Assembly: GCA_963770935.1 (NCBI GenBank)
Contig: CAVYRJ010000003.1
Coordinates: 1 to 64,000 of the forward strand
DNA length: 64,000 bases
Reading direction: 5' to 3'
Source of the DNA: Candidatus Bathyarchaeota archaeon
Lineage (GTDB): Archaea; Thermoproteota; Bathyarchaeia; Bathyarchaeales; Bathycorpusculaceae
Shown: in pieces, positions 1-64,000 of the stretch
Layout of the letters: the number at the start of each line of letters is the position of its first letter
How positions within the stretch are numbered: the first letter of the stretch is position 1
Program-made: the position numbers and the translations under genes
The notes under the pieces: generated by a model
The model's input: only the letters and a program-made list of their open reading frames with translations
Told to the model about the DNA's origin: nothing
Database searches by the model: none

Positions 1-44
1 TTTATACGGGCACAACTTTTCCTTTCTAGCGAGGACTGTTTTTC

Positions 45-521
45 ATGGTAAGCATCAAAGTTGGAGATAAGGCACCGGATTTCACTTTACCCGACGTGGA
101 TATGAAACCCCGAAATCTCAAGGAGTTTCTAGGAAAAAAAGTAGTTTTGGCGTTTTTCCCTGGCGCTTTTACATCAACCTGCACCAAAGAGATGTGTATG
201 TTTCGGGATTCGATGTCGAAGTTGAGTGACCTAAAAGCTCAAGTTGTCGGAGTAAGCGTTAATGATCCATTCTCAAACAAGGGGTTTTCTGAGAAAAACA
301 TGTTGCCTTTTCCGATTCTTAGCGATTTCAAGCGTGAAGTCATCAAGCAATGGGGTCTCGAGCTGCATAATTTTGCGGGTCTTAAGGATTATACGGTAGC
401 TAAACGTTCGGTTTTCGTTCTTGATGAATCAGGCACTGTGCGTTATGTGTGGGTTTCTGATAATCCAGCTTTAGAACCTAGCTATGAGGGAATACGAAAA
501 GCGCTAGAACAGATCATTTAG
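45..521 (+). CDS. Peroxiredoxin (AhpC/TSA, BCP/PrxQ-like)
   Basis: GDKAPDFTL start, [15 protein letters not shown] peroxidatic motif, AKRSVFVLD. Confidence 0.92.
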
Positions 522-1131
522 ACGGGGTTTTTTTCTTCATTAGCGCTGTATAGAAGAAGCGGATGACTCCGTCGTCTTCAAGCGAAGGGTTATGCCTAAT
601 CTGCTTCAACGCAAAGCGCCCAGAGAACAAATCAATTATCTGTTGTCTGGTGAAGTGGTTCCATGCTGGTCCGTTCTTATAGCTAAAACATGTAAGCATA
701 TAAACGCCGCCTTGCATAAGGACACGGTGCACTCCCGCTATGAACTTCGCTCGCTCTTCAACATGAACGTGATGGAAGCAACCCATGTCAAAAACAAAAT
801 AAAATTTGTTGTCGCTAAAAGACAAATCGATAAAGCTCTCCATTAGAAAGTCTATGTGTACTTTGGCTTGTTGTGCTTTTTTCTTGGCGATTACGATGGC
901 GGTTTTGGATATATCTATTCCTGAAACGTCAAACCCTTGTCGAGCGAGGTAAAGAGTATTGGTTCCTGCGCCGCAGCAAAGGTCTAAAGCGTTTCCTTTC
1001 GGCAAAAGTCCTTTTTCGACATATTCTACCAATAAAGGTCTAGGTTTCCCAAGTTCCCAGCCTAACTCATCGAGCGGATAATTACGGTAAACCTCATCCC
1101 ACTCGCCATAATCAGAACCCATAAAAAACAC
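514..1131 (-). CDS. Class I SAM-dependent methyltransferase (TPMT/TehB-like)
   Basis: ALDLCCGAG motif [14 protein letters not shown]. Confidence 0.88.
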
Positions 1132-2044
1132 ATAGACCTAAACTAACACGGAAATTTTAACCTTTCAATAGCCCAACCAAGTAGATCTATGCTTTGTCAT
1201 ATTTGGACAATTTTTGCGTGACAAATTACCGAAATTGTAAAGAGGTTTTAGCATCCCGACCCGATAAATTCTCATTAATTGTATAAATAGAAAAAAATCC
1301 CTCGCTTTTCTATCCGAGCAATTGAGTCTCTCCGGAAATACTTGTTTGATTGAATAGAACAAAATTTCCGCATCTGTTTTTGGGTTGCTTTGGGGTTTGC
1401 GGCACTTGCAGGTTGCATATCAAATAGTTCTGATGATCCAAAACAGAAGAGTTTTCTTTCTGGTTGCGGTTGTGGATTTTTTCCTGTGCACAACCATGCT
1501 GGGTCGTTGTTTTTTGGGTTTTGTTTTTGGTTTGGGTTGTTGCTTGGGGTTTGTTTGGTTGTGGTTGGGGAGCTGTTGTTCATGTTGCTTATGGTTGGTT
1601 AGCGATAGGCTGTGGAAGGTAGAAAGCCGAAAACATCGACTGTTTGATAGAAAAAAGTAGTTGAATTTGCAGAAATGGAGCAGTATGTTTGGGAAGTATT
1701 GTTTTTTGGTCTTTGGATTTTTTTTCAGGTTGGGGTTAGAAAATGTCGCAGAATTTCTAGAAGGTTGAGTTCTCGTTGCCGCTAACTATGCAAGTAAATT
1801 TTACACCTTTGTTAAGGGGTATCGATTGTAAGTACCAAAAGTATGGTTGGTGAACTTCAAGCTGTAGACGTATTAAATTCCAGAAATCAACGATGTACCC
1901 AGAAATGTAGATCTAAAAGGATAGTTGATATTGACGATTTTTAGAAGTCATTAGCATGTTGAATTTTAATCGTTTAACGGGTGGATTAACTATGTTGAGA
2001 GGCTAGTTTGAGTCGCAAAAAGTTATTAGCTAAGATTAGAATAA

Positions 2045-2935
2045 TTGACTTGTTCAGATTGGTGGATTTGTTCAGTGGCCTTTGAAATCCAGGAATTACC
2101 CGATGTTATCCGAGTTATTGTTCTGTTAAACCTGAGCAAAGGCGCTAAAATAAAAAAAACCACCCTTAAAAACCGAATTGATCGCGTCTGCGTCAACTAT
2201 GCCTGCATCGAGTTAAACGAACTCGACAAAGCATTAAAAGAAATGTCGATTGAAGGACTCATCATCGAAAAAGACGGTCATGTGCAGTTAACAGCTCAGG
2301 GTCAGCATCTCGGCAAAGAGTGGGAAAGTCTCCTGTTGAAAAAAGAGCCAATTATGGAGGTTGTTGCTGGCTTAGTGGATGGCTCAATAACTAGTTTGGT
2401 CGTTATTCTCTCAGCCTTCATAGCAACATTCACTGCTACCTCAATATTCCATGATGTAAGAACCGTAATTTTCACGGCATTCCTAACACTTAGCGCAGTA
2501 GCCATCACCAATTTTTCAAGTTTTCTTTTAGGCGGAATCACTGAAGACTTAAACGACATTATGACCCTGCAGAACCTCATGAACTACAGTTTAAGCGACA
2601 TACCCGACAAGAAGGAACGCGACAAATCCCTGATGCTTGTCCAGAAACTTTTCACTTTGCTAAGCAAACAGATTCACAGGTCGAACCTTTACGCAGCGAT
2701 AATTTGTGGAAGCACAACCTTCCTTGCAGGAATCATTCCAATAGCCACCTACCTTGTTCTTCCACCCATCTACAACATTATTATCTCCCTCATCTTGGTA
2801 GGTGTTATCTCAGGTGTTTTCCTCGGAAGATACCGCTCAAAGAAAACCCGAGTCAACTGGAAAATAACGCTACTGGAAACGTTAGCAATTGTTGTTATCG
2901 CAACTGTGGCTTCACTATTGCTGGGCGCAGCATAA
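2045..2935 (+). CDS. Winged-HTH fused to a VIT1/CCC1-like membrane domain (probable start GTG 2075)
   Basis: N-terminal ELDKALKEMSIEGLI...VQLTAQG wing motif; EVVAGLVDGSITSL resembles the VIT1 G-x-x-D-G motif; several hydrophobic segments. Confidence 0.7.
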   Translation: MTCSDWWICSVAFEIQELPDVIRVIVLLNLSKGAKIKKTTLKNRIDRVCVNYACIELNELDKALKEMSIEGLIIEKDGHVQLTAQGQHLGKEWESLLLKKEPIMEVVAGLVDGSITSLVVILSAFIATFTATSIFHDVRTVIFTAFLTLSAVAITNFSSFLLGGITEDLNDIMTLQNLMNYSLSDIPDKKERDKSLMLVQKLFTLLSKQIHRSNLYAAIICGSTTFLAGIIPIATYLVLPPIYNIIISLILVGVISGVFLGRYRSKKTRVNWKITLLETLAIVVIATVASLLLGAA

Positions 2936-2939
2936 CACA

Positions 2940-3365
2940 TTAAGGCAAGTGTTGATGCTCAACCATCAAACATTTATCCATTACCACAACTAACCCAACC
3001 TTCCGTGCCGCTTCGGCAGCATGCTCATTAACAATACCCAGTTGCAACCAAACTACAAAAACTCTGCCAAACATGGCTTTAAGCGCAATGACTTGCTCAA
3101 CAATCGGCGGAATATTCTCTGGTTTTCTGAAAATGTCGACTATATCGATAGTTTTCTGGATTTCAACAGGAATATCAAGAAGGCTTTTGTAGCTTTTCTC
3201 GCCCAATACTTCGTCGACGAAGGGGTTAACAGGTATGATGCGATACCCGTGTTGTTGTAGGTAAGCGCTTACTCTGCAGCTGTCTTTTTCTGGCTTTTTA
3301 GATAACCCAACTACAGCGATGGTTTTTGCTTTTCGCAAAATTTCCCTTATTTGGTCCTGACTCAA
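2940..3365 (-). CDS. CoA-binding protein (YccU-like)
   Basis: TIAVVGLS, GYRIIPVNP, DIVDIFR, VWLQLGI, VVMDKC. Confidence 0.9.
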   Translation of the reverse strand: MSQDQIREILRKAKTIAVVGLSKKPEKDSCRVSAYLQQHGYRIIPVNPFVDEVLGEKSYKSLLDIPVEIQKTIDIVDIFRKPENIPPIVEQVIALKAMFGRVFVVWLQLGIVNEHAAEAARKVGLVVVMDKCLMVEHQHLP

Positions 3366-3468
3366 ATCAAGATTCCTCTTGAAAAGTTAGTTTACGGTGC
3401 TTCGCTATCGTACGAAAGTTTTCCTCAAAACCACTTAAACAACGGTTTTAATAAATTTTAATTGCCGC

Positions 3469-3855
3469 TTATTCTCGGCAAAAGAAACATTTTTCTGCCC
3501 ATGCTTGAGGCATTTCTTTTTGGCAACGCGTGCACATTAAACCTTTTTCTCTGATGGCTGTGCATGTTTGGCAGAAGAGTTTGAGGAGGTCTGTTTTGTT
3601 GTCGGGTTGTTTTATAAGATGAGTTACCATTTGGTCAATTAGGGCTATGACATCAGTGTCCTCGATTACTATGAGGTTGCCTCTTTCGCGTCCAACGTAC
3701 CTGCTGACGGCTGATTGTGATAAGCCCAAGAGGTCTGCGGTCTTTTTTTCGTTAAAGCCGTGTTTTTCCAAGATAGATCTTGCCATTATTGCCTTTACTG
3801 CTGGCAGGACAGTTTTTACTCCGACTTCGCATGGTAGTATCAAGTTTTGCACCAA
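3469..3855 (-). CDS. Archaeal HTH transcriptional regulator with C-terminal Cys cluster (COG2522-like)
   Basis: LPCE...LPA start, ADLLGLSQSAVSRY HTH, three CxxC pairs. Confidence 0.8.
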   Translation of the reverse strand: MVQNLILPCEVGVKTVLPAVKAIMARSILEKHGFNEKKTADLLGLSQSAVSRYVGRERGNLIVIEDTDVIALIDQMVTHLIKQPDNKTDLLKLFCQTCTAIREKGLMCTRCQKEMPQAWAEKCFFCRE

Positions 3856-3877
3856 TTACTCATATTTTTGGGGAAAA

Positions 3878-3928
3878 CATATTTAAATATGCCGCCTGTC
3901 ATAATTTATGACGTGTGTCAAGACGGGC
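3878..3928. promoter_or_regulatory. Divergent promoter with palindromic TATA and candidate operator
   Basis: CATATTTAAATATG palindrome (3878-3891) and GTCATAA-T-TTATGAC inverted repeat (3898-3912) between two divergent regulator genes. Confidence 0.55.
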
Positions 3929-4001
3929 AGCAGTAACAAAAAACCTCATCTAAAACACCTAATTCTACGCCCAACAGACACACTCAAAAGGAGAAAAAAC
4001 A

Positions 4002-4949
4002 ATGGGCAACGTTCAATCATCAATCCGAAATAGCGAACACAACAAAGACGTAACCCAAATGCTGAGTTCACTAAACGCAGAATGCCGAAACTGTGCACCC
4101 ACATCACCACTAGAGTGCATAACTCGCTGCCAAGTATACAAATTAAAAAATGAGCTAAGAAAACTATGCGAAACCATGAACAACCCCAACTACATCAAAG
4201 AATTATTCAACGTTTTGAAGAACGAAACAAGACTTCACATCTTAAAAGCCATCGTTAACGGCAGGTACTCGGTAAGTCAGCTCCAACAAGAACTAAAGAA
4301 GACTGGGCATTCACACAGCCAAGACACTATAAACGAAGAATACCTACAGCCCTTAATGGCAGTTGGTTTAGCAACTGAATCAAGAGACGAATACTATGCA
4401 ACCACATTCGGTGGGCGACTAACAAATTTACTTGGAGCTTTTCCCGAATTCGCAGAAATGCTTCCATCCCATTCGGAATGTTATGAAGAAACCCTTCTGC
4501 GCGCATTACTTGCAGGTCCTAAAACTTTTGATGAAATAGAAAGCTTAATTTCTTCAAAGATTGCATCGCGAATCCTTAAGCGCTTACGCTCAGTTGGATT
4601 AATAGAGACTCCTGAAGAGCGAGATTACATATTCTTCTTTAGATCAAAACGTGATCCAAGCAAAGAAACCTTCACAGAAATGGAGCGCAAAGTCTACGAC
4701 ACCCTTCCAAGCGAAGGAATCTCAGCAGGCAAAATTTCCAAAGAAACAGGACTCTCCATGAGAAGAACCTACAAGTACCTAAGGGGTTTGAAAGGCAAAA
4801 AACTTGTATTTATAAGAAGAACCCCCAAAGCCTACGGTTTAACATGTAAAGGCGAAATGTTGGCAACAGTTCTGCAGGAACTTCAGCAAATAGTCGATGA
4901 GACATGGAGCTATTCACAGCAAGTTATCAACAGCAACGATAACGCCTAA
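4002..4949 (+). CDS. Multi-wHTH transcriptional regulator with N-terminal Cys motif
   Basis: CRNC-x7-CITRC, ArsR-like NETRLHILKAI, further wHTH units (YYATTFG, ETGLSMRRTYKYL, YGLTCKG). Confidence 0.7.
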   Translation: MGNVQSSIRNSEHNKDVTQMLSSLNAECRNCAPTSPLECITRCQVYKLKNELRKLCETMNNPNYIKELFNVLKNETRLHILKAIVNGRYSVSQLQQELKKTGHSHSQDTINEEYLQPLMAVGLATESRDEYYATTFGGRLTNLLGAFPEFAEMLPSHSECYEETLLRALLAGPKTFDEIESLISSKIASRILKRLRSVGLIETPEERDYIFFFRSKRDPSKETFTEMERKVYDTLPSEGISAGKISKETGLSMRRTYKYLRGLKGKKLVFIRRTPKAYGLTCKGEMLATVLQELQQIVDETWSYSQQVINSNDNA

Positions 4950-4968
4950 ACAGCCTTTTCTTTTTTGT

Positions 4969-5454
4969 TTATCCCCCGCCGGGAGCGCCATGGAACGGAA
5001 CATTTTCCCAAAGCATCTTCCACCAGTCAGCCTCTGTTATGGTCTCACCATGAACAATTATTTCCAGAACCATCTTTAGCATCGCGTGGTGCCTACATTC
5101 ATCATTTAATATTGCCTTTAAGAGGAACACAACTTTCTCGTTCTCAATTGTCGGTATTGTTTCTTGAAGTTTCTTGATTAATTTCGCCTCTATGTCAATG
5201 TGTTTTTTTACTAAAGCACTTTGTTCATCAAGGTTGCCTTGATTTAATGCAGTGGAGGCACTTGTCAACAAAGTAATGGCAGCCGAATAAAGTTCCGCGT
5301 GCTTAACCGAATCCAATGATACACCCTTCAAGACCCCCTTAACAGCCGGATTTTTCATGTCAACAAGAGCTTTATCAAGTGAAGCCACAATTTCGTTTTC
5401 AACGGTAATTTGGTTCTTCAAAAAATCAAGGAGACTATTCGTCTTTTTTTCCAT
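4969..5454 (-). CDS. Ferritin-like/rubrerythrin-fold protein
   Basis: Two di-iron-type motifs: E...DSVKH and E...DECRHH. Confidence 0.75.
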   Translation of the reverse strand: MEKKTNSLLDFLKNQITVENEIVASLDKALVDMKNPAVKGVLKGVSLDSVKHAELYSAAITLLTSASTALNQGNLDEQSALVKKHIDIEAKLIKKLQETIPTIENEKVVFLLKAILNDECRHHAMLKMVLEIIVHGETITEADWWKMLWENVPFHGAPGGG

Positions 5455-5478
5455 AAATTTTTCTCCTAGCGGTTAGTG

Positions 5479-5919
5479 TTAAGCCTGATTCATCAAGCTT
5501 TCGGAAACTTTCTTTCCAAGGTCCCTGCACGCATTAAACATATTTTGGTCAGGTCCGTACTTTACAAGCAACGGTGGTTCAACAACTTGCATCTCAAACT
5601 TGTACTTCATAATCTCCAAAATCAACTTTGGCGCTTCACCACTCCACCCGTAGGAACCAAACGCTGCGCCTGTTTTGCCTTTCAAACTTATGCCTGCCAC
5701 GGCAGCTTCTTCAAAGAGATTCTTGAAATCCACGGGCATATCGTGATTGTATGTTGGTGCCCCGACAAGAATGGCGTCATATAGGCTTAAGCTTTCAGCA
5801 TCTACATGATAATTTAACTCCACTTCAACGCCAGTGTTTTGGGAACCCTCAAAAACAGCTTTTGCCATTTTTTCAGTGTTTCCAGTTCGACTATAATAGA
5901 GAATAAGTACTTTCTTCAT
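5479..5919 (-). CDS. Flavodoxin
   Basis: YYSRTGNTEKMA, GAPTY, AFGSYGWSGEA. Confidence 0.92.
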   Translation of the reverse strand: MKKVLILYYSRTGNTEKMAKAVFEGSQNTGVEVELNYHVDAESLSLYDAILVGAPTYNHDMPVDFKNLFEEAAVAGISLKGKTGAAFGSYGWSGEAPKLILEIMKYKFEMQVVEPPLLVKYGPDQNMFNACRDLGKKVSESLMNQA

Positions 5920-5993
5920 AACAAAAATTAAAGTTCCAAGTTATTTCAACATTTTGATTTTTTTCTTTAGGACAATCAACAAGAAAAATGGAT

Positions 5994-6281
5994 TTATGAA
6001 TCCAATTTCGCTCTTTTAGTTCGCAGCTGCACAGGTAACCGCCCTGCTTGAATCGATGATATGTTAGTTCCAATCCTGTTGCTTCTGCTTTCTCCGCCCT
6101 TCCGTCCAATTTCCCTGTAGAATTCTGATCCACGCTCCTCAGCAACTTTCTCTCCGCCCTTTCGACCTATCTCCCTGTAAAATTCTGAACCTCTTTCTCT
6201 TGCCACCTTCTCACCACCTCTCCTGCCCGCCTCCTGCCTTGTCATCTTTCTTCCTACCTCATTTTTCACTGCCAAAACCAT
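5994..6281 (-). CDS. KGG-repeat stress hydrophilin (Em/GsiB/LEA5-like)
   Basis: MTRQEAGRRGG plus two 20-aa repeats ERGSEFYREIGRKGGE; GGAGGTGA SD upstream. Confidence 0.85.
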   Translation of the reverse strand: MVLAVKNEVGRKMTRQEAGRRGGEKVARERGSEFYREIGRKGGEKVAEERGSEFYREIGRKGGESRSNRIGTNISSIQAGRLPVQLRTKRAKLDS

Positions 6282-6644
6282 TTCACCTCCCCTAACTGAA
6301 AAAACATCTTGTTAATCTAGTCCATGATAATAGCCCTTAAGCATATGTGGGCTCTAACAAGCAATCACAAACCCATCAAGCATAAGCACAGTAAACTGCT
6401 TGCTACTCAAGCGCTAAACAATAATTCGTAAAAATCAAAGAAAGCTTTTTACTTATTCTATTTTTCCTATTTCTTTAAGTAATTCTATAGGCGTAAAATT
6501 GGTTTTTTCTGGCAGTTTTAAATCAGTTTTGATGGCAATAAGAATAATTCGAAAATAGTATATGTAATTATTAAAAAGGTGTAACCTAGTTAATAGATTT
6601 GAAAACAGAAGAAGCTTAAAACTAAACGAAAATAAAAGTGATGT

Positions 6645-6836
6645 TTATTCTTCTTCATGTTCTCTTCCTTCCTGGACAAGTTTGCGGACTCTTTGTCCTC
6701 CTCTGGGTCCGCCTATCTTTCCTCCTTTACGGCCTATTTCACTGTAGAATTCTTCTCCATGAGTTGCAGAAGTCTTTAAGCCACCTCGACGACCTGCTTC
6801 CTCAACTGTCATTTTTCCTTTCTTTTCTTCCAACAA
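6645..6836 (-). CDS. KGG-repeat stress hydrophilin (Em/GsiB/LEA5-like)
   Basis: MTVEEAGRRGG, HGEEFYSEIGRKGG; GGAGGTGA SD. Confidence 0.85.
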   Translation of the reverse strand: MLEEKKGKMTVEEAGRRGGLKTSATHGEEFYSEIGRKGGKIGGPRGGQRVRKLVQEGREHEEE

Positions 6837-6923
6837 ATCACCTCCATCAGAAAAATAAATTTAATCTTAAAGAACCGAGAAAAAATAAGCGTAAACGATA
6901 AGATTATCCAGTTAAAGATCTGC

Positions 6924-7250
6924 TTATTCTTCTTCGTGTTCTTTTCCTGCTTGTATTAATCGTCGAACTCTCTGTCCACCTCTGTGACCGGCTTCTTCAA
7001 GACTTGTTTTGCCTGCTGCTTCTGCTGAACCTTCGTGTTGCTTGGCTCGTTCGGAACCTCCTTTGCTGCCGATTTCACTGTAGAACTCGGGACCTCTTTC
7101 CATTGAGACTTTTTCTCCGCCTTTACGTCCTATTTCTTCGTAGAATTCGCGTCCGTGTGTTGAAGCGGTTTTTTCTCCTCCTTTCCTGCCTGCTTCAGCA
7201 ACGGTCATTTTACCTCTTCGTTCTTCAGTTCTTGTACTCAAAAACTTCAC
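6924..7250 (-). CDS. KGG-repeat stress hydrophilin (Em/GsiB/LEA5-like)
   Basis: MTVAEAGRKGG, HGREFYEEIGRKGG, RGPEFYSEIGSKGG; GGAGGTGA near start. Confidence 0.85.
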   Translation of the reverse strand: MKFLSTRTEERRGKMTVAEAGRKGGEKTASTHGREFYEEIGRKGGEKVSMERGPEFYSEIGSKGGSERAKQHEGSAEAAGKTSLEEAGHRGGQRVRRLIQAGKEHEEE

Positions 7251-7472
7251 CTCCTACTTAAATAGGGAAAAGTTAACATGAAATAGAGCCGAACAACCGC
7301 TCATAAACCTATGTTGTAGTGGCATAGCAGTAACATGCTAACTAACTTCAAAATCTGGTCTCAGCATGTCAATTATATGTGAATCAGCTTGCAACATGAT
7401 TATTACGGGTTAGTTGCCATTATGAACTAATTTAAATGGTACAAATCAACTAATTATCACTGGGTACAACCA

Positions 7473-8952
7473 ATGAAAGTGCTTCTAATCAATCCACCGC
7501 AGACCTTTTATAGGGGTTCAGAGCAACCCGCCGGCAACCTCCCGGTTGGTTTAATGTACATAGCCGCAGTTTTAAAGAAAGCAGGTTACATGGTTGAGAT
7601 TCTGGACGCATTCATGACGGACCTCGCCTTTCAAGAGAACGGTGAAACCATGAATGTGGGTTTACCCTTTGAGCAAATCAAACAGGAAATTGAGCATCGA
7701 AAACCGGACATCGTCGGCATCGCTGGACCTTTCACATGCCAAATAGGCAATGCATTAAAAATCAGTAACCTTGCCAAACAAGTTAACCAAAATATCCTAA
7801 CTGTTGTGGGCGGACCACACGTAACGTCTGGTTCCTAAAGAATTCCTGGAGGAGGCAACAGATGTTGATGTTGCAGTTGTGGGCGAGGGCGAATATGCTA
7901 TGCTTGAAATCGTTGAGGTGTTTTTGGGGAAAAGACATTTCAGCCAAGTCCTTGGGATTGCCTACCGGCAAAACGGCGAAGTCACCGTTAATCCAACAAG
8001 ACCCTTTATGCAGCATTTAGATGATTTGCCTTATCCCGCCTATGATTTAGTAGATATGGAGCTATACTTAAAACCCAGCAAGATTGGTTACCGTAGCTTC
8101 CAAGACCGAGCTATTTCCATGATTACAAGCCGCGGCTGCCCGTTTAATTGCTGCTTCTGCGCCGTCCACCTGCATATGGGACAAAAATTCAGGGCACATT
8201 CAGCTCAATACGTTTTAGACCATATCCAGTATGTCGTTGATAAGTTTAAAGTTAAAAACATCTTCTTTGAAGACGACAACTTAACATTAGACATTAAACG
8301 CTTCGAAGCTATATGTGACGGAATAGTTGAGCGGAAAATTAAGATCGGGTGGGAAACCCCAAATGGTGTCCGTGCTGACTGTCTGAACCTGGATTTGCTT
8401 AAGAAGATGAAGCAGTCAGGTGCTAACAGCATCTTTGTTGGAGTTGAGTCTGGCGATCAACAAATCCTTGACAACGTCATCTGTAAAAGTCTTGACCTTA
8501 ACCGCGTTGTCCAATTCGCAAAAGATGCGAAACAAATAGGGTTGAAAACGGGCGCTTTCTACATTATAGGTTTTCCAGGCGAGACAAAGGAGAATATGCA
8601 GCGAACTGTGGATTTTGCTCTTGGGCTGAAGCGCGATTACGACGTTGGGATGCACCTCTTCATGGCAACACCGTCCTACGGGACTAGACTGTTTAAGGAC
8701 TGCAAAGCCAACGGTTACATCCAGCAAGATTTGACTTGGAACGCTTTCGCACAGGCAAGACAACCAAAAGGCATGCCGCTGATTACAACCAATGAGTTCA
8801 CGCCAGCAGAAGTCAAGGAGATAGCTGCAAAAGCCCTCGCTGAGTATAAGAAACTGTCGCTGATAAATCACATCAAGAATCCAGGTAAAGCGTTAAAGAC
8901 AGCGTTCGACCAGCCGCAACTCATCGTGAAGTACCTCAAGAGCTTGTTTTAA
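7473..8952 (+). CDS. B12-binding radical SAM protein, split by a +1 indel near 7827 (probable sequence error)
   Basis: MKVLLINPP...VVGGPHVT joins LVPKEFLEEATDVDVAVVGEGE if one base is removed; TSRGCPFNCCFC CxxxCxxC motif. Confidence 0.88.
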
Positions 8953-9215
8953 CAATGATTACTGCGGACCAGTGGTATTCGTTAGTCCTGAGAAGCAAAT
9001 TTGTCCTGTTGCCGCTTGCTGGATTAACTATTTCAGCTGGTTGCTTATCCCGTTAACTGGTGCTTCAAAATCCCCTTGGTTAAGACGAGCGATTCTTTTA
9101 CAGGTATCTTCCAAATGTTATTTACAGGTCTTATGGTGTCGTGTTTACCACAATAAACTATTTATGCTCAAATGAAAGAAATAAACCAAAAGTATCTGCA
9201 GAAAGTTGACAGGTT

Positions 9216-9791
9216 ATGCGTTGGAGCGAACTTGACGAGAAACAATTGCGAGACTTAGTTGCCAAGCACAAGAGCATCGATGAGATTGCAATAGCCTTAA
9301 ATCGAAGCCCAGAAGCCATTTTTATGAAGCTCACAAGGTCAGGCTTGGCGATTCCAGAAAAGTCTTCTGTGGAAAATGCAGCAAATAAAGTTACTGAACA
9401 GCCCACAACAACAACGCAGATGCCCAAGCTGGAGATTGCAAGATTTGAGGAGTTGCCGTCAGGTAATGAGGCGTTTGGGCTTCTGTGGGCTGCTCTAAGA
9501 CGGCTCCAAGAGCCAGATGTCTCCAAAGATGAGGCAAAGAAGTTGAGACTAATAATTCAGGGTGCCAAAAGCTACATTCACCTAGAAGCAGATTACCTGT
9601 TGCGGATGCGGCGGATTGAGTCGGTGATGCTTTTGGAGCTGCGGCATTTTGAGGCTTCTTGGAAGCTAGAGATAAATCGAGCCCAGTCCCCTGAGGAGAA
9701 GACAAAATTTGAGCAACTGCTTAGTGACGTGGAGGGGCAAATCAAAGAATATGTCCAATTAGGTATCAAAGAACCTAAAGAAGTCAAGTAG
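9216..9791 (+). CDS. Hypothetical protein with N-terminal HTH and helical C-terminus, mobile-element type
   Basis: WSELDEKQLRDL...SIDEIAIALNRSPEAI Myb/GcrA-like HTH. Confidence 0.6.
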   Translation: MRWSELDEKQLRDLVAKHKSIDEIAIALNRSPEAIFMKLTRSGLAIPEKSSVENAANKVTEQPTTTTQMPKLEIARFEELPSGNEAFGLLWAALRRLQEPDVSKDEAKKLRLIIQGAKSYIHLEADYLLRMRRIESVMLLELRHFEASWKLEINRAQSPEEKTKFEQLLSDVEGQIKEYVQLGIKEPKEVK

Positions 9792-10217
9792 GCGACTATG
9801 AAATGTCGATGACGAAAAAAGAAATAGATGCTCTTCGAGTTTAGTCACACCAACATGTTTTCACATAAATTCATGGAACAAATCATTAAGGCTTACAATT
9901 TCGAGAAACAATACATCCAATGGAAAAGACCAACCGTTGTCCAAAGCCTTTCTGATCCTAGATAAAACCCCACAAGGAGATTTCCAATTCTTTTCAAGGA
10001 CAGAAATTCCAAGCTTCTGCAGTAGGTTGAGTTTTCTCCCCCTTGCGTTTTGAGCAGCCGTTAGGTCGAACCCTCTGTAAATGGAGAAATCACCCGCATT
10101 TCCTCTTTTTTCGGTGATTGAAACGAACTTGTTTCCACTGCTTTCAAAAAAAGTCGAGTACACGTAATTAAGCTAATAAACTAAATCAGACATACAGACG
10201 CAGAGTGACATCCTCGC

Positions 10218-10598
10218 ATGGATAATACAGCAACTGACTATCATTGCGGTATATGCAGAGAAAGTCTATGCGAAAACATGTATGAATACTCTCTCGAATA
10301 TTTTGGCAAAGCTCTCTGCAGGAAGCATCAGGACTTGGAAAAGCAGAAATGGGTCTGCCAAGAATGTAAAAGACAGATAACTAGAACGGTATATGATTAT
10401 TCAATAGGTCATTTAAGTAAACCACTATGCATTGATTGCCAACAGTATCATCACAGAATGGCTGTGAAAGGCGATAATACATTTGAAGGTAAGGGTTTTT
10501 ATTGCAATAAATGCAAGCTGATAATAACCTTTCCAACTTAGTATTCAAAGAACAAGTTCGGTACCCCGCTCTGTAAAGATTGCCAAGAAGACCAATAA
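10218..10598 (+). pseudogene. Triple Zn-finger repeat protein with in-frame TAG at 10539-10541
   Basis: Repeat CxxC...YS...(F)GKxLCxx(C/H)Q three times; the third is completed by YSKNKFGTPLCKDCQ after the TAG. Confidence 0.65.
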
Positions 10599-10606
10599 GT
10601 TTTAAC

Positions 10607-13600
10607 TTACCTGCTTGACTCCTTTTCGGGCAATTCTTCGGTGTGTGGGCAACCTTTTATCCCAAAATTTGAGCATCCAAGGAATATCACGCCATCTCTC
10701 CTTCTGGTTCTTTCTACAAGGTGACCTTCTTCGCAGTCAGGACAGGCTTTTTCTTGATAAGCACATTGTCTGTTTGAACACTTGAATGTTAAGCCATGCT
10801 TATACAAGAAGCCGTTTCTGCATTCAGGGCAAGTCCTTGGTCTGTAGTCGCAATAGGAAGCGTTGCTACATTCTCCCCAACCTTTGTAGAAGTCATCGGG
10901 TCGGATGATAGATTTTAGTTTCCAGAGTGTTATTCCTGTTTTGCATTTTGGACAACGAATCGGCCTAGTTCTATGCAGATTATCATTAATTTCAAAACCA
11001 TTTTCCTGTATCTCGGTTACAAACTGTGAGACATTACTCGGGTCATGAACGACTAGGTACACATGTTTTCTTGCCCTTGTCAACGCAACGTAGAAGAGTC
11101 TTCTTTCTTCAGCATGTGGATAATATTCGTGACATGCATGAACCAAGTTAAGTAATTGGTCATCTTCTATCTGGCATGGAAAACCCATCAGTCCGTTCTT
11201 CAAACCGATAATTATGCCATAATCTACCGTGAGGCCTTTGGCTTTATGGACAGTCGAGTAATGTATCGAGAGGTTTGGATAGTTTTTGGCAAGAGTTTCC
11301 AAGTTTGATGGCTTGCCGATGTCTCTATAACGGTTCATTATGAGAACAGTAGTTTTCCTATCTGGTTTTTGCGGTATTTCGCTTAGTATTTTTTCGAGTG
11401 CCGTTTCAGTTCCATCAGATACTATTGTTACTGCGGGTGTGTCCTCTTTCTGCTTGCTTGTTATGTTTTTCTTTATCTGATTTTTGTTAGCAAGGATGAA
11501 TTTCGTTGAAAAGATGCACAGTTTATCAGAGAAGCGGTGTGTTTCTTGTATAAGATTTCTCTCCGAGTATCCAAAGTTTTTTTCGAACTGAGTCATCACT
11601 GAAAGGTCGCCACCAGCATAGCGGTTTATGGATTGCCAATCGTCACCCACGCAGAATAGCTTTGCATTATTATTTTGTTCGAGAAGTGCTTTGAGGAATC
11701 GATATTGACTTTGGGTAGTATCTTGAAATTCGTCAACAAGTATATACTTGAATATGGACGAGTTCTGATTGTGTTTTACTGATGTTGTTGCTTTATTAAT
11801 CATGTCATTAAAGTCTATCAAGTTGTTTTTGAGTAGCCGTTCTTCGTAATCTTGAAAGAGTATGGAAAATATTTCCAAGAAAGCACTTGTTCTCTTGGAA
11901 TCACTTTGTTGTCTTAGAAGATCAACCTCTTTTCCAGTAGATTTGTAAAGGTTGAGAAACTTTGCAAGGAAAGCTGCGAATGAATTGACTCTTCCCCATT
12001 CGTTGAGTTTTTTGAATATGTCTTCATTGGAAATCCTGTGAAAAACAACGCCATGTTTGACAAGTTCACTTTCTAGTTTTTCTATCAAGTGACCTTCCTG
12101 TTTGTCATAGCTATAGGTTCTGATTAGCTTGTTCGGGGTGTGTTGCTTAATCTTCCAATCCATGTCAGCGAGGTATTGTTCTCGATTAACCCAGGGCGCT
12201 GTGTTATTCTGTCTATCGATTCCGAAGTGTTCTATGCAGATTCCGTAGTCTGTCAGAGTAAAGTCAGGCCTGTAAGGCATTCTCTCATTGCTTTGTTGCT
12301 GGGTTTTGAAAGGCTTCTCGTATTCGTAATTTACTCCATTAATGTAGAGAAAGTTGGCGATTTCGCATTCTTCTAAGCTTCTGACTGGGTGACCTTGCAG
12401 AGTTCTGATCTCATTGTTCTTGAGGTATTAGAAATAGTCACCTTGCTCTTTGAACTCAAAGATGTTCTTGTACTCTTGAAAGTTGAATAGGAAGTAGTTA
12501 GTAATGAGTTGCGAGAACCTGTTTTCCCTCATTCTTGAATTTATCAAGTCTAATAGTGTTCTTGAGTTTGCGACTTTATCTTCGGCTGTCTTGGAGAGAG
12601 ATGGCATGTTTTCTGCTGATTCGCGTATGAGTCTTAATCCTAAGCTATGATAGGTATTGACCCCAAACTTGCTTTTCCTGTTTTGATTGACTTTGTCATC
12701 GTTTTCTTTGGCAACATCTTTTCCGAAGGAAACAATCGACACCTCTTGAGATTGCGCCAACCCCTTTGCGACCAAGTACTGCGCTTTCCCTAAGAGTGTG
12801 GTTGTTTTTCCAGTCCCAGCACCAGCCACTACAAGAGTATTGGCTTCATCGACCACTATCGCCCTTCTTTGTTCCTCTGTCAGTGTTTGACCTTCAACTG
12901 ATGGAAAGAGTTCATCCTTTCGTATTTCTGCTTCAACAAAGCGATGGTTCCGTTCTGCTATCAGGGTCTCGCCATGTTCAAAAACGTGTCTAAGTTGATT
13001 AATGGCATCTTGAAATTCTAACCCCGTGATTCCTTTGTTTAGTGCAGTGTTGATTGGCTCTTCAAGTAACGAATTGGTATTATACCAATGGTGGAAATCG
13101 CTTTTGGAATAGTACAGGGGCCTCTGGAATAACTCATCATAGTTGTGTTTTGCTTTCAAGATAACGTCTTTGAGTTCAATCAATCTGCTTCTGAGTTGCG
13201 CTTTCTCTAAGTTTGAGTTGAAGCTTTGAATGAACTGTTTCCCTTTGTCTAGTTGGCCTACAATCCCAGCATCGTTTAGTGATTGCTGGTTTGGGAAGGA
13301 AAGAAGATAGTTTATGTCTGAGACAATGGAATCGATTGCTGCAGACCATTTAGCCTCTTCATCATTTGAGAGAAATTGATTGGTCTTCTCGATTGCGTGA
13401 AGCTGGTCTTTGAGGTACAGTGAGTACGCATTGGAGATAGGGTAAGTGTTCTTGAGTAACGTGTTTTTCTTTGTTTCGTTCTCAATTATTTGATTTTCAA
13501 TGTCCTTGAATAACAAGAAGCCGATTCCAATGCACTTTAAAATGCTTCTGAGTCTTTTCTTACTCTTCAAATGAGAGTAGTTAAGACTGCACTTTCTTAG

Positions 13601-13615
13601 GTCTTCTACAAGCAA
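10607..13615 (-). pseudogene. UvrD/HelD (helicase IV-like) SF1 helicase with inserted PD-(D/E)XK-like nuclease domain and C-terminal Zn ribbons; in-frame TAA at 12428-12430
   Basis: LTEEQRRA, AGAGTGKTT, TYHSL, ILVDEFQD, VGDDWQSI, STVHKAKGL, EERRLFYVALTRA; the two ORFs are in frame, joined by YLKNNEIRTLQGHPVRSLEECEIANFLYINGVNYEYE; RPDF...IEHFG. Confidence 0.85.
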
Positions 13616-13736
13616 GTGAAGCTGATTCTCTTGAAAGGATGAATACTCTCTGACATTGGTCGAAACGAGTTATTCCTCTATCGTTGCCTCAGTCTATTAG
13701 GTGATTGAATATTAAAGACTAAATTCCTGCAAATGG

Positions 13737-13988
13737 TTAGTTATCTGGCTTCTTGGGTCTCTTTCGCATGAGAGTAGTATTGCCTAGCATTCTATTAGCA
13801 CCATCTTTCATACGCTTGTTGTATTCTGCCCTTGCCGTCATTTCCTCAGAGTCGGTAAGTTCCTTTCGACCGCAGTGTAAGCACTCAAGAATGTACTTTG
13901 TATATTCTGTTGACCTCTCTACGATTCGTCCTTCCTCATCACAGCTGGGGCAAATAACTATTGTTCTCTTCTTGTATGGCTCAAACAT
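13737..13988 (-). CDS. Small Zn-ribbon protein
   Basis: CPSC...CLHC. Confidence 0.5.
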   Translation of the reverse strand: MFEPYKKRTIVICPSCDEEGRIVERSTEYTKYILECLHCGRKELTDSEEMTARAEYNKRMKDGANRMLGNTTLMRKRPKKPDN

Positions 13989-14169
13989 TTTGATTTCTCA
14001 AACTCGCTAACTATTCTCTGAGTTTGAATAGAATATAACAACAATGAAGTGCAAATTCACTTTTGAAATTAGTCGATTCTATTTTACTGTCTTCGTTAAG
14101 AGTTTAGCCGTAAAAAGTACAAGACCTTTGTTTCTTTTTGAGTCAAGTATTATCGCTTTAGTGCTAATA

Positions 14170-15045
14170 TCATAACGTCTGTTTGTTCACTAATTTAGGT
14201 GTTAGGTCAACAAAAGGATTGGGAAAGCGCCTGTTATACTCATCGTAGTCTTTTTGCCTCAAATACTTCAAAGCGAAGCCAAGCGTAAAATCGTAAACTA
14301 TGTTGAAAAGCGGAATAGCTTTTTTGCGGTCAGTTTCCATTTTAAACATTGACCGTAAGGCTGGATGGGTTACATCAATCAACATTGGTGTCCTTTGCCC
14401 TGACGTTACTTCTTTGATTGCGGTTTCAAGATCAGCGCGGATAGTTCCTTCTTTGAAAGCTATTGGATGGACTTGCCCAACTAATCCGTTGACGACCTTT
14501 TTTTCATCAAAGTGTGTATAAGTGTTTCTCAAATCTCTTAATTTATCTAATATGCGGATGTCGGTTGTATCTATAAGGTTGCAACCGTCTCCAGCGCGTT
14601 CAATTTTTTGTTTTCTTCCTTTTCCAGATCGTTTGATACCCATTAATCGGTCAACGCATTTTCCGTATGCCTCTGTAAAGTCTTTGCCAGTCTTGAGTCT
14701 AATCCTTTCTTTCATTAAAGCCTCTAAGAACACACCCATAATGACTATTGAAGCGTTGTACCTGCCGATAAGTAACGTGTGATAGCAGTCCTTGAACAGT
14801 TCCTTTAGTCCTGGTTCTAATATTACGTGGTCTGGGAATTCTGGACGCAATATAGCAAATAGAAAGCTGGAGTTTTCCTTCCAAGTTTCTTGGTAGCCAA
14901 CTAATGGAGAAATTGTCTCTAATGGAAAAGCGGAATTGCATTTGGAACACTGTAGGACATCATTCTTAACTTGAAGATGAAATGTTTTTCCGTTGCCGTA
15001 GCAAATTGGACAGATTGAATATCGATCCATTGTACCTACGCACAC
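14170..15045 (-). CDS. Zn-ribbon plus HEPN-domain (DUF4145-like) protein
   Basis: CPIC/CSKC; GRYNASIVIMGVFLEALMK helix; RNTYTH Rx4H motif. Confidence 0.7.
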   Translation of the reverse strand: MCVGTMDRYSICPICYGNGKTFHLQVKNDVLQCSKCNSAFPLETISPLVGYQETWKENSSFLFAILRPEFPDHVILEPGLKELFKDCYHTLLIGRYNASIVIMGVFLEALMKERIRLKTGKDFTEAYGKCVDRLMGIKRSGKGRKQKIERAGDGCNLIDTTDIRILDKLRDLRNTYTHFDEKKVVNGLVGQVHPIAFKEGTIRADLETAIKEVTSGQRTPMLIDVTHPALRSMFKMETDRKKAIPLFNIVYDFTLGFALKYLRQKDYDEYNRRFPNPFVDLTPKLVNKQTL

Positions 15046-15130
15046 TAGTTATCCCGATTTGTTCATTAATTTTTCTTCTCGAACTATGATTAGGACTGCA
15101 ACTGACAGCTCCTTGCGTTTAGGTGATACC

Positions 15131-15421
15131 CTATATGGAGGTAAGGTCAACGATTTTTGCTATTAGAGGTTTTAACGCCCTCAATGGAGTTGGGATTGCA
15201 CTGGTTAGTAGCTCTGCAATAATACCAGAAACAAGGCTTGTAACCAAGCTTGAGGTAAGCCAAATTAGGTATCCTTGAATGACGCCATTTGAATTCAACA
15301 GTTGAAGCAATGATAACAGGAAAACGAAATCAGATAGCCAGTGAACTAATGATAGAACCTCCGCTATGTTATCAATAACCGAACCTAAAGCTGAGGCTAC
15401 CTCATTTAATATGCCTGCCAT
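15131..15421 (-). CDS. Small hydrophobic membrane protein (~96 aa; ATG 15421 preferred to the 204-aa ORF)
   Basis: MAGILNEVASALG... with two hydrophobic stretches; upstream extension looks non-coding. Confidence 0.45.
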   Translation of the reverse strand: MAGILNEVASALGSVIDNIAEVLSLVHWLSDFVFLLSLLQLLNSNGVIQGYLIWLTSSLVTSLVSGIIAELLTSAIPTPLRALKPLIAKIVDLTSI

Positions 15422-15959
15422 AGTTGCGTTAAATGGCAGCTGCGGTAAAAAGTTATTGTTTAGGCGATAAGACTGCAGGTAAGAGTTTGACAACGGTATT
15501 ACTATGGCAGGCAAAGTCTTGACAATCGTTAGTAAATTTGTTGTTACTGATTCTGCAACAACCGTTATATTGCGTTTCAGGCTAACCATAGCTTGCGTGG
15601 GCCGCAACCTACGAGTATAAACGCTCCTTTGGCATTGCGTGAGGAAGGAACGGTACCCTGAGCTTCGGCAAGACGGGAGGCGTATTTCACCCCAAGACCC
15701 GCATCTAAGACCAGATAAGGTAACGTTAGAACTCGCTTGCCTCACCCATGCACTTCCTTATCAGAAAAGGTGGAGTAATGAGACTCAGTGGATTAATTAC
15801 TTTTAGCGCAAGGAAGAAAATTTGGAGTAATCTTATCAATCACAAACATAACCTCAAAGTTACGCCCTCGGCATGACGATCAGGGCAAGTAACTATTGTT
15901 CTTTTCTTGACAATCTTATATGTAACAGCCAAATGTTATCAATCAGGGGAAAAATACGA

Positions 15960-16835
15960 TTGACACTTCCGTCTTATCGAATAGATTTTGAAATAGATGC
16001 ATATTTCTCGGTAAAACAAGACATAGATGTCGCTTTGGAAACCACCCAAAAAATCGTAATCAAAGCTACCAATAGCATAACAAACGAAGGGTCTCTATTC
16101 CTTGAAACAAACACACTTAATGTCTCTACCGTAGAGACTGAGGCGAGACAAATTATCGTTAACTTTATTGACTATTTCATGGTCTTGTTGAACACCGAAA
16201 ACATAGCACCTGTGAGAATTGGCAGACCCGAACTACTAAACCCTGAAATATTTGCCAGCAAGACTAAAACGAAACATATTGATCTGCTGTCGTCAGTCGC
16301 TATAACCGCGCCTATTGATACTCAAAAGATCAATATGGCAGCTAAACTAATGATTAAGCAACGAAGTTTGCCGACAAAAGATAATGAGACAATCAATAGG
16401 TCTCTCTACTGGTTACTAAAAGCAGCACAAAGTCAAGGAGAAGAGAAATTTATTTACAGATGGATATCCCTTGAAGCACTGTCGGGACTTTTTAATGCTG
16501 GTTCACCCCAAGCGATACTTAATGCTGTCGTATCTTCAAAACTCAAAATTCACTCAGCAACGAAAATAGCCAGTGACCACAAGAACACAATCGACATTCT
16601 AAGCAAAGCAAAGCTATGCGATTGGAAAGGGTTGAAGGACTTTAGTAAAGAACTCAGCGAAGCTATCGCTAAGGGGCAAGACTCAAAAGCCATTGTGACA
16701 AAATCACTATTGTGCGTTTATTGTGTGAGAAATAGTCTTTTCCACAAAGGAGACATGTTGACGCTACTGGCAGGGTCAAATGCCTTTTTACGTGACTTGG
16801 TAAACTCTTTGATAGTCGATACTCTTAATCCTTAA
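15960..16835 (+). CDS. HEPN-domain protein (ApeA/MauJ-like); start uncertain (track ORF begins 15873)
   Basis: RSLYW...EKFIYRWISLEAL and YCVRNSLFHKG (Rx4H). Confidence 0.72.
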   Translation: MTLPSYRIDFEIDAYFSVKQDIDVALETTQKIVIKATNSITNEGSLFLETNTLNVSTVETEARQIIVNFIDYFMVLLNTENIAPVRIGRPELLNPEIFASKTKTKHIDLLSSVAITAPIDTQKINMAAKLMIKQRSLPTKDNETINRSLYWLLKAAQSQGEEKFIYRWISLEALSGLFNAGSPQAILNAVVSSKLKIHSATKIASDHKNTIDILSKAKLCDWKGLKDFSKELSEAIAKGQDSKAIVTKSLLCVYCVRNSLFHKGDMLTLLAGSNAFLRDLVNSLIVDTLNP

Positions 16836-16878
16836 AATATACATCTGCTCGCTAAAAAGTACATATTCGCTCGGGGGA

Positions 16879-16957
16879 TGGCGGGCCCGCTGGGATTTGA
16901 ACCCAGGATTCTCGGCTCCGGAGGCCGATGCCTTAATCCGTGCTAGACTACGAGCCC
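16879..16957 (-). tRNA. tRNA-Arg(CCG), intronless, CCA encoded
   Basis: Reverse complement GGGCTCG TAGTCTAGCACGGATTAAGGC A TCGGC CTCCGGA GCCGA GAATC CTGGG TTCAAAT CCCAG CGGGCCC G CCA folds as a cloverleaf with anticodon CCG. Confidence 0.97.
16937..16957 (+). repeat. att core copy 1 (tRNA nt 1-21)
   Basis: TCCGTGCTAGACTACGAGCCC, identical to 35433-35453. Confidence 0.93.
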
Positions 16958-17048
16958 TTTTCCATGCTTTCTAGATGGACTACCTTCATTTTTGGTTACT
17001 GTCTAATATGGGTTTTCTGGACTAATTTGATGGATTTCGTTCAACTGA

Positions 17049-18370
17049 TCAGTAAACGTTCTTTTCTTTGCGTAAGTAATGCCTGCCTGTCGTCCGGTTA
17101 TAGTTAAATTCTTGGTAGCCTTCAGCGCCATAGCGACTTATTTTCTCGCTGTAGTCGGGGTCTGTTTCAGATATTTCGATGGGTTCCCATTCTTTATCGC
17201 TACCATAGATTCGTTCTGACAACGGAGCGTAAACTTTGACGTATTTGTCAGAGTTTTCGCCCAGCAAGATAGCGACCGCGTCCGAGTTGCCTTTTAGGTA
17301 TCGCTCAAGGACTGCCCGCCAATGTCGGTTGCTGTAGAAGGTGATCTTGTTAAGTTCTGATATGCCTAAGCGTTTTGATGCTCTGGTTCTGGCTCGTCTA
17401 AAACTCTGTCCTGCTACGTCGGGGTCTTTATAGGTGAATAGCAAATTTAGGTTTCTCTGGTTTCTGTTTTGACATGTTGCAATATTATGTTGTCGAGTTT
17501 TCCATTCTGCCAGCATATCCATAACTTTTACCAACCGACCTTTCAGGTGGATAGTTCTTGTTCGTCCGTGTTTAGCTGGCTTGTTTATGGCGATTGTTTT
17601 TCTTGCAAAGTCGATGTCTTCCCACTCAATTCTTAATGCCTCAATGGGTCTAGCAGCGGTTGCCATCAGTACAAAGCAGAAGACCTGCATTTGAAAGCTA
17701 AATGATGCATAGAGCATTTCCATGTGCTGAGTCTGCGGAATATTGTATTCGGGGGTCCTGTATTCAAAGTGAGGTATTTTGATGTCTTCCATATGTAAGT
17801 ATTTTTTTACAAAGTTGGTGTAGGCTTTGCAGATGTTATTTTTGTTACCGTTAGATTTTATGCTTAGTTCCGGGTGAAAAGCTAGTTTCTGTTTGAAGTC
17901 TTCAGGGTCAAAGAGGTTAACGCCGATTTCAGTTGCAAGCCATTTGAGTCGGATAACGTATTGGGCTAGAGTTAAGTTGTTGATAGGTGTTCTTTCTGGA
18001 TAAAGTGCTTGTAGTCTGCGATCACTAAGTCTATACCGTTTTCTTTTAGTTTTTCTCTCTGCGAAACGCTGAGTTGAGTTTCAGCGGTTTCGGTCAAATT
18101 TTTCGCTTCCTCTGCGCATATTTGGCGTTTACTAGATAAGCTGGTGCCGCTTTTTAATTCCTTCGTTTCAACGGAAAGTTCCTGTTGCAACAACTTTCTA
18201 GCCGCTTCAACCTCTGCAGGGTCACTAAAGCGAAAGTCGCATTGGCGGCAAAGCCAACGCTGAATCGGCTTCCCAAACATCGGGGTCCAGTGGCCGTCAC
18301 GCCAGACATTTTTAGAGGTGCATTTTGGGCAGGTGGGGATTTGGGAGCCGGTGCCAGCGGCAACCCGCAT
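17049..18370 (-). CDS. Tyrosine recombinase/integrase with N-terminal Zn ribbon; frameshift near 17975 (real or error)
   Basis: CPKC...QRWLCRQC; open shifted frame TLAQYVIRLKWLATEIGVNLFDPE...KAYTNF links the two ORFs; TAARPIEA (R), PAKHG (K), YSNRHW (R), LLGENS...VKVY (Y). Confidence 0.85.
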
Positions 18371-18456
18371 AGGGCTAACGCCTTCTTCACTGGAGCGAAT
18401 AATGCCAAATACGCACTCAGAAGCACAACCAGCATTTCCCTCCCCACCCGCTATAA

Positions 18457-18594
18457 CTAAGGAGAACCCTCCTTCTCTTTTTGTTGGGTTTCGGGCGCTT
18501 CATACACCGCCACATAAACGCCCAACTCCGCCACAAACGCCAACGCCCTAACCGTCGGATTCACCCTAACTTGCTCACGGCGGCAAGCCTCCAT
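18457..18594 (-). CDS. Possible 45-aa small protein upstream of the integrase
   Basis: Manual translation [45 protein letters not shown] in a GC-rich patch. Confidence 0.25.
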
Positions 18595-19109
18595 ACGGTG
18601 ATTGATTCGCTTGTTTCAGGCGACTTTAACTGGTTAAACAGTAAAGTGCCGTTGGCAAATTTGCTTATCTCCCATAGTTCAATGGGTAAATCCCTGAAGT
18701 TGATGGCTTGCTTTTGATATTTGGTGAATTGTGGGGAGACAAAGATGACTTTTGATTGTGACCAGTCAACATCATCCCGCTTAAGGCTCGCACCCTTGCT
18801 TTCGTTGTATTCCAGGATAAACTCTGCTTTGTTGTTTAGTAGCAAACCAAGGTAGGCGTAGCCTTGGTCGATTACGCTGAAGCTTTGGTCTATCTTGTAT
18901 TCGATAATAACGAATGATTTGTTTTCATTGTCGAAGGCTAATGTGTCTATTCTTAAGCTACCGAGTTGAAGCTCTGACTTGACAAATTCATAGTCGAAAA
19001 CTTCTTTGAGGCTTGATTCAGTGGTATGCTGAATATCTTTGCGCTCATTCTTGAAGGGAACCTCTTTGATTTTTTCAAGCCTATCGCTCTTTACCGAAAA
19101 TAGCGGCAT
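18561..19109 (-). pseudogene. NucS/DUF91-like PD-(D/E)XK nuclease, probably C-terminally truncated
   Basis: RIDTLAFD...FVIIEYK...VIDQGYAY; family-like sequence stops at [11 protein letters not shown] where base composition changes (~18595). Confidence 0.7.
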
Positions 19110-19330
19110 ATTAGTTAAATGAGGTCTATTTCTTTAAAAAACTTGGCACTTGCGTGCATCCAGATGGTTGCCAATACATATGAATGAGTTGTTGGACGTT
19201 TAGAACTGATTAAGAAAAGGATTTGCTTCCAGGTTCCGGTTTGTTTCACTTTTTCTAAGCGCTTCTTTAGCAAAGTTTTATCCGTTGTTACGGTCAACAA
19301 TTCTACTATCACATTCATGGAGGCGAATTT

Positions 19331-19492
19331 ATGGCAAAATGTCCAAAGTGCGGAAAGGAAGTCGCTCCTAAAAAAACTTGGAAGATGGCTGGCAGGCCTG
19401 ACAAAGCAGGAAAAAGAATGGAATTAACAATCGGTCTGAGCGAGTGCTGCGGGCAAACCTTTAGGACAGTAATCAGCAAGCAGAAAATCTGA
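19331..19492 (+). CDS. Cren7-like small chromatin protein, Cys/Zn variant (53 aa; not in ORF track)
   Basis: MAKCPKCGKEVAPKKTWKMAGRPDKAGKRMELTIGLSECCGQTFRTVISKQKI; PxKxW, IGL and G..FR pattern of Cren7; GGAGGCGA SD; T-rich terminator. Confidence 0.75.
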   Translation: MAKCPKCGKEVAPKKTWKMAGRPDKAGKRMELTIGLSECCGQTFRTVISKQKI

Positions 19493-19690
19493 TTTGCTGA
19501 AAAAATCATAAAACATTCTTTTGTTTTCTTTGGATTTAATTTTTTATCAAATATTAGTTGTGCATCTGTCAGTAGGAATTTATAAAGGAAGCAAAAAACC
19601 ATTGTTTTTTGGTTCCAAAACTTTCATTATCCTGACCTTGCAAGCATAGGCTTAAAGGCAAATTAGGGTAAGTTAACTTGGTGATAGAAT

Positions 19691-19885
19691 ATGTCTTCAG
19701 AGCCAGAGGAAATCCAATATGTTCAAGCTATGTATGCTTTTGAAGAATTTGTAAAGATACTTGTTGTAGAATACCCGTTGGTATTCAAGGATGGATCAGG
19801 AGTCATAGAGATTAATCGTTCAACTAAGAAACAATTCTTCCCCTATGAAGCCTCTATAAATATACGAAAAATAATTGAAAAATAA
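19691..19885 (+). CDS. Small hypothetical protein
   Basis: GGTGA SD, CTTAAA TATA-like box upstream, stop overlaps next start (TAATG). Confidence 0.55.
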   Translation: MSSEPEEIQYVQAMYAFEEFVKILVVEYPLVFKDGSGVIEINRSTKKQFFPYEASINIRKIIEK

Positions 19886-20496
19886 TGGGTAAATTATCTA
19901 AGAATCAGCAAAAAAGAGAATTAGTAGCTGTCGATGTTAAGCAGGCAAAGCAATCAACGTTGGAGGATCTATCTTTTCAGTTTAACATTGATAGAACCAA
20001 AGAGGCAATCAAGCCTTCAAAAGCAATAATTATTAACCGCATCGCTGATACAACCAAAGAAGACGAATTAGCACTTAAAGTTGAATTTAGCTTGCTGCCT
20101 TCAAAAGTGTCATTTTCAAAAATAAATCTCGATTTGTATTTTCAAGAGAACCTGCTCAAATCAATACCCCTTCATATCACTCCAAGTGGCTTGCTGGGCG
20201 ATAATTTGGAGTATCCCTTAGCCTTAGATATGAAAGGAATTGCAGAGGGCAACTATCTAATCAGAGTTGAAATGTTTGAGCCATGGTCTTCTGGTGAAAA
20301 ATTAAACTTCACTTCTAAAGAAATTGCTGTTCAATACGTACCGCAAACTAGAGCTGATAGACTGGTGAAACTACCAACTGTGAAGAGTGTTCCAGGAACC
20401 GATTTAACAGTTGTTTCATCGACCGCTAAAAACATTTATCGAGAAATAGAACAAGACCAAAAACAAGAAGCAATAAGCAAAAGAGATGAATGGTAG
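19885..20496 (+). CDS. Hypothetical protein, probable beta-sandwich domain
   Basis: 203-aa ORF coupled to upstream gene; GNYLIRVEM Ig-like strand pattern. Confidence 0.65.
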   Translation: MGKLSKNQQKRELVAVDVKQAKQSTLEDLSFQFNIDRTKEAIKPSKAIIINRIADTTKEDELALKVEFSLLPSKVSFSKINLDLYFQENLLKSIPLHITPSGLLGDNLEYPLALDMKGIAEGNYLIRVEMFEPWSSGEKLNFTSKEIAVQYVPQTRADRLVKLPTVKSVPGTDLTVVSSTAKNIYREIEQDQKQEAISKRDEW

Positions 20497-20744
20497 TACC
20501 TCAAGACGAGCGCAGGGAAGGAACTTATCAATCATTTCGTATCCAAAACCATTAAGTGCCATTCTTTAGATGGGAAGTGGTGTAGTTCCAATCTCATAAT
20601 TACTTCTTGTAATATCTGTTGTAGTATTGCAACAATCACATGGTCTTTAATAGAATTAAACTCATAGAGGTAGTAACGGGATCAGGATTTTTATGAATTT
20701 TATTAATAAAGTTAAGTGGGATCTGTCTTCATTTGTGATGGCTC

Positions 20745-20815
20745 TTTTTGTTGGGGTTGAAAGAAGGGAAAGAGATAGGCGACTTAAAGAAAGGCTCCTA
20801 CGTTTACAGTGAAAA
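20745..20815 (+). repeat. 71-bp dispersed repeat, copy 1
   Basis: 62/71 ungapped identity (manual count) to 28335-28405. Confidence 0.9.
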
Positions 20816-20957
20816 AAATTGATTCCAAGAACTTTCTGGGAGCGAAGTAGGCAAAATCATAAGAAAGAAACCTAAAAAACTATTGACTTGTCTGTTTGAA
20901 AAAAGGAACAAATTTACAAGGGAGAATTTGTAATTTTTATCATAAGGAGATAGTGAG

Positions 20958-21089
20958 ATGAGTAAGAAAGGAGAGACAGGAGAGCGTGATCGGGGGAAAC
21001 CTCAGCCTCGAAAAAAGAAGGACAGGGATGATGCCCGCAAGAAGAAAAAACTCGACAGAGCTGGAAGACAGCAGTCAAGACCGGCTTAG
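20958..21089 (+). CDS. 43-aa highly basic small protein (not in ORF track)
   Basis: MSKKGETGERDRGKPQPRKKKDRDDARKKKKLDRAGRQQSRPA; AAGGAG SD. Confidence 0.55.
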   Translation: MSKKGETGERDRGKPQPRKKKDRDDARKKKKLDRAGRQQSRPA

Positions 21090-21161
21090 ATAAATTGTTC
21101 TATTGCCAACAGTCAGAGTTAATCTTTGACAAAAAGCGAAAAAAATAGCTATGACTAAACG

Positions 21162-21332
21162 CTACTCGAATTTTCCGCCGCACATTGGGCAGTTTTTCTT
21201 TATTGTGTTTGAAGGTGTTGGAAGTTGGAGTGTGCAGTAGAAGCAGAAGTATATCTTGCATTTTTGGCAGCAGTAGAATCCGCCGCCTATGTATTTTCCG
21301 CAGGCGTCACATGGTCTTGATAGATCAACCAT
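21162..21332 (-). CDS. 56-aa Cys-rich Zn-finger protein (RING/FYVE-like spacing)
   Basis: CDAC, CQKC, CFYC, CPMC. Confidence 0.6.
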   Translation of the reverse strand: MVDLSRPCDACGKYIGGGFYCCQKCKIYFCFYCTLQLPTPSNTIKKNCPMCGGKFE

Positions 21333-21607
21333 AAAACTCACAGGGCTATTTTGCCTAAAGACCATAAAAAGCAAGGCGTTGAAACGACTATACCCGTAAT
21401 GGAGGGATAGGTAAAAGCAAAAATAACGAATTTGCAAATCTGACTTCGCAAGCTTTAGCGAAACCTTCTCAACAGAAGAAACGAATTACTCTTCGCAAAA
21501 AACGTTATCATGCATAATAACAAGTAAACCGATTAAGTTGATTGGAAAAAAAATAAACAGCAAAAAAACAGATTAATTCATGTATTAATGAAGAAATTCA
21601 TGGAAAA

Positions 21608-21796
21608 ATGCCAGTTTACAGCTGCTCATGTGGAGTTAAAATTCTAATTCTTCCAGACTTACCTGAAATGAGTAAAGCCATAAAAAATCATGTGGCTGTA
21701 CATAAAAAGTTATGTGGGCAAATCTTAACTGAAGATAATCTCACACAAGAAATCCTATCAGTCATCATAGAAGCTATATTTGAAACTCGTCACTGA
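21608..21796 (+). CDS. Small C2H2-type Zn-binding protein
   Basis: CSCG...HVAVH. Confidence 0.55.
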   Translation: MPVYSCSCGVKILILPDLPEMSKAIKNHVAVHKKLCGQILTEDNLTQEILSVIIEAIFETRH

Positions 21797-21965
21797 ATAT
21801 ATTAATAAAAGCACTTCAATCAACGACCTGTTGCTTTAGTTAAAAGAAGATCGCTATCAGCTTTTGCAAATTTTTTAATATGAAATTTTTTGTAAGGGAA
21901 TCGTTAAGTTCAGTTTCTGATAATAATATATTGTTCTTAAATTATAACTTAGGAGGAATAAAATT

Positions 21966-22271
21966 TTGGCCAATACATACAATGATCCTAATATTCCAAT
22001 CAAAGTGAAGACTAATCAACATTTTGAAATATCATTGGAATCAAACCCTACAACCGGTTACACATGGAATGCCGAATTTGATACGGCAATGTTAGAACAG
22101 CTCCAGCCAAAAAAATTTATTCTCAGATCAACGGCAATTGGCGGCGGTAGCGAAGAGTTATTTAAATTTAACTCCAAAAAAATAGGTGAAACCACTATAT
22201 TGATGAACTATGGTAGGATGGGAGAAAATACTCCTATAAAAACACAAAAATTCAATGTTATAATTAGCTAA
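21966..22271 (+). CDS. Chagasin-family (I42) cysteine-protease inhibitor
   Basis: LESNPTTGYTW, IGGG, FKF, YGR motifs; AGGAGG SD. Confidence 0.88.
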   Translation: MANTYNDPNIPIKVKTNQHFEISLESNPTTGYTWNAEFDTAMLEQLQPKKFILRSTAIGGGSEELFKFNSKKIGETTILMNYGRMGENTPIKTQKFNVIIS

Positions 22272-22428
22272 TTCGTACACCTTGTGAAATTCTTAGACTT
22301 GGAAAATTTGTGTTGAGCAATGCCATACGTTTTGCCTCAAAAAGCTGCGCCGAATTACCTACTAGCTCAAAATTAAAGCAATAATCGCTCCAGAAATTGA
22401 ATCCAAAATGTTGTTTGATTGGTCAGCG

Positions 22429-25068
22429 CTATGGTCTTTTTTTGATAATCAATAGAGCTGCTATTGCAATAGCTATAATTATGGCGACTCCTGTACCCAA
22501 AATGTACATTTCCACTGGAGACTGGGCAACTGCTGGCTGCGGCGTGGGTGTCAGTGGTGCTTCACCTACTGTTAAATAGGTTGTTGCAGTGGAAGGACCG
22601 TATGATTTGGAGCCTGCGAACATTGCAATTATCTGGTATGTCCCTGGTATTTCTGGGGTATATGGAAGAGCATAATTTCCGCTGATGTCGCTGGTGGTGT
22701 TACCGATGTGGACTAAGTTGCCGTTTGGATCAATAGTGTCCAAGCTAACTGGAACTCCCTTAGCGTTTGCAGGTTTCGGTTGCTGGTGGAACATATATTC
22801 CATCCAGGCTTCCATGTCTTCGTCGGATATTGCTGGTGTACCTTTGAGGATGAAGTCTTTGCTGCCTGCCGCATTGTATCTTCCTGAAGGAGATTGATCA
22901 GTTACGGTGCCTTCTATCAGTATGCGGTCTCCATTTGCTGATACTTTCGGAGATGCAGACACTGTGGTGGCGCTTGGTCCCATGCCATAGCAGTATATGG
23001 AGTTGTCAATTATGCTGTTGCCAACAAGGTAGCCGTCTGCAAGGTTCACAGATCCCCAGTGCTGTATTTGCCATAATAGTTCTCCTGTTTCTGCGTCTAC
23101 GCACCATATGTGTGCGTCGCGTCTTAGAGGCATAGTGGGCGAATGCTCGGTTGTGTAGAGGTATAGTTTTCCGTCTGCAATGCAAGCCATTGAAAGCGGA
23201 GAATTTGGATAGAAAGTTTCTCCTAAGCCATAGAGCGGGGCTGACCAGTTCCAAAGGATATTTCCTGTCTTTATGTCATAGGCGATTAGTTCTCCGCTGT
23301 AGCCGTAGCTAAAGAGTTTCCCTTGATAAATGCTGGTGCTCATGCCATAGTAGTTGAATTGGTCTTCGCTTGCGGTGGGACCCCAAAGCAATTGTCCTGT
23401 GTCAAGGCTGTAAGCCCAACGTGTCCTTGTGTATCTTTCTACAAAAGTAAAGACACCATCTTCAGGGTCTACATTTTGAAGTGAAACTCCGCCTGCTTCC
23501 CCGAGGTATGTGCTGTTAAGATATTTTTCTGCTGATTTTGGCGGTGTAAAGGGGATGTCCCACAGTGTTGTGCCTTCTTGACCTGGTTTTAGACTGTATG
23601 CCCTTAGAAAACCTTGGACTGTTCCTCTGTCGTCATTTAATCCTTGAGTTCCAACAATCACGTATTCATCCTCACGAACTGCTCGAATGGTGCCTGTTTC
23701 GTTGAGAATTGCGTTACGTGGACCCAGAATACTTGAAATCGATACGTTTAATGAGAATCCTTTGTTCCCGTCGAAGGTGTAGTTTAAGATGGGTCTCCAC
23801 ATTAAATAGGCGTTACCGCGGGTGCCAATTATACTTGTGTCATACATAGCTGACAAGATAGCTTGACTTGTGTTCCATACTTGCAAATAGTATTTCGGAT
23901 TTGCTGTGTTTCCAAGGTTGACTGTGTTGTATCGTCGAATGCTTCCGTCCTTGGCGTAAACCGCTGTACCTGCGGAGGAGACGTTAGCTATGCTGGATAG
24001 GTATTCGCCTGTTTCTGCATCAAACAACATCCAGTATTCGGGGGGTGGGTGCAGTTGTGCTCCATAAGTATGGAAAGCCTCCATGTTGGTTTCCAGACTC
24101 ATAGTTGTATACCTGACCAAAAGCAAGTGATTGTATAGGATTGCTCCTGAACTGGCAAAACCACTTCCGATTCCTGAAATGGGACCGGTAGTGTTATGGA
24201 AGTAGAGCGTTTCGCCTGTATAGAGGTCAACAGCCCACCATCCATATCTGGGCGGTGTCAAATCGTTGTAGAAGATTTTTCCGTTAATGATAATGTCGGG
24301 AGAGCCATAGCTTTCGTATGACATTCCTGAATAATACCCAACGCTGCCAAAACGCTCGTCCATGATGCCTCCAGCCCAATGTGGCTTTGACCACATTATG
24401 TGAGCACTTTCAGGTGCTTTGCCAAAGCCGAAATTAGTTGTTGGGCCATTTTGCTGAGCGGCACCGCTGAGCCAGTTAGCTGCGAGCAGATACCAGTCTC
24501 TGTTAGAACCGTATATTGGGCGCGTCCAGTAATCGTTTGGAAGCGGTGTTTCTTGATATTTGGGTATTGCCTCTTGTTGTACAGTAATTATTGTTGGCTG
24601 GCTTGTGCTTGGGGCAAAAGTGTCGTTAATATATGCTAAACCCGGTTGGTTAATAGGTGCAAAGGGTTGACCAGTTAGTGTTTGTCCAGGGAATCTGGCT
24701 ATGACAGTATATATGCCCGTTTGAGTTGGTGTATATAGTGTGAAAGCGCCTCCCACTGGGTCAGAACTGATAGGACCTATTGTTTCTTTGGTCTGGTCAG
24801 GCTTTGTGATGTCCAGGTAGAATTTCCATCTGTCACCATACGTGCCTGTTGATGTGGGCGGTATCCAGTCGATCCAAAAGACAATTAGAGTTTCTTGGCC
24901 CACTCCTATGGTTTCTGGTATGGCGGCAACGTAGCAGTATGTAGGAATATCAGTCCATGGAGGATAATGTGCATTGACAACTGACAAATTTATAAACGGA
25001 AAAGCGATAGCTATTACTAGAAGCAATGTTATCAAAGTAGTTATTGTTTTTCTATTTGCGAATTTCAT
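22429..25068 (-). CDS. Secreted, C-terminally anchored PQQ-like beta-propeller protein (paralog 1); compensated frameshift ~24040-24135
   Basis: Signal peptide, Ig-like N-domain, AxDxxTG..W blades, IADGKLY..TEHSP, C-terminal TM + KKRP. Confidence 0.88.
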   Translation of the reverse strand: MKFANRKTITTLITLLLVIAIAFPFINLSVVNAHYPPWTDIPTYCYVAAIPETIGVGQETLIVFWIDWIPPTSTGTYGDRWKFYLDITKPDQTKETIGPISSDPVGGAFTLYTPTQTGIYTVIARFPGQTLTGQPFAPINQPGLAYINDTFAPSTSQPTIITVQQEAIPKYQETPLPNDYWTRPIYGSNRDWYLLAANWLSGAAQQNGPTTNFGFGKAPESAHIMWSKPHWAGGIMDERFGSVGYYSGMSYESYGSPDIIINGKIFYNDLTPPRYGWWAVDLYTGETLYFHNTTGPISGIGSGFASSGAILYNHLLLVRYTTMSLETNMEAFHTYGAQLHPPPEYWMLFDAETGEYLSSIANVSSAGTAVYAKDGSIRRYNTVNLGNTANPKYYLQVWNTSQAILSAMYDTSIIGTRGNAYLMWRPILNYTFDGNKGFSLNVSISSILGPRNAILNETGTIRAVREDEYVIVGTQGLNDDRGTVQGFLRAYSLKPGQEGTTLWDIPFTPPKSAEKYLNSTYLGEAGGVSLQNVDPEDGVFTFVERYTRTRWAYSLDTGQLLWGPTASEDQFNYYGMSTSIYQGKLFSYGYSGELIAYDIKTGNILWNWSAPLYGLGETFYPNSPLSMACIADGKLYLYTTEHSPTMPLRRDAHIWCVDAETGELLWQIQHWGSVNLADGYLVGNSIIDNSIYCYGMGPSATTVSASPKVSANGDRILIEGTVTDQSPSGRYNAAGSKDFILKGTPAISDEDMEAWMEYMFHQQPKPANAKGVPVSLDTIDPNGNLVHIGNTTSDISGNYALPYTPEIPGTYQIIAMFAGSKSYGPSTATTYLTVGEAPLTPTPQPAVAQSPVEMYILGTGVAIIIAIAIAALLIIKKRP

Positions 25069-25168
25069 TTTTTTTTCCTTTTCCTAAAATTTGTTTGGCA
25101 AGAAAAACCTTTTCGGTAACAGGTTGCCCTGCCAACAAAAAACAGTAGCTTAAAAGAGGTATATTAAA
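25069..25168 (-). promoter_or_regulatory. Promoter and hairpin leader of propeller paralog 1
   Basis: TTTAATAT (25168-61), 24 nt, then GTTGGCAGG GC AACCT-loop-AGGTT TTT CTTGCCAA, then AGGAAAAGGAAAA before ATG. Confidence 0.6.
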
Positions 25169-25327
25169 TTATTCAGAAGTCACGATAAATAATACTTATG
25201 CAATAATATTAATCCCAATTTCATGCCTGCTCGCTTGTTCACTGAACACTAATGTATTGGAGAAAACTGTTATGCGTTTTCGACCTAAGTTGCTTCTTAT
25301 TTCATTATTTATTCTTACGTCTTCTAA

Positions 25328-25510
25328 TGCTAACTCGGACGAGTAGCACACGGTTAGAGACGGCAATTCTCCTAAACCGAAATTTTTTGCAAGCCCTTAA
25401 CCGTGCCGCATGTTGCAAGCGGTATCTATCAGGATTTTATGGGATACCACCTTTAGCTTCGACTTTTATTTTTAGAAAAATCGTCGTAGACTCGTCCTAA
25501 TTTTAGGATT
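25328..25510 (+). ncRNA. Candidate structured RNA or MITE-like element
   Basis: Nested inverted repeats GGACGAGT/ACTCGTCC, CACGGTTA/TAACCGTG, GGTATC/GATACC, CCGC/GCGG in an AT-rich spacer; strand uncertain. Confidence 0.35.
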
Positions 25511-25672
25511 GTTTGGTTTATGTTTTCTTTTTGAATATTTTGACTATTTGATTGTCTTTCAGAAAGAGTAATCACTATTAGTTGCAGGTAATTAGACTTA
25601 AGACTAACTGTTTAGATTCAAGAAAGCTTCATCTATTTTCCGCACATAAGCATAGAGAGTTGACAGGTTAGT

Positions 25673-25770
25673 TTTAAATAATCTTACTTACAGACTTGAT
25701 TCTGTTGGTTGGCGACCTTTCATAGGTTTGCTTACCAAAGGCAAATTATAGGAAAGGAAAAGTAAAAATG
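25673..25770 (+). promoter_or_regulatory. Promoter and hairpin leader of propeller paralog 2
   Basis: TTTAAATA (25673-80), 23 nt, then GTTGGTTGG CG ACCT-loop-AGGT TTG CTTACCAA, then AGGAAAGGAAAA. Confidence 0.6.
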
Positions 25771-25816
25771 AAAATCGCAAAGAAAATGACAATAATTTCT
25801 AACAGACCCAGGAAAT

Positions 25817-28265
25817 ATGATTAAAACCGCTATTACCGCGATTCTAATAATGACGCTCGCTATCACGTTTTTTGCGGGAGTTAAGCCAACCGATGCCTTG
25901 AAAACAGCTTACATTCAAGCCTATGCGGAACCTAACCCTACGGGCATCGGTCAAACCATGTTGATTGGAGGATGGATTACACCCCTCCCAAGTTACAGCC
26001 TACCCAACTTTGTCTACTGGGCGAACTTAACATTTCAGATCACAAAACCCAGCGGATCAGTCGGAACACTTGGCCCCTACACTGGTGGTTCAGCCGCAAA
26101 TCTCGCTGTGAAATATGTTCCAGATCAACTAGGCAATTACACTATCAAGATTTCATGGGATGGAGCCAGTTCGAGCCCGTCCCAATCCTATACCTATGCA
26201 CCTGTTTCGTCAACTACGACATTTACAGTGCAAGAAGAAGCCATTGTTCCCTGGCCAGGCGAAGCACTTCCAGGTCCGAACGATTACTGGGAACGCCCCA
26301 TAAATGCTGAATACAGAGAATGGAACGTCCTTGCGGGATCATGGTATTATTCGCAAGGACCATCGCGAGGCGGATACGACTCATCAGCAGCTAATTATCA
26401 ACCATATAGTCTAGCACCTAACACACCGCACATTAACTGGGCTAATAAAGTAACTCAAGGAGGCTTAATTGGCGGATTATCAGAAAGCGAGAAGTTCAAT
26501 GAAATCGTTGACATGCCCATTCTGGGCGGAATTGGCATCTACGCTGACAATTGGTTAACTGACCCTCATACAGCCGGATATGGAGCATTAATCGGCTCCA
26601 CCGAACCTGGATTTCCTAAGAGCACAGATAAGACAACGTTTACCCTTCACGGTATAGACATACGGACTGGAGAGGAACTGTATTCTCAACCAGCGTACTC
26701 ATTTGGGCTTTCTCCATCCGGTGGAACAGGTAGAACCGGTTCAATGCTGCGTGGATACATAGAACCCGTTCCAGCTTTGATGAGTTCAGGCGGAGCAGGT
26801 CCCAAAGCTTACTTGTTTGCCACGGGAAGCACCTTTGTCCGATGGGATGCTTTCACAGGAACACAGATGCTTGTAATGAACAGCACATTAACTGGAGCAT
26901 TTGACGGGAGATACGTGTACAGCAGAAGTGGCAGCAACCTAATCAAGTGGGACCTTACAGCGCTTGGAGGAGGCGAAACAGTTGCTGATGTAGTTGTTTA
27001 TAACGTGACCGCTCCTTCACTTGTAAGAGGAAACAGCACGACATACCTGTCCGTAGGCATGTTAGAGGGAACCCTAGGCTTAAGTACGTACACAGTCTCA
27101 TATGCTGATGGAACATCAGATCCGGGACTTGCTGGCATTGACTTAGAAACAGGAAAGCTACTGTGGAACAGAACTTTAGTTGGCTGGGGAAGCGTTAACC
27201 CGCAGTTCACATCATGCATTTCAAACGGAAAATACTTCCATATGTCATATGATACTAAGTGGCATTGTTTCGACATGAAAACCGGAGCAGAATTATGGGT
27301 AAGTGAACCCTCAGAATTGCCGTGGGGTCTCTTCGGAGGATATGCCTCAGCTGGTGCCTACAATCTATTCTACTCTTTCAGATACGACGGATACATCCGC
27401 GCCATTAACTGCACTACAGGGAAAACAGAATGGAACTATTACAGTGGCAACTCAGGAACAGAAACACCTTACGGTACATGGCCTTGGTTTAGCCCACCAG
27501 CCATTGCTGATGGAAAACTCTACGCAGCCACAAGCGAACACAGCCCCAGCAATCCCCCATGGAGAGGCAGCAAACTGTACTGTTTCAACGCAACCACAGG
27601 AGACGTAATATGGTCCTTCCCGTGGCTTGGAGGATACAAAGCTGTAGCAGACGGAATACTAGTAGCAGCCAACGAGTATGATGGGCGACTATATGGCTTT
27701 GGCAAAGGTCCAACTGCAACATCAGTTTCAGCATCGCCAAAAATCTCACGAACTAGAAAACAAAATACTGGTTGAAGGCTCAATCACTGACATATCCCCC
27801 GGCACAAAAAGCTCTGCACTTACAGCGCGTTATCCAAATGGAGTTCCAGCTGTTGCAGATGCAGACATGAGCACATGGATGCAATACCTTTACCTACAAA
27901 ACTTCACAATAAATCCTTCTGACGTAAAAGGAGTTGAAGTCGTGGTGAAAGTACTTGACCCAAACAACAACTACTACGAGGTTGGAAGAACTACTAGCGA
28001 CTCAGATGGCTTCTTCAAGACGACGTTTGAACCAGAAGTTCCAGGCGATTATAAAGTCGTCGCTGAATTTGAAGGCACTCAAGCATACTACAGTTCAAAT
28101 GCGAAAACTGCGATAAGCGTAACTGAAGCGCCACAATCAACAGAAGAGCCTGCCCAGCCGGTATCCATCTCTGAGCAGTACTTGCTACCGGGAATAGTAG
28201 CAATAATCGTTTCCATCTTTGTGGTTGGAGCAGTGCTTGGCATACTGATATTTAAAAAGAAGTAA
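25817..28265 (+). CDS. PQQ-like beta-propeller surface protein (paralog 2); +1 indel near 27749
   Basis: Same architecture; SASPKIS|ELENKILVEG aligns with paralog 1 SASPKVSANGDRILIEG if one base is removed; TM + KKK end. Confidence 0.85.
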
Positions 28266-28334
28266 GCAAAACAAATAAAACTCCTCTTTTTTTGTTTCCG
28301 TTCTACATTGAAATTTTCTGTCTTCGTGTAACTA

Positions 28335-28405
28335 TTTTTGTTGAGCTTGAAAGAAGGGAAAGAGGTAGGCGACTTAAAGAACGGCTTCTCCGTTTATAAT
28401 AAAAA
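28335..28405 (+). repeat. 71-bp dispersed repeat, copy 2
   Basis: Matches 20745-20815; lies just downstream of paralog 3. Confidence 0.9.
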
Positions 28406-28432
28406 GGGGGAAATGTTGTTTGGTTGGTCGTG

Positions 28433-30907
28433 CTATGGTCTCTTTTTAAACAGCATTAATCCGACTACGGCTATTGCAATGATTATAGCGATGGTTGATA
28501 CAGCAATGTACGTCATTATGTCGGTTGTTGTTGCTGTGATTGGTTGGGCTGTAGTGGTTGGTGTTGTTGTGGGTGTAGAGTAGACTGTAAAGGCTGAAAC
28601 TGCGTTGGATGACCCGTAAGAGTTGGATCCGGCAAATGTTGAGATAACTTGGTAGGTGCCTGTTCCAGCTGCAAGCGTATCCGTATTAACTCCTAAACTG
28701 TACTGGCCGCTTTTTGCATCGCTTGTGGCATCGCCAAGGTGTACTAAGTTGCCATTAGGATCAATCGCGTCGATTGACACTGGGACTCCTTTTGCGTTTG
28801 TTGGATATGCTTGTTGCTCGTATAGGTATTGCATGAATCCTTCTTGGCTATCATCAGATACTGCTGGGGCGCCATTTGGGAATAATGCTACTTGAGATGG
28901 ATTCTTTGTACCTGCAGATTCATCTTTCACGTTGCCTGTAATTGTAAAGCTAGAGCCTAGAGAGATGCCGCTTAGTGGTGCTGTAACTGTGGTGGAGCTT
29001 GGTCCCTTTCCGAAACCATAAAGTCGATTGTCATCTCCGTTTAGCGATACTAGGATTCCATCTGCGACAACACAAGGTCCCATGCCTGAACCACGACCTC
29101 CACCTGGACCATTCCACAAGCCTAGCACTTTCCATATGCCCTGCCCTGTTTCAGCATCGATGCAATGCAGTCTTTCTCCTCTAATCGGTGGACTATTTGG
29201 GCTGTGCTCGTTTGTTGCAATATAGATTTTCCCATCAGCAATTGTCATGCCACCAAAGAAGGGATATTGACCATAGGGAGTTTCAAAGCCTCCATCTCCA
29301 GACGCGTATTCCCAAAGTATTTTACCAGTTGCTAGATCATGGCAATGAACTAAACCGTCGTAACCAGCTACATATAGGTGACCGTAAGCTATCACTCCAG
29401 CTGCTGGATAAACAGCCCAACCATTCGTGTAGGGCTCAGAGGGACCCCATATTTGTTTACCAGTGAGCAAACTGTAGGCATTCCATTGCATTGTCTCTTT
29501 AATGAATCTGCAGTAGACGCCTTCACCTATGGGGGATGGGATGTTTCCTCCAGGCGAAGATAGAGATTGGTTTTCCGGGAGCGCTGCGCGGGTCTCGTTC
29601 CAAAGCATTGCGCCTGTGGTTGCGTCGTATCCTATGTCCATTGTACCGGCTGCAGCTAATAGTATGCCGTTGGAATATCCACGCATTGAAGTAATTGCCT
29701 GCGTGCCTGGTACATCGGGTACTGTAACATTCCATTGGATTCCTCTTGACCAGTTATATGTCTGTCCAGCACGAGGTCTCCATTGCCAATAGTTTGTTCC
29801 AGTTGTTCCAGCAAGTAGTTGAGTGTTATAGGAAGAGTTCCACAGGGTAAGCCGATTTTGTGTTCCGCTGAGAATATAGCATAACAGGTCACCAGCTGCC
29901 GATTGCGCGAAAAGGCCAGTGGATGCGTTTGCAAATTCGCATATCAAGTCTCCATTAAACGGGTCATACATTTGCCAGGTTGTGCCAGTCGTACTCCATA
30001 GATACGGTATTACTCCATGTTGGTTTGGTGAGTCATAGGCGTAAAGTTGCCCTCTTGAGATAGTTATGTTCTTCCACCAAATCTCCTCTCCAGTAGTTAG
30101 GTCAACACACATCGTTCCTGCAAACGAAGACGACCCTAATGGTGTGGAATAAAAGAGTCTGCCGTTAATTACTACAGGTGGTATCCATTTGCCTTCATAT
30201 GACAAACCATTGTAATAGTCTATGGAGCCGAATGGACCACCGACTAATCCGCCAAAAGCTATCTCTTTTGTCCATAGAATATGGGAACTGTTCGGTGCTG
30301 AAGTGTAGTTGGCGAATGCTCCTCCGTCTCCAAAAAATCCTCCGCCTCTGAAATCATAGTTGTAACCGCTTTGCAGCCAATTATCAGTTATTGACCACCA
30401 GTCTCTGTTCTCAGCGTTTATTGGGCGAGTCCAGTAATCGGTCGGTAATGGGTTGTTGGGGTATGATGGTATTGGCTCTTCTTGAACTGTCAGTTGCGCC
30501 GTTAAACTCATGCTTGGTTTATAATAGCTATTTGTGAGGTTTTCCCCTGCGAAGAAAGCTTGGAATGTATAATTGCCTATTTGGTCAGGGGTATATTTGG
30601 TGTATCCTGCTGCAACAGTATCTGAGGGGTATGGTCCTAGTGTTTCATTTTTTCCGTCGGGTTTTTGAACTGCGATTGTGAAGCCATGCCAGACATTTCC
30701 GGATGTGGGTGGAATGCTTGAAAGAAAGAAAGCAATTTCTACTTGCTGGCCTTTTCCCACAGTATGGGGGGCAACAGAAATGAAGAGGTAAGTTGCTGTA
30801 TCTGACTTAGCAAGTGGCAAGCTAACAAAGAAGGAAGCAGTTATTAATAGGAAAATACAAAGCGTGACTAAGTTTAGCTTTATTCGTATAAGTTTAGTGT
30901 TTTTCAT
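28433..30907 (-). CDS. PQQ-like beta-propeller surface protein (paralog 3), intact
   Basis: Signal peptide, DYWTRPINAENR, NQHGVIPYLW, IADGKIY..NEHSP, Thr-rich linker, TM + KKRP. Confidence 0.9.
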   Translation of the reverse strand: MKNTKLIRIKLNLVTLCIFLLITASFFVSLPLAKSDTATYLFISVAPHTVGKGQQVEIAFFLSSIPPTSGNVWHGFTIAVQKPDGKNETLGPYPSDTVAAGYTKYTPDQIGNYTFQAFFAGENLTNSYYKPSMSLTAQLTVQEEPIPSYPNNPLPTDYWTRPINAENRDWWSITDNWLQSGYNYDFRGGGFFGDGGAFANYTSAPNSSHILWTKEIAFGGLVGGPFGSIDYYNGLSYEGKWIPPVVINGRLFYSTPLGSSSFAGTMCVDLTTGEEIWWKNITISRGQLYAYDSPNQHGVIPYLWSTTGTTWQMYDPFNGDLICEFANASTGLFAQSAAGDLLCYILSGTQNRLTLWNSSYNTQLLAGTTGTNYWQWRPRAGQTYNWSRGIQWNVTVPDVPGTQAITSMRGYSNGILLAAAGTMDIGYDATTGAMLWNETRAALPENQSLSSPGGNIPSPIGEGVYCRFIKETMQWNAYSLLTGKQIWGPSEPYTNGWAVYPAAGVIAYGHLYVAGYDGLVHCHDLATGKILWEYASGDGGFETPYGQYPFFGGMTIADGKIYIATNEHSPNSPPIRGERLHCIDAETGQGIWKVLGLWNGPGGGRGSGMGPCVVADGILVSLNGDDNRLYGFGKGPSSTTVTAPLSGISLGSSFTITGNVKDESAGTKNPSQVALFPNGAPAVSDDSQEGFMQYLYEQQAYPTNAKGVPVSIDAIDPNGNLVHLGDATSDAKSGQYSLGVNTDTLAAGTGTYQVISTFAGSNSYGSSNAVSAFTVYSTPTTTPTTTAQPITATTTDIMTYIAVSTIAIIIAIAVVGLMLFKKRP

Positions 30908-31033
30908 TTTTTTCTTTTCCTTTCATTTTAAGAAGCAAACTGCTTCCACTCAATTCTTATCTTCTAAAAAGCTAATAAGAAAGTGCTAGGACACGTCGAT
31001 GAAACCTTAATATTGTAAAAAATAAATAGGGAA

Positions 31034-31879
31034 GTGCGCACCAACATGCCTATTCAATCGAGATCCATTTTTCAGGATAAAGGCCTCCAACTTCTTACTA
31101 AACTAGGATTGAGTCCAACGCAAGCAAAACTTTACTTATCACTTCTGGAAAGGAGAAACGCAACAGCATGGGAACTCTCCAAAAGCATGGGTCTCCCAAG
31201 ATCAGAAATCTACAGAGCAATAAGTGAACTGCAACTAAAAGGATTAACCCAAAAAGAAGTAAGTTATCCAAACAAGTTCAGCGCAATCCCAATAATGACC
31301 GGACTCCAAATCCTGCTAAACCATAAAGTTGAACAATGTACAGATTTAGAAAAAAATATCAAGACTTATGTTCAAAAGGCGCAGTCATTTCATGAGGATG
31401 CTCTTCAGGAGCGTGAATACAAGATTACAATTATTGAGGGAAAACATGGAATACTAAATAAAATATCTCAGCAGCACAAAAATGCTCAACGAAGCGTGAA
31501 AGTTCTTACCACTTTTCCAAGATGGCTGCAAATAATCCGTTGCTGCATTAAGGATTATGAGGCAGCGTTAGCGAGAGGTGTAGAATATCGAATAGTCTTG
31601 GAAAATGCCGAAGGTAGATTGATGCTGCCAAAAGAAGTAGAGCTTTTATTATCTAAACCAAATTTTAAACTTGCGACCCATGTGCGCCCTCTCAAGTCTA
31701 ATGGTGCAATTTTTGATGATAAGGAAGCATCCATCAATTTCTTCCCAGGAAAGTCGCTATCGGAATCTCCATTTATTTACACAAACCACCCAAGTTTAAT
31801 ATCGATGCTAGGTGACCAGTTTGAGAAGACTTGGAAGAATAGTTTGAAATACATCTCAACAACTAGACACGAAAAATGA
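31034..31879 (+). CDS. TrmB-family transcriptional regulator
   Basis: LGLSPTQAKLYLSLL, LPRSEIYRAISELQLKGL, C-terminal effector domain (IFDDKEA). Confidence 0.88.
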   Translation: MRTNMPIQSRSIFQDKGLQLLTKLGLSPTQAKLYLSLLERRNATAWELSKSMGLPRSEIYRAISELQLKGLTQKEVSYPNKFSAIPIMTGLQILLNHKVEQCTDLEKNIKTYVQKAQSFHEDALQEREYKITIIEGKHGILNKISQQHKNAQRSVKVLTTFPRWLQIIRCCIKDYEAALARGVEYRIVLENAEGRLMLPKEVELLLSKPNFKLATHVRPLKSNGAIFDDKEASINFFPGKSLSESPFIYTNHPSLISMLGDQFEKTWKNSLKYISTTRHEK

Positions 31880-32032
31880 TCTCATAGTCACATCAGAGAT
31901 TGTGGTTTTGGTAGAGAGATACTTCTCATAAAACAAATATGATAGGTAGGTGTGAGTATATTTTTAGTTTTCAAGTCAGACTATTTTTGGTTCTTTATCT
32001 TTCATCCTCCTTTACTCGCTATTGAACTCAAG

Positions 32033-32512
32033 TTATTTTCCTGACGATTGAGTATATTGCATGGATACGGTTATTCTATTCCGGCTGAGACTATGTTTAA
32101 TTTCGTTGTTTATTCTCGAATTTCCTCTACCTTTACTGGCGTGACCAAAACGAGTTATTTTCCAGTTATCGATGTTTCCTCGAATTATCTGCGGATTGCT
32201 TGTTAGTATGTAGAAGGGTATTTTTGTCTGGGAAGTGTAAAGGTCAGCAACAAAGTTTAGAAGTCGTTTTCCCACGCCGATTCCTTGATAGTCTGGAAGC
32301 ACCACTAAACGGCTGACTCGATAATACTTTGCTTTCATTCTGACGCAAGCCACAGCTATGAACGCTATAGGTTTGTTTTGGAAGATGGCAACGTAGCATC
32401 GGACACCTGCACCCAAGGAGCCGCTTAGATAGTGATAGTTCCGAAACATTTTCCATAGGCTTGGGCCGCACCGATAGATTTGGAGTTCAACGGGCGGCCT
32501 ACTTCTTTTTTT
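32033..32512 (-). CDS. GNAT acetyltransferase domain, probably translated as a -1 frameshift fusion to the upstream ATPase
   Basis: WKMFRNYHYL, RVSRLVVLPDYQGIGVG (motif A); frame open back to the A7 run at 32506-32512. Confidence 0.82.
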   Translation of the reverse strand, partial: KKRSRPPVELQIYRCGPSLWKMFRNYHYLSGSLGAGVRCYVAIFQNKPIAFIAVACVRMKAKYYRVSRLVVLPDYQGIGVGKRLLNFVADLYTSQTKIPFYILTSNPQIIRGNIDNWKITRFGHASKGRGNSRINNEIKHSLSRNRITVSMQYTQSSGK

Positions 32513-33105
32513 CGGCTAAACTCCATCGTGTCAGTGCAGAAAACCCAGTCAGGATCTAGCCAATCAACCACGTCATAGTGGCATGTAACAGCTATGAATT
32601 TCTTGGAGCTTCTGCGAACAGCCTTGCTAATAGCAAATGCGCTAACTTTAGCTATCTCTCTATCTACAACTGAAGTAAACTCATCGAACACAATAAGTGG
32701 CTTCTCTAAACAGAGCGCACGTGCTATATCCACCCGCATCTTCTCTCCCTGACTCAAACAATCGTAAGCCTTCAACCAATCCGGTGGCGAAGCAAAACCA
32801 ACGCTGCCAAGCATCTTGGTAATTTCAGATGTCTCAATTTCCGTAGGAAAGTCATCTAGAACACACTTGTCTTTGTACTCAAAGTCTCGTATGTAAGCGT
32901 CTGGAAAAAGCTGCTTAGCTATACTTGTTTTGCCTGAGCCGCTGCGCCCAACGATAACGCCAACTTGCCAGTCAAAATCCTCAAGCGGCAAGGACCCTCT
33001 GAACCGCTTCTCCAATTTAACATCGCTTAGCGTGTAGCTGCCGACGACGCTTTGTGCTCGGAAGCTGTCGCTTTCTTCCCAGCGTTTTACAATGTCAAAA
33101 TCCGT
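32425..33105 (-). CDS. Soluble ABC-type ATPase of virus/mobile-element type (start uncertain: ACG 33105 or TTG 33015)
   Basis: GRSGSGKT Walker A, LSQGE signature, IVFDEF Walker B, VTCH H-loop; frame open upstream as TDFDIVKRW...SFRAQSV. Confidence 0.85.
   Translation of the reverse strand, partial: TDFDIVKRWEESDSFRAQSVVGSYTLSDVKLEKRFRGSLPLEDFDWQVGVIVGRSGSGKTSIAKQLFPDAYIRDFEYKDKCVLDDFPTEIETSEITKMLGSVGFASPPDWLKAYDCLSQGEKMRVDIARALCLEKPLIVFDEFTSVVDREIAKVSAFAISKAVRRSSKKFIAVTCHYDVVDWLDPDWVFCTDTMEFSRKKEVGRPLNSKSIGAAQAYGKCFGTITI
32464..32512 (-). promoter_or_regulatory. Candidate -1 programmed ribosomal frameshift signal
   Basis: A_AAA_AAA heptamer in the correct phase, 6-nt spacer, stem GGCCGCCCG-17nt-CGG(T)GCGGCC. 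Confidence 0.65.
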
Positions 33106-33641
33106 AGCTTATACCCCTCCGCTTTTAATTTCTCAAAATATTCTTTTTGCTGGACCTCGCTTCGGCACTCAATTATAAGCTCGTAAGTTTCAGGAACCGA
33201 AAAAGAGACCTCTCGGTCATCTACCTCTATGGGGAGCTTTTCGCCGACGGATTGAAGGAATAACTTTAATTCCTCTTTTTCTCCCTCGTCAATTATGCGC
33301 AGGTACTCGGCACTATCCATCTCCCTGTTATGCTTGCCCCGTAGCTTGTTTAGCACCTGCCGAAGCAAGCGGCGATCAACATCCTTAACTGGCAAGCGAA
33401 TGACACTGCACTCGGTCATGCCAAGCTCCTTCATAGCCGTAACCCGCTGCTGACCATCAGCCACCAAAAGCTCACTGTTGGTAACGACGGGAACTATGTC
33501 TCCCCATCTTCTAATAGAAGCTTTCAAGCGGTCAAGCTGGGCAAGACTCATCCTGTTAGGATTGTCTTGGTCAAACTTGAGATCACTGATCTTCACACGT
33601 TCCGACATTGGAATCGGAATTTCTTTTTCAAGCTCACTCAT
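33087..33641 (-). CDS. ParB/Srx N-terminal-domain protein
   Basis: NPNRMS...LKASIRRWGDIVPVV...VADGQQRVTA. Confidence 0.85.
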   Translation of the reverse strand: MSELEKEIPIPMSERVKISDLKFDQDNPNRMSLAQLDRLKASIRRWGDIVPVVTNSELLVADGQQRVTAMKELGMTECSVIRLPVKDVDRRLLRQVLNKLRGKHNREMDSAEYLRIIDEGEKEELKLFLQSVGEKLPIEVDDREVSFSVPETYELIIECRSEVQQKEYFEKLKAEGYKLRILTL

Positions 33642-34300
33642 TCCGCTTTCTCTTCCATTTTCTTATCTAAACCTTTAATGAGGGCTTCCCGTTCCTCTGG
33701 ATGCTCTTCATAGTACTCCCTAATTTTACGTGAAATAAACTCGTCATGGAACCCCTCGAACTTCTCAAAACTCTTCTCAGTGAACACGCCCTCGGGATAG
33801 ATCGCTTTTATTTTTGCGTCTACCGCGTCCCACCAAGCAAAATCGTCAAACGCGGGGTCGTCCTCGTTTCGGTTATTGTTGTATTCATAATCTTCTATCA
33901 GGCAGTCGTGGTTGAATTTCTTCATCTCATGGAAGAACCACATAACTCTGAGCATAACGCGTGAGTCTTCGCCTTTGGGATATGCGGCAGCGAACCATTT
34001 ATAGAGTAAGCGTTCTAAGCGGTAGCTTAAAAATTCGTGTGATTGTTCAAGAATGGCGTTTTCCTGGTCTGTTAGTTTGCTTAGAAGCTGTTTGGCTGCC
34101 TCGTTTTGTTGTTCCGGGCTTGTGCCGCTGTTTATTATGGCTTGTGCGTCGTCTTTGAAAGATGCTCTTATTTTCTGTGCGTGGTCATGCAGGAGTTGTT
34201 CGTCTAAGTTGCCAATGTTGAGCATTATGTCGTCGTCTTCTGGGGGAAAGTCTAAAATGTTATCTTCTAATTCGTGGAGTTTACGGCTTAACAAATTCAT
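33638..34300 (-). CDS. Acidic hypothetical protein
   Basis: 220-aa ORF overlapping both neighbours (TGATG, ATGA coupling). Confidence 0.7.
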   Translation of the reverse strand: MNLLSRKLHELEDNILDFPPEDDDIMLNIGNLDEQLLHDHAQKIRASFKDDAQAIINSGTSPEQQNEAAKQLLSKLTDQENAILEQSHEFLSYRLERLLYKWFAAAYPKGEDSRVMLRVMWFFHEMKKFNHDCLIEDYEYNNNRNEDDPAFDDFAWWDAVDAKIKAIYPEGVFTEKSFEKFEGFHDEFISRKIREYYEEHPEEREALIKGLDKKMEEKAE

Positions 34301-34740
34301 CAGAACCCTCTCCTAGCCCTTTCTGTCTTGGTTTTTTCGCCATCAGGTTGCGGTTTGGGAATCAGTATGCTATTTTTTAGCTTCTCCTCTAAGGCTATCA
34401 CTCTGAACTCTAACTCCTCGTCTTTGAGGAGGTTGCCGTAGGTTGAGACGGCTGAAACCATGACCCTTGCCCAGCCTTGTTTTGCTTTGTCGCTGTTTCC
34501 AGCACCATGAATTTTTTTGTGGGAGAGGCTTAAAACGCCGTCTAAAACGCGAAACAACGTATTTCTGCGGTCTTTAGCTGAACGGTTTAATGATGGTTTC
34601 TTATTGGTTTTAGCTTCAACTTCACCCAAGCTACACTGCGCCTTCTTGAGTTTGGCTCCAACACCAATGGAGAAAAGACAACGCAAAGAGTTAGCTCTCA
34701 AGACACCACAAAACAAGACAACAAATAGTGACTTACACAA
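34300..34740 (-). CDS. Hypothetical basic/helical protein, first gene of the ParB operon (start uncertain)
   Basis: WARVMVSAV...ELEFRVIALEEKL coiled-coil end; stop overlaps next start. Confidence 0.55.
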   Translation of the reverse strand: MCKSLFVVLFCGVLRANSLRCLFSIGVGAKLKKAQCSLGEVEAKTNKKPSLNRSAKDRRNTLFRVLDGVLSLSHKKIHGAGNSDKAKQGWARVMVSAVSTYGNLLKDEELEFRVIALEEKLKNSILIPKPQPDGEKTKTERARRGF

Positions 34741-35432
34741 TCCAAGAAATAAATTTTCCTATAAGTTTAAAATTTAACAAAAAATAATGTTGGTTTGTAA
34801 ACACTTTGAAACTTAATAAGAAAGACAAAGTACCACTTCTACGCGCTTTTTTTAGAATCATATTATTGGTAGTTGTATACTCTTGTCAATCACAAAACCT
34901 AATGAGTAAAAGAACCAAGGTATATGCAGTGGTTTCAATGAGCGTATCAAAACCTAATATAATCCAGAATGAAAAGGAGATTGCTTCTAAATCCGACGTT
35001 ATGCAACAGTCCAAAAACGACATAATGTTATTTAATAATGGAAAATTCATCATGGTTCAAGACAAAGAAGATCCCAAGCTATCTATAATGAAGTTCGAGT
35101 CAAAGCTCAAACAAGTATTGATGATTCCAGAAAAATGAATAAATCATTTTATTTTTGTCAAGCTCTTATGGCTTTTTGAAACTAGTGTCTTTCCTTGCCA
35201 GATTCGATGACATGCCTAAAAAAACAGGGTTGTGCGGGAGATTTTGCCACTTTAACCTTATAGAAGCCATAAAAGACTATTGAACGCTATTTCCTTTTCC
35301 TTAATTTTCGTCGTTCAGTTCTGTAATGTGCGTAAAGACTATTTCTAAGAATAAGTAGTCACAAAAAAAGAAATGGAAGATGCGTTTACACAGAGAGGAA
35401 AAACTGTTGGCGATGTCACCACTTGAAGTCAT

Positions 35433-35453
35433 TCCGTGCTAGACTACGAGCCC
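35433..35453 (+). repeat. att core copy 2 (displaced 5' tRNA fragment)
   Basis: Identical to 16937-16957; TTTAAA at 35483-88 on the upstream side is the probable native tRNA TATA box. Confidence 0.93.
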
Positions 35454-35494
35454 ACAACGCCAAACAAAACAGGATTTATCGATTTAAAGATAAC

Positions 35495-35998
35495 TTACTC
35501 CTGGATTAATTCTTGGTCTATCCACCAAGCCTTCTTCTTGCCCGACCTCTCGCCAGCACAATATTCAATTATTGATTTTCCAACTTGTTTTTTAGAGTTC
35601 TTCTGGATTTTTCTAAGCCTGTTTAAGATAAGCCACCGGTTTGTTTTAATGTAATCTGCTAATTCCGGAGTAGTGGCGGATTTGTAGTGCATTAGATATT
35701 CCATGATTTTATGGTCTAACTCGTCAATGCAGAAGGAATGGGGATTGATTTTTCCATGTTGGAAAGTGAGGATTTCTAGGTCAGCGAGAGATTTTCTGAT
35801 TTGTCCAAATTCCTGCTCGATTTTGCCCATTCGCTCCTGGAGAGCTAAGAGTTTGTCTGCTTTGGGTGTTTTCTGCAGTTTTTCGCTTATGGCTTCGCGG
35901 ATAAAGGTACTTCTGTCGCCTTCAGGGATACGTAACGCCATTTCCTGGTAGACGTCTTCAGGGATTTTCACCGAGACAATTCTGACTTCGCTCATCAC
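35495..35998 (-). CDS. Ribbon-helix-helix plus wHTH DNA-binding protein
   Basis: IVSVKIPEDVY...RSTFIREAI; coiled coil; ELDHKIMEYL...TTPELA. Confidence 0.75.
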   Translation of the reverse strand: MMSEVRIVSVKIPEDVYQEMALRIPEGDRSTFIREAISEKLQKTPKADKLLALQERMGKIEQEFGQIRKSLADLEILTFQHGKINPHSFCIDELDHKIMEYLMHYKSATTPELADYIKTNRWLILNRLRKIQKNSKKQVGKSIIEYCAGERSGKKKAWWIDQELIQE

Positions 35999-36237
35999 AG
36001 GCTCCTCAACTCACCATAATCACGTTAAGTCTATTTCATTTTTTCCATAAAACACAAGTCTGATTGATGAAAAACTTAAATGCATTGACCCCACTCGCTT
36101 TAAGTGGGATTACGTGTGGCGAAAAGTTTCACGATCTCTCAAAAAAATTATGTTGGCTCCCTGACCACGCATCGTATTTTTTCTAAACTTTTTGCCAACG
36201 TTGAACAAATCCTAACAAAATTGGAGGTAAAAAAAGT

Positions 36238-37170
36238 TTGATTGATTACTCTCAAAAAGAACTATTAATTCTTGCCTTTGACCATCGCGCATCTTTCCTT
36301 GAAAAAATGTTCGGAATCAAAGGTCGTCAACCAACCGCTGAAGAAAAGAAGCAGATTGAAGATTACAAAAAAATTATTTTTGAAGGCTTCAAACTGTCTA
36401 TCAAAAAGAAAGTTCCAAAAGAAATTGCTGGTTTGCTGGTTGACGAAGAATTCGGAAGCCAGGTGCTTCGAGAAGCAAAAAAAGAGGGATTAACCTTTGC
36501 CATGCCCGTGGAGAAGTCGGGTCAAGATGAATTTGACTTTGATTACGGCGACAACTTTGCCAAACATATCGAAGAATTTGACCCTGCTTTCGTGAAAGTT
36601 CTGGTACGTTACAATCCTGAAGGCGATGCGGTCATGAATAAAAGACAACTTGCCCGGCTAAAGAAGCTCAGCGATTACTTAGCGCAGAAGAAGAGAGCGT
36701 TCCTATTCGAATTAATTGTCCCCTCAACTGCGGACCAGTTGGCAAAGCTTGGTGGCTCAAAAGAGAAGTACGACCAAGAACTTCGCCCCAAACTTATGGT
36801 TGATTCAATAAAAGAGATTCAGGAAGCTGGAGTGGAACCAGCCATCTGGAAACTCGAAGGTGTGGACAAGCCAGAATCAGCCAAAGCCGTGGTTAAGCAG
36901 GCGCAGAGCAGCGGCAGAAAAGTCGGAGTCATCACCTTGGGAAGAGGCGAATCCAAAGAGAAGGTTCAGGAATGGCTTAAAGTAGGCGCAAAAATCCCAG
37001 GCATAATAGGCTTCGCGGTTGGAAGAACCATCTTCTGGGATCCGCTGGCAGAGCACAAAGCAGGGAAAACTACCAGGAAAGAAGCTGTGGAAAAAGTCGG
37101 CCAGAACTACCAAGAGTTCACCGAGCTATGGCTAAGTGAATGTAAAAGTAAAAAGGAGATAAAAAAATGA
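36238..37170 (+). CDS. DUF2090 / LacD-like class I aldolase
   Basis: LILAFDHRAS, LVDEEFG, PVEKSG, VKVLVRYNP, IWKLEG, LGRG, GFAVGRTIF. Confidence 0.85.
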   Translation: MIDYSQKELLILAFDHRASFLEKMFGIKGRQPTAEEKKQIEDYKKIIFEGFKLSIKKKVPKEIAGLLVDEEFGSQVLREAKKEGLTFAMPVEKSGQDEFDFDYGDNFAKHIEEFDPAFVKVLVRYNPEGDAVMNKRQLARLKKLSDYLAQKKRAFLFELIVPSTADQLAKLGGSKEKYDQELRPKLMVDSIKEIQEAGVEPAIWKLEGVDKPESAKAVVKQAQSSGRKVGVITLGRGESKEKVQEWLKVGAKIPGIIGFAVGRTIFWDPLAEHKAGKTTRKEAVEKVGQNYQEFTELWLSECKSKKEIKK

Positions 37171-38150
37171 CTTCGCTAAGGTCCTTATCCCCTTCGCTGA
37201 CAAGAATCACCACTGCCGGAGCAGTGGGTGCAGCTCTTCACATTGGGAAGGGTGACCCAGATAAAGTTGACCAAACCGCCCTCGACTTTTCAAGAGCAGT
37301 CCTAAGCCAAACCGAAGTTGATGGAGAAGTTATCTGTTGCGAAGGCCCAAAAGATAACGCACCCGCCTTCAGTTATATGGAAAAAGTAGGCACAGGAAAC
37401 GGTCCCAAAGTGGAATTCATCATCGACCAAGTGGATGGAACAACCGCCACTTCTAAAGGCAAAAAAGACGCTATCTCAGCTTTGTGTTGTGCCCCTTCGG
37501 GATGCCTAAAGGTTCTGCCGGACGACGGCTACTACTTCAAAGTTGCAACCGACGGCAAAGCCAAAGGAAAAATCAACCTTGATATGTCTGTCGAAGAGAT
37601 TGTGCAAACGATAGCTAAACTCAAGAATCGTCCTTTAGCAAACTTTACTGTAATTATGCTTGAACGCGACAGACACAACGAGCTGCTTGCTAAACTACGG
37701 AAGATGGGTGTAAGAATCATTCTAATAGCCGACGGCGACATTGCCGGCTCAATCGTTACGTGCTTGCCTGAATCAGGTGTTGATTTGCTTGTTGGTGCAG
37801 GCGCAGGGGCAGAGGCAACAATTGCTGCAGTTGCAGTGAAATGCCTAGGCGGAACCATGCTGGTTAAGGTTTGGAAAGACAAAAAAGACGACGCTAAACG
37901 GATGGATAGATTAAAAGCGGCTGGAGTGGACATTAACAAAACCTATACCGAAGACGAGTTGGCAAAGGGCAACGAAATGATTTTTGCTGCGTCAGGTGTA
38001 ACAAAAGGCGAAATGCTCGACGGTGTACGGTTCACTGCAGGCGGGGCAATCGTCCAATCGATTTGCACAAGACTACCCAGCGGTACTCTAGAATGGTCAA
38101 CAACTAATCTGAAGTTTAGAGACCACCCAATCTATAAACAAATAACCTAA
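37167..38150 (+). CDS. glpX: Class II fructose-1,6-bisphosphatase
   Basis: EGPKDNAP, EKVGTG, IDQVDGT, LIADGDI, FAASGVT.GEMLDGV. Confidence 0.85.
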   Translation: MTSLRSLSPSLTRITTAGAVGAALHIGKGDPDKVDQTALDFSRAVLSQTEVDGEVICCEGPKDNAPAFSYMEKVGTGNGPKVEFIIDQVDGTTATSKGKKDAISALCCAPSGCLKVLPDDGYYFKVATDGKAKGKINLDMSVEEIVQTIAKLKNRPLANFTVIMLERDRHNELLAKLRKMGVRIILIADGDIAGSIVTCLPESGVDLLVGAGAGAEATIAAVAVKCLGGTMLVKVWKDKKDDAKRMDRLKAAGVDINKTYTEDELAKGNEMIFAASGVTKGEMLDGVRFTAGGAIVQSICTRLPSGTLEWSTTNLKFRDHPIYKQIT

Positions 38151-38217
38151 ACGCCCATTTTTGGGCAAAATTTTCTTTAACCAATTAACTTTTGTTAAAA
38201 AGTTAGAAACGATTCGA

Positions 38218-38874
38218 TTAACTGTGCGTATGTTCGTGAGTTTGTTCGGCTTCTGTCGGGATAGGTTGCCCAGATAGTTTTGTCAACCCCTGGTATCGCT
38301 GCTCAACGATGCCTCGTAGTTGAATGCGCAAATCTTCACTAGCCAAAACTCTTTTTTTCAACAATGCTGTTTTTTTGGCCAATTCTTCATCACCTATTCC
38401 TTTAAACCATGCTTCGAAGTCGCCCCGCTTCAGATGAAACTCTATTGAAACTACATCTGCTCTGTCAAGTTTGTTTGCGAAATCTCGCAGACTGTGTGCA
38501 TGAAGGCTTAGCGGTTTACCCACGGTAACGTAGAAGTTGAATGCTTTATCGTGTGGTGCGTAGGCGAGTATTGCAGCAGCTTTCTCCTTTGTCATTTCAG
38601 GAATGCCAAGAAATCTCCTTCCCTTCTCTGTGATAATGAAGAGGCTTTTCTCAGGTAAACTCACGTATCCCATTTTGATAAGACCTAAAAGGTGCATGTT
38701 AACTGGCTGATAATCTTTTTTTGCTTCCTTGGCTATGTCCAATGCTTTCATTGGTTTGTCGTTTAGGAGCATGGTTTCTAGTATTTCTTGTTTAATAGGC
38801 GATAAACTCAATTTCGGGCACCTGTAATTAGAGCTATGCAAAAACCGTCTAATCAAAGTTTCCTCCAAAATCAA
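38218..38874 (-). CDS. wHTH plus DUF5752-like protein
   Basis: HLLGLIKMGYV..ITEKG; AFNFY...AHSLRDF...SIEFHLKRGDFEAW. Confidence 0.7.
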   Translation of the reverse strand: MILEETLIRRFLHSSNYRCPKLSLSPIKQEILETMLLNDKPMKALDIAKEAKKDYQPVNMHLLGLIKMGYVSLPEKSLFIITEKGRRFLGIPEMTKEKAAAILAYAPHDKAFNFYVTVGKPLSLHAHSLRDFANKLDRADVVSIEFHLKRGDFEAWFKGIGDEELAKKTALLKKRVLASEDLRIQLRGIVEQRYQGLTKLSGQPIPTEAEQTHEHTHS

Positions 38875-38967
38875 AAAATGTTTTGGTTTCCCAACAGTTA
38901 GCTCAGATAAGTAAGGTTTTAGTATAGAGGTTCATAATGCTAAATGATAAATGGGTGACTGCAAAGC

Positions 38968-40218
38968 ATGAAGATAGCTGTTTTTGTCTACGAATATCCA
39001 CCTAAAATCGTCGGTGGACTTGGCACTTACGCCGCGGAGATCACACGCAAGTTTGTTCTAAACGATCATGATGTTACAGTTTTCACAATGAACGATGATG
39101 CTGGTTCTTTGCCGACTCGGGAGATTTGGCGTGGAATAGAAATCCACCGTCCACTCCATATAGACGTATCAGATTCGTTGCCAGACGTAATAGCAGAGGA
39201 CATACGAAAATGGGGTCGAGGGATCCACCTTTTCGGTAAGCTGATGGTTTACAATTATTTGTCAGCCGCAAAGCTGGTTAATGAACTTATAAAAAAAGAA
39301 GCCATGAAGTACGACTTGGTTGTGGCGCACGATTGGCTCTCAGCTATGGGTGGAATCACAGTTAAACGCGAAACGGGATTGCCCTTAGCTTTCCATGTTC
39401 ACTCAACTGAGAAAGGCAGAACATTAGGTAATGGCTCCAGCGTGGTAAGCAACATCGAGTTGAGGGCTGGCAACATGGCTGACATGGTTGTCACAGTCTC
39501 ATATGCCATGAAAGATGAATTGGTCCAGCTTGGTTTTCCCAGAGAAAAAATTCAAGTAAGCTACAACGGAGTGGACCCACAAAAATACAATCCACAAAAC
39601 GTATCCCCACAGAACATTCAGAAAATCCGAGCGAAATACGGCATCAAAGATGACGAGTTAATGATTTTATTCCTCGGACGCCTCGTCATGGTTAAGGGCG
39701 TTGATAAGTTAATTATGGCAATGCCGCACATCATATCCAAGATTCCTAAAGCTAAACTGGTCGTTGTCGGAGTCGGCGACCTACAGGAATACCTCACTAA
39801 TCTGACCCGAATGACAAAACTAGACGAGTATGTTAAGTTCTGCTTCGACTTCATCCCAGAAGAAGAACGTATACAACACTATGCAGCCTGCGACATAGCA
39901 GTTTTTCCAAGCTTCTATGAACCATTCGGCATAGTAGCAATCGAAGCCATGGCAATGGAGAAACCAGTCGTCGTCGGTGCTGCTGGAGTTAGCGGAATGC
40001 GGGAAATAGTGATTTGCTGCGGCGAAGAACAATGCGGTTACCATATAGATCCAAACAACCCCTCCGACATTGCATGGGGCGTAATTAGTGCATTGGAAAA
40101 TCCTGAAAAACGACGTATGCTTGGCAAGAATGGCAGAAAACGTGTTTTAGCAGAGTTCACATGGAACAAGATTGCCGAGAAAACCGTGGAGCTCTACGAA
40201 ACAATCGTTAAACGGTAA
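38968..40218 (+). CDS. GT4 glycosyltransferase (glycogen synthase-like)
   Basis: EYPPKIVGGLG, HDW, HSTE, PSFYEPFGIVAIEAMA. Confidence 0.9.
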   Translation: MKIAVFVYEYPPKIVGGLGTYAAEITRKFVLNDHDVTVFTMNDDAGSLPTREIWRGIEIHRPLHIDVSDSLPDVIAEDIRKWGRGIHLFGKLMVYNYLSAAKLVNELIKKEAMKYDLVVAHDWLSAMGGITVKRETGLPLAFHVHSTEKGRTLGNGSSVVSNIELRAGNMADMVVTVSYAMKDELVQLGFPREKIQVSYNGVDPQKYNPQNVSPQNIQKIRAKYGIKDDELMILFLGRLVMVKGVDKLIMAMPHIISKIPKAKLVVVGVGDLQEYLTNLTRMTKLDEYVKFCFDFIPEEERIQHYAACDIAVFPSFYEPFGIVAIEAMAMEKPVVVGAAGVSGMREIVICCGEEQCGYHIDPNNPSDIAWGVISALENPEKRRMLGKNGRKRVLAEFTWNKIAEKTVELYETIVKR

Positions 40219-40223
40219 ACCCT

Positions 40224-40839
40224 TTGCCCGACGACTATGATTTAAAGCATCGAGTCGCAAGGGAAGCCGCAACCCTTACTTTATTTTGGGGCAGAAAAAG
40301 AGTACAAACAAGCGAAAACAAAAGCTGCCCAAACATTCGGTGCTCATTTTTTACCCTCTAACCTTGAAATCGCCCTTGAGCTTGACAAGATAGCGGAAGA
40401 AAACGAGGGTGCAAAAAGAAAAGAGCGCTTAATTCAAATGCGCAAAGAGGCTTTGGAAGTGATGCGGCTTCTGGGAGGGTTTTGCCCAGTTTTGATTGGG
40501 AGCGTTTGGCGCGGAACCATTAAGCAAGGAAGCGACATCGACATCGCAGTTTACACCGATGAAACAGAAGAAATTCTGAGTGTTCTCAAGGCAGGAGGGG
40601 TAAGGGTTTTGAAGAAGGCTTGGACAACCGTGAACAAGCGTGGAGCAACCTTGGAGTCATTCCACATCTACGCTGAAACCACCTCTAAACATGGGCTTGA
40701 AATTGTGGCTCGAAGTCGAGAGGAAGCGGGTAAAAAAAGGAAATGCGAAACCTTCGGCGACGAACTTAAAGGCTTAAACATTAAGGAACTCGAAAAAGTC
40801 CTTGAAAGCAACCCAGCCCAACAGTTTATCCCTTCATAA
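40224..40839 (+). CDS. Nucleotidyltransferase-domain protein; +1 indel near 40274
   Basis: RVAREAAT|LLYFGAEKEYKQAK...LPSNLEI joins the 40438 ORF; LIGSVWRG...SDIDI. Confidence 0.8.
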
Positions 40840-40919
40840 TTCTCGCTGGAAAACTGGTTTTTTATCAAAAAAGAAAATAAATAACGCCTTCAAATATTAT
40901 TTTTGTACACTGATGCAAG

Positions 40920-41324
40920 ATGGCAATCGACAAAAAATCCATTAAGAAAATATTTCCACATCTCTACGAGGAACTCGAAACAGGAGAAGTCAAAGTTCCA
41001 ATTAATGCCGTGCGAAAAAGCCCGCTGGAAGCTGAAGAAGCTGCTGTTGGCGAAGAATGCGAAGACTGCACAGAAGAAGAGTTCACATCATGCCCAGAAA
41101 CGCCTGATAAACTGAGGCATTTTAACCCTTCCGCAGTAGATTTTATTCGCCGATGTGACACCGAAGCGCAAGCCGAGGAAATTATTGCTTACTTGCAAAA
41201 GAAGGGCGAAATAACCAAAGATAACGCTGAACAGATGCGGTGCCAACTGAAGAGGGATGGCGTAAGAAGCTTCGGTACCAAAAAAGAAGAAAACCACTAT
41301 TTTAGAGAAGGCGGCATCTACTAG
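40920..41324 (+). CDS. DUF2095-family protein
   Basis: FPHLYEEL, PSAVDFIRRCDTEAQAEEIIAYL, GVRSFG. Confidence 0.8.
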   Translation: MAIDKKSIKKIFPHLYEELETGEVKVPINAVRKSPLEAEEAAVGEECEDCTEEEFTSCPETPDKLRHFNPSAVDFIRRCDTEAQAEEIIAYLQKKGEITKDNAEQMRCQLKRDGVRSFGTKKEENHYFREGGIY

Positions 41325-41353
41325 AATGCTTGAGCTTAGTAATTATGGCAGAG

Positions 41354-42673
41354 CTATGGTGTTAGTCTAACTCTGTCTCTTGGGTAGAGAGTGACTTCTC
41401 GGATGTTCTTGTTTCCGGTTAGAATCATCGTTAACCTTTCGAGCCCCAGTCCCCATCCTGCGTGTGGTGGCATGCCGTAATCGTAGGCTTGCAGGTGGCA
41501 TTTGAACGATTCGGGATTCAAGCCCTTCTCTTGAAGCCTTTGGATTAGTTGGTCTTTTTGGGCGATTCTTGTTCCGCCAGAAACAAGTTCGATGTAGCGC
41601 CACATCAAATCGAAGCCTTCGCAAATTTCAGGGTTATCTTCGCGTGGCTTAATGTAGAAGGCTTTTGCGTGGGTAGGCCAATCTGTGATAAAGTAGAAAA
41701 ACGGGTAAAGCTTCCCTAAAACTCGAAAAGCCTCAGTTGGAATGTCTTCACCCCACGGAATCGTAACATCTTGTGCCTTGAGGTCCTCTAGGACTTGATC
41801 GTAAGTTAAACGCTTAAACGGAATTTCCGGAACCTCAAATTTGTACCCCAACACCGAAAGCTCATTGGCACACTTCTCTTTAACGACGGTGCAAGCATGG
41901 TGTATGACTTGTTCAAGAAGTCCCATGACATCCGTTGCGTTCATAAAAGCCGCTTCAATGTCAACCGATGTGAACTCACTAAGGTGCCTTCTGGTGTGAG
42001 ATTCTTCAGCACGGAAGAACGGCCCAACTTCAAACACCTTCTCAAAGCCCAAGGTCAATTCTTCTTTATAGAGCTGTGGGCTCTGCGCAAGGTAGGCTTT
42101 TTGACCAAAATAATCCACACTGAACAGTTCCGCTCCACCCTCCGTCGCAGAAGCAATGATTCTCGGAGTGTGGATCTCCAAAAATTTTTTCTCGAAGAGG
42201 AAGCTGCGGATTGCTTCAAGTGCTGTGTGCTGAACTTTGAATGTTGCTAAGCTGTGTTCTTGGCAAAGATCAAGCGGTCTTGCGTCTAATCGCGATTCAA
42301 TCAAAGCAGGAGTTTTGCCAGTAATGTCAATAGGCAACTGCGCAGTAGCTAAATTGAAAATTTTAATTGCCGTGGGAATTACTTCGATGCCTCTGGGAGT
42401 CATATTGGTTTTTTTAACATTTCCTTTAACGCCAAAACTAAACCTTTTCTGCAGCAGGTCAGATTTTTCTAAAACTTCCGGAGCAATTCTTTTTTTGGGG
42501 ATAGTTAATTGTATTGTTCCTTCGCGGTCTTGCAGTATAATGAAGCGGATTCCACCTAGGTCGCGGATGTCTTGGACCCAACCAAAAAGTGTGACTTCTT
42601 TGCCGTCAACATCGGGTGTTACTTGGCATGAATAGTGAGTTCTAATCCAGTCACCGATAGAGTCCAAGTTCAT
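41354..42673 (-). CDS. aspS: Archaeal aspartyl-tRNA synthetase (probably non-discriminating)
   Basis: GWVQDIRDLGG, ATEGGAELF, LAQSPQLYK, FRAE, YGMPPHAGWGLGLERL. Confidence 0.95.
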   Translation of the reverse strand: MNLDSIGDWIRTHYSCQVTPDVDGKEVTLFGWVQDIRDLGGIRFIILQDREGTIQLTIPKKRIAPEVLEKSDLLQKRFSFGVKGNVKKTNMTPRGIEVIPTAIKIFNLATAQLPIDITGKTPALIESRLDARPLDLCQEHSLATFKVQHTALEAIRSFLFEKKFLEIHTPRIIASATEGGAELFSVDYFGQKAYLAQSPQLYKEELTLGFEKVFEVGPFFRAEESHTRRHLSEFTSVDIEAAFMNATDVMGLLEQVIHHACTVVKEKCANELSVLGYKFEVPEIPFKRLTYDQVLEDLKAQDVTIPWGEDIPTEAFRVLGKLYPFFYFITDWPTHAKAFYIKPREDNPEICEGFDLMWRYIELVSGGTRIAQKDQLIQRLQEKGLNPESFKCHLQAYDYGMPPHAGWGLGLERLTMILTGNKNIREVTLYPRDRVRLTP

Positions 42674-42687
42674 GCTTTTTCGCCAAC

Positions 42688-43218
42688 CTAATCTGCAATT
42701 TCAACGCGTAGGGACATTTTACGTACTTTACTGGCGATTTCCTTCAAAGCTTTAAGGTCAAAGGGCAGCTGAGCACCGCGTTTCCTCTTGAGAATTACCC
42801 GTGTTTCGGTGGTTCCGTCTGGTAGCCAGATTGTGTTGATGGTCAGGATGCTGAAGGGTACAAAGAGGTCTTCAAGGAATTTTCGGTCGTCAACACCGTG
42901 CTCAAGTACGCGGACGTTTTTACCTGTTTCGTCACCGAGAGTTTTAACGATTTTTCCGCCGTAACCTAAAAGTTTAGGAACATCTCCATGTCCGACGAGG
43001 ATGGCTAAGGTTTTTTCAACCTCAACGGCCTTGTAGAAACAAACGTTTTGCAGGGATGGATACTTTTCTTCTAGGGAGAGCAGTATACGGGCGATTTTCA
43101 GGTCTATGTCGCTGATTTCGCCAGCTTTTACTTTGGCTGAACATTTTTGGCATAATATGCCACTTTTTAAGCAGAAACTGCATAGTTCTGTTTTCATTTG
43201 TGTGTCGTTTTCCTGCAA
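42688..43218 (-). CDS. NusA-like KH-domain protein with N-terminal Cys motif
   Basis: CSFCLKSGILCQKC; LLGYGGKIVK GxxG loop. Confidence 0.8.
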   Translation of the reverse strand: MQENDTQMKTELCSFCLKSGILCQKCSAKVKAGEISDIDLKIARILLSLEEKYPSLQNVCFYKAVEVEKTLAILVGHGDVPKLLGYGGKIVKTLGDETGKNVRVLEHGVDDRKFLEDLFVPFSILTINTIWLPDGTTETRVILKRKRGAQLPFDLKALKEIASKVRKMSLRVEIAD

Positions 43219-43244
43219 AGAAGGAGTTTAGCTTCAGCGTGATT

Positions 43245-43544
43245 TTATCTTGTCAGTGTTATTTCTATTGTGCTAACGTTAGTTGCGGTGTTGCCGTCTT
43301 CTTGGTCTTGTGGTAGGAATTGGTCTGTTCCGATGCTGATGCTTTTTATTTTTGCGTCTGGCAGGAATCTGTGTCTGACAACTTCGGCGACATCAATTGC
43401 TCGGCTGATGGATCTGCCGCGTGCTTTTATACTGACGTCTTTTGCTCCGCCGTGGAAGAATGTGATGCATGCGAGAACATAGTTCATTATTGGTTTTTTG
43501 CCGATTAAGACTGCGCTGGCGTTTTCTGTCACGTTCCGCTTCAC
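43245..43544 (-). CDS. albA: DNA/RNA-binding protein Alba
   Basis: [36 protein letters not shown]. Confidence 0.93.
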
Positions 43545-43912
43545 TCCTAGTTTACTTTTAAGTGGCTTGACTTAAGCTTTTTTTTAAAATAAATACGTTG
43601 TGGTGTTTGGTTTGAGTTGCTTGCAGGAAGCATTGGCTCGTTTTGATTATGTGTAAAGCAATTTTCCAGCAATAGTTTTGGCTATCTGCAGACAGAAAAA
43701 CAGCTACTTAGTATGTATAAGAAAATAAATTAGGATAATTCCTTTCAAATTTTCTAAAATAGAATTTATTTTACCCACCAATCACTCTGGTTACCCAGTT
43801 TTGAAACGCTTTATTGTTAGATAAAAAAATCACTCAAGCTTTTATAAGAGTCAGATTCTTAAGTGAGTATGCTACCTTATGTAAAGGTTTAACTTAACAA
43901 AACAACACAAAA

Positions 43913-44380
43913 GTGACCAATTTGGAGCCATTAACTAAACGTTCAATCCAACTCTTAAAAACCCTCTACGAGAAAGGCAAATCCACAAACACCTACACGC
44001 TAAGAGTAAAACAAGACGAATTATCAAGCCAGCTGGGCGTAAGTAGGCAAGCATTAAACGTGCACTTGCGTAAACTCAAAAACCGCGGTTACATTCGCAC
44101 AGGAAGAGGCTTCATCGACGTCACCGAAAAAGGCTTAAGCGCCCTTGGCGTATCCACAACACCAGCCTTCATACTCCTCAAAGTTTCCCCTGTAAAACGC
44201 ATCCACGTTTACGAGCAAATTCGTGAGCTTGCTGTTTCAAGAGCTTTCCGAATTGCCGGAGAAGTTGATGCGTTGATTATTGTTGAGCGCGAAAACCTTG
44301 ATGAAATATTAAAGAAGCTATACAGCATCGATGGAATAGAGGATACACGTTCTTATGTCACAATTGAGGTAATCAAATAG
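43913..44380 (+). CDS. Lrp/AsnC-family regulator
   Basis: QDELSSQLGVSRQALNVHL HTH; RIAGEVD, IDGIEDTRS. Confidence 0.85.
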   Translation: MTNLEPLTKRSIQLLKTLYEKGKSTNTYTLRVKQDELSSQLGVSRQALNVHLRKLKNRGYIRTGRGFIDVTEKGLSALGVSTTPAFILLKVSPVKRIHVYEQIRELAVSRAFRIAGEVDALIIVERENLDEILKKLYSIDGIEDTRSYVTIEVIK

Positions 44381-44389
44381 GCGCAGTTT

Positions 44390-45535
44390 TTGGATTTATT
44401 TGAGTTTGAAGCAAAAAAAGAATTCGCAAAGCATCGCATCCCAATTCCAAATGGCAAATTAGTCACCAGATATAGCCAAATAACAAAAGCAATCGCCGAG
44501 CTAAAGCCGCCTTATATGGTGAAAGCACAAGTTTTATCTGGCGGTAGAGGAAAGGCAGGCGGAATCATACCTACCGAATCAGTCAAAGAAGCAGAAGATG
44601 TTGTATCAAAACTTCTTGGAGCGCAAATATTGGGTTTGCGTGTTAAGCAGGTGCTGGTAGAAGAAAAGATTTCATCGAACAGAGAAATGTACGTCGGCAT
44701 CACTATTGACCGCTTCAATCGATGCTACGTTGTGCTTGCGTCCAAAACAGGTGGAGTGGACATTGAAGAAGTATCTGACAAAACTCCTCAGGCAATCTTT
44801 AGGACACAGATTGATTCAACCTTAGGTATCAGTTCTTTTGATTCCGCGGTAATCGCGAAACAGTTAGGTTACAGTGGAAACTTGCAAACAGAATTATCCG
44901 CGATTATCCAAAAACTCTATCGAATATTGAATGATAACGACGCTGAACTTGTTGAAATTAACCCCTTGGCTGAGACGCAGACAGGTTTTGTAGCATTAGA
45001 TGCCCGAATGGTAATCGATGATAACGCCATGTTTAGGCATCCAGAATACGTACAAAGAGAAGCCCAAGAGCTTTCACCTCAAGAGGTTTGCGCTCTACAA
45101 CATAATCTGGCTTACGTTAAACTCGATGGCGACATCGGGGTAATCGGCAATGGCGCTGGGTTAGTCATGGCTACGATTGATTTGCTGAACCTTTTTGGCG
45201 GCAAGCCAGCGGATTTTTTGGATTTAGGAGGCGGCGCTGCCATTGAAGCGATAACTGCAGCCTTACAGATTATTTTCTCCAATCCCAACATCGCTGTTGT
45301 GCTCATAAATGTGCTTGGCGGGATAACCCATTGTGACGACGTTGCAAGGGGCATCGTTGAAGCAGTGAACTTCGCTGAGGACAAAAAGCCGTTGGTTGTT
45401 AGGCTTGTAGGCACGAACCAGAAGGAAGGACGAAGAATTCTTGAGGAATCGGGAATAAGCGTCTTAGATAGCATGGAAGAAGCTGCAAGAAAAGCTGTTG
45501 AAATCGCCAAAGGAGATAGGCAAAAATGGGCATAA
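44390..45535 (+). CDS. sucC: Succinate-CoA ligase (ADP-forming) beta subunit
   Basis: VKAQVLSGGRGKAGG, EINPL, GNGAGLVMAT, FLDLGGG. Confidence 0.93.
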   Translation: MDLFEFEAKKEFAKHRIPIPNGKLVTRYSQITKAIAELKPPYMVKAQVLSGGRGKAGGIIPTESVKEAEDVVSKLLGAQILGLRVKQVLVEEKISSNREMYVGITIDRFNRCYVVLASKTGGVDIEEVSDKTPQAIFRTQIDSTLGISSFDSAVIAKQLGYSGNLQTELSAIIQKLYRILNDNDAELVEINPLAETQTGFVALDARMVIDDNAMFRHPEYVQREAQELSPQEVCALQHNLAYVKLDGDIGVIGNGAGLVMATIDLLNLFGGKPADFLDLGGGAAIEAITAALQIIFSNPNIAVVLINVLGGITHCDDVARGIVEAVNFAEDKKPLVVRLVGTNQKEGRRILEESGISVLDSMEEAARKAVEIAKGDRQKWA

Positions 45536-46401
45536 TCGTTAACGCTGATACTAAAGTGATAGTTCAAGGTATTACTGGGAAACAGGGCAGTTACCACTCA
45601 AAACTCATGCTCGATTACGGCACAAAAATCGTGGCTGGAGTAGTTCCCGGCAAAGGCGGTGAAAGAGTGCATGGTGTGCCAGTCTATGACACGGTAAAAG
45701 AAACAATCGAAGCGTATTCGCCTGACGCTTCCGTAATCTTTGTTCCGGCACCATTCGCCAAGGCTGCGGTTTTTGAAGCCATAAATAACCATCTCCAAAC
45801 TGTCGTGGTAGTCACCGAGCATCTGCCCATAAAAGACACCATAAGCATTATGGCGCAAGCCCACAGCGCGCAAGTCACTGTTATCGGTCCCAATTCGCCT
45901 GGAATAATCGTTCCTGACGAATGCAAACTGGGAATAATGCCTGCAGAAGTATTTTCACCGGGTAATATTGGCGTTGTTTCGCGAAGCGGCACTTTAACCT
46001 ACGAAATCGCTGAAAACTTGACACAAATGGGCTTTGGGCAATCCGCGTGTTTGGGAATTGGCGGTGACCCAGTTGTCGGGTTGAATTTCATCGATGCTTT
46101 AGAACTGTTCAAGGAGCATTCTGGGACAGACGCGGTGGTTTTAATTGGTGAAATCGGCGGCAACATCGAGGAGTTAACAGCTGACTATATAGATAGAAAG
46201 AATTATCCTAAGCCTGTAGTGGCCTATGTAGCTGGGCGCTTTGCACCATCTGGCAAACGGATGGGGCATGCAGGAGCAATAGTGATAGGTAAGAAGGAAA
46301 CTGCGGAAAGCAAGATTGAAGCCTTCAAGAATGCTGGCGTAAACGTGGCTGAGAAACCCAGCGATGTCGCTTCATTGTTGAAGAAGGCACTTCTGCATTA
46401 A
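45526..46401 (+). CDS. sucD: Succinate-CoA ligase alpha subunit
   Basis: VQGITG, IGPNSPG, SRSGTLTYE, GIGGDP, RMGHAGA. Confidence 0.95.
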   Translation: MGIIVNADTKVIVQGITGKQGSYHSKLMLDYGTKIVAGVVPGKGGERVHGVPVYDTVKETIEAYSPDASVIFVPAPFAKAAVFEAINNHLQTVVVVTEHLPIKDTISIMAQAHSAQVTVIGPNSPGIIVPDECKLGIMPAEVFSPGNIGVVSRSGTLTYEIAENLTQMGFGQSACLGIGGDPVVGLNFIDALELFKEHSGTDAVVLIGEIGGNIEELTADYIDRKNYPKPVVAYVAGRFAPSGKRMGHAGAIVIGKKETAESKIEAFKNAGVNVAEKPSDVASLLKKALLH

Positions 46402-46497
46402 ATGTGCTTTTTTCAGTTAATTGGGTTGGTTTAGACAAAAGGTATATTTGATACTTAACCATCAAAGAGTTAGCCAAAACGGAAGGTTTGCAATAAA

Positions 46498-46659
46498 ATG
46501 CCAATATTAGATCCAGTAAAAAAAGCCATAGCGCAAAAACACCGCTTGTACATGAAAATCTGCCGAGACTGTGGCTCACGCAACGCAGCAACTGCACTGA
46601 AATGCCGAAAGTGCAAGGGCAAGAACCTGCGCTGGAAGAAACGAGAAATAGTAAAGTAA
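46498..46659 (+). CDS. rpl40e: 50S ribosomal protein L40e (not in ORF track)
   Basis: MPILDPVKKAIAQKHRLYMKICRDCGSRNAATALKCRKCKGKNLRWKKREIVK. Confidence 0.93.
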   Translation: MPILDPVKKAIAQKHRLYMKICRDCGSRNAATALKCRKCKGKNLRWKKREIVK

Positions 46660-46817
46660 CCGCTTACTTTTCTTTTACTTTTGTTTTACCAAAATCGATC
46701 ACTACGTAAGTGCTTTTTCTATAGCCCCTTAATTGAAGGGAAAAACGGCTGAGTGAACGTCAGGTTAGTTGAAAAATTTGGTGTGTTAATGGAAAATAGT
46801 CTTTTTTATGTAATGGC

Positions 46818-47018
46818 TTATGCCGCCATTACTAGAACCCATTTAACAGAACCGCAAGTTCTGCATGGTGGAAAAGTCTCAGTTTTAGACAACGGTATGC
46901 GGGCTTTTTCTGCTTTGTCTTTGCAGAAATGCTCATACAATCCTGATGCTGGGCATTTCTCGCCGGTTCTGTAAGATTTTTTAGCAGATTTCTTAGTTGC
47001 AGCTTTTTTCTCAGGCAT
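46818..47018 (-). CDS. YjzC-like small Zn-ribbon protein
   Basis: YRTGEKCPASGLY...ETFPPC..CG..KWVL. Confidence 0.75.
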   Translation of the reverse strand: MPEKKAATKKSAKKSYRTGEKCPASGLYEHFCKDKAEKARIPLSKTETFPPCRTCGSVKWVLVMAA

Positions 47019-47105
47019 GAATATCAGACAAGTAGTCTCTTGGTGCGGCTGGCATTATAAGCTTTGTTAACAGTTAATTCATATAAGAAAATAATTAAAC
47101 AGTGC

Positions 47106-47720
47106 TTAGAGGACTTTCCGTAAAGTTTCCATGTTGAAAACAGTGCATGAACAGCCATTTTTTAATAAAGGAATACCTTGCCCTGTTATGTTCATGCCGC
47201 TGATGAGGGGACCCATAATTTTCATTTCTTCCCCACATGCCACTCCAACTATTCCTTCATATCGGCTGTTCTTTATAATTTTGGGTATACAGGAACCTCC
47301 AGGTAACAAATAAACGTCATAACCCTTCTTTCTGGCGTATTGGTCTGCCTTGTTTACCATGCAATCATCCGAACAATGCGCACAAGTATAACATGGAGTA
47401 TCTGGGTTGAAGGTTGCTTTGCACCGGCCATCCATATATTTGCGGGAGCAGTGTGGAAGGAAAATCGCTCTCTTCTTGGTTTGCAAAAACCTGCCCCTTT
47501 CCATACTGTTAATAGCTTGTAAATCAATCAAGTCCTGAAGCAAAGAAACAGCATCTGAAAGGTTAAGTCCTGTTGCTTCTTGAATTTTAAATTTAAGGAT
47601 TAAATCGTTAAGTGTCTTCAGGAAGCTTTTATGCATGCCCTTTTGGTAACTAATCATGGCAATTTCCGTGAAGAAGAAGCGAGGGACCTTTGAGATGTCG
47701 AAGGTGAATTTATAGGGCAT
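47106..47720 (-). CDS. DUF116-family protein
   Basis: FLPHC, CAHC..C, PGGS, GIVGVAC, IPLLKNGC. Confidence 0.85.
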   Translation of the reverse strand: MPYKFTFDISKVPRFFFTEIAMISYQKGMHKSFLKTLNDLILKFKIQEATGLNLSDAVSLLQDLIDLQAINSMERGRFLQTKKRAIFLPHCSRKYMDGRCKATFNPDTPCYTCAHCSDDCMVNKADQYARKKGYDVYLLPGGSCIPKIIKNSRYEGIVGVACGEEMKIMGPLISGMNITGQGIPLLKNGCSCTVFNMETLRKVL

Positions 47721-48085
47721 AACTTAGCATTAGCAACGTGCGTGCTTAAAAAAATTACTTATTCTAAATCAGGTTTTGCCTGCATTAATCTTTAACAGAT
47801 TTAGCCCTTATAAGGCTCTAATGGACATTAAATCTTCTCGCAACGGTTTTACCTCAGCTTCAAGGTCCTGACTCTTAATTCAATCCACCTTGAAGTTTTC
47901 AAGGTTGCTTTGCAGCCTAGACAATGAGGCAATTATCTCCCCTTCTGATGGAGATTAACAGGTTTTGATTAAGACCCCGCTGGATTTCGCGGAGTTCAAA
48001 AATTGACTCTTTTATCTTTGGCTCTTCTAAAAGCGTATCTGGATTAACCAGTGATAGAGCCCTTTACAAAAAAAGGATTGAGATG

Positions 48086-49060
48086 TTAGATACTTATTTG
48101 GAACATTAAGCGTTCAACGAGTTCTTTGTACCTGTTGCGAATAGTGACCTCTGTTACCTGGGCAATTTCAGCGATTTCCCTTTGAGTTTTGCGTTCACCA
48201 GTTAAAACGGATGCAACGTAGCTTGCAGCAGCTGCGATACCTGTCGGTCCTCTGCCTGATGTAAGTTTTAGTTCTTTGGCTGAGGCTAAGATTTTATGTG
48301 CAATTTCCTCGACTTTTCCCTGCATCGTTAGTTGGTTGGAGAACTTTGTTATGTATTGGCTCGGTCTTAGAGGCGGTATAGAGTAGTTTAGTTCTCTGAT
48401 TAGAAAACGGTAGCTTCGCCCAACTTCCTTCTTGTTAACCATCGATGACTGAGAGATTTCGTCTAGGGTGCGAGGTAAACCGCATTGTCGACACGCTAAA
48501 TAAATGGATGCGGAGGTGACTCCTTGAATTGACCTGCCTCGGATAAGGCGCTCTTTTACGGCTTTACGGTAAATAACTGAGGCGGTTTCAAGAATGTTCT
48601 TTGGAAGGTTTAGGTTATTGGAAATCTTTGTGATTTCAGAGAGGGCAAACGCTAAGTTCCGTTCTGTTGCATCTGAAACCCTAATGCGCCGTTGCCACTT
48701 TCGCAGGCGATAAACTTGCGCTTTCTGACCTGGTGAGAGACTTTTACCATAGATGTCTCGGTCATGCCAGTCGATTGTTGTTGACAGTCCTTTATCATGG
48801 ATTGTGTAAGTCAGGGGTGCCCCAACACGAGTTCGCTTCGACCTTTGCTCATCATCAAAAGCTCTCCACTCAGGTCCACGATCAGCTATTTTAGCCGCTA
48901 CAACGAAACCGCAGTCCATACATACGATTTCGGCACACTCATAATCGCGCATAAGGCGGGTGCTGCCACATTCGGGGCATGATTGAACTTTGGCCGGTTC
49001 TGCTTTTGGCACAGCTTGATCTTGATTTACAGGTTCATGTAACTTGCTAGCTCTACTCAT
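48086..49060 (-). CDS. tfb: Transcription initiation factor IIB
   Basis: CPECG Zn ribbon, GPEWRAF, HDKGLST, two cyclin repeats, [12 protein letters not shown]. Confidence 0.97.
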
Positions 49061-49315
49061 TCATCTTCTGCTCCCTTTTGTTTTCGAGAGAAGCAAGTAC
49101 ACTGGTTTATTCACTAGTTTCTCAGGTTCCTTAACTATTGATTTAATAACTGCATAAGGAGCTGAGACAGGGCCTATAATATCAAAAACTTTACCGACAA
49201 CAATTAAGTTCTCATCGACAACTTCTGAGCCCATTTTCGGTGGATTTTCTGCTTTTACCACCATGTTTCGCGATGGAGTTACATTTGAAACCTTGCCCAA
49301 TCGTTGCAGACGCAA
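49061..49315 (-). CDS. gar1: H/ACA RNP protein Gar1
   Basis: VGKVFDIIGPVSAPY; conserved position upstream of tfb. Confidence 0.88.
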   Translation of the reverse strand: MRLQRLGKVSNVTPSRNMVVKAENPPKMGSEVVDENLIVVGKVFDIIGPVSAPYAVIKSIVKEPEKLVNKPVYLLLSKTKGSRR

Positions 49316-49470
49316 TTCCCCTCTCGAAAAACATGTAGGAACCCGTAACAGTTTATATAAAGTTTTCTAAGTGCTTTATAAGCTGAAAGTACAAGTACAG
49401 CTTTTTGGAGCAGAAAGCTTCTTAAATAAGAAGTGTGGATAAGACTGTGCCTTAAAAGGGTGAGGCTAAT

Positions 49471-49851
49471 ATGTCTAAACCATTCTATGTAAAATATGAA
49501 GTCCCAAAAGAAATCGTAGATGCAGCCTATGAAGCCCTAACGATTGCTTCAAAATCAGGATCAGTTAGGAAAGGAACAAACGAGGCAACAAAAGCAGTTG
49601 AACGCTCACAAGCAAAACTAGTCGTAATCGCTGAAGATGTTGACCCACCAGAAGTCATAGCACACCTACCACTACTCTGCGACGAAAGAAAAATTCCATA
49701 CGTATTTGTCCCAAGCAAAGAACAACTTGGCAAATCCATCGGTATCGACGTTCCATGCGCAGCAGCCTGCATAATCAGAGAAGGAGAAGCAGCAGGGTTA
49801 CTCAAAGAAATCGTCACACGAATCGATCAGGTTAAACGAGGAACTCAGTAA
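49471..49851 (+). CDS. rpl7ae: Ribosomal protein L7Ae
   Basis: [31 protein letters not shown]. Confidence 0.96.
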
Positions 49852-50069
49852 TGAGTAAAGAAGCAGCAGAAGAACTTATCCCATCCGAAGTCATACAAGT
49901 CATAGGTCGCACAGGCGTAACTGGAGAAATCACACAGGTCAGAGTCCGCATCATGGAAGGCAAAGACAAAGGCAGAATCATCACACGCAACGTCAAAGGA
50001 CCAGTAAGAGCGCAAGATATTCTGATGCTGCGAGAAACAGAAAGAGAAGCAAAGAAAATCACACGGTAA
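49851..50069 (+). CDS. rps28e: Ribosomal protein S28e
   Basis: [24 protein letters not shown]. Confidence 0.96.
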
Positions 50070-50090
50070 AAATAACCTGGAGAAATTGTC

Positions 50091-50288
50091 ATGCCAAAAC
50101 CTAGAAAATGTTCGTTCTGTGGTGCTGATTTCCCAGCTGGCACAGGCATGATGTTTGTTAAAAACGACGGCTCAATCCTTTGGTTCGATTCTAGCAAATG
50201 CAAGAAAAGCAGTTTATCTTTCAAACGTGACGCACGCAAACTAAAATGGACAAAATACTTCGGCAAAGAAGAAAAGGGCAAAGGGTAA
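50091..50288 (+). CDS. rpl24e: Ribosomal protein L24e
   Basis: [26 protein letters not shown]. Confidence 0.96.
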
Positions 50289-50407
50289 ACCAGCAAGCAA
50301 TCTTCTACGTTTCAACCCATTTTTTCCTATTTTGTAAATTATGTATTCACTTTTCGACTGAAACCTTATCTTCTAGCATAGGCAATCTGAGTTTTAGGTC
50401 CTAAAAC

Positions 50408-50728
50408 TTGCCCATGTTTTTTGCAAGGAAAGAAGTGTTCGAGTGGTTAGCGCAAGGGAAAAAAATAATTGATGTTCGTAAAGGTAATCCTCGTGACGGA
50501 GATATAGCTGTTTTTCAGTCTGGTCCGCGTACTTTGAGGTTGAGGATTGTGAAGAAGGAATCTGGACGACTTGAGGAGGTTTTGCGTTTGGATAACTTTA
50601 GGGCGGTTATTCCTTCGGCTTTGGAGCTTGACAACGCTGTTGATTATTTGCAGAGGATTTACGGTATCAGGGATGGGATTTTTACTGCTTATTATGTTGA
50701 GCCTTTACTTGCTTCCGAAAAATGTTAA
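50408..50728 (+). CDS. ASCH/PUA-like domain protein
   Basis: FEWLAQGKKIIDVR...GDIAVF. Confidence 0.7.
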   Translation: MPMFFARKEVFEWLAQGKKIIDVRKGNPRDGDIAVFQSGPRTLRLRIVKKESGRLEEVLRLDNFRAVIPSALELDNAVDYLQRIYGIRDGIFTAYYVEPLLASEKC

Positions 50729-50849
50729 TTGAAGATTGAATTTTAGCACCAAAAGCACATTATATTACGTTTTTAGCAAAAAATATGTGGAAAACGTAAC
50801 GCTTAAATAATCTGCTTGCCAAGTGTTCCACACCTAAAGAGGAATAAAA

Positions 50850-51887
50850 ATGGTAACATTCAGCGGTTGTTACACTGCACTAATAACCCCCATGAACCGT
50901 AATCGCCAAGTCGATTACGAAGGATTACAGCAACTAGTAGATTTCCAAATAAAAAACGGAGTCAAAGGCATACTCGCCGTCGGCACAACTGGAGAGAGCC
51001 CAACTTTGGATTGGAACGAACATAGTAAGGTCATCGAAAAAGTACACGAATTCTCAAACAAAAGGAGCCTAACCATAGCGGGAACTGGAAGCAATTCAAC
51101 CCAAGAAGCCATAGACGGAACAGCACATGCCCAAGACATAGGCGTAAACTGCGTGCTACTTGTTGACCCATATTACAATGGACCAAGCTCCATGGAAATC
51201 CGCAGAGAATACATAGAACCCATCGCACACCAGTTCCCAGAAGTCCAAATAATCCCGTACATTATCCCAGGCAGGACAGGAACCCAGCTCTTTCCCCAAG
51301 ACCTTGCAGTGCTCCATCAGCAGTACCCGAACGTGCGCTGCGTCAAAGAAGCCACAGGCGACCTCAAGAACATGGAATTAACTAGGCAGCTTTGCGGAGA
51401 AGACTTTGACATTCTCTCAGGAGATGATGACAAAACTTACACAATGATGATTTCGCCCGACATTGCCGCAAGCGGCGTCATATCTGTCGCTTCCAACGTT
51501 GCTCCAAGCGCCGTTGTAGATATGGTGCACTACGTTTTGGATGGCAACGATGAGGCTGCAAGCGTAATTGCACAAGCACTCCAACCGCTCTTCAACATAG
51601 TCACTGTTAAAACACAAGAACAAACACCATACGGACCAGTAGCATGCAAAGCTCGAAACCCACTTGCCTATAAAACATTAATGAACGTGTTAGGTATGCC
51701 ATCGGGACCATGCAGGCAACCGTTGGGAAAAATGACTCGCAGCGGCTTAGAAGTGGTTTTGTTAAACGCCAGAAAAATCTACGAAAGCAATCCACAGATA
51801 TTAAAGCCGATAGCCGATTACTTTGGCGTTGACATCAAAGAACGACTCTACAACGAAAAGTATCTTGAGGGACTATTCTATGCTTAA
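50850..51887 (+). CDS. dapA: 4-hydroxy-tetrahydrodipicolinate synthase
   Basis: TALITPM, GTTGESPTL, AGTGSNST, PYYN, VKEATG, LSGDD. Confidence 0.93.
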   Translation: MVTFSGCYTALITPMNRNRQVDYEGLQQLVDFQIKNGVKGILAVGTTGESPTLDWNEHSKVIEKVHEFSNKRSLTIAGTGSNSTQEAIDGTAHAQDIGVNCVLLVDPYYNGPSSMEIRREYIEPIAHQFPEVQIIPYIIPGRTGTQLFPQDLAVLHQQYPNVRCVKEATGDLKNMELTRQLCGEDFDILSGDDDKTYTMMISPDIAASGVISVASNVAPSAVVDMVHYVLDGNDEAASVIAQALQPLFNIVTVKTQEQTPYGPVACKARNPLAYKTLMNVLGMPSGPCRQPLGKMTRSGLEVVLLNARKIYESNPQILKPIADYFGVDIKERLYNEKYLEGLFYA

Positions 51888-52674
51888 GCTCTGCATCGCA
51901 GGCGCAGCAGGCAGAATGGGCAACGCTATCATAAACGAAGCCGTCGCGAAAGGCCATCAAATCGTGGGCGCCATAGAAGCACCCAACACACCTGTCATCG
52001 GCAAAAGCCTAAGAGAACTAAACATCACCAACTCCGACACAGTAATCCTTAGTTCCGACAGACTAAGCGAATCCGCCAGAAATGCCGACATTTACATAAG
52101 TTTCGCAATGCCAGCCGCCGAAGTAACTAATATTCCAATAGTTGCAAACCTAGGAAAACGCATAGTACTCGGCACTACAGGCTTTAATCCAGAACAAAAC
52201 CGACAAATCATAGCTCAAATGTCGGAGAAAGTTCCAGCCGTGTTCTCGCCAAACTACAGTGTAGGCGTCAACATACTCTTCAAATTAACAGAGGCACTCA
52301 AAGCGTTCCCAACTGGCTACGATTTCAGCCTAAGCGAAATTCACCATACAGGCAAAAAGGATTCGCCCAGCGGAACAGCAAAGAAGCTTGAACAAATCGT
52401 TTCAGCTACACGCAGCTACACGAAAACGGTTTACGGTAGAGAGGGCATCAGTCCAAGGCAGCCTTCGGAGTTGGAGTCTGTAGCGATGCGTGCTGGAGGG
52501 GTTCCGGGCATCCATGATGTCATAGTTGCTGGACCCTACGAAATGCTAAGAATCGAGCACATTGCTTTCTCGCGGAATGTGTTTGCTCAGGGAGCTATCT
52601 ATGCGGCTGAGTGGCTAAGCAGGCAAACGGAGCCTAAAGTGTTCAGCATGGCTGACGTATTAGGTTTAAATTAA
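51880..52674 (+). CDS. dapB: 4-hydroxy-tetrahydrodipicolinate reductase
   Basis: GAAGRMG, GTTG, EIHHTGKKDSPSGTA, FAQGA; ATG 51880 overlaps dapA end. Confidence 0.93.
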   Translation: MLKLCIAGAAGRMGNAIINEAVAKGHQIVGAIEAPNTPVIGKSLRELNITNSDTVILSSDRLSESARNADIYISFAMPAAEVTNIPIVANLGKRIVLGTTGFNPEQNRQIIAQMSEKVPAVFSPNYSVGVNILFKLTEALKAFPTGYDFSLSEIHHTGKKDSPSGTAKKLEQIVSATRSYTKTVYGREGISPRQPSELESVAMRAGGVPGIHDVIVAGPYEMLRIEHIAFSRNVFAQGAIYAAEWLSRQTEPKVFSMADVLGLN

Positions 52675-52734
52675 AACCATTAAGTTTTTTATCAACGAAG
52701 AAATAAAGTGAAAAGGTCAAAGGAAGAAACAATC

Positions 52735-53793
52735 ATGTCAAATAAGCGTAAAGTCGCCATCTTAGGCGCAACCGGAGCCGTTGGACAACGGTACATTCAA
52801 CTCCTGCAAGGTCACCCATGGTTCGAAATTGAGGTGCTCGCCGCTTCAGAGCGATCAGCAGGTAAAAAATACAAAGACGCATGTAACTGGCTAATGGAGA
52901 CTGATCTACCCAAAGAAGTCGCTGAAATGCCAGTCGTCAACGCTGACGTTGCTTCGGTGGAGAAGGCGGGAGATGTAGACTTGGTTTTCTCTTCAATGCC
53001 GGGTGATTTGGCTGGTCCAGTCGAATCAGAATTTGCCTCCATGTACCCAGTGTTCAGCAAGGCGAGCGCTCACAGAATGGAAAAAGACGTGCCGCTTATC
53101 ATTCCAGAAATCAACCCTGACCACGCTGAACTAATAAAAGTTCAACAGCAATTTCGAGGCTGGAAAGGCTTCATCTCAACTGACCCCAACTGCAGCACCA
53201 TCCAAATGGCAATTACGCTAAAGCCACTTATGCAGTTCGGCTTAAGGCAAGTTGTAGTTACCACGATGCAAGCCCTCAGCGGCGCAGGCTACCCAGGCGT
53301 AGCTTCACTTGACATTATAGATAACGTCGTTCCATTCATCTCAGGCGAAGAAGACAAAATGGAGACCGAAGCCCTAAAGATTCTTGGATCCTTCGATGGT
53401 AGAATTGTACGAAATGCTGATTTCAAGCTCAGTGCAAGTTGCAACCGAGTCAACGTCAAAGACGGACACTTAGAATCCATATTCGTTAAGCTAGACCAGG
53501 ACCCATCAATTGAGCAAATCGAGGCAGCGTTCGAAGACTTCAAGGGCGCTCCGCAACTGCTCAAGTTGCCCTCTGCTCCTGAAAATCCAATTGTTGTTCG
53601 CCGCGAAAAGAATCGACCTCAACCACGATATGACCGAGACACTGGCAACGGACAAAGCGTCGTAGTTGGCAGAATCCGTAAAGATCCAATCATGACCTTC
53701 AAGTACATGTGCCTAGGTCACAATACGGTTCGGGGCGCGGCTGGTGGAGGAATTCTTAGCGCAGAGTTGTATGTGGCTAACGGTTTAGCTTAA
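52735..53793 (+). CDS. asd: Aspartate-semialdehyde dehydrogenase
   Basis: GATGAVGQR, PNCST, QALSGAG, GHNTVRGAAG. Confidence 0.95.
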   Translation: MSNKRKVAILGATGAVGQRYIQLLQGHPWFEIEVLAASERSAGKKYKDACNWLMETDLPKEVAEMPVVNADVASVEKAGDVDLVFSSMPGDLAGPVESEFASMYPVFSKASAHRMEKDVPLIIPEINPDHAELIKVQQQFRGWKGFISTDPNCSTIQMAITLKPLMQFGLRQVVVTTMQALSGAGYPGVASLDIIDNVVPFISGEEDKMETEALKILGSFDGRIVRNADFKLSASCNRVNVKDGHLESIFVKLDQDPSIEQIEAAFEDFKGAPQLLKLPSAPENPIVVRREKNRPQPRYDRDTGNGQSVVVGRIRKDPIMTFKYMCLGHNTVRGAAGGGILSAELYVANGLA

Positions 53794-53829
53794 ATGTAAT
53801 TCCAGATGTAACTGTAGAGTCTGGTGTAG

Positions 53830-55117
53830 TTGATGGTTAAGAGAAAGCTTCGTGATCCCTTGGAAGACAGAAAAGGCAGCCTTTTCTTTGATGGTTTTTC
53901 AGTTAAGGAATTGGCTGAAAAATATGATACGCCGCTTTACGTTTTGAGCGAGAAACGCATCCGAGACAACTACAACCGGTTGTACAACGCCTTAATCTGC
54001 AACTACAAGCACCTGCGCGTCTACTACGCCGCCAAAGCCAACAGCAACCTAGCGGTGCTAAAGATTCTGCAGTCAGAAGGCGCCTACTTAGATACCGTTA
54101 GCCCCGGTGAAGTGTTCATGGGTTTAAGCAGCGGATTCACACCTGACCGCATGTTATTCACGGGAACCAGTGTTCGAGATGATGAATTAAGGTTCCTTGC
54201 CGGCGCAAACATCACTGTAAACGTCGATTCCCAATCAGAGCTGGATAGGCTGCTAAAGATTGCGGTGCCACAGATTTTGTCTGTGCGTGTTAATCCTGAA
54301 ATCGGCGCTGGGCATCATAGCCACTGCATTACTGCGGGTCCCGATTCAAAGTTTGGGCTCTGGGAAGAAGAAACCATTCAGGCTTATGCAATTGCTAAGC
54401 GAGCGCGTGTTGAGCGTTTCGGTATTCACATGCACATTGGCTCAGGCATCTTGGATATTGAACCCTATGCGTTGGCAGTGGAAAAGCTGCTGAAGTATGG
54501 CAAAGCGGGTACACGATGAAGTAGGCATAGAGTTTGAGTTCATAGATATCGGCGGGGGAATAGGAGTTCCCTATAAGCCAGAAGACAAAGACTTAGACTT
54601 AACAGAGTTCTCAAACAAAATTGTGGCTCCGTTCAAGAGCAAAGTCAAGGAATATGGACTTGGCAAGCCGTTTTTGTGTGTTGAGCCGGGAAGATTCCTT
54701 GTTTGCGACGCCAGCATCCTCTTAACTACCGTTAACACCGTCAAGGTGACACCTTCCAAGAAATTCGTGGGCGTAGACGCAGGCTTCAACACACTGGTGC
54801 GCCCAACAATGTACGGTTCTTACCACCCAATCTTGGTCGCCAATAAGCTTGCAAGAGCCGACAAGGAAACCTACGATGTTGTAGGTCCAATCTGCGAGTC
54901 AGGCGACGCCTTAGCCAAAGATCGACGTTTACCTCTAGTGGAGGAAGGCGATTTGCTGGCAGTCCTCAACGCTGGAGCTTACGGTTTTAGCATGAGTTCA
55001 CAGTACAACTCGCGACCACGCGCAGCGGAAGTCATGATTCGGCAGGGCAAAGCAGTTGTAGTTAGGCAACGCGAGCAACTGAGTGATTTAATGGCTAGTC
55101 AGCGGATGGTAGAGTGA
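53830..55117 (+). CDS. lysA: Diaminopimelate decarboxylase; +1 indel near 54493 (probable error)
   Basis: YAAKAN, HMHIGS in the first ORF; DIGGG, EPGR, GPICESGD, AGAYG in the overlapping second ORF. Confidence 0.92.
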
Positions 55118-55123
55118 GCAATT

Positions 55124-55957
55124 ATGCGTTTTTGGAAGATGCATGGTTTAGGCAACGACTATATCGTGATCGATAATAGAGATCAAAAAATCAGCGATGA
55201 GAAGGCTGCAAAGTTGGCAAAGAAACTCTGCGAGCGGCGCTTCTCAGTTGGCGCTGACGGACTCCTTCTTGTTAGCAATTCAACATTTGCAGACATTAAG
55301 ATGCGGATTTTCAACGCTGATGGCAGTGAAGCTGAAATGTGCGGCAACGGCATACGATGCTTCAGCAAATACTGTTACGAAAACCGTATCGTGCCCAAGC
55401 AAGAATTCACTGTAGAAACGCTATCCGGAATAAAGCAGGTCTGGCTTACTCTAAAGAACAAAGAAGTCGCCTCAGTCAAGGTAGATATGGGTGAGCCGAA
55501 CTGGGAAAGAAGCAGCTTACCGATGAAGGGAAAGGGCACATGTATAGACGCTGACCTGGATGTGGAAGGCGAAAAGTTGAAGGTAACATGTCTTTCAATG
55601 GGTAACCCTCACTGCGTAATCTTCGTTGACTGCATCGACTGTTTCCCAGTTGAAGAGCTCGGTTCAAAAATTGAAAATCACAAGGCTTTCCCAAAACGGA
55701 CCAACGTGGGCTTTGTCGAGGTCCTAAACGAGAAAGAGCTAAATGTTCGAGTTTGGGAACGCGGTTGCGGAGAAACCTTGGCATGTGGAACTGGAACGTG
55801 CGCTGCTGTGGCAGCTGCAAACAAGTTGGGAAAAGTCGGCAACAAAGTCACCGTTCACGTGCTCGGAGGCAACTTGCAAGTGGAATTAGGTAAAACTGTA
55901 TTCCTGATTGGGGCAGCCGAAAAAGTTTACGAAGGAACACTATTCAAGGAGCCATAA
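55124..55957 (+). CDS. dapF: Diaminopimelate epimerase
   Basis: KMHGLGND, EMCGNGIRC, GNPH, ERGCGETLACGTG. Confidence 0.96.
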   Translation: MRFWKMHGLGNDYIVIDNRDQKISDEKAAKLAKKLCERRFSVGADGLLLVSNSTFADIKMRIFNADGSEAEMCGNGIRCFSKYCYENRIVPKQEFTVETLSGIKQVWLTLKNKEVASVKVDMGEPNWERSSLPMKGKGTCIDADLDVEGEKLKVTCLSMGNPHCVIFVDCIDCFPVEELGSKIENHKAFPKRTNVGFVEVLNEKELNVRVWERGCGETLACGTGTCAAVAAANKLGKVGNKVTVHVLGGNLQVELGKTVFLIGAAEKVYEGTLFKEP

Positions 55958-55960
55958 AAC

Positions 55961-57124
55961 ATGACGTTTGAGTATGCAGACCGTATAAAGCGTTTGCCAC
56001 CTTACCTGTTTGCGGAAATAGAAAAAATCATTAAAGAAAAGAAGGCGCAAGGCGTAGACCTGATTTCGCTAAGTATTGGTGATCCTGACCTTCCGCCACC
56101 ACCGTTTGTGGTTGAAGCGCTAAAACAAGAAGTCGCAGACCTCAAGAACCATAACTATTCTTTTAGCCAGGGTGAACCAGATTTCCGACAGGCAGTGTCG
56201 GAGTGGTATAAGAAACGCTTCAACGTTGACTTAGCCCCCGACCAAGTTGTGGCGCTTTTAGGCTCCAAAGAAGGCATAGCAAACATTGCAAGGGCTTTCA
56301 TAAACCCTGGCGACCAAGTTTTGGTGCCTGACCCAGCTTACCCCGTATACGCTAACGGCAGCACAATCCTATGTGACGGCGCAGCCGTGCCTATGCCGCT
56401 TTTGGAAGAGAACAATTACCAGCCAGACTTTGATGCAATTGACGCCAAAAAAGCCAAGATGATGTTCATTAACTACCCCAACAACCCCACCGCCGCAACC
56501 GTTGACAAAAAAATCCTCAAAGAGGCAGTTGAATTTGCAAAGGACAACAAAATAATCCTCTGCTACGACAACGCTTACTCGGAAATCACCTACGACGGCT
56601 ACCAAGCCCCAAGCATTCTTGAAATTGATGGGGCAATGGATGTTGCCATTGAGTTTCATTCGCTCTCAAAGACTTTCAACGTGACCGGCGACCGCATCGG
56701 CTTTGCCGTCGGAAACAAACAACTCGTAAACGGCTTAACTAAAGTCAAATCACAAATCGACTCGGGGCCGCCAGTGTACACGCAGAAAGTCGCCGTCAAA
56801 GCATTAGCAACCTACACAAGCCGAGAACCACCAGAGTTCCTAAAGAAAAACAACCAAATCCTTCAGGAACGCCGCGACCTCCTCGTAGAAACCCTTTGCA
56901 AAATCGGCTACCAATGCGACAAGCCCAAAGCAACATTCTACGTTTGGGTTAACTGCAAGGGCGATTCGATGAAGTTTGCCGCTAAACTGCTTGATGCTGG
57001 CGTGGCCGTTACGCCGGGAGTTGGATTCGGCAAATACGGCGAAGGATACGTTCGCATAACTTTCACGCAGCCCAAAGAACGCATAAAGGAAGCCTGCAAC
57101 AGAATCGCCAGTGCCTTTAAGTAG
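55961..57124 (+). CDS. dapL: LL-diaminopimelate aminotransferase
   Basis: LPPYLFA, IGDPD, GSKEG, NYPNNPT, DNAYSE, HSLSKTF; position in dap operon. Confidence 0.85.
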   Translation: MTFEYADRIKRLPPYLFAEIEKIIKEKKAQGVDLISLSIGDPDLPPPPFVVEALKQEVADLKNHNYSFSQGEPDFRQAVSEWYKKRFNVDLAPDQVVALLGSKEGIANIARAFINPGDQVLVPDPAYPVYANGSTILCDGAAVPMPLLEENNYQPDFDAIDAKKAKMMFINYPNNPTAATVDKKILKEAVEFAKDNKIILCYDNAYSEITYDGYQAPSILEIDGAMDVAIEFHSLSKTFNVTGDRIGFAVGNKQLVNGLTKVKSQIDSGPPVYTQKVAVKALATYTSREPPEFLKKNNQILQERRDLLVETLCKIGYQCDKPKATFYVWVNCKGDSMKFAAKLLDAGVAVTPGVGFGKYGEGYVRITFTQPKERIKEACNRIASAFK

Positions 57125-57189
57125 TAACTCTTTTCTGTTTAATACTCTAACTAAGAAGAAGAAACAAAAAGATAAGAAATGTTAGCTGC

Positions 57190-58128
57190 TTATTTGGCAG
57201 CTGCTTTTGCGAGTTTCTTTAGGATTTGGTCTTTTGCGATTGTGTATGCGATTGCATAGTCGAATAGTCCTGATGGCTCGGCGGTTGCGCGTTTAATCAT
57301 TTCTGTTTCGGTTTTGATTTTGAGTTTGCCAATCGCTAATGCGCCTATGCCGTAAACGCCTGGTTTGAGTTCTTTGCCGTCGTCGTTTGGAGCTAAACCT
57401 TCAACACCGAGGGGTTTGATTGCGTTGATGTCTGCTACGATTTTGCATGTGGGGCTAGCGTTTAGGTCTGCTGCTGAGAGAAGTTGGATTCCGCCTGCGC
57501 CTGCTGAGAGCACAATTTCAGCGCCTTTGATTGCTTCAGCTGTCTGCTCGGGTTTTGTAACTTCAATAACCGTGACTCTTTGTGCGCCACATTCCTGATT
57601 TATTTTGTATGCGACCACTTGCCCTTTTGCGAGTGAGCGGCTGGTGATTGTTACGCTGGCTTTTTCTGCTGCATAGATTCTTGCCGCTGTCTGCCCGACT
57701 GGTCCTGTGCCGGCTAAAACTGCGACTTTTTTGCCTTCAAGTGATCCGAAGCCTTTCTCCATGGCGGCTCCGAATGTTTTTGCTACTGCGGCTGCGGCTG
57801 TTGAGTATCCGCCTCTTGGGTCAACGATGATGCTGTTTCCCCAGGGGGCTGATTTCATGGCTTTCTGTGTTGCCTCAACTACTTTTTCAACCATTTCAAA
57901 GTTGCTTCCGTTGATGAAGACCTTTGTGTGTTTTGCACCTTCGGGTCCACGCGGAAACAATAGGTCAAAAACGATTTTTGGGGCATCTTCGCTTGTGACA
58001 TTTTCGTATTTGAATATCATTGAATCTGGGAATGCATCTATAGCTACGAGCATGTCGAATGGACTGCAATATTTGTCTGTGTCTAGGAAAACAAAAACTG
58101 TTTTATAATTTGGTGGTTGTTGTGTCAA
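57190..58128 (-). CDS. NAD(P)-dependent methylene-H4MPT/H4F dehydrogenase (MtdA/MtdB family)
   Basis: SPFD..AIDA, FPRGP, DPRGGYSTAAA, AGTGPVG, DINA..P.GVEG, GALAIG..K. Confidence 0.8.
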   Translation of the reverse strand: MTQQPPNYKTVFVFLDTDKYCSPFDMLVAIDAFPDSMIFKYENVTSEDAPKIVFDLLFPRGPEGAKHTKVFINGSNFEMVEKVVEATQKAMKSAPWGNSIIVDPRGGYSTAAAAVAKTFGAAMEKGFGSLEGKKVAVLAGTGPVGQTAARIYAAEKASVTITSRSLAKGQVVAYKINQECGAQRVTVIEVTKPEQTAEAIKGAEIVLSAGAGGIQLLSAADLNASPTCKIVADINAIKPLGVEGLAPNDDGKELKPGVYGIGALAIGKLKIKTETEMIKRATAEPSGLFDYAIAYTIAKDQILKKLAKAAAK

Positions 58129-58297
58129 TTTTTTTACACCTTACCTTGTTTGTGAATACAGTTTAACGATTTAAGAATTATCCAAACATTAAAGGAGGAC
58201 CTGAGTTACACGCTTGAAACTCTAAAATTTCCTACCACAACTGTTTAATAACAAATCTCTCAGAACTCTAACCATAGAAACCAAGAAGGCATCCTGA

Positions 58298-59341
58298 TTG
58301 TCCCTAAACACAAATCTCGAAAAACTCTCCAATGCCTGTGGAGTAACAGGCAGAGAAGACCAAGTTAGAAACTTGATGATTCAGTTCATCACCCCTTATG
58401 CGGATGAGATCCAAGTAGATAAGCTGGAAAACGTAATAGCCATCAAAAAAGGCAAAGCAGGCTCGCCGAAAATCATGCTGGCAGCCCACATGGATGAAGT
58501 CGGCTTAATGGTGAAAACAATCACAAAAGACGGCTTCATACAATTCACAAAAATGGGCGGCATCGACGACCGCATTCTACCAGCCCAAAAAGTCACCATC
58601 CACACAAAAAAAGGCACATATCCAGGCATAATCGGATCCAAACCGCCCCACATCCAAAAAGAAGAAGAACGAAAAAAAATCATAACCTACGACGAACTCT
58701 TCATTGACATCGGCGCAGAAAACAAAGAAGACGCAGTCAACTTTGGCGTAGCAATCGGCGACCCAATAGCCTTCGACGTAAAATACGTCAAACTAGGCAA
58801 GGATGCAGTAATGGGAAAAGCGTTTGACAACCGTGCAGGATGTATAACAATGGTTGAAACCCTAAAACTACTAGAGCAAACTGATTGCACTGTTTGTGCA
58901 GTTGGCACTGTTCAAGAAGAAGTCGGTTTGCGCGGTGCAGCAGCAGCGGCGTTTGGAGTTGACCCAGACTTAGCCCTATCTATAGACGTAACAATAGCAG
59001 GTGATGTTCCTGGCGTAAGAGAATTCGATACAACTGTAAAAATGGGCAAAGGTCCAGCCTTAACTATTTCTGATTCTGGCTTAATTACTCATCCTAAGGT
59101 TTTGCGGTGGCTTTTGGATACGGCGGAAGAAGAAAAAATCCCATTCCAACTAGAATCGGGCTTGCTTGGCAGCACAGACGCAGCAAGAATTTCCATAACC
59201 CGTCAAGGTATCCCCTGCGGAACTGTCTCCATTCCAACACGGTACATTCACAGTCCAGTTGGCATGCTCAGTCTAAAAGACATCGAAAACTCAGCAAAAC
59301 TAACCGCAGCAGCAATCCAAAGAATCACAAAACACTTCTAA
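58298..59341 (+). CDS. M42-family aminopeptidase
   Basis: AAHMDEVG, KAFDNR, VQEEVGLRGA, STDA, RYIHS. Confidence 0.93.
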   Translation: MSLNTNLEKLSNACGVTGREDQVRNLMIQFITPYADEIQVDKLENVIAIKKGKAGSPKIMLAAHMDEVGLMVKTITKDGFIQFTKMGGIDDRILPAQKVTIHTKKGTYPGIIGSKPPHIQKEEERKKIITYDELFIDIGAENKEDAVNFGVAIGDPIAFDVKYVKLGKDAVMGKAFDNRAGCITMVETLKLLEQTDCTVCAVGTVQEEVGLRGAAAAAFGVDPDLALSIDVTIAGDVPGVREFDTTVKMGKGPALTISDSGLITHPKVLRWLLDTAEEEKIPFQLESGLLGSTDAARISITRQGIPCGTVSIPTRYIHSPVGMLSLKDIENSAKLTAAAIQRITKHF

Positions 59342-59401
59342 CCTTGAGCGGAGAAACTGTTTTTAATTCTGCTATCCCATCTATCTATCGTTGGTCAAAG
59401 C

Positions 59402-59851
59402 ATGAGTAAACCTGACAAATTCGCCGGAAAATTCGAGTTTCTAGAGCACACAGCAGACGTCTATGTTCAGGCACATGGAAAAACAATGGAGGAGGCCTAC
59501 GAAAACGCGGCGCTTTCCCTGTTTGAAACCATGACCGACACAACCAAAATCGCCCAGTCCCAAGAAGACACAGTTGAAGTGGAAGCTGAAGACCAATACG
59601 CGCTCCTCTACAACTGGCTTGAGGCGCTTCTGGTCAAGTTTGAAACCGAAAACATGCTGTACTCAAAATTCCAAATAGCTGATTGGAAAGAGACAACTGA
59701 GAGCTTTAAGTTTAAAGCAAAAGTTTGGGGAGAGAAATTTAACCCCGAAAAGCACCCGCAGAAGGTCGCTGTTAAAGCAGTAACATACCACCGCATGGTG
59801 GTTATCCGCGAGGTAGACCGGGTGATTTTGGAGTTTATCCTCGACATTTAA
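59402..59851 (+). CDS. Archease
   Basis: FLEHTAD, VKAVTYH, ends LDI. Confidence 0.95.
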   Translation: MSKPDKFAGKFEFLEHTADVYVQAHGKTMEEAYENAALSLFETMTDTTKIAQSQEDTVEVEAEDQYALLYNWLEALLVKFETENMLYSKFQIADWKETTESFKFKAKVWGEKFNPEKHPQKVAVKAVTYHRMVVIREVDRVILEFILDI

Positions 59852-60504
59852 ACGAGACTTAGCTTCTTTAGTTCCGTGAACAGTTTTTCAACCATGGGTT
59901 CAGGCGGTTGGTCTAAAGTTTTTGTTTCAAGCACTATAAAGGGAACTTTCATCTCCTTGTAGAACGTTATGAGTGGGCTGGTTTGTTCTTGGTAGACTTT
60001 GAGTCGATTCTTGATGGTTTCCGGGTTGTCGTCGGCGCGCTGGTAGAGTGGTCCGCCGCATTTGTCGCAGATGTCCTCCACTTTGGGTTTTAGGAATTTT
60101 ACATTGTAGACTGTGCCGCAGTTCTTGCAGATTCTTCGGGTGGATAGGCGCTCGATGATTATCCAGTCGGGAACGTTTAGCTGCATGATGACATCAATTT
60201 TTGTTATGGTATCGAGTTTTTTTGCTTGGTCAAGTGTGCGTGGGTAACCGTCAAGTATGTAGCCTTTTCCTTTAGAAATTTTTGCTAAATGAGCCTTTAA
60301 AACTTCAACGACAACGTCGTCGGGGACTAGGGCTCCTTTTTCCATGAAACTTTTGACTTTACTGCTTAGTTCCGATTTCTCCTTAACTAGTTCACGGAAA
60401 ATGTCTCCCATTGAAATAACGTCAACGCCTAGTTTGGTTTGAAGACGTGAAGCGTATGTGCCTTTTCCCGCGCCCGGCGCTCCAAAGATAATGGCTTTTA
60501 ACAT
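59848..60504 (-). CDS. adk: Adenylate kinase (bacterial-type, Zn lid)
   Basis: GAPGAGKGT, LDGYPR, CKNC...CDKC, QRADD. Confidence 0.95.
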   Translation of the reverse strand: MLKAIIFGAPGAGKGTYASRLQTKLGVDVISMGDIFRELVKEKSELSSKVKSFMEKGALVPDDVVVEVLKAHLAKISKGKGYILDGYPRTLDQAKKLDTITKIDVIMQLNVPDWIIIERLSTRRICKNCGTVYNVKFLKPKVEDICDKCGGPLYQRADDNPETIKNRLKVYQEQTSPLITFYKEMKVPFIVLETKTLDQPPEPMVEKLFTELKKLSLV

Positions 60505-60556
60505 GAGGTTTTCTCCTGTTTTCTCTTCTCTTACAATCGTAATGGATAATTAAATT

Positions 60557-61549
60557 TTGTTGTTGAAGAATTTCCATGGAAACATTTATGCTACAAAATC
60601 ACTAAACAAACCTGTTAAGGTGCAACAGTTGCATACTAAACAAATTGGGAAAAATCTGTTCATGGTGGATCTGGAAACTGGAGGTTTCAAAAACCTAATA
60701 TGCAGCTATGTAATAAGAGGAGAAAAGCCTTTTCTTGTGGAGTCAGGTCCAACTAACTCTATCTCAAACCTGCTTTCTGGTTTAGAAGAGCTTGACGTAA
60801 AGTTTGAGGATGTTGAATATGTTGCTGTCACCCACGTCCACCTTGACCATGGCGGCGGCGCAGGCACCTTGCTAAAATCTCTGCCAAATGCCAAGGTTAT
60901 TGTTCACCCAAGAGGTTTGCCGCACCTAGTTGATCCTAAACGGCTTTGGCCTTCATCTCAAGAAGTTTTGGGGTTTGTCAGCGAAATCTTTGGTAAACCA
61001 GAACCAGTCCCTAAAGAGCGAATAATCCCAGTTACTGTAGGTTCTTTTGATTTAGGTTATGGGGAAAAATTAAAAGTCACGGAAACGGTTGGTCACGCCT
61101 CGCATAACCTTAGTTTTCAGGAATCGTTTAACGGTGGAGTGTTTCCAGGAGATGCAGCTGGCACTTACCTTCCAGAATTTGACGTTGTAGTCCCCACCAC
61201 GCCTCCGCCCTTCTATTTGGATGCAGCTTTAGCTTCCTTAGACAAACTAATTAGCCTAAAACCAACTGTAATTTATTTTAGTCATTTTGGGAAAGCCACT
61301 GATGCGGTGCAGCGTCTCAGAGACTACAAGCTTCAGCTTCAACTTTGGGCAGACATCGCTAAGGATGGTGTTAAGAAAAATCAGAGATTAGAGGAAATCC
61401 GTGACAGAATAATCCAAGAAGACAAAGCAATGAACCGAGTTATCGGGTATGTAAAATCGCATCCGATTTACTCAAAAACAATGCTTGAAAATTGTGTTAA
61501 AGGCTTTACAGAATACGCCAAACAAAGCAGGGTTCATAAAAGTTTATAG
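60557..61549 (+). CDS. MBL-fold metallo-hydrolase (true start probably ~60620-60630)
   Basis: THVHLDHGGG, GHASH, GDAAG, HFG. Confidence 0.9.
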   Translation: MLLKNFHGNIYATKSLNKPVKVQQLHTKQIGKNLFMVDLETGGFKNLICSYVIRGEKPFLVESGPTNSISNLLSGLEELDVKFEDVEYVAVTHVHLDHGGGAGTLLKSLPNAKVIVHPRGLPHLVDPKRLWPSSQEVLGFVSEIFGKPEPVPKERIIPVTVGSFDLGYGEKLKVTETVGHASHNLSFQESFNGGVFPGDAAGTYLPEFDVVVPTTPPPFYLDAALASLDKLISLKPTVIYFSHFGKATDAVQRLRDYKLQLQLWADIAKDGVKKNQRLEEIRDRIIQEDKAMNRVIGYVKSHPIYSKTMLENCVKGFTEYAKQSRVHKSL

Positions 61550-61584
61550 TCTCAATCAGCCTTTGATGTGGACGGTGAAGATTT

Positions 61585-63063
61585 TTGGGTGAAAATGAAA
61601 GTAGAGGCGCTCCCGAGCGGGTTCCATTAGAAAAAGTTAACGATTACATGTGGCAGATTCCCAAATACAAGCCTCAGATGCGGGTTCCAGGCATGATTTT
61701 TGCTAACCAAGCATTGTTGGAGAAAATGCAGACAGACCGAACGCTTTGGCAATGCTCAAACGTGGCTCAGTTGCCGGGCATCTACAAGCATGCAATTACG
61801 CTTCCGGATGGTCATGAGGGTTATGGCTTTCCCATTGGTGGTGTCGCAGCAACTGACTATGAAAGCGGCGTCATCAGTCCCGGCGGAGTCGGCTACGACA
61901 TTAACTGCGGCGTCAGACTTCTATCGACAACTCTAACGGAAAAAGATGTTCGTCCTAAACTTGCGATTCTTGCAGAAACTATTTTCCGCAATGTTCCCTC
62001 GGGACTTGGCAGCCGCAGAAAAGATTTCACTATATCCCAACGTGACCTAGAATCTTTAGTCGTTGAAGGCGTTCAGTGGCTTATTGACCGAGGATTAGGT
62101 TGGGCAGGCGATGCAGAGCACTGCGAAGAAAATGGACACATGAAAAACGCCAACCCTGACAAAGTTTCGAACACAGCTAAAAACCGCGGCTTAACCCAAA
62201 TCGGCACCCTTGGCTCAGGAAACCATTTCCTTGAAATCCAGAAAGTTGACAAAATCTTCAATCCCAAAACTGCCAAAGCCTTCGGTATCACTGAGGAAGG
62301 ACAAGTTACCGTTATGATTCACTGCGGTTCAAGAGGTTATGGTCACCAGGTCTGCTCAGACTACCTTCGAGTGATGGAGCATGCTGTTCAGAAATACAAA
62401 ATATCACTGCCTGACCGAGAATTAGCCTGTGCCCCTGGAAACAGCCCTGAAGCACGCGACTACATCGAGGCAATGGCTTGCGCTGTTAACTATGCGTTCT
62501 GTAATCGTCAGGCGATTATGCATTGGGTCCGGCAGAGTTTCCACCAAGTCTATGGTCAGGACCCCGAAAAATTCGGCTTAAATCTGATCTACGACGTCGC
62601 CCACAACATCGCAAAAGTAGAAACCCACAACATTGATGGCGAACAAAAGAAAGTCTGGGTTCACCGCAAAGGAGCCACACGCGCCTTCCCCGCTGGACAC
62701 CCAGATGTCCCCGACGATTACCGAAGTGAAGGGCAACCTGTGCTTATACCAGGAAGTATGGGCACGAGTTCATGGGTTTTAGTTGGTTCACAGAAAGCGA
62801 TGGATTTGACTTTCGGTTCAACCGCACACGGTGCAGGCAGAATGATGAGTCGCTCAGCTGCAAAGCGCCAATATTGGGGTGGCGACATAAAGGCGGGCTT
62901 GGAGAAACGTGGCATCATAGTTCGTGCAGCCAGCGCTTCGGTTCTAGCTGAAGAAGCTGACCCAGCATACAAAAACGTGGATATGGTTGCGGACGTGAGC
63001 GACAAAGTTGGGATTGCAACCAAAGTTGCTAGACTTGTTCCACTTGCAGTTGTGAAAGGTTAA
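61585..63063 (+). CDS. rtcB: RNA-splicing ligase RtcB
   Basis: PDGHEGYGFPIG, GYDINCG, GSGNHF, HCGSRG, HNIAK, HGAGR, AYK. Confidence 0.97.
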   Translation: MGENESRGAPERVPLEKVNDYMWQIPKYKPQMRVPGMIFANQALLEKMQTDRTLWQCSNVAQLPGIYKHAITLPDGHEGYGFPIGGVAATDYESGVISPGGVGYDINCGVRLLSTTLTEKDVRPKLAILAETIFRNVPSGLGSRRKDFTISQRDLESLVVEGVQWLIDRGLGWAGDAEHCEENGHMKNANPDKVSNTAKNRGLTQIGTLGSGNHFLEIQKVDKIFNPKTAKAFGITEEGQVTVMIHCGSRGYGHQVCSDYLRVMEHAVQKYKISLPDRELACAPGNSPEARDYIEAMACAVNYAFCNRQAIMHWVRQSFHQVYGQDPEKFGLNLIYDVAHNIAKVETHNIDGEQKKVWVHRKGATRAFPAGHPDVPDDYRSEGQPVLIPGSMGTSSWVLVGSQKAMDLTFGSTAHGAGRMMSRSAAKRQYWGGDIKAGLEKRGIIVRAASASVLAEEADPAYKNVDMVADVSDKVGIATKVARLVPLAVVKG

Positions 63064-63215
63064 TATTCCAATTCCTTTTTTGTTAAAGTTTCTCTAATTA
63101 ATCAGTTTATGAAAAAGTTTTAAGGTTAAATTAGAACTTTCTAAGTGAAAATTAATATCTTATAATAACCAAGTGTACAATAGGGATTTTCCTTTTCGCT
63201 TGCTGGTGCAGCGTC

Positions 63216-63873
63216 ATGAAAGATGAATGTGGAATTTGCGGCAGAGTTATGCGGACAACATATATGCGCAAGTGTGAACGCTGCAAAAAACTGTTCTGCC
63301 GAGACTGTATGGTACCCGATGTTGCCACTGGCGACCCAAACATGATGCTGTGCCTTCACTGCGCTAGGCGCGTAGTTTCGCCGCGGACAGTATCCAAGTA
63401 CTCTGGGCTTGAAGGTCACTTAAAGTTTAGAGCTGCATTCACAAGTTTGGTTAAGCTCTCCTTTGCCAGAATAGACGGGTTAATCGGCAGCAATCTACCA
63501 ATGGCTGCTTACCGAGACCCTGCATGGTGGAGCAACGCATCCTCCAGTATTCATGCAAAAGCTTGGCTGAATGCAGGCTGGGATGTGCAGGAAGTCAACT
63601 TCAAAGAAGGCTACGTTACCTTCAAGAAAGTACGTACTGTGACCATTCAAAAAATCCAAACAGAAAAAACTAGAAATTACCCAGCCTTTCACACCAGTAC
63701 CTGTGCATAGACCAAAATCAAAGATTCCTTCAAAAACTAAAGTTTCAAAACTGTATGCAAGAATCAAGAACCTTGAACGGCAACGTGCCATGCCGCGTCA
63801 GCCAATTCGAGGCTTCAAACCCAGATCACAATATCAAAAGCGCCTGTTCAAGTCCAACGAAAAACCGCAATAA
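63216..63873 (+). CDS. Conserved Zn-finger hypothetical protein; +1 indel near 63641
   Basis: Four CxxC pairs, SKY..L, LP..AY...WWSN...AWL.AGW; shifted frame continues KKSKQKKLEITQPFTP...KPQ to TAA 63873. Confidence 0.7.
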
Positions 63874-64000
63874 CAACCAAAACCGATGCGTTCATTATCC
63901 TATTTGTTTGCCACAATTCACACAATACACGGCAAAGGCTTTGTTGCTTGAACCGCAAAAGATGCAGAATTTGGAACCTTCTGAATTAGCAATTTCTGCT

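Follow-up and report, generated by a model that had tools for sequence, protein, structure and literature searches.

Classical tRNA-targeting integrases use sublocations in the anticodon loop, the T loop or the 3' end of the gene (Williams 2002), the integrase gene lies next to the att site, and conservative site-specific recombination leaves the tRNA restored and still attached to its native promoter. The pTN3-like elements, along with a small number of others, are documented cases in which the 5' part is targeted and the original promoter lost (PMC8371274, section 18; PMC5495485, S2 Fig legend; PMC6563490, section 7). In pTN3 and TKV4 of Thermococcales, an archaeal tyrosine integrase uses the 5' part of a tRNA gene as attB, and in pTN3-like elements the rebuilt full tRNA is described as lying apart from its original promoter and relying on element DNA for its expression (PMC8371274, section 18; PMC5495485, S2 Fig legend). 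The pTN3-type enzyme is presented there as an SSV-type "suicidal" integrase, with a KxxR motif and a 41-bp attP inside an open reading frame that is split on integration, and a passage of the 2021 review calls pTN3-like (suicidal, SSV-type) integrases unique among archaeal ones in using the tRNA 5' half (PMC8371274). According to section 8 of that review, pNOB8-type archaeal integrases instead carry an R...YxxR...Y signature and their gene is not partitioned by integration (PMC8371274, section 8). Here, we report on a 64,000-nucleotide stretch of DNA from a Candidatus Bathyarchaeota archaeon (the window), in which positions 16958-35453 very probably represent an integrated element of a Bathyarchaeia-specific family, whose integrase recombines an attP core with the 5' end of a tRNA gene, stranding the native promoter and rebuilding the tRNA behind element DNA from which it would now be transcribed. 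A preliminary description of the window set promoter-separating 5' targeting against the usual behavior of tRNA-targeting integrases; given the pTN3-like elements, the arrangement is less surprising than assumed there, being rare but not without precedent. In Bathyarchaeia it characterizes an entire lineage of integrases that had not been described. We further count among the near known systems CalSub-E1 of Ca. Caldiarchaeum, together with the bacterial element of Zhao and Williams 2002, which reportedly "reverses the usual target gene orientation".

The single tRNA gene in the window, identified with ARAGORN, is a tRNA-Arg(CCG) at 16879-16957 on the minus strand. Its first 21 nt (16937-16957) are repeated exactly and in the same orientation at 35433-35453, bracketing 18.5 kb, and the 21-mer has these two matches in the window against 0.00 expected from 100 dinucleotide-preserving shuffles. 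Read on the minus strand, the repeat corresponds to nucleotides 1-21 of the tRNA, comprising the acceptor 5' strand, the D-stem 5' strand and most of the D-loop. As had been described, a co-oriented integrase gene lies directly upstream of the intact tRNA, its stop codon (17049-17051) separated from the tRNA +1 by an element-supplied spacer of 91 nt (16958-17048, minus strand). At the other end, the displaced 21-nt fragment follows the native tRNA promoter region (35454-35494, minus strand), with a TTTAAA box at 35483-35488, 29 nt from the start of the fragment, and beyond it a conserved chromosomal gene of 167 aa without a Pfam family (35495-35998, minus strand). No TTTAAA is present within 60 nt upstream of the +1 of the intact tRNA-Arg(CCG). 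Because the box precedes only the 21-nt fragment in the window, the native promoter has been displaced. With a direct repeat that equals the tRNA 5' part and an intact gene distal to its native promoter, the arrangement is that of a 5'-tRNA-targeting integrative element, in contrast to the classical one.

Relatives of the same genus provide the unoccupied state of this site, and it has the form that the preliminary description had predicted for it. At 16 of 19 loci, a homologue of the 167-aa gene lies directly upstream of an intact tRNA-Arg(CCG), and the tRNA sequence at several of these empty sites is identical to that in the window. TTTAAA is found 26-32 nt upstream of the tRNA +1 at 15 of 18 such loci, as it is upstream of the fragment in the window. 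In one relative, G011, the same site is occupied; there, the same 21-nt stub follows the native promoter, and 19.7 kb lie between it and the intact tRNA. The G011 integrase is 74% identical to that of the window, but only 1.2 kb, the integrase and spacer, is alike and the cargo is unrelated, and G011 is an independent occupancy of the same tRNA-Arg(CCG) site. A further contig (L018) stops exactly where the 21-nt stub ends. Together, the repeat and the empty sites bear out the proposal that the window contains an integrated element which uses the tRNA 5' end as its att core and has cut off the native promoter.

On its sequence, the integrase belongs to a Bathyarchaeia clade that combines a Zn ribbon with an R..K..YxxR..Y catalytic domain. 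In the window these two parts occupy separate reading frames with an overlap of about 108 nt: an N-terminal frame with the Zn ribbon (CPKC...CRQC; 17972-18370, minus strand) and a catalytic frame (17049-18080 from stop to stop, minus strand). Compared with the intact G011 homologue, the break between them is a 1-nt deletion near 17985, a frameshift that the preliminary description had missed. The catalytic frame matches PF00589 with 41.3 bits (cut-off 27.1; the intact G011 homologue scores 46 bits), and the integrase matches the phrog_1 integrase at 1.4e-16; sequence searches found no relative of solved structure. The predicted catalytic residues are R (AARPIE), K (PAKHG), YSNR, LGE and the nucleophile Y (KVYAP). 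Across 11 aligned homologues R (AARPIE), K (PAK), YxxR and Y (YA) are invariant, every row reads FYSNRHW, FYSCRYW or FYTCRYW, and the H/W position is E in the window and four intact relatives and H in the others. The Zn ribbon, YSNRH and LGE noted in the preliminary description are all present. However, the enzyme is not atypical as claimed there but typical of its lineage, since YxxR is the published pNOB8-type signature and LGE is common to the four intact relatives.

Classification as an SSV/pTN3-type suicidal integrase was rejected, because the core lies outside the open reading frame and the signature is YxxR throughout. In contrast to pTN3, the core here is 20-21 bp and lies 45-100 nt past the stop codon, the enzyme has a Zn ribbon, and the gene is whole in relatives, including in the integrated state in G011, G252 and others; the two systems are further set apart by host phylum and by target tRNA, which here is Arg or Pro. 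With the pNOB8-type integrases the enzyme shares the R...YxxR...Y signature and an unsplit gene, the core in the window starting 91 nt after the stop codon. A tblastn search of a plasmid collection, which may not contain pNOB8, gave one weak bacterial match and no archaeal plasmid. The pNOB8-type elements presumably target the 3' part of tRNA genes.

The association with tRNA 5' ends extends across the clade. Of 20 loci whose integrase shares at least 36% identity, 18 have a co-oriented tRNA immediately downstream, the tRNAs following close homologues being tRNA-Arg(CCG/TCG) or tRNA-Pro(GGG), and in a second, overlapping collection 31 of 37 Bathyarchaeia loci have the integrase beside the tRNA 5' end and co-oriented with it. 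The survey of homologues for 5' tRNA duplications that had been suggested for this locus revealed, in six of ten loci extended upstream, that the tRNA start recurs exactly over 18-21 nt at a distance of 7.7-34.9 kb; the other four had no repeat within 18.7-40.6 kb, even with up to 3 errors allowed. Two of these four loci have an integrase pseudogene and two an intact integrase. In a phylogenetic tree all 5'-type integrases form one clade (14 rows, support 100/99), and homologues convergent with a tRNA 3' end fall in its sister group, in which Zn-ribbon proteins face the 3' ends of tRNA-Leu, tRNA-Cys and tRNA-Phe. The far ends of the elements are alike as well. In the window a conserved arm (35363-35432, minus strand) contains, in tRNA-sense reading, the palindrome GGTGACATCGCC (35420-35409), a T5 tract (35403-35399), GTAAACGCA and then CCATTTCTTTTTTT (T7, 35369-35363), and the palindrome and oligo-T tracts are common to all eight elements for which both ends are available. 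A chance match or an assembly chimera without any integration is accordingly a virtually impossible explanation of the repeat: the number of matches expected is nil, the same architecture recurs in at least seven other genomes, several of them on contigs of 0.5-2.5 Mb, and the empty sites, recurring 5' repeats and shared element ends effectively refute it.

The repeat, the empty sites, the independent occupancy and the association of the integrase with tRNA 5' ends throughout the clade are the observed basis for the mechanism that we propose. The integrase consists of a Zn ribbon at the N terminus, followed by a core-binding region and a tyrosine-recombinase domain of the R..K..YxxR..Y pattern. 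Its attP core, located immediately 3' of the integrase gene, would recombine with the initial 20-21 bp of a gene for tRNA-Arg or tRNA-Pro. Given that the core is the tRNA 5' end, integration would leave the chromosomal promoter and a 21-nt stub at the far end and rebuild the complete tRNA at the integrase end, behind element DNA. The tRNA would then be transcribed from the element, either from an A/T box in the spacer or through transcripts that run on from the integrase gene; in both cases RNase P would do the trimming.

Separated from its native promoter, the rebuilt tRNA would logically have to depend on the element for its transcription. The spacer contains conserved boxes on the minus strand, TCCATCTAGAAAGCATGGAAAA (16958-16979), CAAAAATG (16987-16994; CTAAAATG in most relatives) and CCATATTA (17004-17011), that are common to the close clade. 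The promoter had previously been placed at GAAAACCCATATTAG (17017-17003, minus strand). The CCATATTA part of this proposal is indeed conserved in close relatives; however, the second box, nearer the tRNA, is conserved at least equally and is the only one kept, at about -30, in the shortest spacer (G259). The most likely source of transcription is a short A/T-rich box 30-37 nt upstream of +1, the distance at which TATA boxes are found at tRNA genes of the same genome, where the best TATA-like motif lies 27-41 nt from +1 in about half of 34 genes. In the window, CAAAAATG is weaker than its counterparts in relatives, CTAAAATG or GTTTAAGG, and a TATA weight matrix, a crude one built from the genome's own tRNA promoters, gives no positive match in the window spacer (best, -0.4 and -0.6 bits). 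In G252 and G147, on the other hand, a strong TATA-like motif, GTTTAAGG, scores 9.0 bits and is found at the canonical distance. Support for a dedicated promoter is not uniform, as the Pro-GGG subclade has no clear A/T box near -30.

Read-through from the integrase gene is possible, as the spacer has no oligo-T terminator, and it is conceivable, if only tentatively so, that it is the sole source of the tRNA. The structure would then be the same, but the tRNA would have no promoter of its own and would be released from the integrase transcript by RNase P and tRNase Z, and the conserved blocks of the spacer might serve as binding sites for the integrase. On the tRNA-sense strand of the window, T runs between the integrase stop codon and the tRNA never reach 5, which agrees with this, as do the failure of the matrix to match there and the Pro-GGG subclade. 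Against it, G280 and G006 have a T6 run between the integrase stop codon and the boxes that would end an integrase transcript, G252 and G147 have the 9.0-bit motif mentioned above, and tying an essential tRNA to a usually weak or regulated integrase promoter seems costly. At the opposite end of the element, the oligo-T tracts probably stop transcripts that start at the orphaned native promoter.

The rebuilt tRNA could also be silent or dispensable, if another tRNA-Arg reads CGG and the island has inactivated a redundant gene. CGG is the rarest Arg codon in the genome (8.3% of Arg codons and 3.4 per 1000 codons in 610 ORFs of at least 300 aa), and integration is stated to favor rare-codon tRNAs (PMC8371274, section 18). 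Nevertheless, we regard this as very unlikely. The tRNA is identical to its empty-site counterparts, another Arg(CCG) gene is absent from the assembly and an Arg(TCG) gene was not detected in it, although at 91% completeness this is weak evidence, and the whole clade keeps the exact tRNA 5' part and the upstream boxes, as would be expected if selection maintained a working tRNA.

These findings have several implications. The Bathyarchaeia enzymes are a second, unrelated archaeal integrase lineage using the tRNA 5' part, one that recurs in Bathyarchaeia MAGs and is non-suicidal, with a Zn ribbon, a pNOB8-type signature and a 20-21-bp core. Their architecture offers a sequence rule for delimiting islands in uncultured Bathyarchaeia, namely integrase, spacer and tRNA at one end and 5' stub, palindrome and oligo-T at the other, and occupied and empty sites are natural promoter replacements of one tRNA gene with which archaeal tRNA promoters and terminators could be studied. 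A more far-reaching and rather doubtful possibility is a lineage-wide takeover of tRNA-Arg(CCG/TCG) and tRNA-Pro(GGG) transcription, by a module of the element's own promoter box and a palindrome/oligo-T terminator that silences the orphaned host promoter, with the supply of rare-codon tRNA as an element function. If so, an element could tune this supply through integrase-linked regulation, and would have a hold on its host, as imprecise loss of the element would destroy the only promoter of the tRNA.

The interior of the element (18371-35408) is a mosaic cargo encoding a PDC-S18-like fragment, three large beta-propeller/Ig-like proteins, one of them split, a chagasin-type inhibitor, a TrmB regulator, a GNAT and ABC-ATPase pair that is a split homologue of phrog_11143, and a protein with a ParB-like nuclease domain; no capsid or replication gene was recognized in it. 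The circular attP form that the preliminary description had proposed to look for was not found, with no free or circular attP matches in viral contigs and none of six metagenome junctions circular, all six being without an integrase. Contigs from four public runs matched small shares of the stretch and scarcely covered the integrase or the spacer. With a frameshifted integrase and no circular attP found, the copy in the window does not have the features of an active, excision-competent element. Given its interrupted integrase frame and the splitting of at least two of its cargo genes, it is probably an immobilized, decaying island, unless the breaks are assembly errors. That the breaks are such errors and the element is intact and still mobile is possible but on the unlikely side. 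A UvrD-like helicase outside the element is also split (12428-13615 and 10607-12280), which fits a general indel error rate in the assembly; however, this helicase is itself in a variable, probably accessory stretch, and the deletion near 17985 is not in a homopolymer. Moreover, the integrases of G147, G106, G114 and G236 are clearly decayed, with multiple stops, which indicates that decay of such islands is common.

The only tRNA gene that ARAGORN detects in the window is tRNA-Arg(CCG), located at 16879-16957 on the minus strand. The 21-mer at 16937-16957 is repeated exactly at 35433-35453, with no other match in the window and none in 100 dinucleotide-preserving shuffles of it. The repeat corresponds to tRNA nucleotides 1-21, one edge lying exactly at tRNA +1 and the other inside the D-loop. 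The catalytic frame of an integrase, on the minus strand and co-oriented with the tRNA, ends 91 nt upstream of it (stop codon 17049-17051). A TTTAAA box (35483-35488) is found 29 nt upstream of the displaced 21-nt fragment, hereafter the stub, and a GAAAACCCATATTAG stretch (17017-17003, minus strand) lies in the spacer between the integrase and the tRNA. The duplication, the distance and orientation of the integrase and the positions of both motifs all agree with the preliminary description. A second copy of the tRNA 3' end was sought across the window and not found, so by this test the variable 7.9 kb on the tRNA 3' side is not an att-flanked island. In that region (8970-16878), the syntenic block comes to within approximately 1 kb of the tRNA in genome G010 and 4.4 kb in G003, compared with 7.9 kb in the window. 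Besides ORFs that match no family, the region contains a UvrD-like helicase divided between two ORFs, 12428-13615 and 10607-12280.

Beyond the native promoter (35454-35494) lies a 167-aa gene (35495-35998) with homologues in 37 of the 41 genomes searched, that of the window included. At 16 of 19 loci fetched from congeneric species, the homologue is followed approximately 45 nt downstream by an intact tRNA-Arg(CCG), which is the empty-site arrangement, with the gene directly upstream of the tRNA, that the preliminary description had anticipated. TTTAAA occurs 26-32 nt upstream of tRNA +1 in 15 of 18 loci, comprising 13 of the 16 with an intact tRNA and both loci with a stub only. In the window it is absent from the 60 nt upstream of the intact tRNA and present upstream of the 21-nt fragment. 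Given the empty sites in relatives, and given that TTTAAA is conserved there and before the fragment, the ancestral order is gene, promoter, tRNA. Promoter and stub are parted from the remaining tRNA by 18,496 bp in the window. Comparison with relatives thus confirms the structure originally proposed, in which an element sits in the 5' end of the tRNA and has cut it off from its native promoter. At locus L010, foreign DNA directly follows the stub; the contig of L018 stops precisely at the final base of the stub, and neither tRNA nor stub was seen at L016. At five of the 16 loci with an intact tRNA (L002, L003, L007, L008 and L011), the anticodon is directly followed by an insert of approximately 21 nt, presumed to be an intron, that the gene in the window does not carry. 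In the public runs, all of which are contigs and the best of which contain at most 0.13 of the sampled words, the integrase and spacer are almost uncovered. One DNA contig of run X5 matches the tRNA as far as 16957, beyond which its sequence looks by eye like that from 35454 onward, a faint sign that some related population carries the empty site.

Locus L010 belongs to G011, a relative in which the stub is found behind the native promoter and the intact tRNA 19.7 kb further on, with an integrase before it. The two elements are alike over only approximately 1.2 kb, covering the 3' two-thirds of the integrase, the spacer and the tRNA (72.75% nucleotide identity over 1211 nt; 74% amino acid identity over a 247-residue tblastx match for the catalytic ORF), and their cargoes are unrelated. 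A common integration module combined with unrelated cargo shows that one site has been used by different elements. The integrase-side core copy of G011 has one extra A in its D-loop part relative to its stub. This A, in the rebuilt tRNA-Arg(CCG) (L021 19771-19847), is also absent from the genes of other species. Possibly, the 5' part of the rebuilt tRNA is derived from the element, which would place the crossover 3' of about nucleotide 15; the same picture would result if the A arose by sequencing error or by mutation after integration. Cleavage by the integrase is predicted within about nucleotides 14-21, in the D-loop part.

All eight elements for which both ends are known (window, G011, G252, G016, G239, G240, G147 and G162) share a far-end arm, the element DNA next to the stub. 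Read in the tRNA sense, it consists of the core, approximately 10-30 nt, the palindrome GGTGAYRTCACC (degenerate in G239), a short T run, a GCAAAACGCA-like motif and then CCCTTTTTCTTTTTTT. In the window the palindrome is located at 35420-35409, followed by T5 (35403-35399) and T7 (35369-35363). Oligo-T runs act as archaeal terminators, and we therefore infer that the far-end T tracts could stop transcripts arising from the orphaned native promoter; equally, these tracts could be arm-type binding sites. In G162, a spacer of the integrase-side type precedes the stub. At this locus (L037/L065) and at metagenome loci L073-L078, the integrase-side spacer abuts the core and the far-end arm follows it, a layout that points to tandem arrays or to what earlier rounds of integration at one tRNA have left behind. 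A 30-nt degenerate attP pattern (spacer end, core and a non-tRNA base) matched no viral contigs and six metagenome stretches, each with one core. None of the six had terminal overlaps or, by tblastn, an integrase; they were rejected as free elements and read as remnant or tandem junctions.

Archaeal tRNA genes rely on an upstream TATA/BRE promoter, so that, logically, the rebuilt tRNA would have to be transcribed from element DNA. Three blocks within the spacer are common to 13 close relatives. In window coordinates relative to tRNA +1, these are CCATATTA at -54 to -47 (17004-17011), which is the candidate box of the preliminary description, CTAAAATG at -37 to -30 (16987-16994; CAAAAATG in the window, GTTTAAGG in G252 and G147) and TCCATCYAGAAAGYATGGAAAA, which abuts tRNA +1. 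The spacer of G259 is just approximately 45 nt long and keeps the second box, the first being missing. About half of the 34 other tRNA genes in the genome of the window have a TATA-like motif 27-41 nt from +1, the same position as the -37 to -30 box. Scored with a crude tRNA-promoter weight matrix, several best matches of which fall at implausible distances and which serves as a rough guide only, GTTTAAGG reaches 9.0 bits and CTAAAAT boxes 2.3-5.5 bits; the spacer of the window gives no positive match to this crude matrix. It contains no oligo-T run, making read-through from the integrase gene possible. In G280 and G006, a T6 run lies between the integrase stop codon and the boxes. We favor a dedicated but weak promoter, possibly supplemented by read-through, and the sequence features would fit both. 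CGG is the rarest arginine codon in this genome (8.3% of arginine codons in 610 long ORFs), consistent with the remark in a review that tRNAs for rare codons are preferred integration targets (PMC8371274).

In G011, one uninterrupted frame encodes the integrase; it spans 479 codons between stops, or 474 when counted from the first ATG. The protein combines a CPxC...CxxC Zn ribbon and a linker with a region that aligns to the core-binding part and a PF00589 domain (46 bits). In the window, the catalytic part (PF00589; frame open 17049-18080) scores 41.3 bits against Pfam Phage_integrase (cut-off 27.1), and the Zn-ribbon part (17972-18370) overlaps it in a different reading frame. Aligned with the G011 gene, the window lacks 1 nt near 17985, outside any homopolymer. 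The integrase of the window is therefore interrupted as assembled, whether by a real deletion or by an assembly error. Integrases with several stops are also found in G147, G106, G114 and G236. The residues R (AARPIE) and K (PAK), the YxxR motif and the nucleophile Y are conserved in a 17-row alignment. The preliminary description had regarded the integrase as atypical for its YSNRH and LGE motifs, an assessment that does not hold: YxxR is shared with the pNOB8-type archaeal integrases, of which it is a published signature (PMC8371274, section 8), and LGE in place of LGH recurs in four intact relatives, all of which target tRNA-Arg(TCG). LGH is seen in G011, G252 and deeper branches. The integrase is thus typical of its own lineage and not aberrant. 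Sequence searches matched no solved structure and, in plasmid and phage collections, gave just weak matches to catalytic domains of bacterial integrases. Entries for the family in public databases, mostly from Bathyarchaeia MAGs, bear the plain names "integrase" or "tyrosine-type recombinase".

Homologues of the integrase (E <= 1e-10) occur in 170 of 301 genomes of the order. Twenty loci with an integrase sharing 36% identity or more with the G011 protein were fetched; in 18 a co-oriented tRNA lies immediately downstream, and no tRNA was found at the other two. The 18 tRNAs are Arg-CCG, Arg-TCG or Pro-GGG, and one that ARAGORN called Pro-CGG is, as read from its sequence, an intron-bearing Arg-TCG. 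A second scan, the genomes of which overlap with those of the first, found the same arrangement in 31 of 37 Bathyarchaeia MAG loci. Of the six exceptions, three stop within approximately 160 nt of the integrase and the remainder are remote homologues, with 22-39% identity. Surveying integrase homologues for 5' tRNA duplications, as had been suggested, we extended ten loci up to approximately 40 kb upstream. Six contain an exact 18-21-nt copy of the tRNA start 7.7-34.9 kb upstream; the other four show no repeat within 18.7-40.6 kb, allowing up to three errors, and in two of these the integrase is decayed. In a maximum-likelihood tree of 25 rows, midpoint-rooted for drawing only, the 5'-type integrases all group in a single 14-row clade (support 100/99), and homologues that converge on the 3' end of tRNA-Leu, tRNA-Cys or tRNA-Phe belong to its sister group. 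A paralogous Zn-ribbon integrase in the same genome as the window (contig C10 54196-55287, approximately 26-29% identical) falls in the sister clade and is convergent with the 3' end of tRNA-Leu(CAG) (C10 53933-54020), the classical orientation.

The principle of 5' tRNA targeting with promoter loss is already in print. A supplementary legend describes a rebuilt tRNA-Leu "separated from its original promoter" (PMC5495485, S2 Fig), one section of a review of archaeal tyrosine recombinases covers tRNA 5' targeting (PMC8371274, section 18), and PMC6563490 (section 7) lists other rare 5' cases, among them CalSub-E1 and an example from bacteria (Zhao and Williams 2002). In the literature searched, we found no second, non-suicidal archaeal integrase lineage with 5' tRNA targeting; the supplementary att-site tables of PMC6563490 and PMC8371274 might list more. 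Neither this integrase clade nor 5' tRNA targeting in Bathyarchaeia is described in that literature, which included passages of two Bathyarchaeia papers. To the known cases, the Bathyarchaeia clade would add an archaeal integrase lineage that targets tRNA 5' ends and is not suicidal.

Among the cargo of the element are part of a PDC-S18 defence candidate (matching 170 of 302 profile positions), a chagasin-type inhibitor, a TrmB regulator, a ParB-like nuclease domain protein and three large beta-propeller/Ig-like proteins, one of which is split into 25817-27775 and 27678-28265. The cargo also has a GNAT and an ABC-ATPase (32425-33015 and 32033-32449), which jointly match a single PHROG family, phrog_11143, split between them. 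No capsid, replication or conjugation genes were recognized in the cargo. As a unit the cargo is found in none of the 119 other genomes of the genus, where only modules recur. The main one, 2.7 kb on the minus strand (about 32054-34724), is present in many of them, often in several copies. It recurs there at 70-86% nucleotide identity and encodes the GNAT, the ABC-type ATPase, the ParB-like protein and two ORFs without known function. With its broken integrase and split genes, the copy in the window looks like a decaying island. Alternatively, the frameshift and the split genes could be indel errors of the assembly, in support of which the split UvrD-like helicase lies outside the element. A count of overlapping ORF pairs, intended to gauge how often the assembly carries indels, overlooked even the pairs already known and was set aside. 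Two paralogous large surface-type proteins (22429-25068 and 28433-30907), approximately 6 kb apart, share stretches that are 73% identical, and a 74-nt non-coding repeat, 86% identical, lies near them (20742-20815 and 28332-28405). RNA-library contigs of public runs X2 and X3 show 90-99% likeness across 22.4-25.1 kb. The same genome contains a second island of this type (contig C1 184422-203396, locus L121), in which a second copy of the first 21 nt of tRNA-Arg(GCG) (C1 184422-184500) lies at C1 203376-203396. A TTTAAAT box precedes this copy, and an arm resembling that of the element in the window (GGAGACATCACC, then CCCTTTTTATTTTT) comes after it. This second island is without a Zn-ribbon integrase and instead has a short, distant PF00589 ORF (L121 90-896, E 1e-6) that runs antisense across the tRNA or divergent from it. 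Its cargo includes the 2.7-kb module, in a copy 86% identical to that of the window, together with a TFIIB homologue and a DEAD/MZB helicase.

Follow-up and report, generated by a model that had tools for sequence, protein, structure and literature searches.

A candidate programmed -1 frameshift between the ABC-type ATPase and GNAT acetyltransferase domains of a gene in Bathyarchaeia mobile elements

The locus and its encoded proteins

The window, i.e. the whole 64,000-nt stretch of DNA analysed here, comes from a Bathyarchaeia genome and contains an integrated element of 18.5 kb (16937-35453), which carries the gene under study and is delimited by 21-nt direct repeats (16937-16957 and 35433-35453). 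The first repeat lies inside a tRNA-Arg CCG gene, and an integrase is encoded at 17049-17792. The original prediction had assigned the gene to an archaeal element, and this assignment is borne out by the integration at tRNA-Arg in a Bathyarchaeia genome. All features of the gene and its upstream neighbour described below are on the minus strand. Directly upstream is a ParB-like gene (33087-33641), the last 19 bases of which extend into the beginning of the ATPase frame; its product matches phrog_498 (4.3e-20) and the ParB-like phrog_620 (5.3e-16), and displays a weak match to TIGR00180. The ParB-like gene and the ATPase/GNAT gene form the sole block with nucleotide-level conservation among the 58 loci compared, and in virus relatives this module is found immediately ahead of the terminase and portal genes.

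The first ATG, GTG or TTG codon of the ATPase frame is TTG 33015. The start was placed by homology at ACG 33105, which occupies the position of an ATG or GTG in relatives. A Shine-Dalgarno-like GGAGGGG (33114-33120), which may function in initiation, is located 8 nt before this ACG, and the GGAGG motif is retained in relatives of the ACG type. A second -1 frameshift, by which ribosomes reading the ParB-like gene would enter the ATPase frame, was considered as well; because the seven-codon overlap contains no X_XXY_YYZ site, initiation at ACG or reinitiation appears more likely at this junction.

Read from ACG 33105, the zero frame comprises 226 codons (32425-33105) and encodes an ABC-type ATPase followed by a 26-codon tail, which extends from the heptamer to the TAA stop codon at 32427-32425. 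The zero frame around the heptamer is ATG GAG TTT AGC CGA AAA AAA GAA GTA GGC, and since it reads CGA AAA AAA, the seven A's (32506-32512) fall in the X_XXY_YYZ phase as A_AAA_AAA. Two codons before the heptamer the -1 frame is closed by a TAG (32516-32518), and after the heptamer there is a 6-nt spacer, GAAGTA (32500-32505), the positions of which vary in relatives. The heptamer, the spacer and the 9-bp stem that follows had all been proposed from the sequence alone, and each is present at its predicted position. The -1 frame (32033-32506; 157 codons and a stop) reads KKRSRPPVELQIYRCGPSLWKMFRNYHYL and continues to the stop codon at 32035-32033, encoding a linker with an R-P...W..F..HY motif and then the GNAT domain. 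The fused ATPase-GNAT product, counted from the ACG, would be 357 aa long. We could therefore confirm that the zero frame ends after a short tail, whereas the -1 frame enters the GNAT domain. At the junction itself K and R residues follow one another, and for this reason the junction peptide that had been proposed for proteomic detection is poorly suited to trypsin, which would leave only very small pieces of it.

Domain searches support the division of the gene into two halves. The zero-frame part matches ABC_tran (PF00005, 4.9e-10) and the -1 part matches the GNAT families PF13508 and PF00583 (3.7e-9 and 2.7e-7). Moreover, the viral family profile phrog_11143, which has 357 positions, spans both halves in order, the ATPase part corresponding to positions 35-201 (3.3e-57) and the -1 part to positions 197-350 (3.7e-31), a collinearity that is achieved only via the -1 shift. 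In the family alignment, the Walker A, signature, Walker B and H-loop residues are all invariant (S56 G57 G59 K60, L118 S119 G121, D142 E143 and H177), and Q275, G276 and G278 of the Q-x-x-G-x-G CoA-binding motif are nearly so. Residues R204, P205, W219, F222, H226 and Y227 of the same alignment fall between the heptamer and the zero-frame stop. Codon-position entropy is 0.53/0.31/1.47 in the GNAT part and 0.37/0.20/1.30 in the ATPase part. The conserved motif residues, together with an entropy pattern like that of the ATPase part, indicate that the -1 region is coding; both halves are shown by these alignments to be under purifying selection, which in the GNAT half is codon-periodic. The modelled fold matches solved ABC nucleotide-binding domains, and the GNAT model (pLDDT 83) matches solved GNATs. 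In a confident structural model (pLDDT 92.4), the shift site is placed at the domain boundary, in the loop that leads from the final strand of the ATPase to the opening strand of the GNAT domain. The substrate was not narrowed by NCBIfam and Pfam, which returned generic ABC and GNAT matches only, nor by Foldseek, which linked the whole model to ABC nucleotide-binding domains and the GNAT model to generic GNATs.

Conservation of the frame break and of the downstream hairpin

Comparison of homologs at the DNA level revealed that the close relatives are not A8 in-frame fusions. The -1 break is kept in 76 out of 79 Bathyarchaeia-type genome loci, 69 of which have an A7 run, three an A8 run resulting from a G-to-A substitution that keeps the break, and four an A9 run; the remaining three loci are either in frame via an extra spacer base (two) or at +1 (one). 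Among the 72 genome loci of the A7/A8 type there is no case in which an A added to the run has restored the frame, and the heptamer phase is retained in all A7, A8 and A9 relatives. The break is also found in 20 of 63 viral-contig loci, and more distant homologs are in-frame fusions. A 26-codon zero-frame tail is shared by 95 of 99 sequences, and in 87 of 99 related sequences the -1-frame stop is located 2-3 codons upstream of the AGA codon. Three other copies of the gene in the same genome all keep A7 and the 5' stem arm, the 3' arm being intact in two of them and one base short in the third (C13). In a quick tree, all rows labelled as having the -1 break belong to a single 93-row clade (SH-aLRT 95), which also includes L020 and some rows labelled otherwise, and in-frame homologs are outside it; these labels derive from first HSPs and for L111, L116, L134, L140, L142 and others differ from the junction-based classes, which were used for all counts of break types.

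Immediately after the spacer, the mRNA is predicted to fold into a hairpin (32464-32499) with the 5' arm at 32499-32491, the 3' arm at 32473-32464 and a bulged T at 32470. The predicted stability of this 9-bp GC hairpin is -17.2 kcal/mol (z -3.38), and none of 200 dinucleotide shuffles was as stable. The outer seven stem pairs are intact in all 79 distinct relatives. Furthermore, the six arm codons display no synonymous change in 82 sequences, as against 0 invariant codons among 97 controls (Mann-Whitney p = 2e-5), although synonymous variation is also lowered elsewhere in the overlap (TTT, CGG, TAT), so that the zero-frame tail rather than RNA structure could explain some of the constraint. 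The loop and flanks, unlike the arms, vary among relatives. Taken as alignment evidence, these data show that the stem is under nucleotide-level constraint. The innermost pair of the 3-bp segment is an A-C mismatch in 8 of 79 sequences, and two clade members have a C to T change in the 5' arm, giving a G-U pair in the mRNA sense and a C-A mismatch on the other strand. Stability differs among relatives, the hairpin in the window being weaker than that of L003 (-17.2 versus -22.8 kcal/mol) because the inner stem extension is broken, and the hairpin of L064 reaching only z -1.14. A search of Rfam returned no family match for the hairpin.

The original prediction had also suggested looking for a conserved and covarying stem. 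Conservation holds for the outer pairs, whereas in the window's own clade there is no pair with both sides changed, because the outer stem never varies there; apparent compensatory changes are seen instead in a sister clade. In that clade the -1 break is present in 46 of 78 loci, and 28 of 40 distinct junctions combine a run and a spacer with a 6-bp GC arm that is matched by a perfectly complementary one, against a mean of 4.65 and a maximum of 11 out of 40 in shuffled controls, a comparison that overstates the support because the sequences are related to one another and hence not independent. Of these 28 junctions, 26 have a 6-nt spacer; zero-frame phase also holds for 26 of the runs, the other two being T_TTT_TTC sites. 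Heptamers of this clade include A_AAT_TTT, T_TTT_TTT, G_GTT_TTT and G_GTC_CCC, several of which are not long homopolymers. The arm pairs are GCCCAC/GTGGGC (20 cases), CCCCAC/GTGGGG (5) and, with one case each, GCCCGC/GCGGGC, CGCCAC/GTGGCG and CGCCAA/TTGGCG. All five pair perfectly, and the differences among them appear, judging from the aligned junctions, to be compensatory changes. A third group of relatives is in frame: the run is A10 in 26 of 26 distinct relatives, and in 25 of these a -1-frame stop follows one codon later.

Explanations for the shift

We consider programmed -1 ribosomal frameshifting, producing both the ATPase alone and an ATPase-GNAT fusion, to be the best explanation, with a probability of about 0.7. 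This was the central claim of the original prediction; the comparative data support it, and neither of the two outcomes named beforehand as contrary to it occurred. According to this scenario, ribosomes would translate the ABC-ATPase in the zero frame and be stalled at A_AAA_AAA by the GC hairpin 6 nt downstream, whereupon a fraction of them would slip back by one base, enter the GNAT domain and complete the 357-aa fusion. The other ribosomes would translate 26 further codons up to the TAA, yielding a 226-aa ATPase without GNAT. As originally proposed, the two products would be made at a set ratio. Both may be needed, perhaps to build an ABC dimer in which GNAT domains are outnumbered by ATPase subunits, and the enzyme, together with its ParB-like partner, might acylate a target on the element DNA, a role that has been predicted in the literature for the family. 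About 100 independent assemblies share the frame break, the phase of the heptamer and the stem, which is more than chance would produce, and the presence of the same arrangement in that many related elements indicates a designed feature and excludes a sequencing error.

The main rival, which we regard as unlikely, is programmed transcriptional slippage, whereby the polymerase would add one A at the A7 run in some transcripts; the resulting products would be identical. The site is a pure homopolymer, and the in-frame relatives have an invariant A10. Runs of this length suffice for polymerase slippage, whereas A7 is short for that mechanism. The A9 lineages (L011-L019, L132, L133 and L136) have no detectable hairpin, which, for those lineages, agrees better with polymerase slippage. 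By contrast, the 3' hairpin would form only after the polymerase has passed, yet it is the most constrained element. Furthermore, the sister clade keeps both the 6-nt spacing and the heptamer phase, and its A_AAT_TTT, G_GTT_TTT and G_GTC_CCC sites are not long enough or not uniform enough for polymerase slippage to be efficient. The ribosomal nature of the slip is thus what we infer for the window.

Far less probable than transcriptional slippage is the production of two separate proteins, with GNAT synthesis initiated at the internal ATG 32449, where a 138-aa ORF begins, or at another codon, and no recoding at all. Only 63 of 82 clade members have that ATG, and there is no other internal one. 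Upstream of it, the -1 frame already encodes the R-P and W residues conserved in the family, as well as the F and HY of the same motif. In the 87 of 99 sequences mentioned above, this frame is open from no more than 2-3 codons ahead of the AGA codon; in the window, there is no start codon between the -1-frame stop and the motif. Moreover, a protein initiated at the ATG would be expected to lack the first GNAT strand (residues 210-214 in the model of L020).

Even less credit can be given to the possibility that the inverted repeat is a protein-binding site in the DNA, for example for the ParB-like partner, and lies beside the slip site by chance. ParB-family proteins do bind inverted repeats, and the location of the module just before the terminase and portal genes in virus relatives would suit such a site. 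However, the repeat lies at a constant 6-nt distance from heptamers that differ between the two clades, and its arm sequences differ between clades while complementarity is kept. The C to T change in the 5' arm of two members likewise preserves pairing in the mRNA sense (G-U) and not on the other strand (C-A).

Least plausible of all is an assembly error masking a true A8, which the original prediction had allowed for, or a decaying pseudogene. The break does fall within a homopolymer, further copies in this genome are interrupted at other places and several loci come from long-read MAGs with scattered indels (e.g. L143 and L109). However, an identical break is found in the roughly 100 independent assemblies, which derive from many projects, purifying selection acts on both halves (median nucleotide identity 0.68) and the catalytic motifs have been retained. 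In addition, among four public DNA runs compared, the contigs of which are fragmentary, those of two runs display no indel over 32506-32512, none of them having 31 nt on both sides.

Relation to known recoded genes

In dnaX, which encodes tau and gamma, a hairpin is located a few bases downstream of the slip site, and the long and short proteins have a common N-terminal ATPase. The locus described here is similar in its A-rich heptamer, its downstream hairpin and its long and short products sharing an N-terminal ATPase, although it is unrelated to dnaX in sequence, occurs in an archaeal host and yields the long product by the slip, not the short one. In E. coli dnaX, the -1 frameshift occurs at A_AAA_AAG, and in this bacterium A_AAA_AAA shifts less readily than A_AAA_AAG (PMC5009743); the dnaX heptamer ends in G, whereas that of the window ends in A. 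Also in contrast to dnaX, the SD-like GGAG located 8 nt upstream of the heptamer in the window, a possible stimulator, varies among relatives. The in-frame A10 relatives with their immediate -1 stop have exactly the dnaX polarity. It is conceivable, at somewhat less than even odds, that the whole clade of virus and mobile-element ATPase-acetyltransferases keeps a dnaX-like two-product design in both polarities, represented by break-and-slip forms (A7 with a hairpin, A9, and T-rich heptamers with a hairpin) on the one hand and by in-frame A10 with an immediate -1 stop on the other.

Among Archaea, fucA1 of Saccharolobus solfataricus was described in a 2021 review as the 'only one case' of programmed -1 frameshifting and, in another passage, as its first demonstration there (PMC8211752). 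Like our locus, fucA1 has an archaeal host and full-length relatives, and in both a -1 shift connects two ORFs at a poly-A slippery site accompanied by a putative stem-loop. However, the fucA1 break is shared by two strains only, all other homologs being full length (PMC8211752), whereas here the break is found in about 100 diverged loci and the zero frame alone encodes an entire enzyme domain. A conserved -1 frameshift that sets the ratio of short to extended products is also known for the G/GT tail assembly chaperone genes of tailed phages and haloarchaeal tailed viruses, the archaeal cases having been predicted solely from sequence (PMC5009743); those are structural genes, whereas the present locus encodes an enzyme, with the heptamer and hairpin at a domain boundary. 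Magnesium chelatase genes have a conserved A_AAA_AAR in bacteria, Methanocaldococcus and Methanococcus (PMC5009743), and thus provide another example, archaea included, of purifying selection acting on an A-rich heptamer where ORFs overlap. The gene is unrelated, however, and the passage on it in that source does not mention a conserved hairpin.

Our literature searches found no published description of an ATPase-GNAT frameshift, and the terms ParB, GNAT, acetyltransferase and frameshift are all absent from a paper on Bathyarchaeia viruses (PMC10848311). A close counterpart is the phage system of Iyer, Zhang, Burroughs and Aravind (2013), in which a GNAT coupled with an ABC ATPase was predicted to carry out DNA base acylation (PMC7824862). 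It shares with our locus the family phrog_11143, the domain order, the ParB-like neighbour and, as seen in virus relatives, the placement directly ahead of the genes for terminase and portal; its function is predicted only, and the passage describing it in PMC7824862 does not mention a frameshift. If the two-product reading is correct, its logic suggests that the enzyme works as an ABC dimer in which not every ATPase subunit carries an acetyltransferase domain, a concrete idea from which work on the predicted DNA-acylation system could begin. Should the design hold for the whole clade, the ratio of ATPase alone to ATPase-GNAT would be the selected trait.

Programmed -1 frameshifting has been demonstrated experimentally for one archaeal gene, the others being predictions (PMC8211752). 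The present site has unusually deep comparative support and comes with natural variants of the heptamer, spacer and stem. Provided that the clade does keep the two-product design, Bathyarchaeia elements would offer about 100 naturally varied -1 frameshift cassettes for archaeal ribosomes, with a non-canonical ACG start in about two thirds of those genes. The correct annotation would then be a single recoded gene of a widespread virus module, whereas gene callers will split it into a truncated 'ABC transporter ATP-binding protein' and either an orphan acetyltransferase or a pseudogene.

Layout of the ATPase–GNAT gene

The minus strand carries a ParB-like gene (33641–33087), downstream of which lie, in order, an ABC-type ATPase frame and a GNAT acetyltransferase frame. 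The ATPase frame carries a run of seven A's (A7; 32512–32506, minus), reads ...ATG GAG TTT AGC CGA AAA AAA GAA GTA GGC... at the junction and ends at a TAA 26 codons past the run (32427–32425, minus). The −1 frame is closed by a TAG two codons ahead of the run (32518–32516, minus); from the run on it reads KKRSRPPVELQIYRCGPSLWKMFRNYHYL..., enters the GNAT domain and stops at 32035–32033. Six bases past the run starts the 5' arm of a hairpin, GGCCGCCCG (32499–32491, minus), whose partner is CGG-T-GCGGCC (32473–32464, minus). RNA folding gives this hairpin −17.2 kcal/mol (z −3.38), a value equalled in none of 200 dinucleotide shuffles. The heptamer, spacer, stem and frames are thus exactly as the original prediction described them. 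In profile searches against phrog_11143, a viral protein family of 357 positions in which an ABC ATPase precedes a GNAT, the ATPase part matches positions 35–201 (E 3.3e-57) and the −1-frame part positions 197–350 (E 3.7e-31), and the frame change between the two matches falls exactly at the A-run. The halves are collinear segments of one and the same type of protein. The arrangement is shared by relatives: 95 of 99 sequences have a common 26-codon zero-frame tail, ending in TAA (71) or TGA (24), and in 87 of 99 the −1 frame opens merely 2–3 codons ahead of the first −1 codon.

Conservation of the frame break

A scan of viral contigs, in which the frames of the two halves were compared by tblastn, yielded 63 loci. 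In 20 of them the GNAT half is offset by −1 from the ATPase half; one, L020, keeps the frame and has a run of ten A's; the remaining 42, which are more distant (39–54% identity), are plain in-frame fusions. From a second scan, of reference genomes with one genome per species, the best 80 of 118 relatives were kept; 73 are labelled Bathyarchaeota/Bathyarchaeia, two 'uncultured archaeon' and five carry bacterial labels. The latter are MAG loci assigned to Anaerolineaceae, Phycisphaerales, Gallionella and Alphaproteobacteria (L067, L118, L133, L136 and L142); four sit on contigs of only 3–18 kb, which suggests mis-binning, and the fifth, L142, is found where a contig of 233 kb ends.

Among these best 80 of 118, 79 loci have adjacent halves, and 76 of the 79 show the −1 break, with A7 in 69, A8 in three and A9 in four; the A8 runs result from a G-to-A substitution that leaves the break unchanged. 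Two further loci are in frame via an additional spacer base and one is at +1, having lost one C in the stem; all three are long-read MAGs with further indels nearby. No A7-type locus in this set has regained the frame by gain of an A. The genome of the window holds three more copies (C1:195964–196554, C17:25197–25723 and C13:11835–12110). All are degraded by stops, extra indels or truncation. The A7 run and the 5' arm of the stem are present in every copy; two have a complete 3' arm, and the C13 copy lacks one base of it. In a quick maximum-likelihood tree built from the ATPase part, with midpoint rooting and SH-aLRT as the sole support measure, all rows labelled as −1 breaks fall in one 93-row clade (support 95), which also includes L020 and some rows labelled plus1, far or in-frame; these labels derive from first HSPs, and some degraded copies are labelled otherwise than in the junction-based classification. 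Outside this clade are a 34-row in-frame group and deeper in-frame rows. The frame break is real. A homopolymer error (A8 read as A7), which the original prediction had kept in view, is contradicted by recurrence of the break in the genome and viral loci, and close homologs keep the −1 break instead of an in-frame A8.

Selection acts on both halves. In 82 distinct clade members (median pairwise nucleotide identity of the GNAT part, 0.68), column entropy at the three codon positions is 0.37/0.20/1.30 for the ATPase half and 0.53/0.31/1.47 for the GNAT half in its −1 reading. An alignment of 71 fused family members shows invariant ATPase catalytic motifs, and R204, P205, W219, F222, H226 and Y227 are invariant as well. 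These six residues map between the heptamer and the zero-frame stop, and in the window they can be read only via a −1 shift at the run. An internal ATG (32449) lies downstream of the Arg-Pro pair and the Trp, and is found in only 63 of 82 relatives. In a confident model of the in-frame homolog L020 (pLDDT 92.4, pTM 0.88), the shift site is predicted to lie in a loop leading from the last ATPase strand (196–198) to the first GNAT strand (210–214).

Hairpin and slippery sites in related clades

The seven outer pairs of the hairpin are formed in all 79 distinct sequences, two of which have U-G in place of C-G; the eighth pair is broken in eight, and a six-pair inner extension, broken in the window, is formed in about 63 to 97% of sequences. 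The six arm codons (AGG CCG CCC and CGG TGC GGC in the −1 frame) show zero synonymous variation, whereas each of the gene's 97 other conserved degenerate codons varies (mean 1.35 bits; Mann–Whitney p = 2e-5). The spacer, the loop and the bases 3' of the stem vary freely. Some other codons of the overlap are also reduced in synonymous variation, and the zero-frame tail could therefore account for some of the constraint. The original prediction proposed to look for a conserved, covarying stem: the stem is conserved, the window's own clade has no compensatory change because its arms are invariant, and arm differences that read as compensatory occur in a sister clade.

This sister clade was reached through L021, a locus of the viral-contig scan that has the break and lacks the A-run. 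A scan with its ATPase part gave 80 loci on viral contigs (L152–L231), 78 of them analysable, with 46 showing a −1 break and 32 in frame. Among 40 distinct broken junctions, 28 combine a short run, typically a T-rich or C-rich heptamer, with a spacer (6 nt in 26, 7 nt in two) and a GC-rich 6-base arm that has a perfect partner 36 or 49 nt further on. With the 3' part shuffled (200 shuffles), the mean was 4.65 such junctions in 40 and the maximum 11, figures that, the sequences being related, do not amount to a true probability. Of the 28 runs, 26 are in zero-frame phase (e.g. A_AAT_TTT, T_TTT_TTT, G_GTT_TTT, G_GTC_CCC), and the other two are T_TTT_TTC sites. Here, too, the 5' arm lies over the Arg-Pro codons that it occupies in the window. 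The pairs of arms are GCCCAC/GTGGGC (20), CCCCAC/GTGGGG (5) and, once each, GCCCGC/GCGGGC, CGCCAC/GTGGCG and CGCCAA/TTGGCG, differences that read as compensatory changes.

The in-frame relatives (among L178–L228, viral contigs) have an invariant A10, CAA AAA AAA AAT, in 26 of 26 distinct junctions, followed in 25 by a −1-frame stop one codon past the run. This form mirrors that of the window, in that a slip would yield the short protein, the same polarity as in dnaX. Among more distant in-frame homologs, 31 of 33 have no homopolymer of at least six at the junction.

Within the window's clade, every A7 sequence has the hairpin and all hairpin-less lineages are A9 (L011–L019, L132, L133 and L136, with no detectable hairpin; the L012 fold gives −6.5 kcal/mol, z 0.26), a pattern that may reflect run length being traded against the stimulator or a switch to another mechanism. 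One locus, L081, has both A9 and the hairpin.

Mechanism, predicted function and genomic setting

Recoding at the junction is real and strongly conserved, and a −1 ribosomal frameshift is its likeliest basis. For the window and its clade we put the probability of ribosomal −1 frameshifting at roughly 0.7, because the heptamer is phased, the spacer is fixed at 6–7 nt, the 3' hairpin is constrained and relatives use heptamers that are not long homopolymers. Transcriptional slippage would produce the fused reading with the same protein products. It is the less likely process, since a downstream hairpin is unable to act on a polymerase that has yet to transcribe it, and it suits the A9 and A10 forms better than the A7 form. 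The two processes may also operate side by side. Since simple reversions to an in-frame run are absent and a mirror arrangement exists, we infer that both products are needed; one speculative rationale would be an ABC dimer with fewer GNAT domains than ATPase subunits.

Cases of −1 frameshifting are scarce in Archaea. The abstract of a 2021 review (PMC8211752) names fucA1 as the 'only one case' of programmed −1 frameshifting there, and elsewhere the review presents its expression as the first demonstration of archaeal −1 recoding; predicted cases concern haloarchaeal tailed viruses and magnesium chelatase (PMC8211752, PMC5009743). A full-text literature search returned no frameshift described for the ATPase–GNAT family or for Bathyarchaeia elements, and the relevant terms are absent from the main text of a Bathyarchaeia virus survey (PMC10848311). 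The function of the enzyme is a predicted one: a GNAT coupled with an ABC ATPase has been proposed to make an uncharacterised acyl modification of a DNA base (PMC7824862), and fold searches matched only generic ABC nucleotide-binding domains and generic GNATs.

The gene lies within an 18.5-kb element integrated into tRNA-Arg(CCG) and bounded by identical 21-nt direct repeats (16937–16957, inside the tRNA gene, and 35433–35453), with an integrase (17049–17792) adjoining the tRNA-Arg repeat. Besides three large beta-propeller/Ig-like proteins, the element encodes a TrmB-type regulator; it shows no recognisable capsid, terminase or other virion genes. Two overlapping ORFs on the plus strand (25817–27775 and 27678–28265; 652 and 195 aa), with PQQ-like beta-propeller and filamin-type matches, resemble nearby single paralogs of 879 and 824 aa and may be a frameshifted or split copy; their overlap has no obvious homopolymer. 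Of 25 genomes in the window's genus, 12 carry close homologs of the ATPase–GNAT gene, often as multiple copies; the 16 genomes searched from other families of the same order gave none. Across 58 full-length genome loci, from the best 80 of 118, nucleotide similarity is limited to the ParB and ATPase/GNAT genes (~1.6 kb; positions about 2400–3980 per locus in L064–L143), ends directly past the GNAT stop and almost never extends to common flanks; the pair behaves like a conserved core that borders on a variable region. On L012, a viral contig of the A9 type, a small gene comes after the pair, and then genes for a large terminase and a portal.

The first ATG, GTG or TTG of the ATPase frame is TTG 33015. 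The 31 codons ahead of it nevertheless share homology with the N-terminal end of relatives, and in the model they fold with confidence into a strand and a helix. At the homologous start position (33103–33105, minus, in the window), ACG is the codon in 48 of 72 distinct relatives; the remainder show ATG (9), GTG (9), TTG, TCG or AAG (1 each), and three are mis-anchored. GGAGG is located 8–9 nt upstream (33114–33120, minus, in the window), and the ATPase frame may thus be initiated at ACG, or be reached by reinitiation that is coupled to the ParB stop overlapping it.
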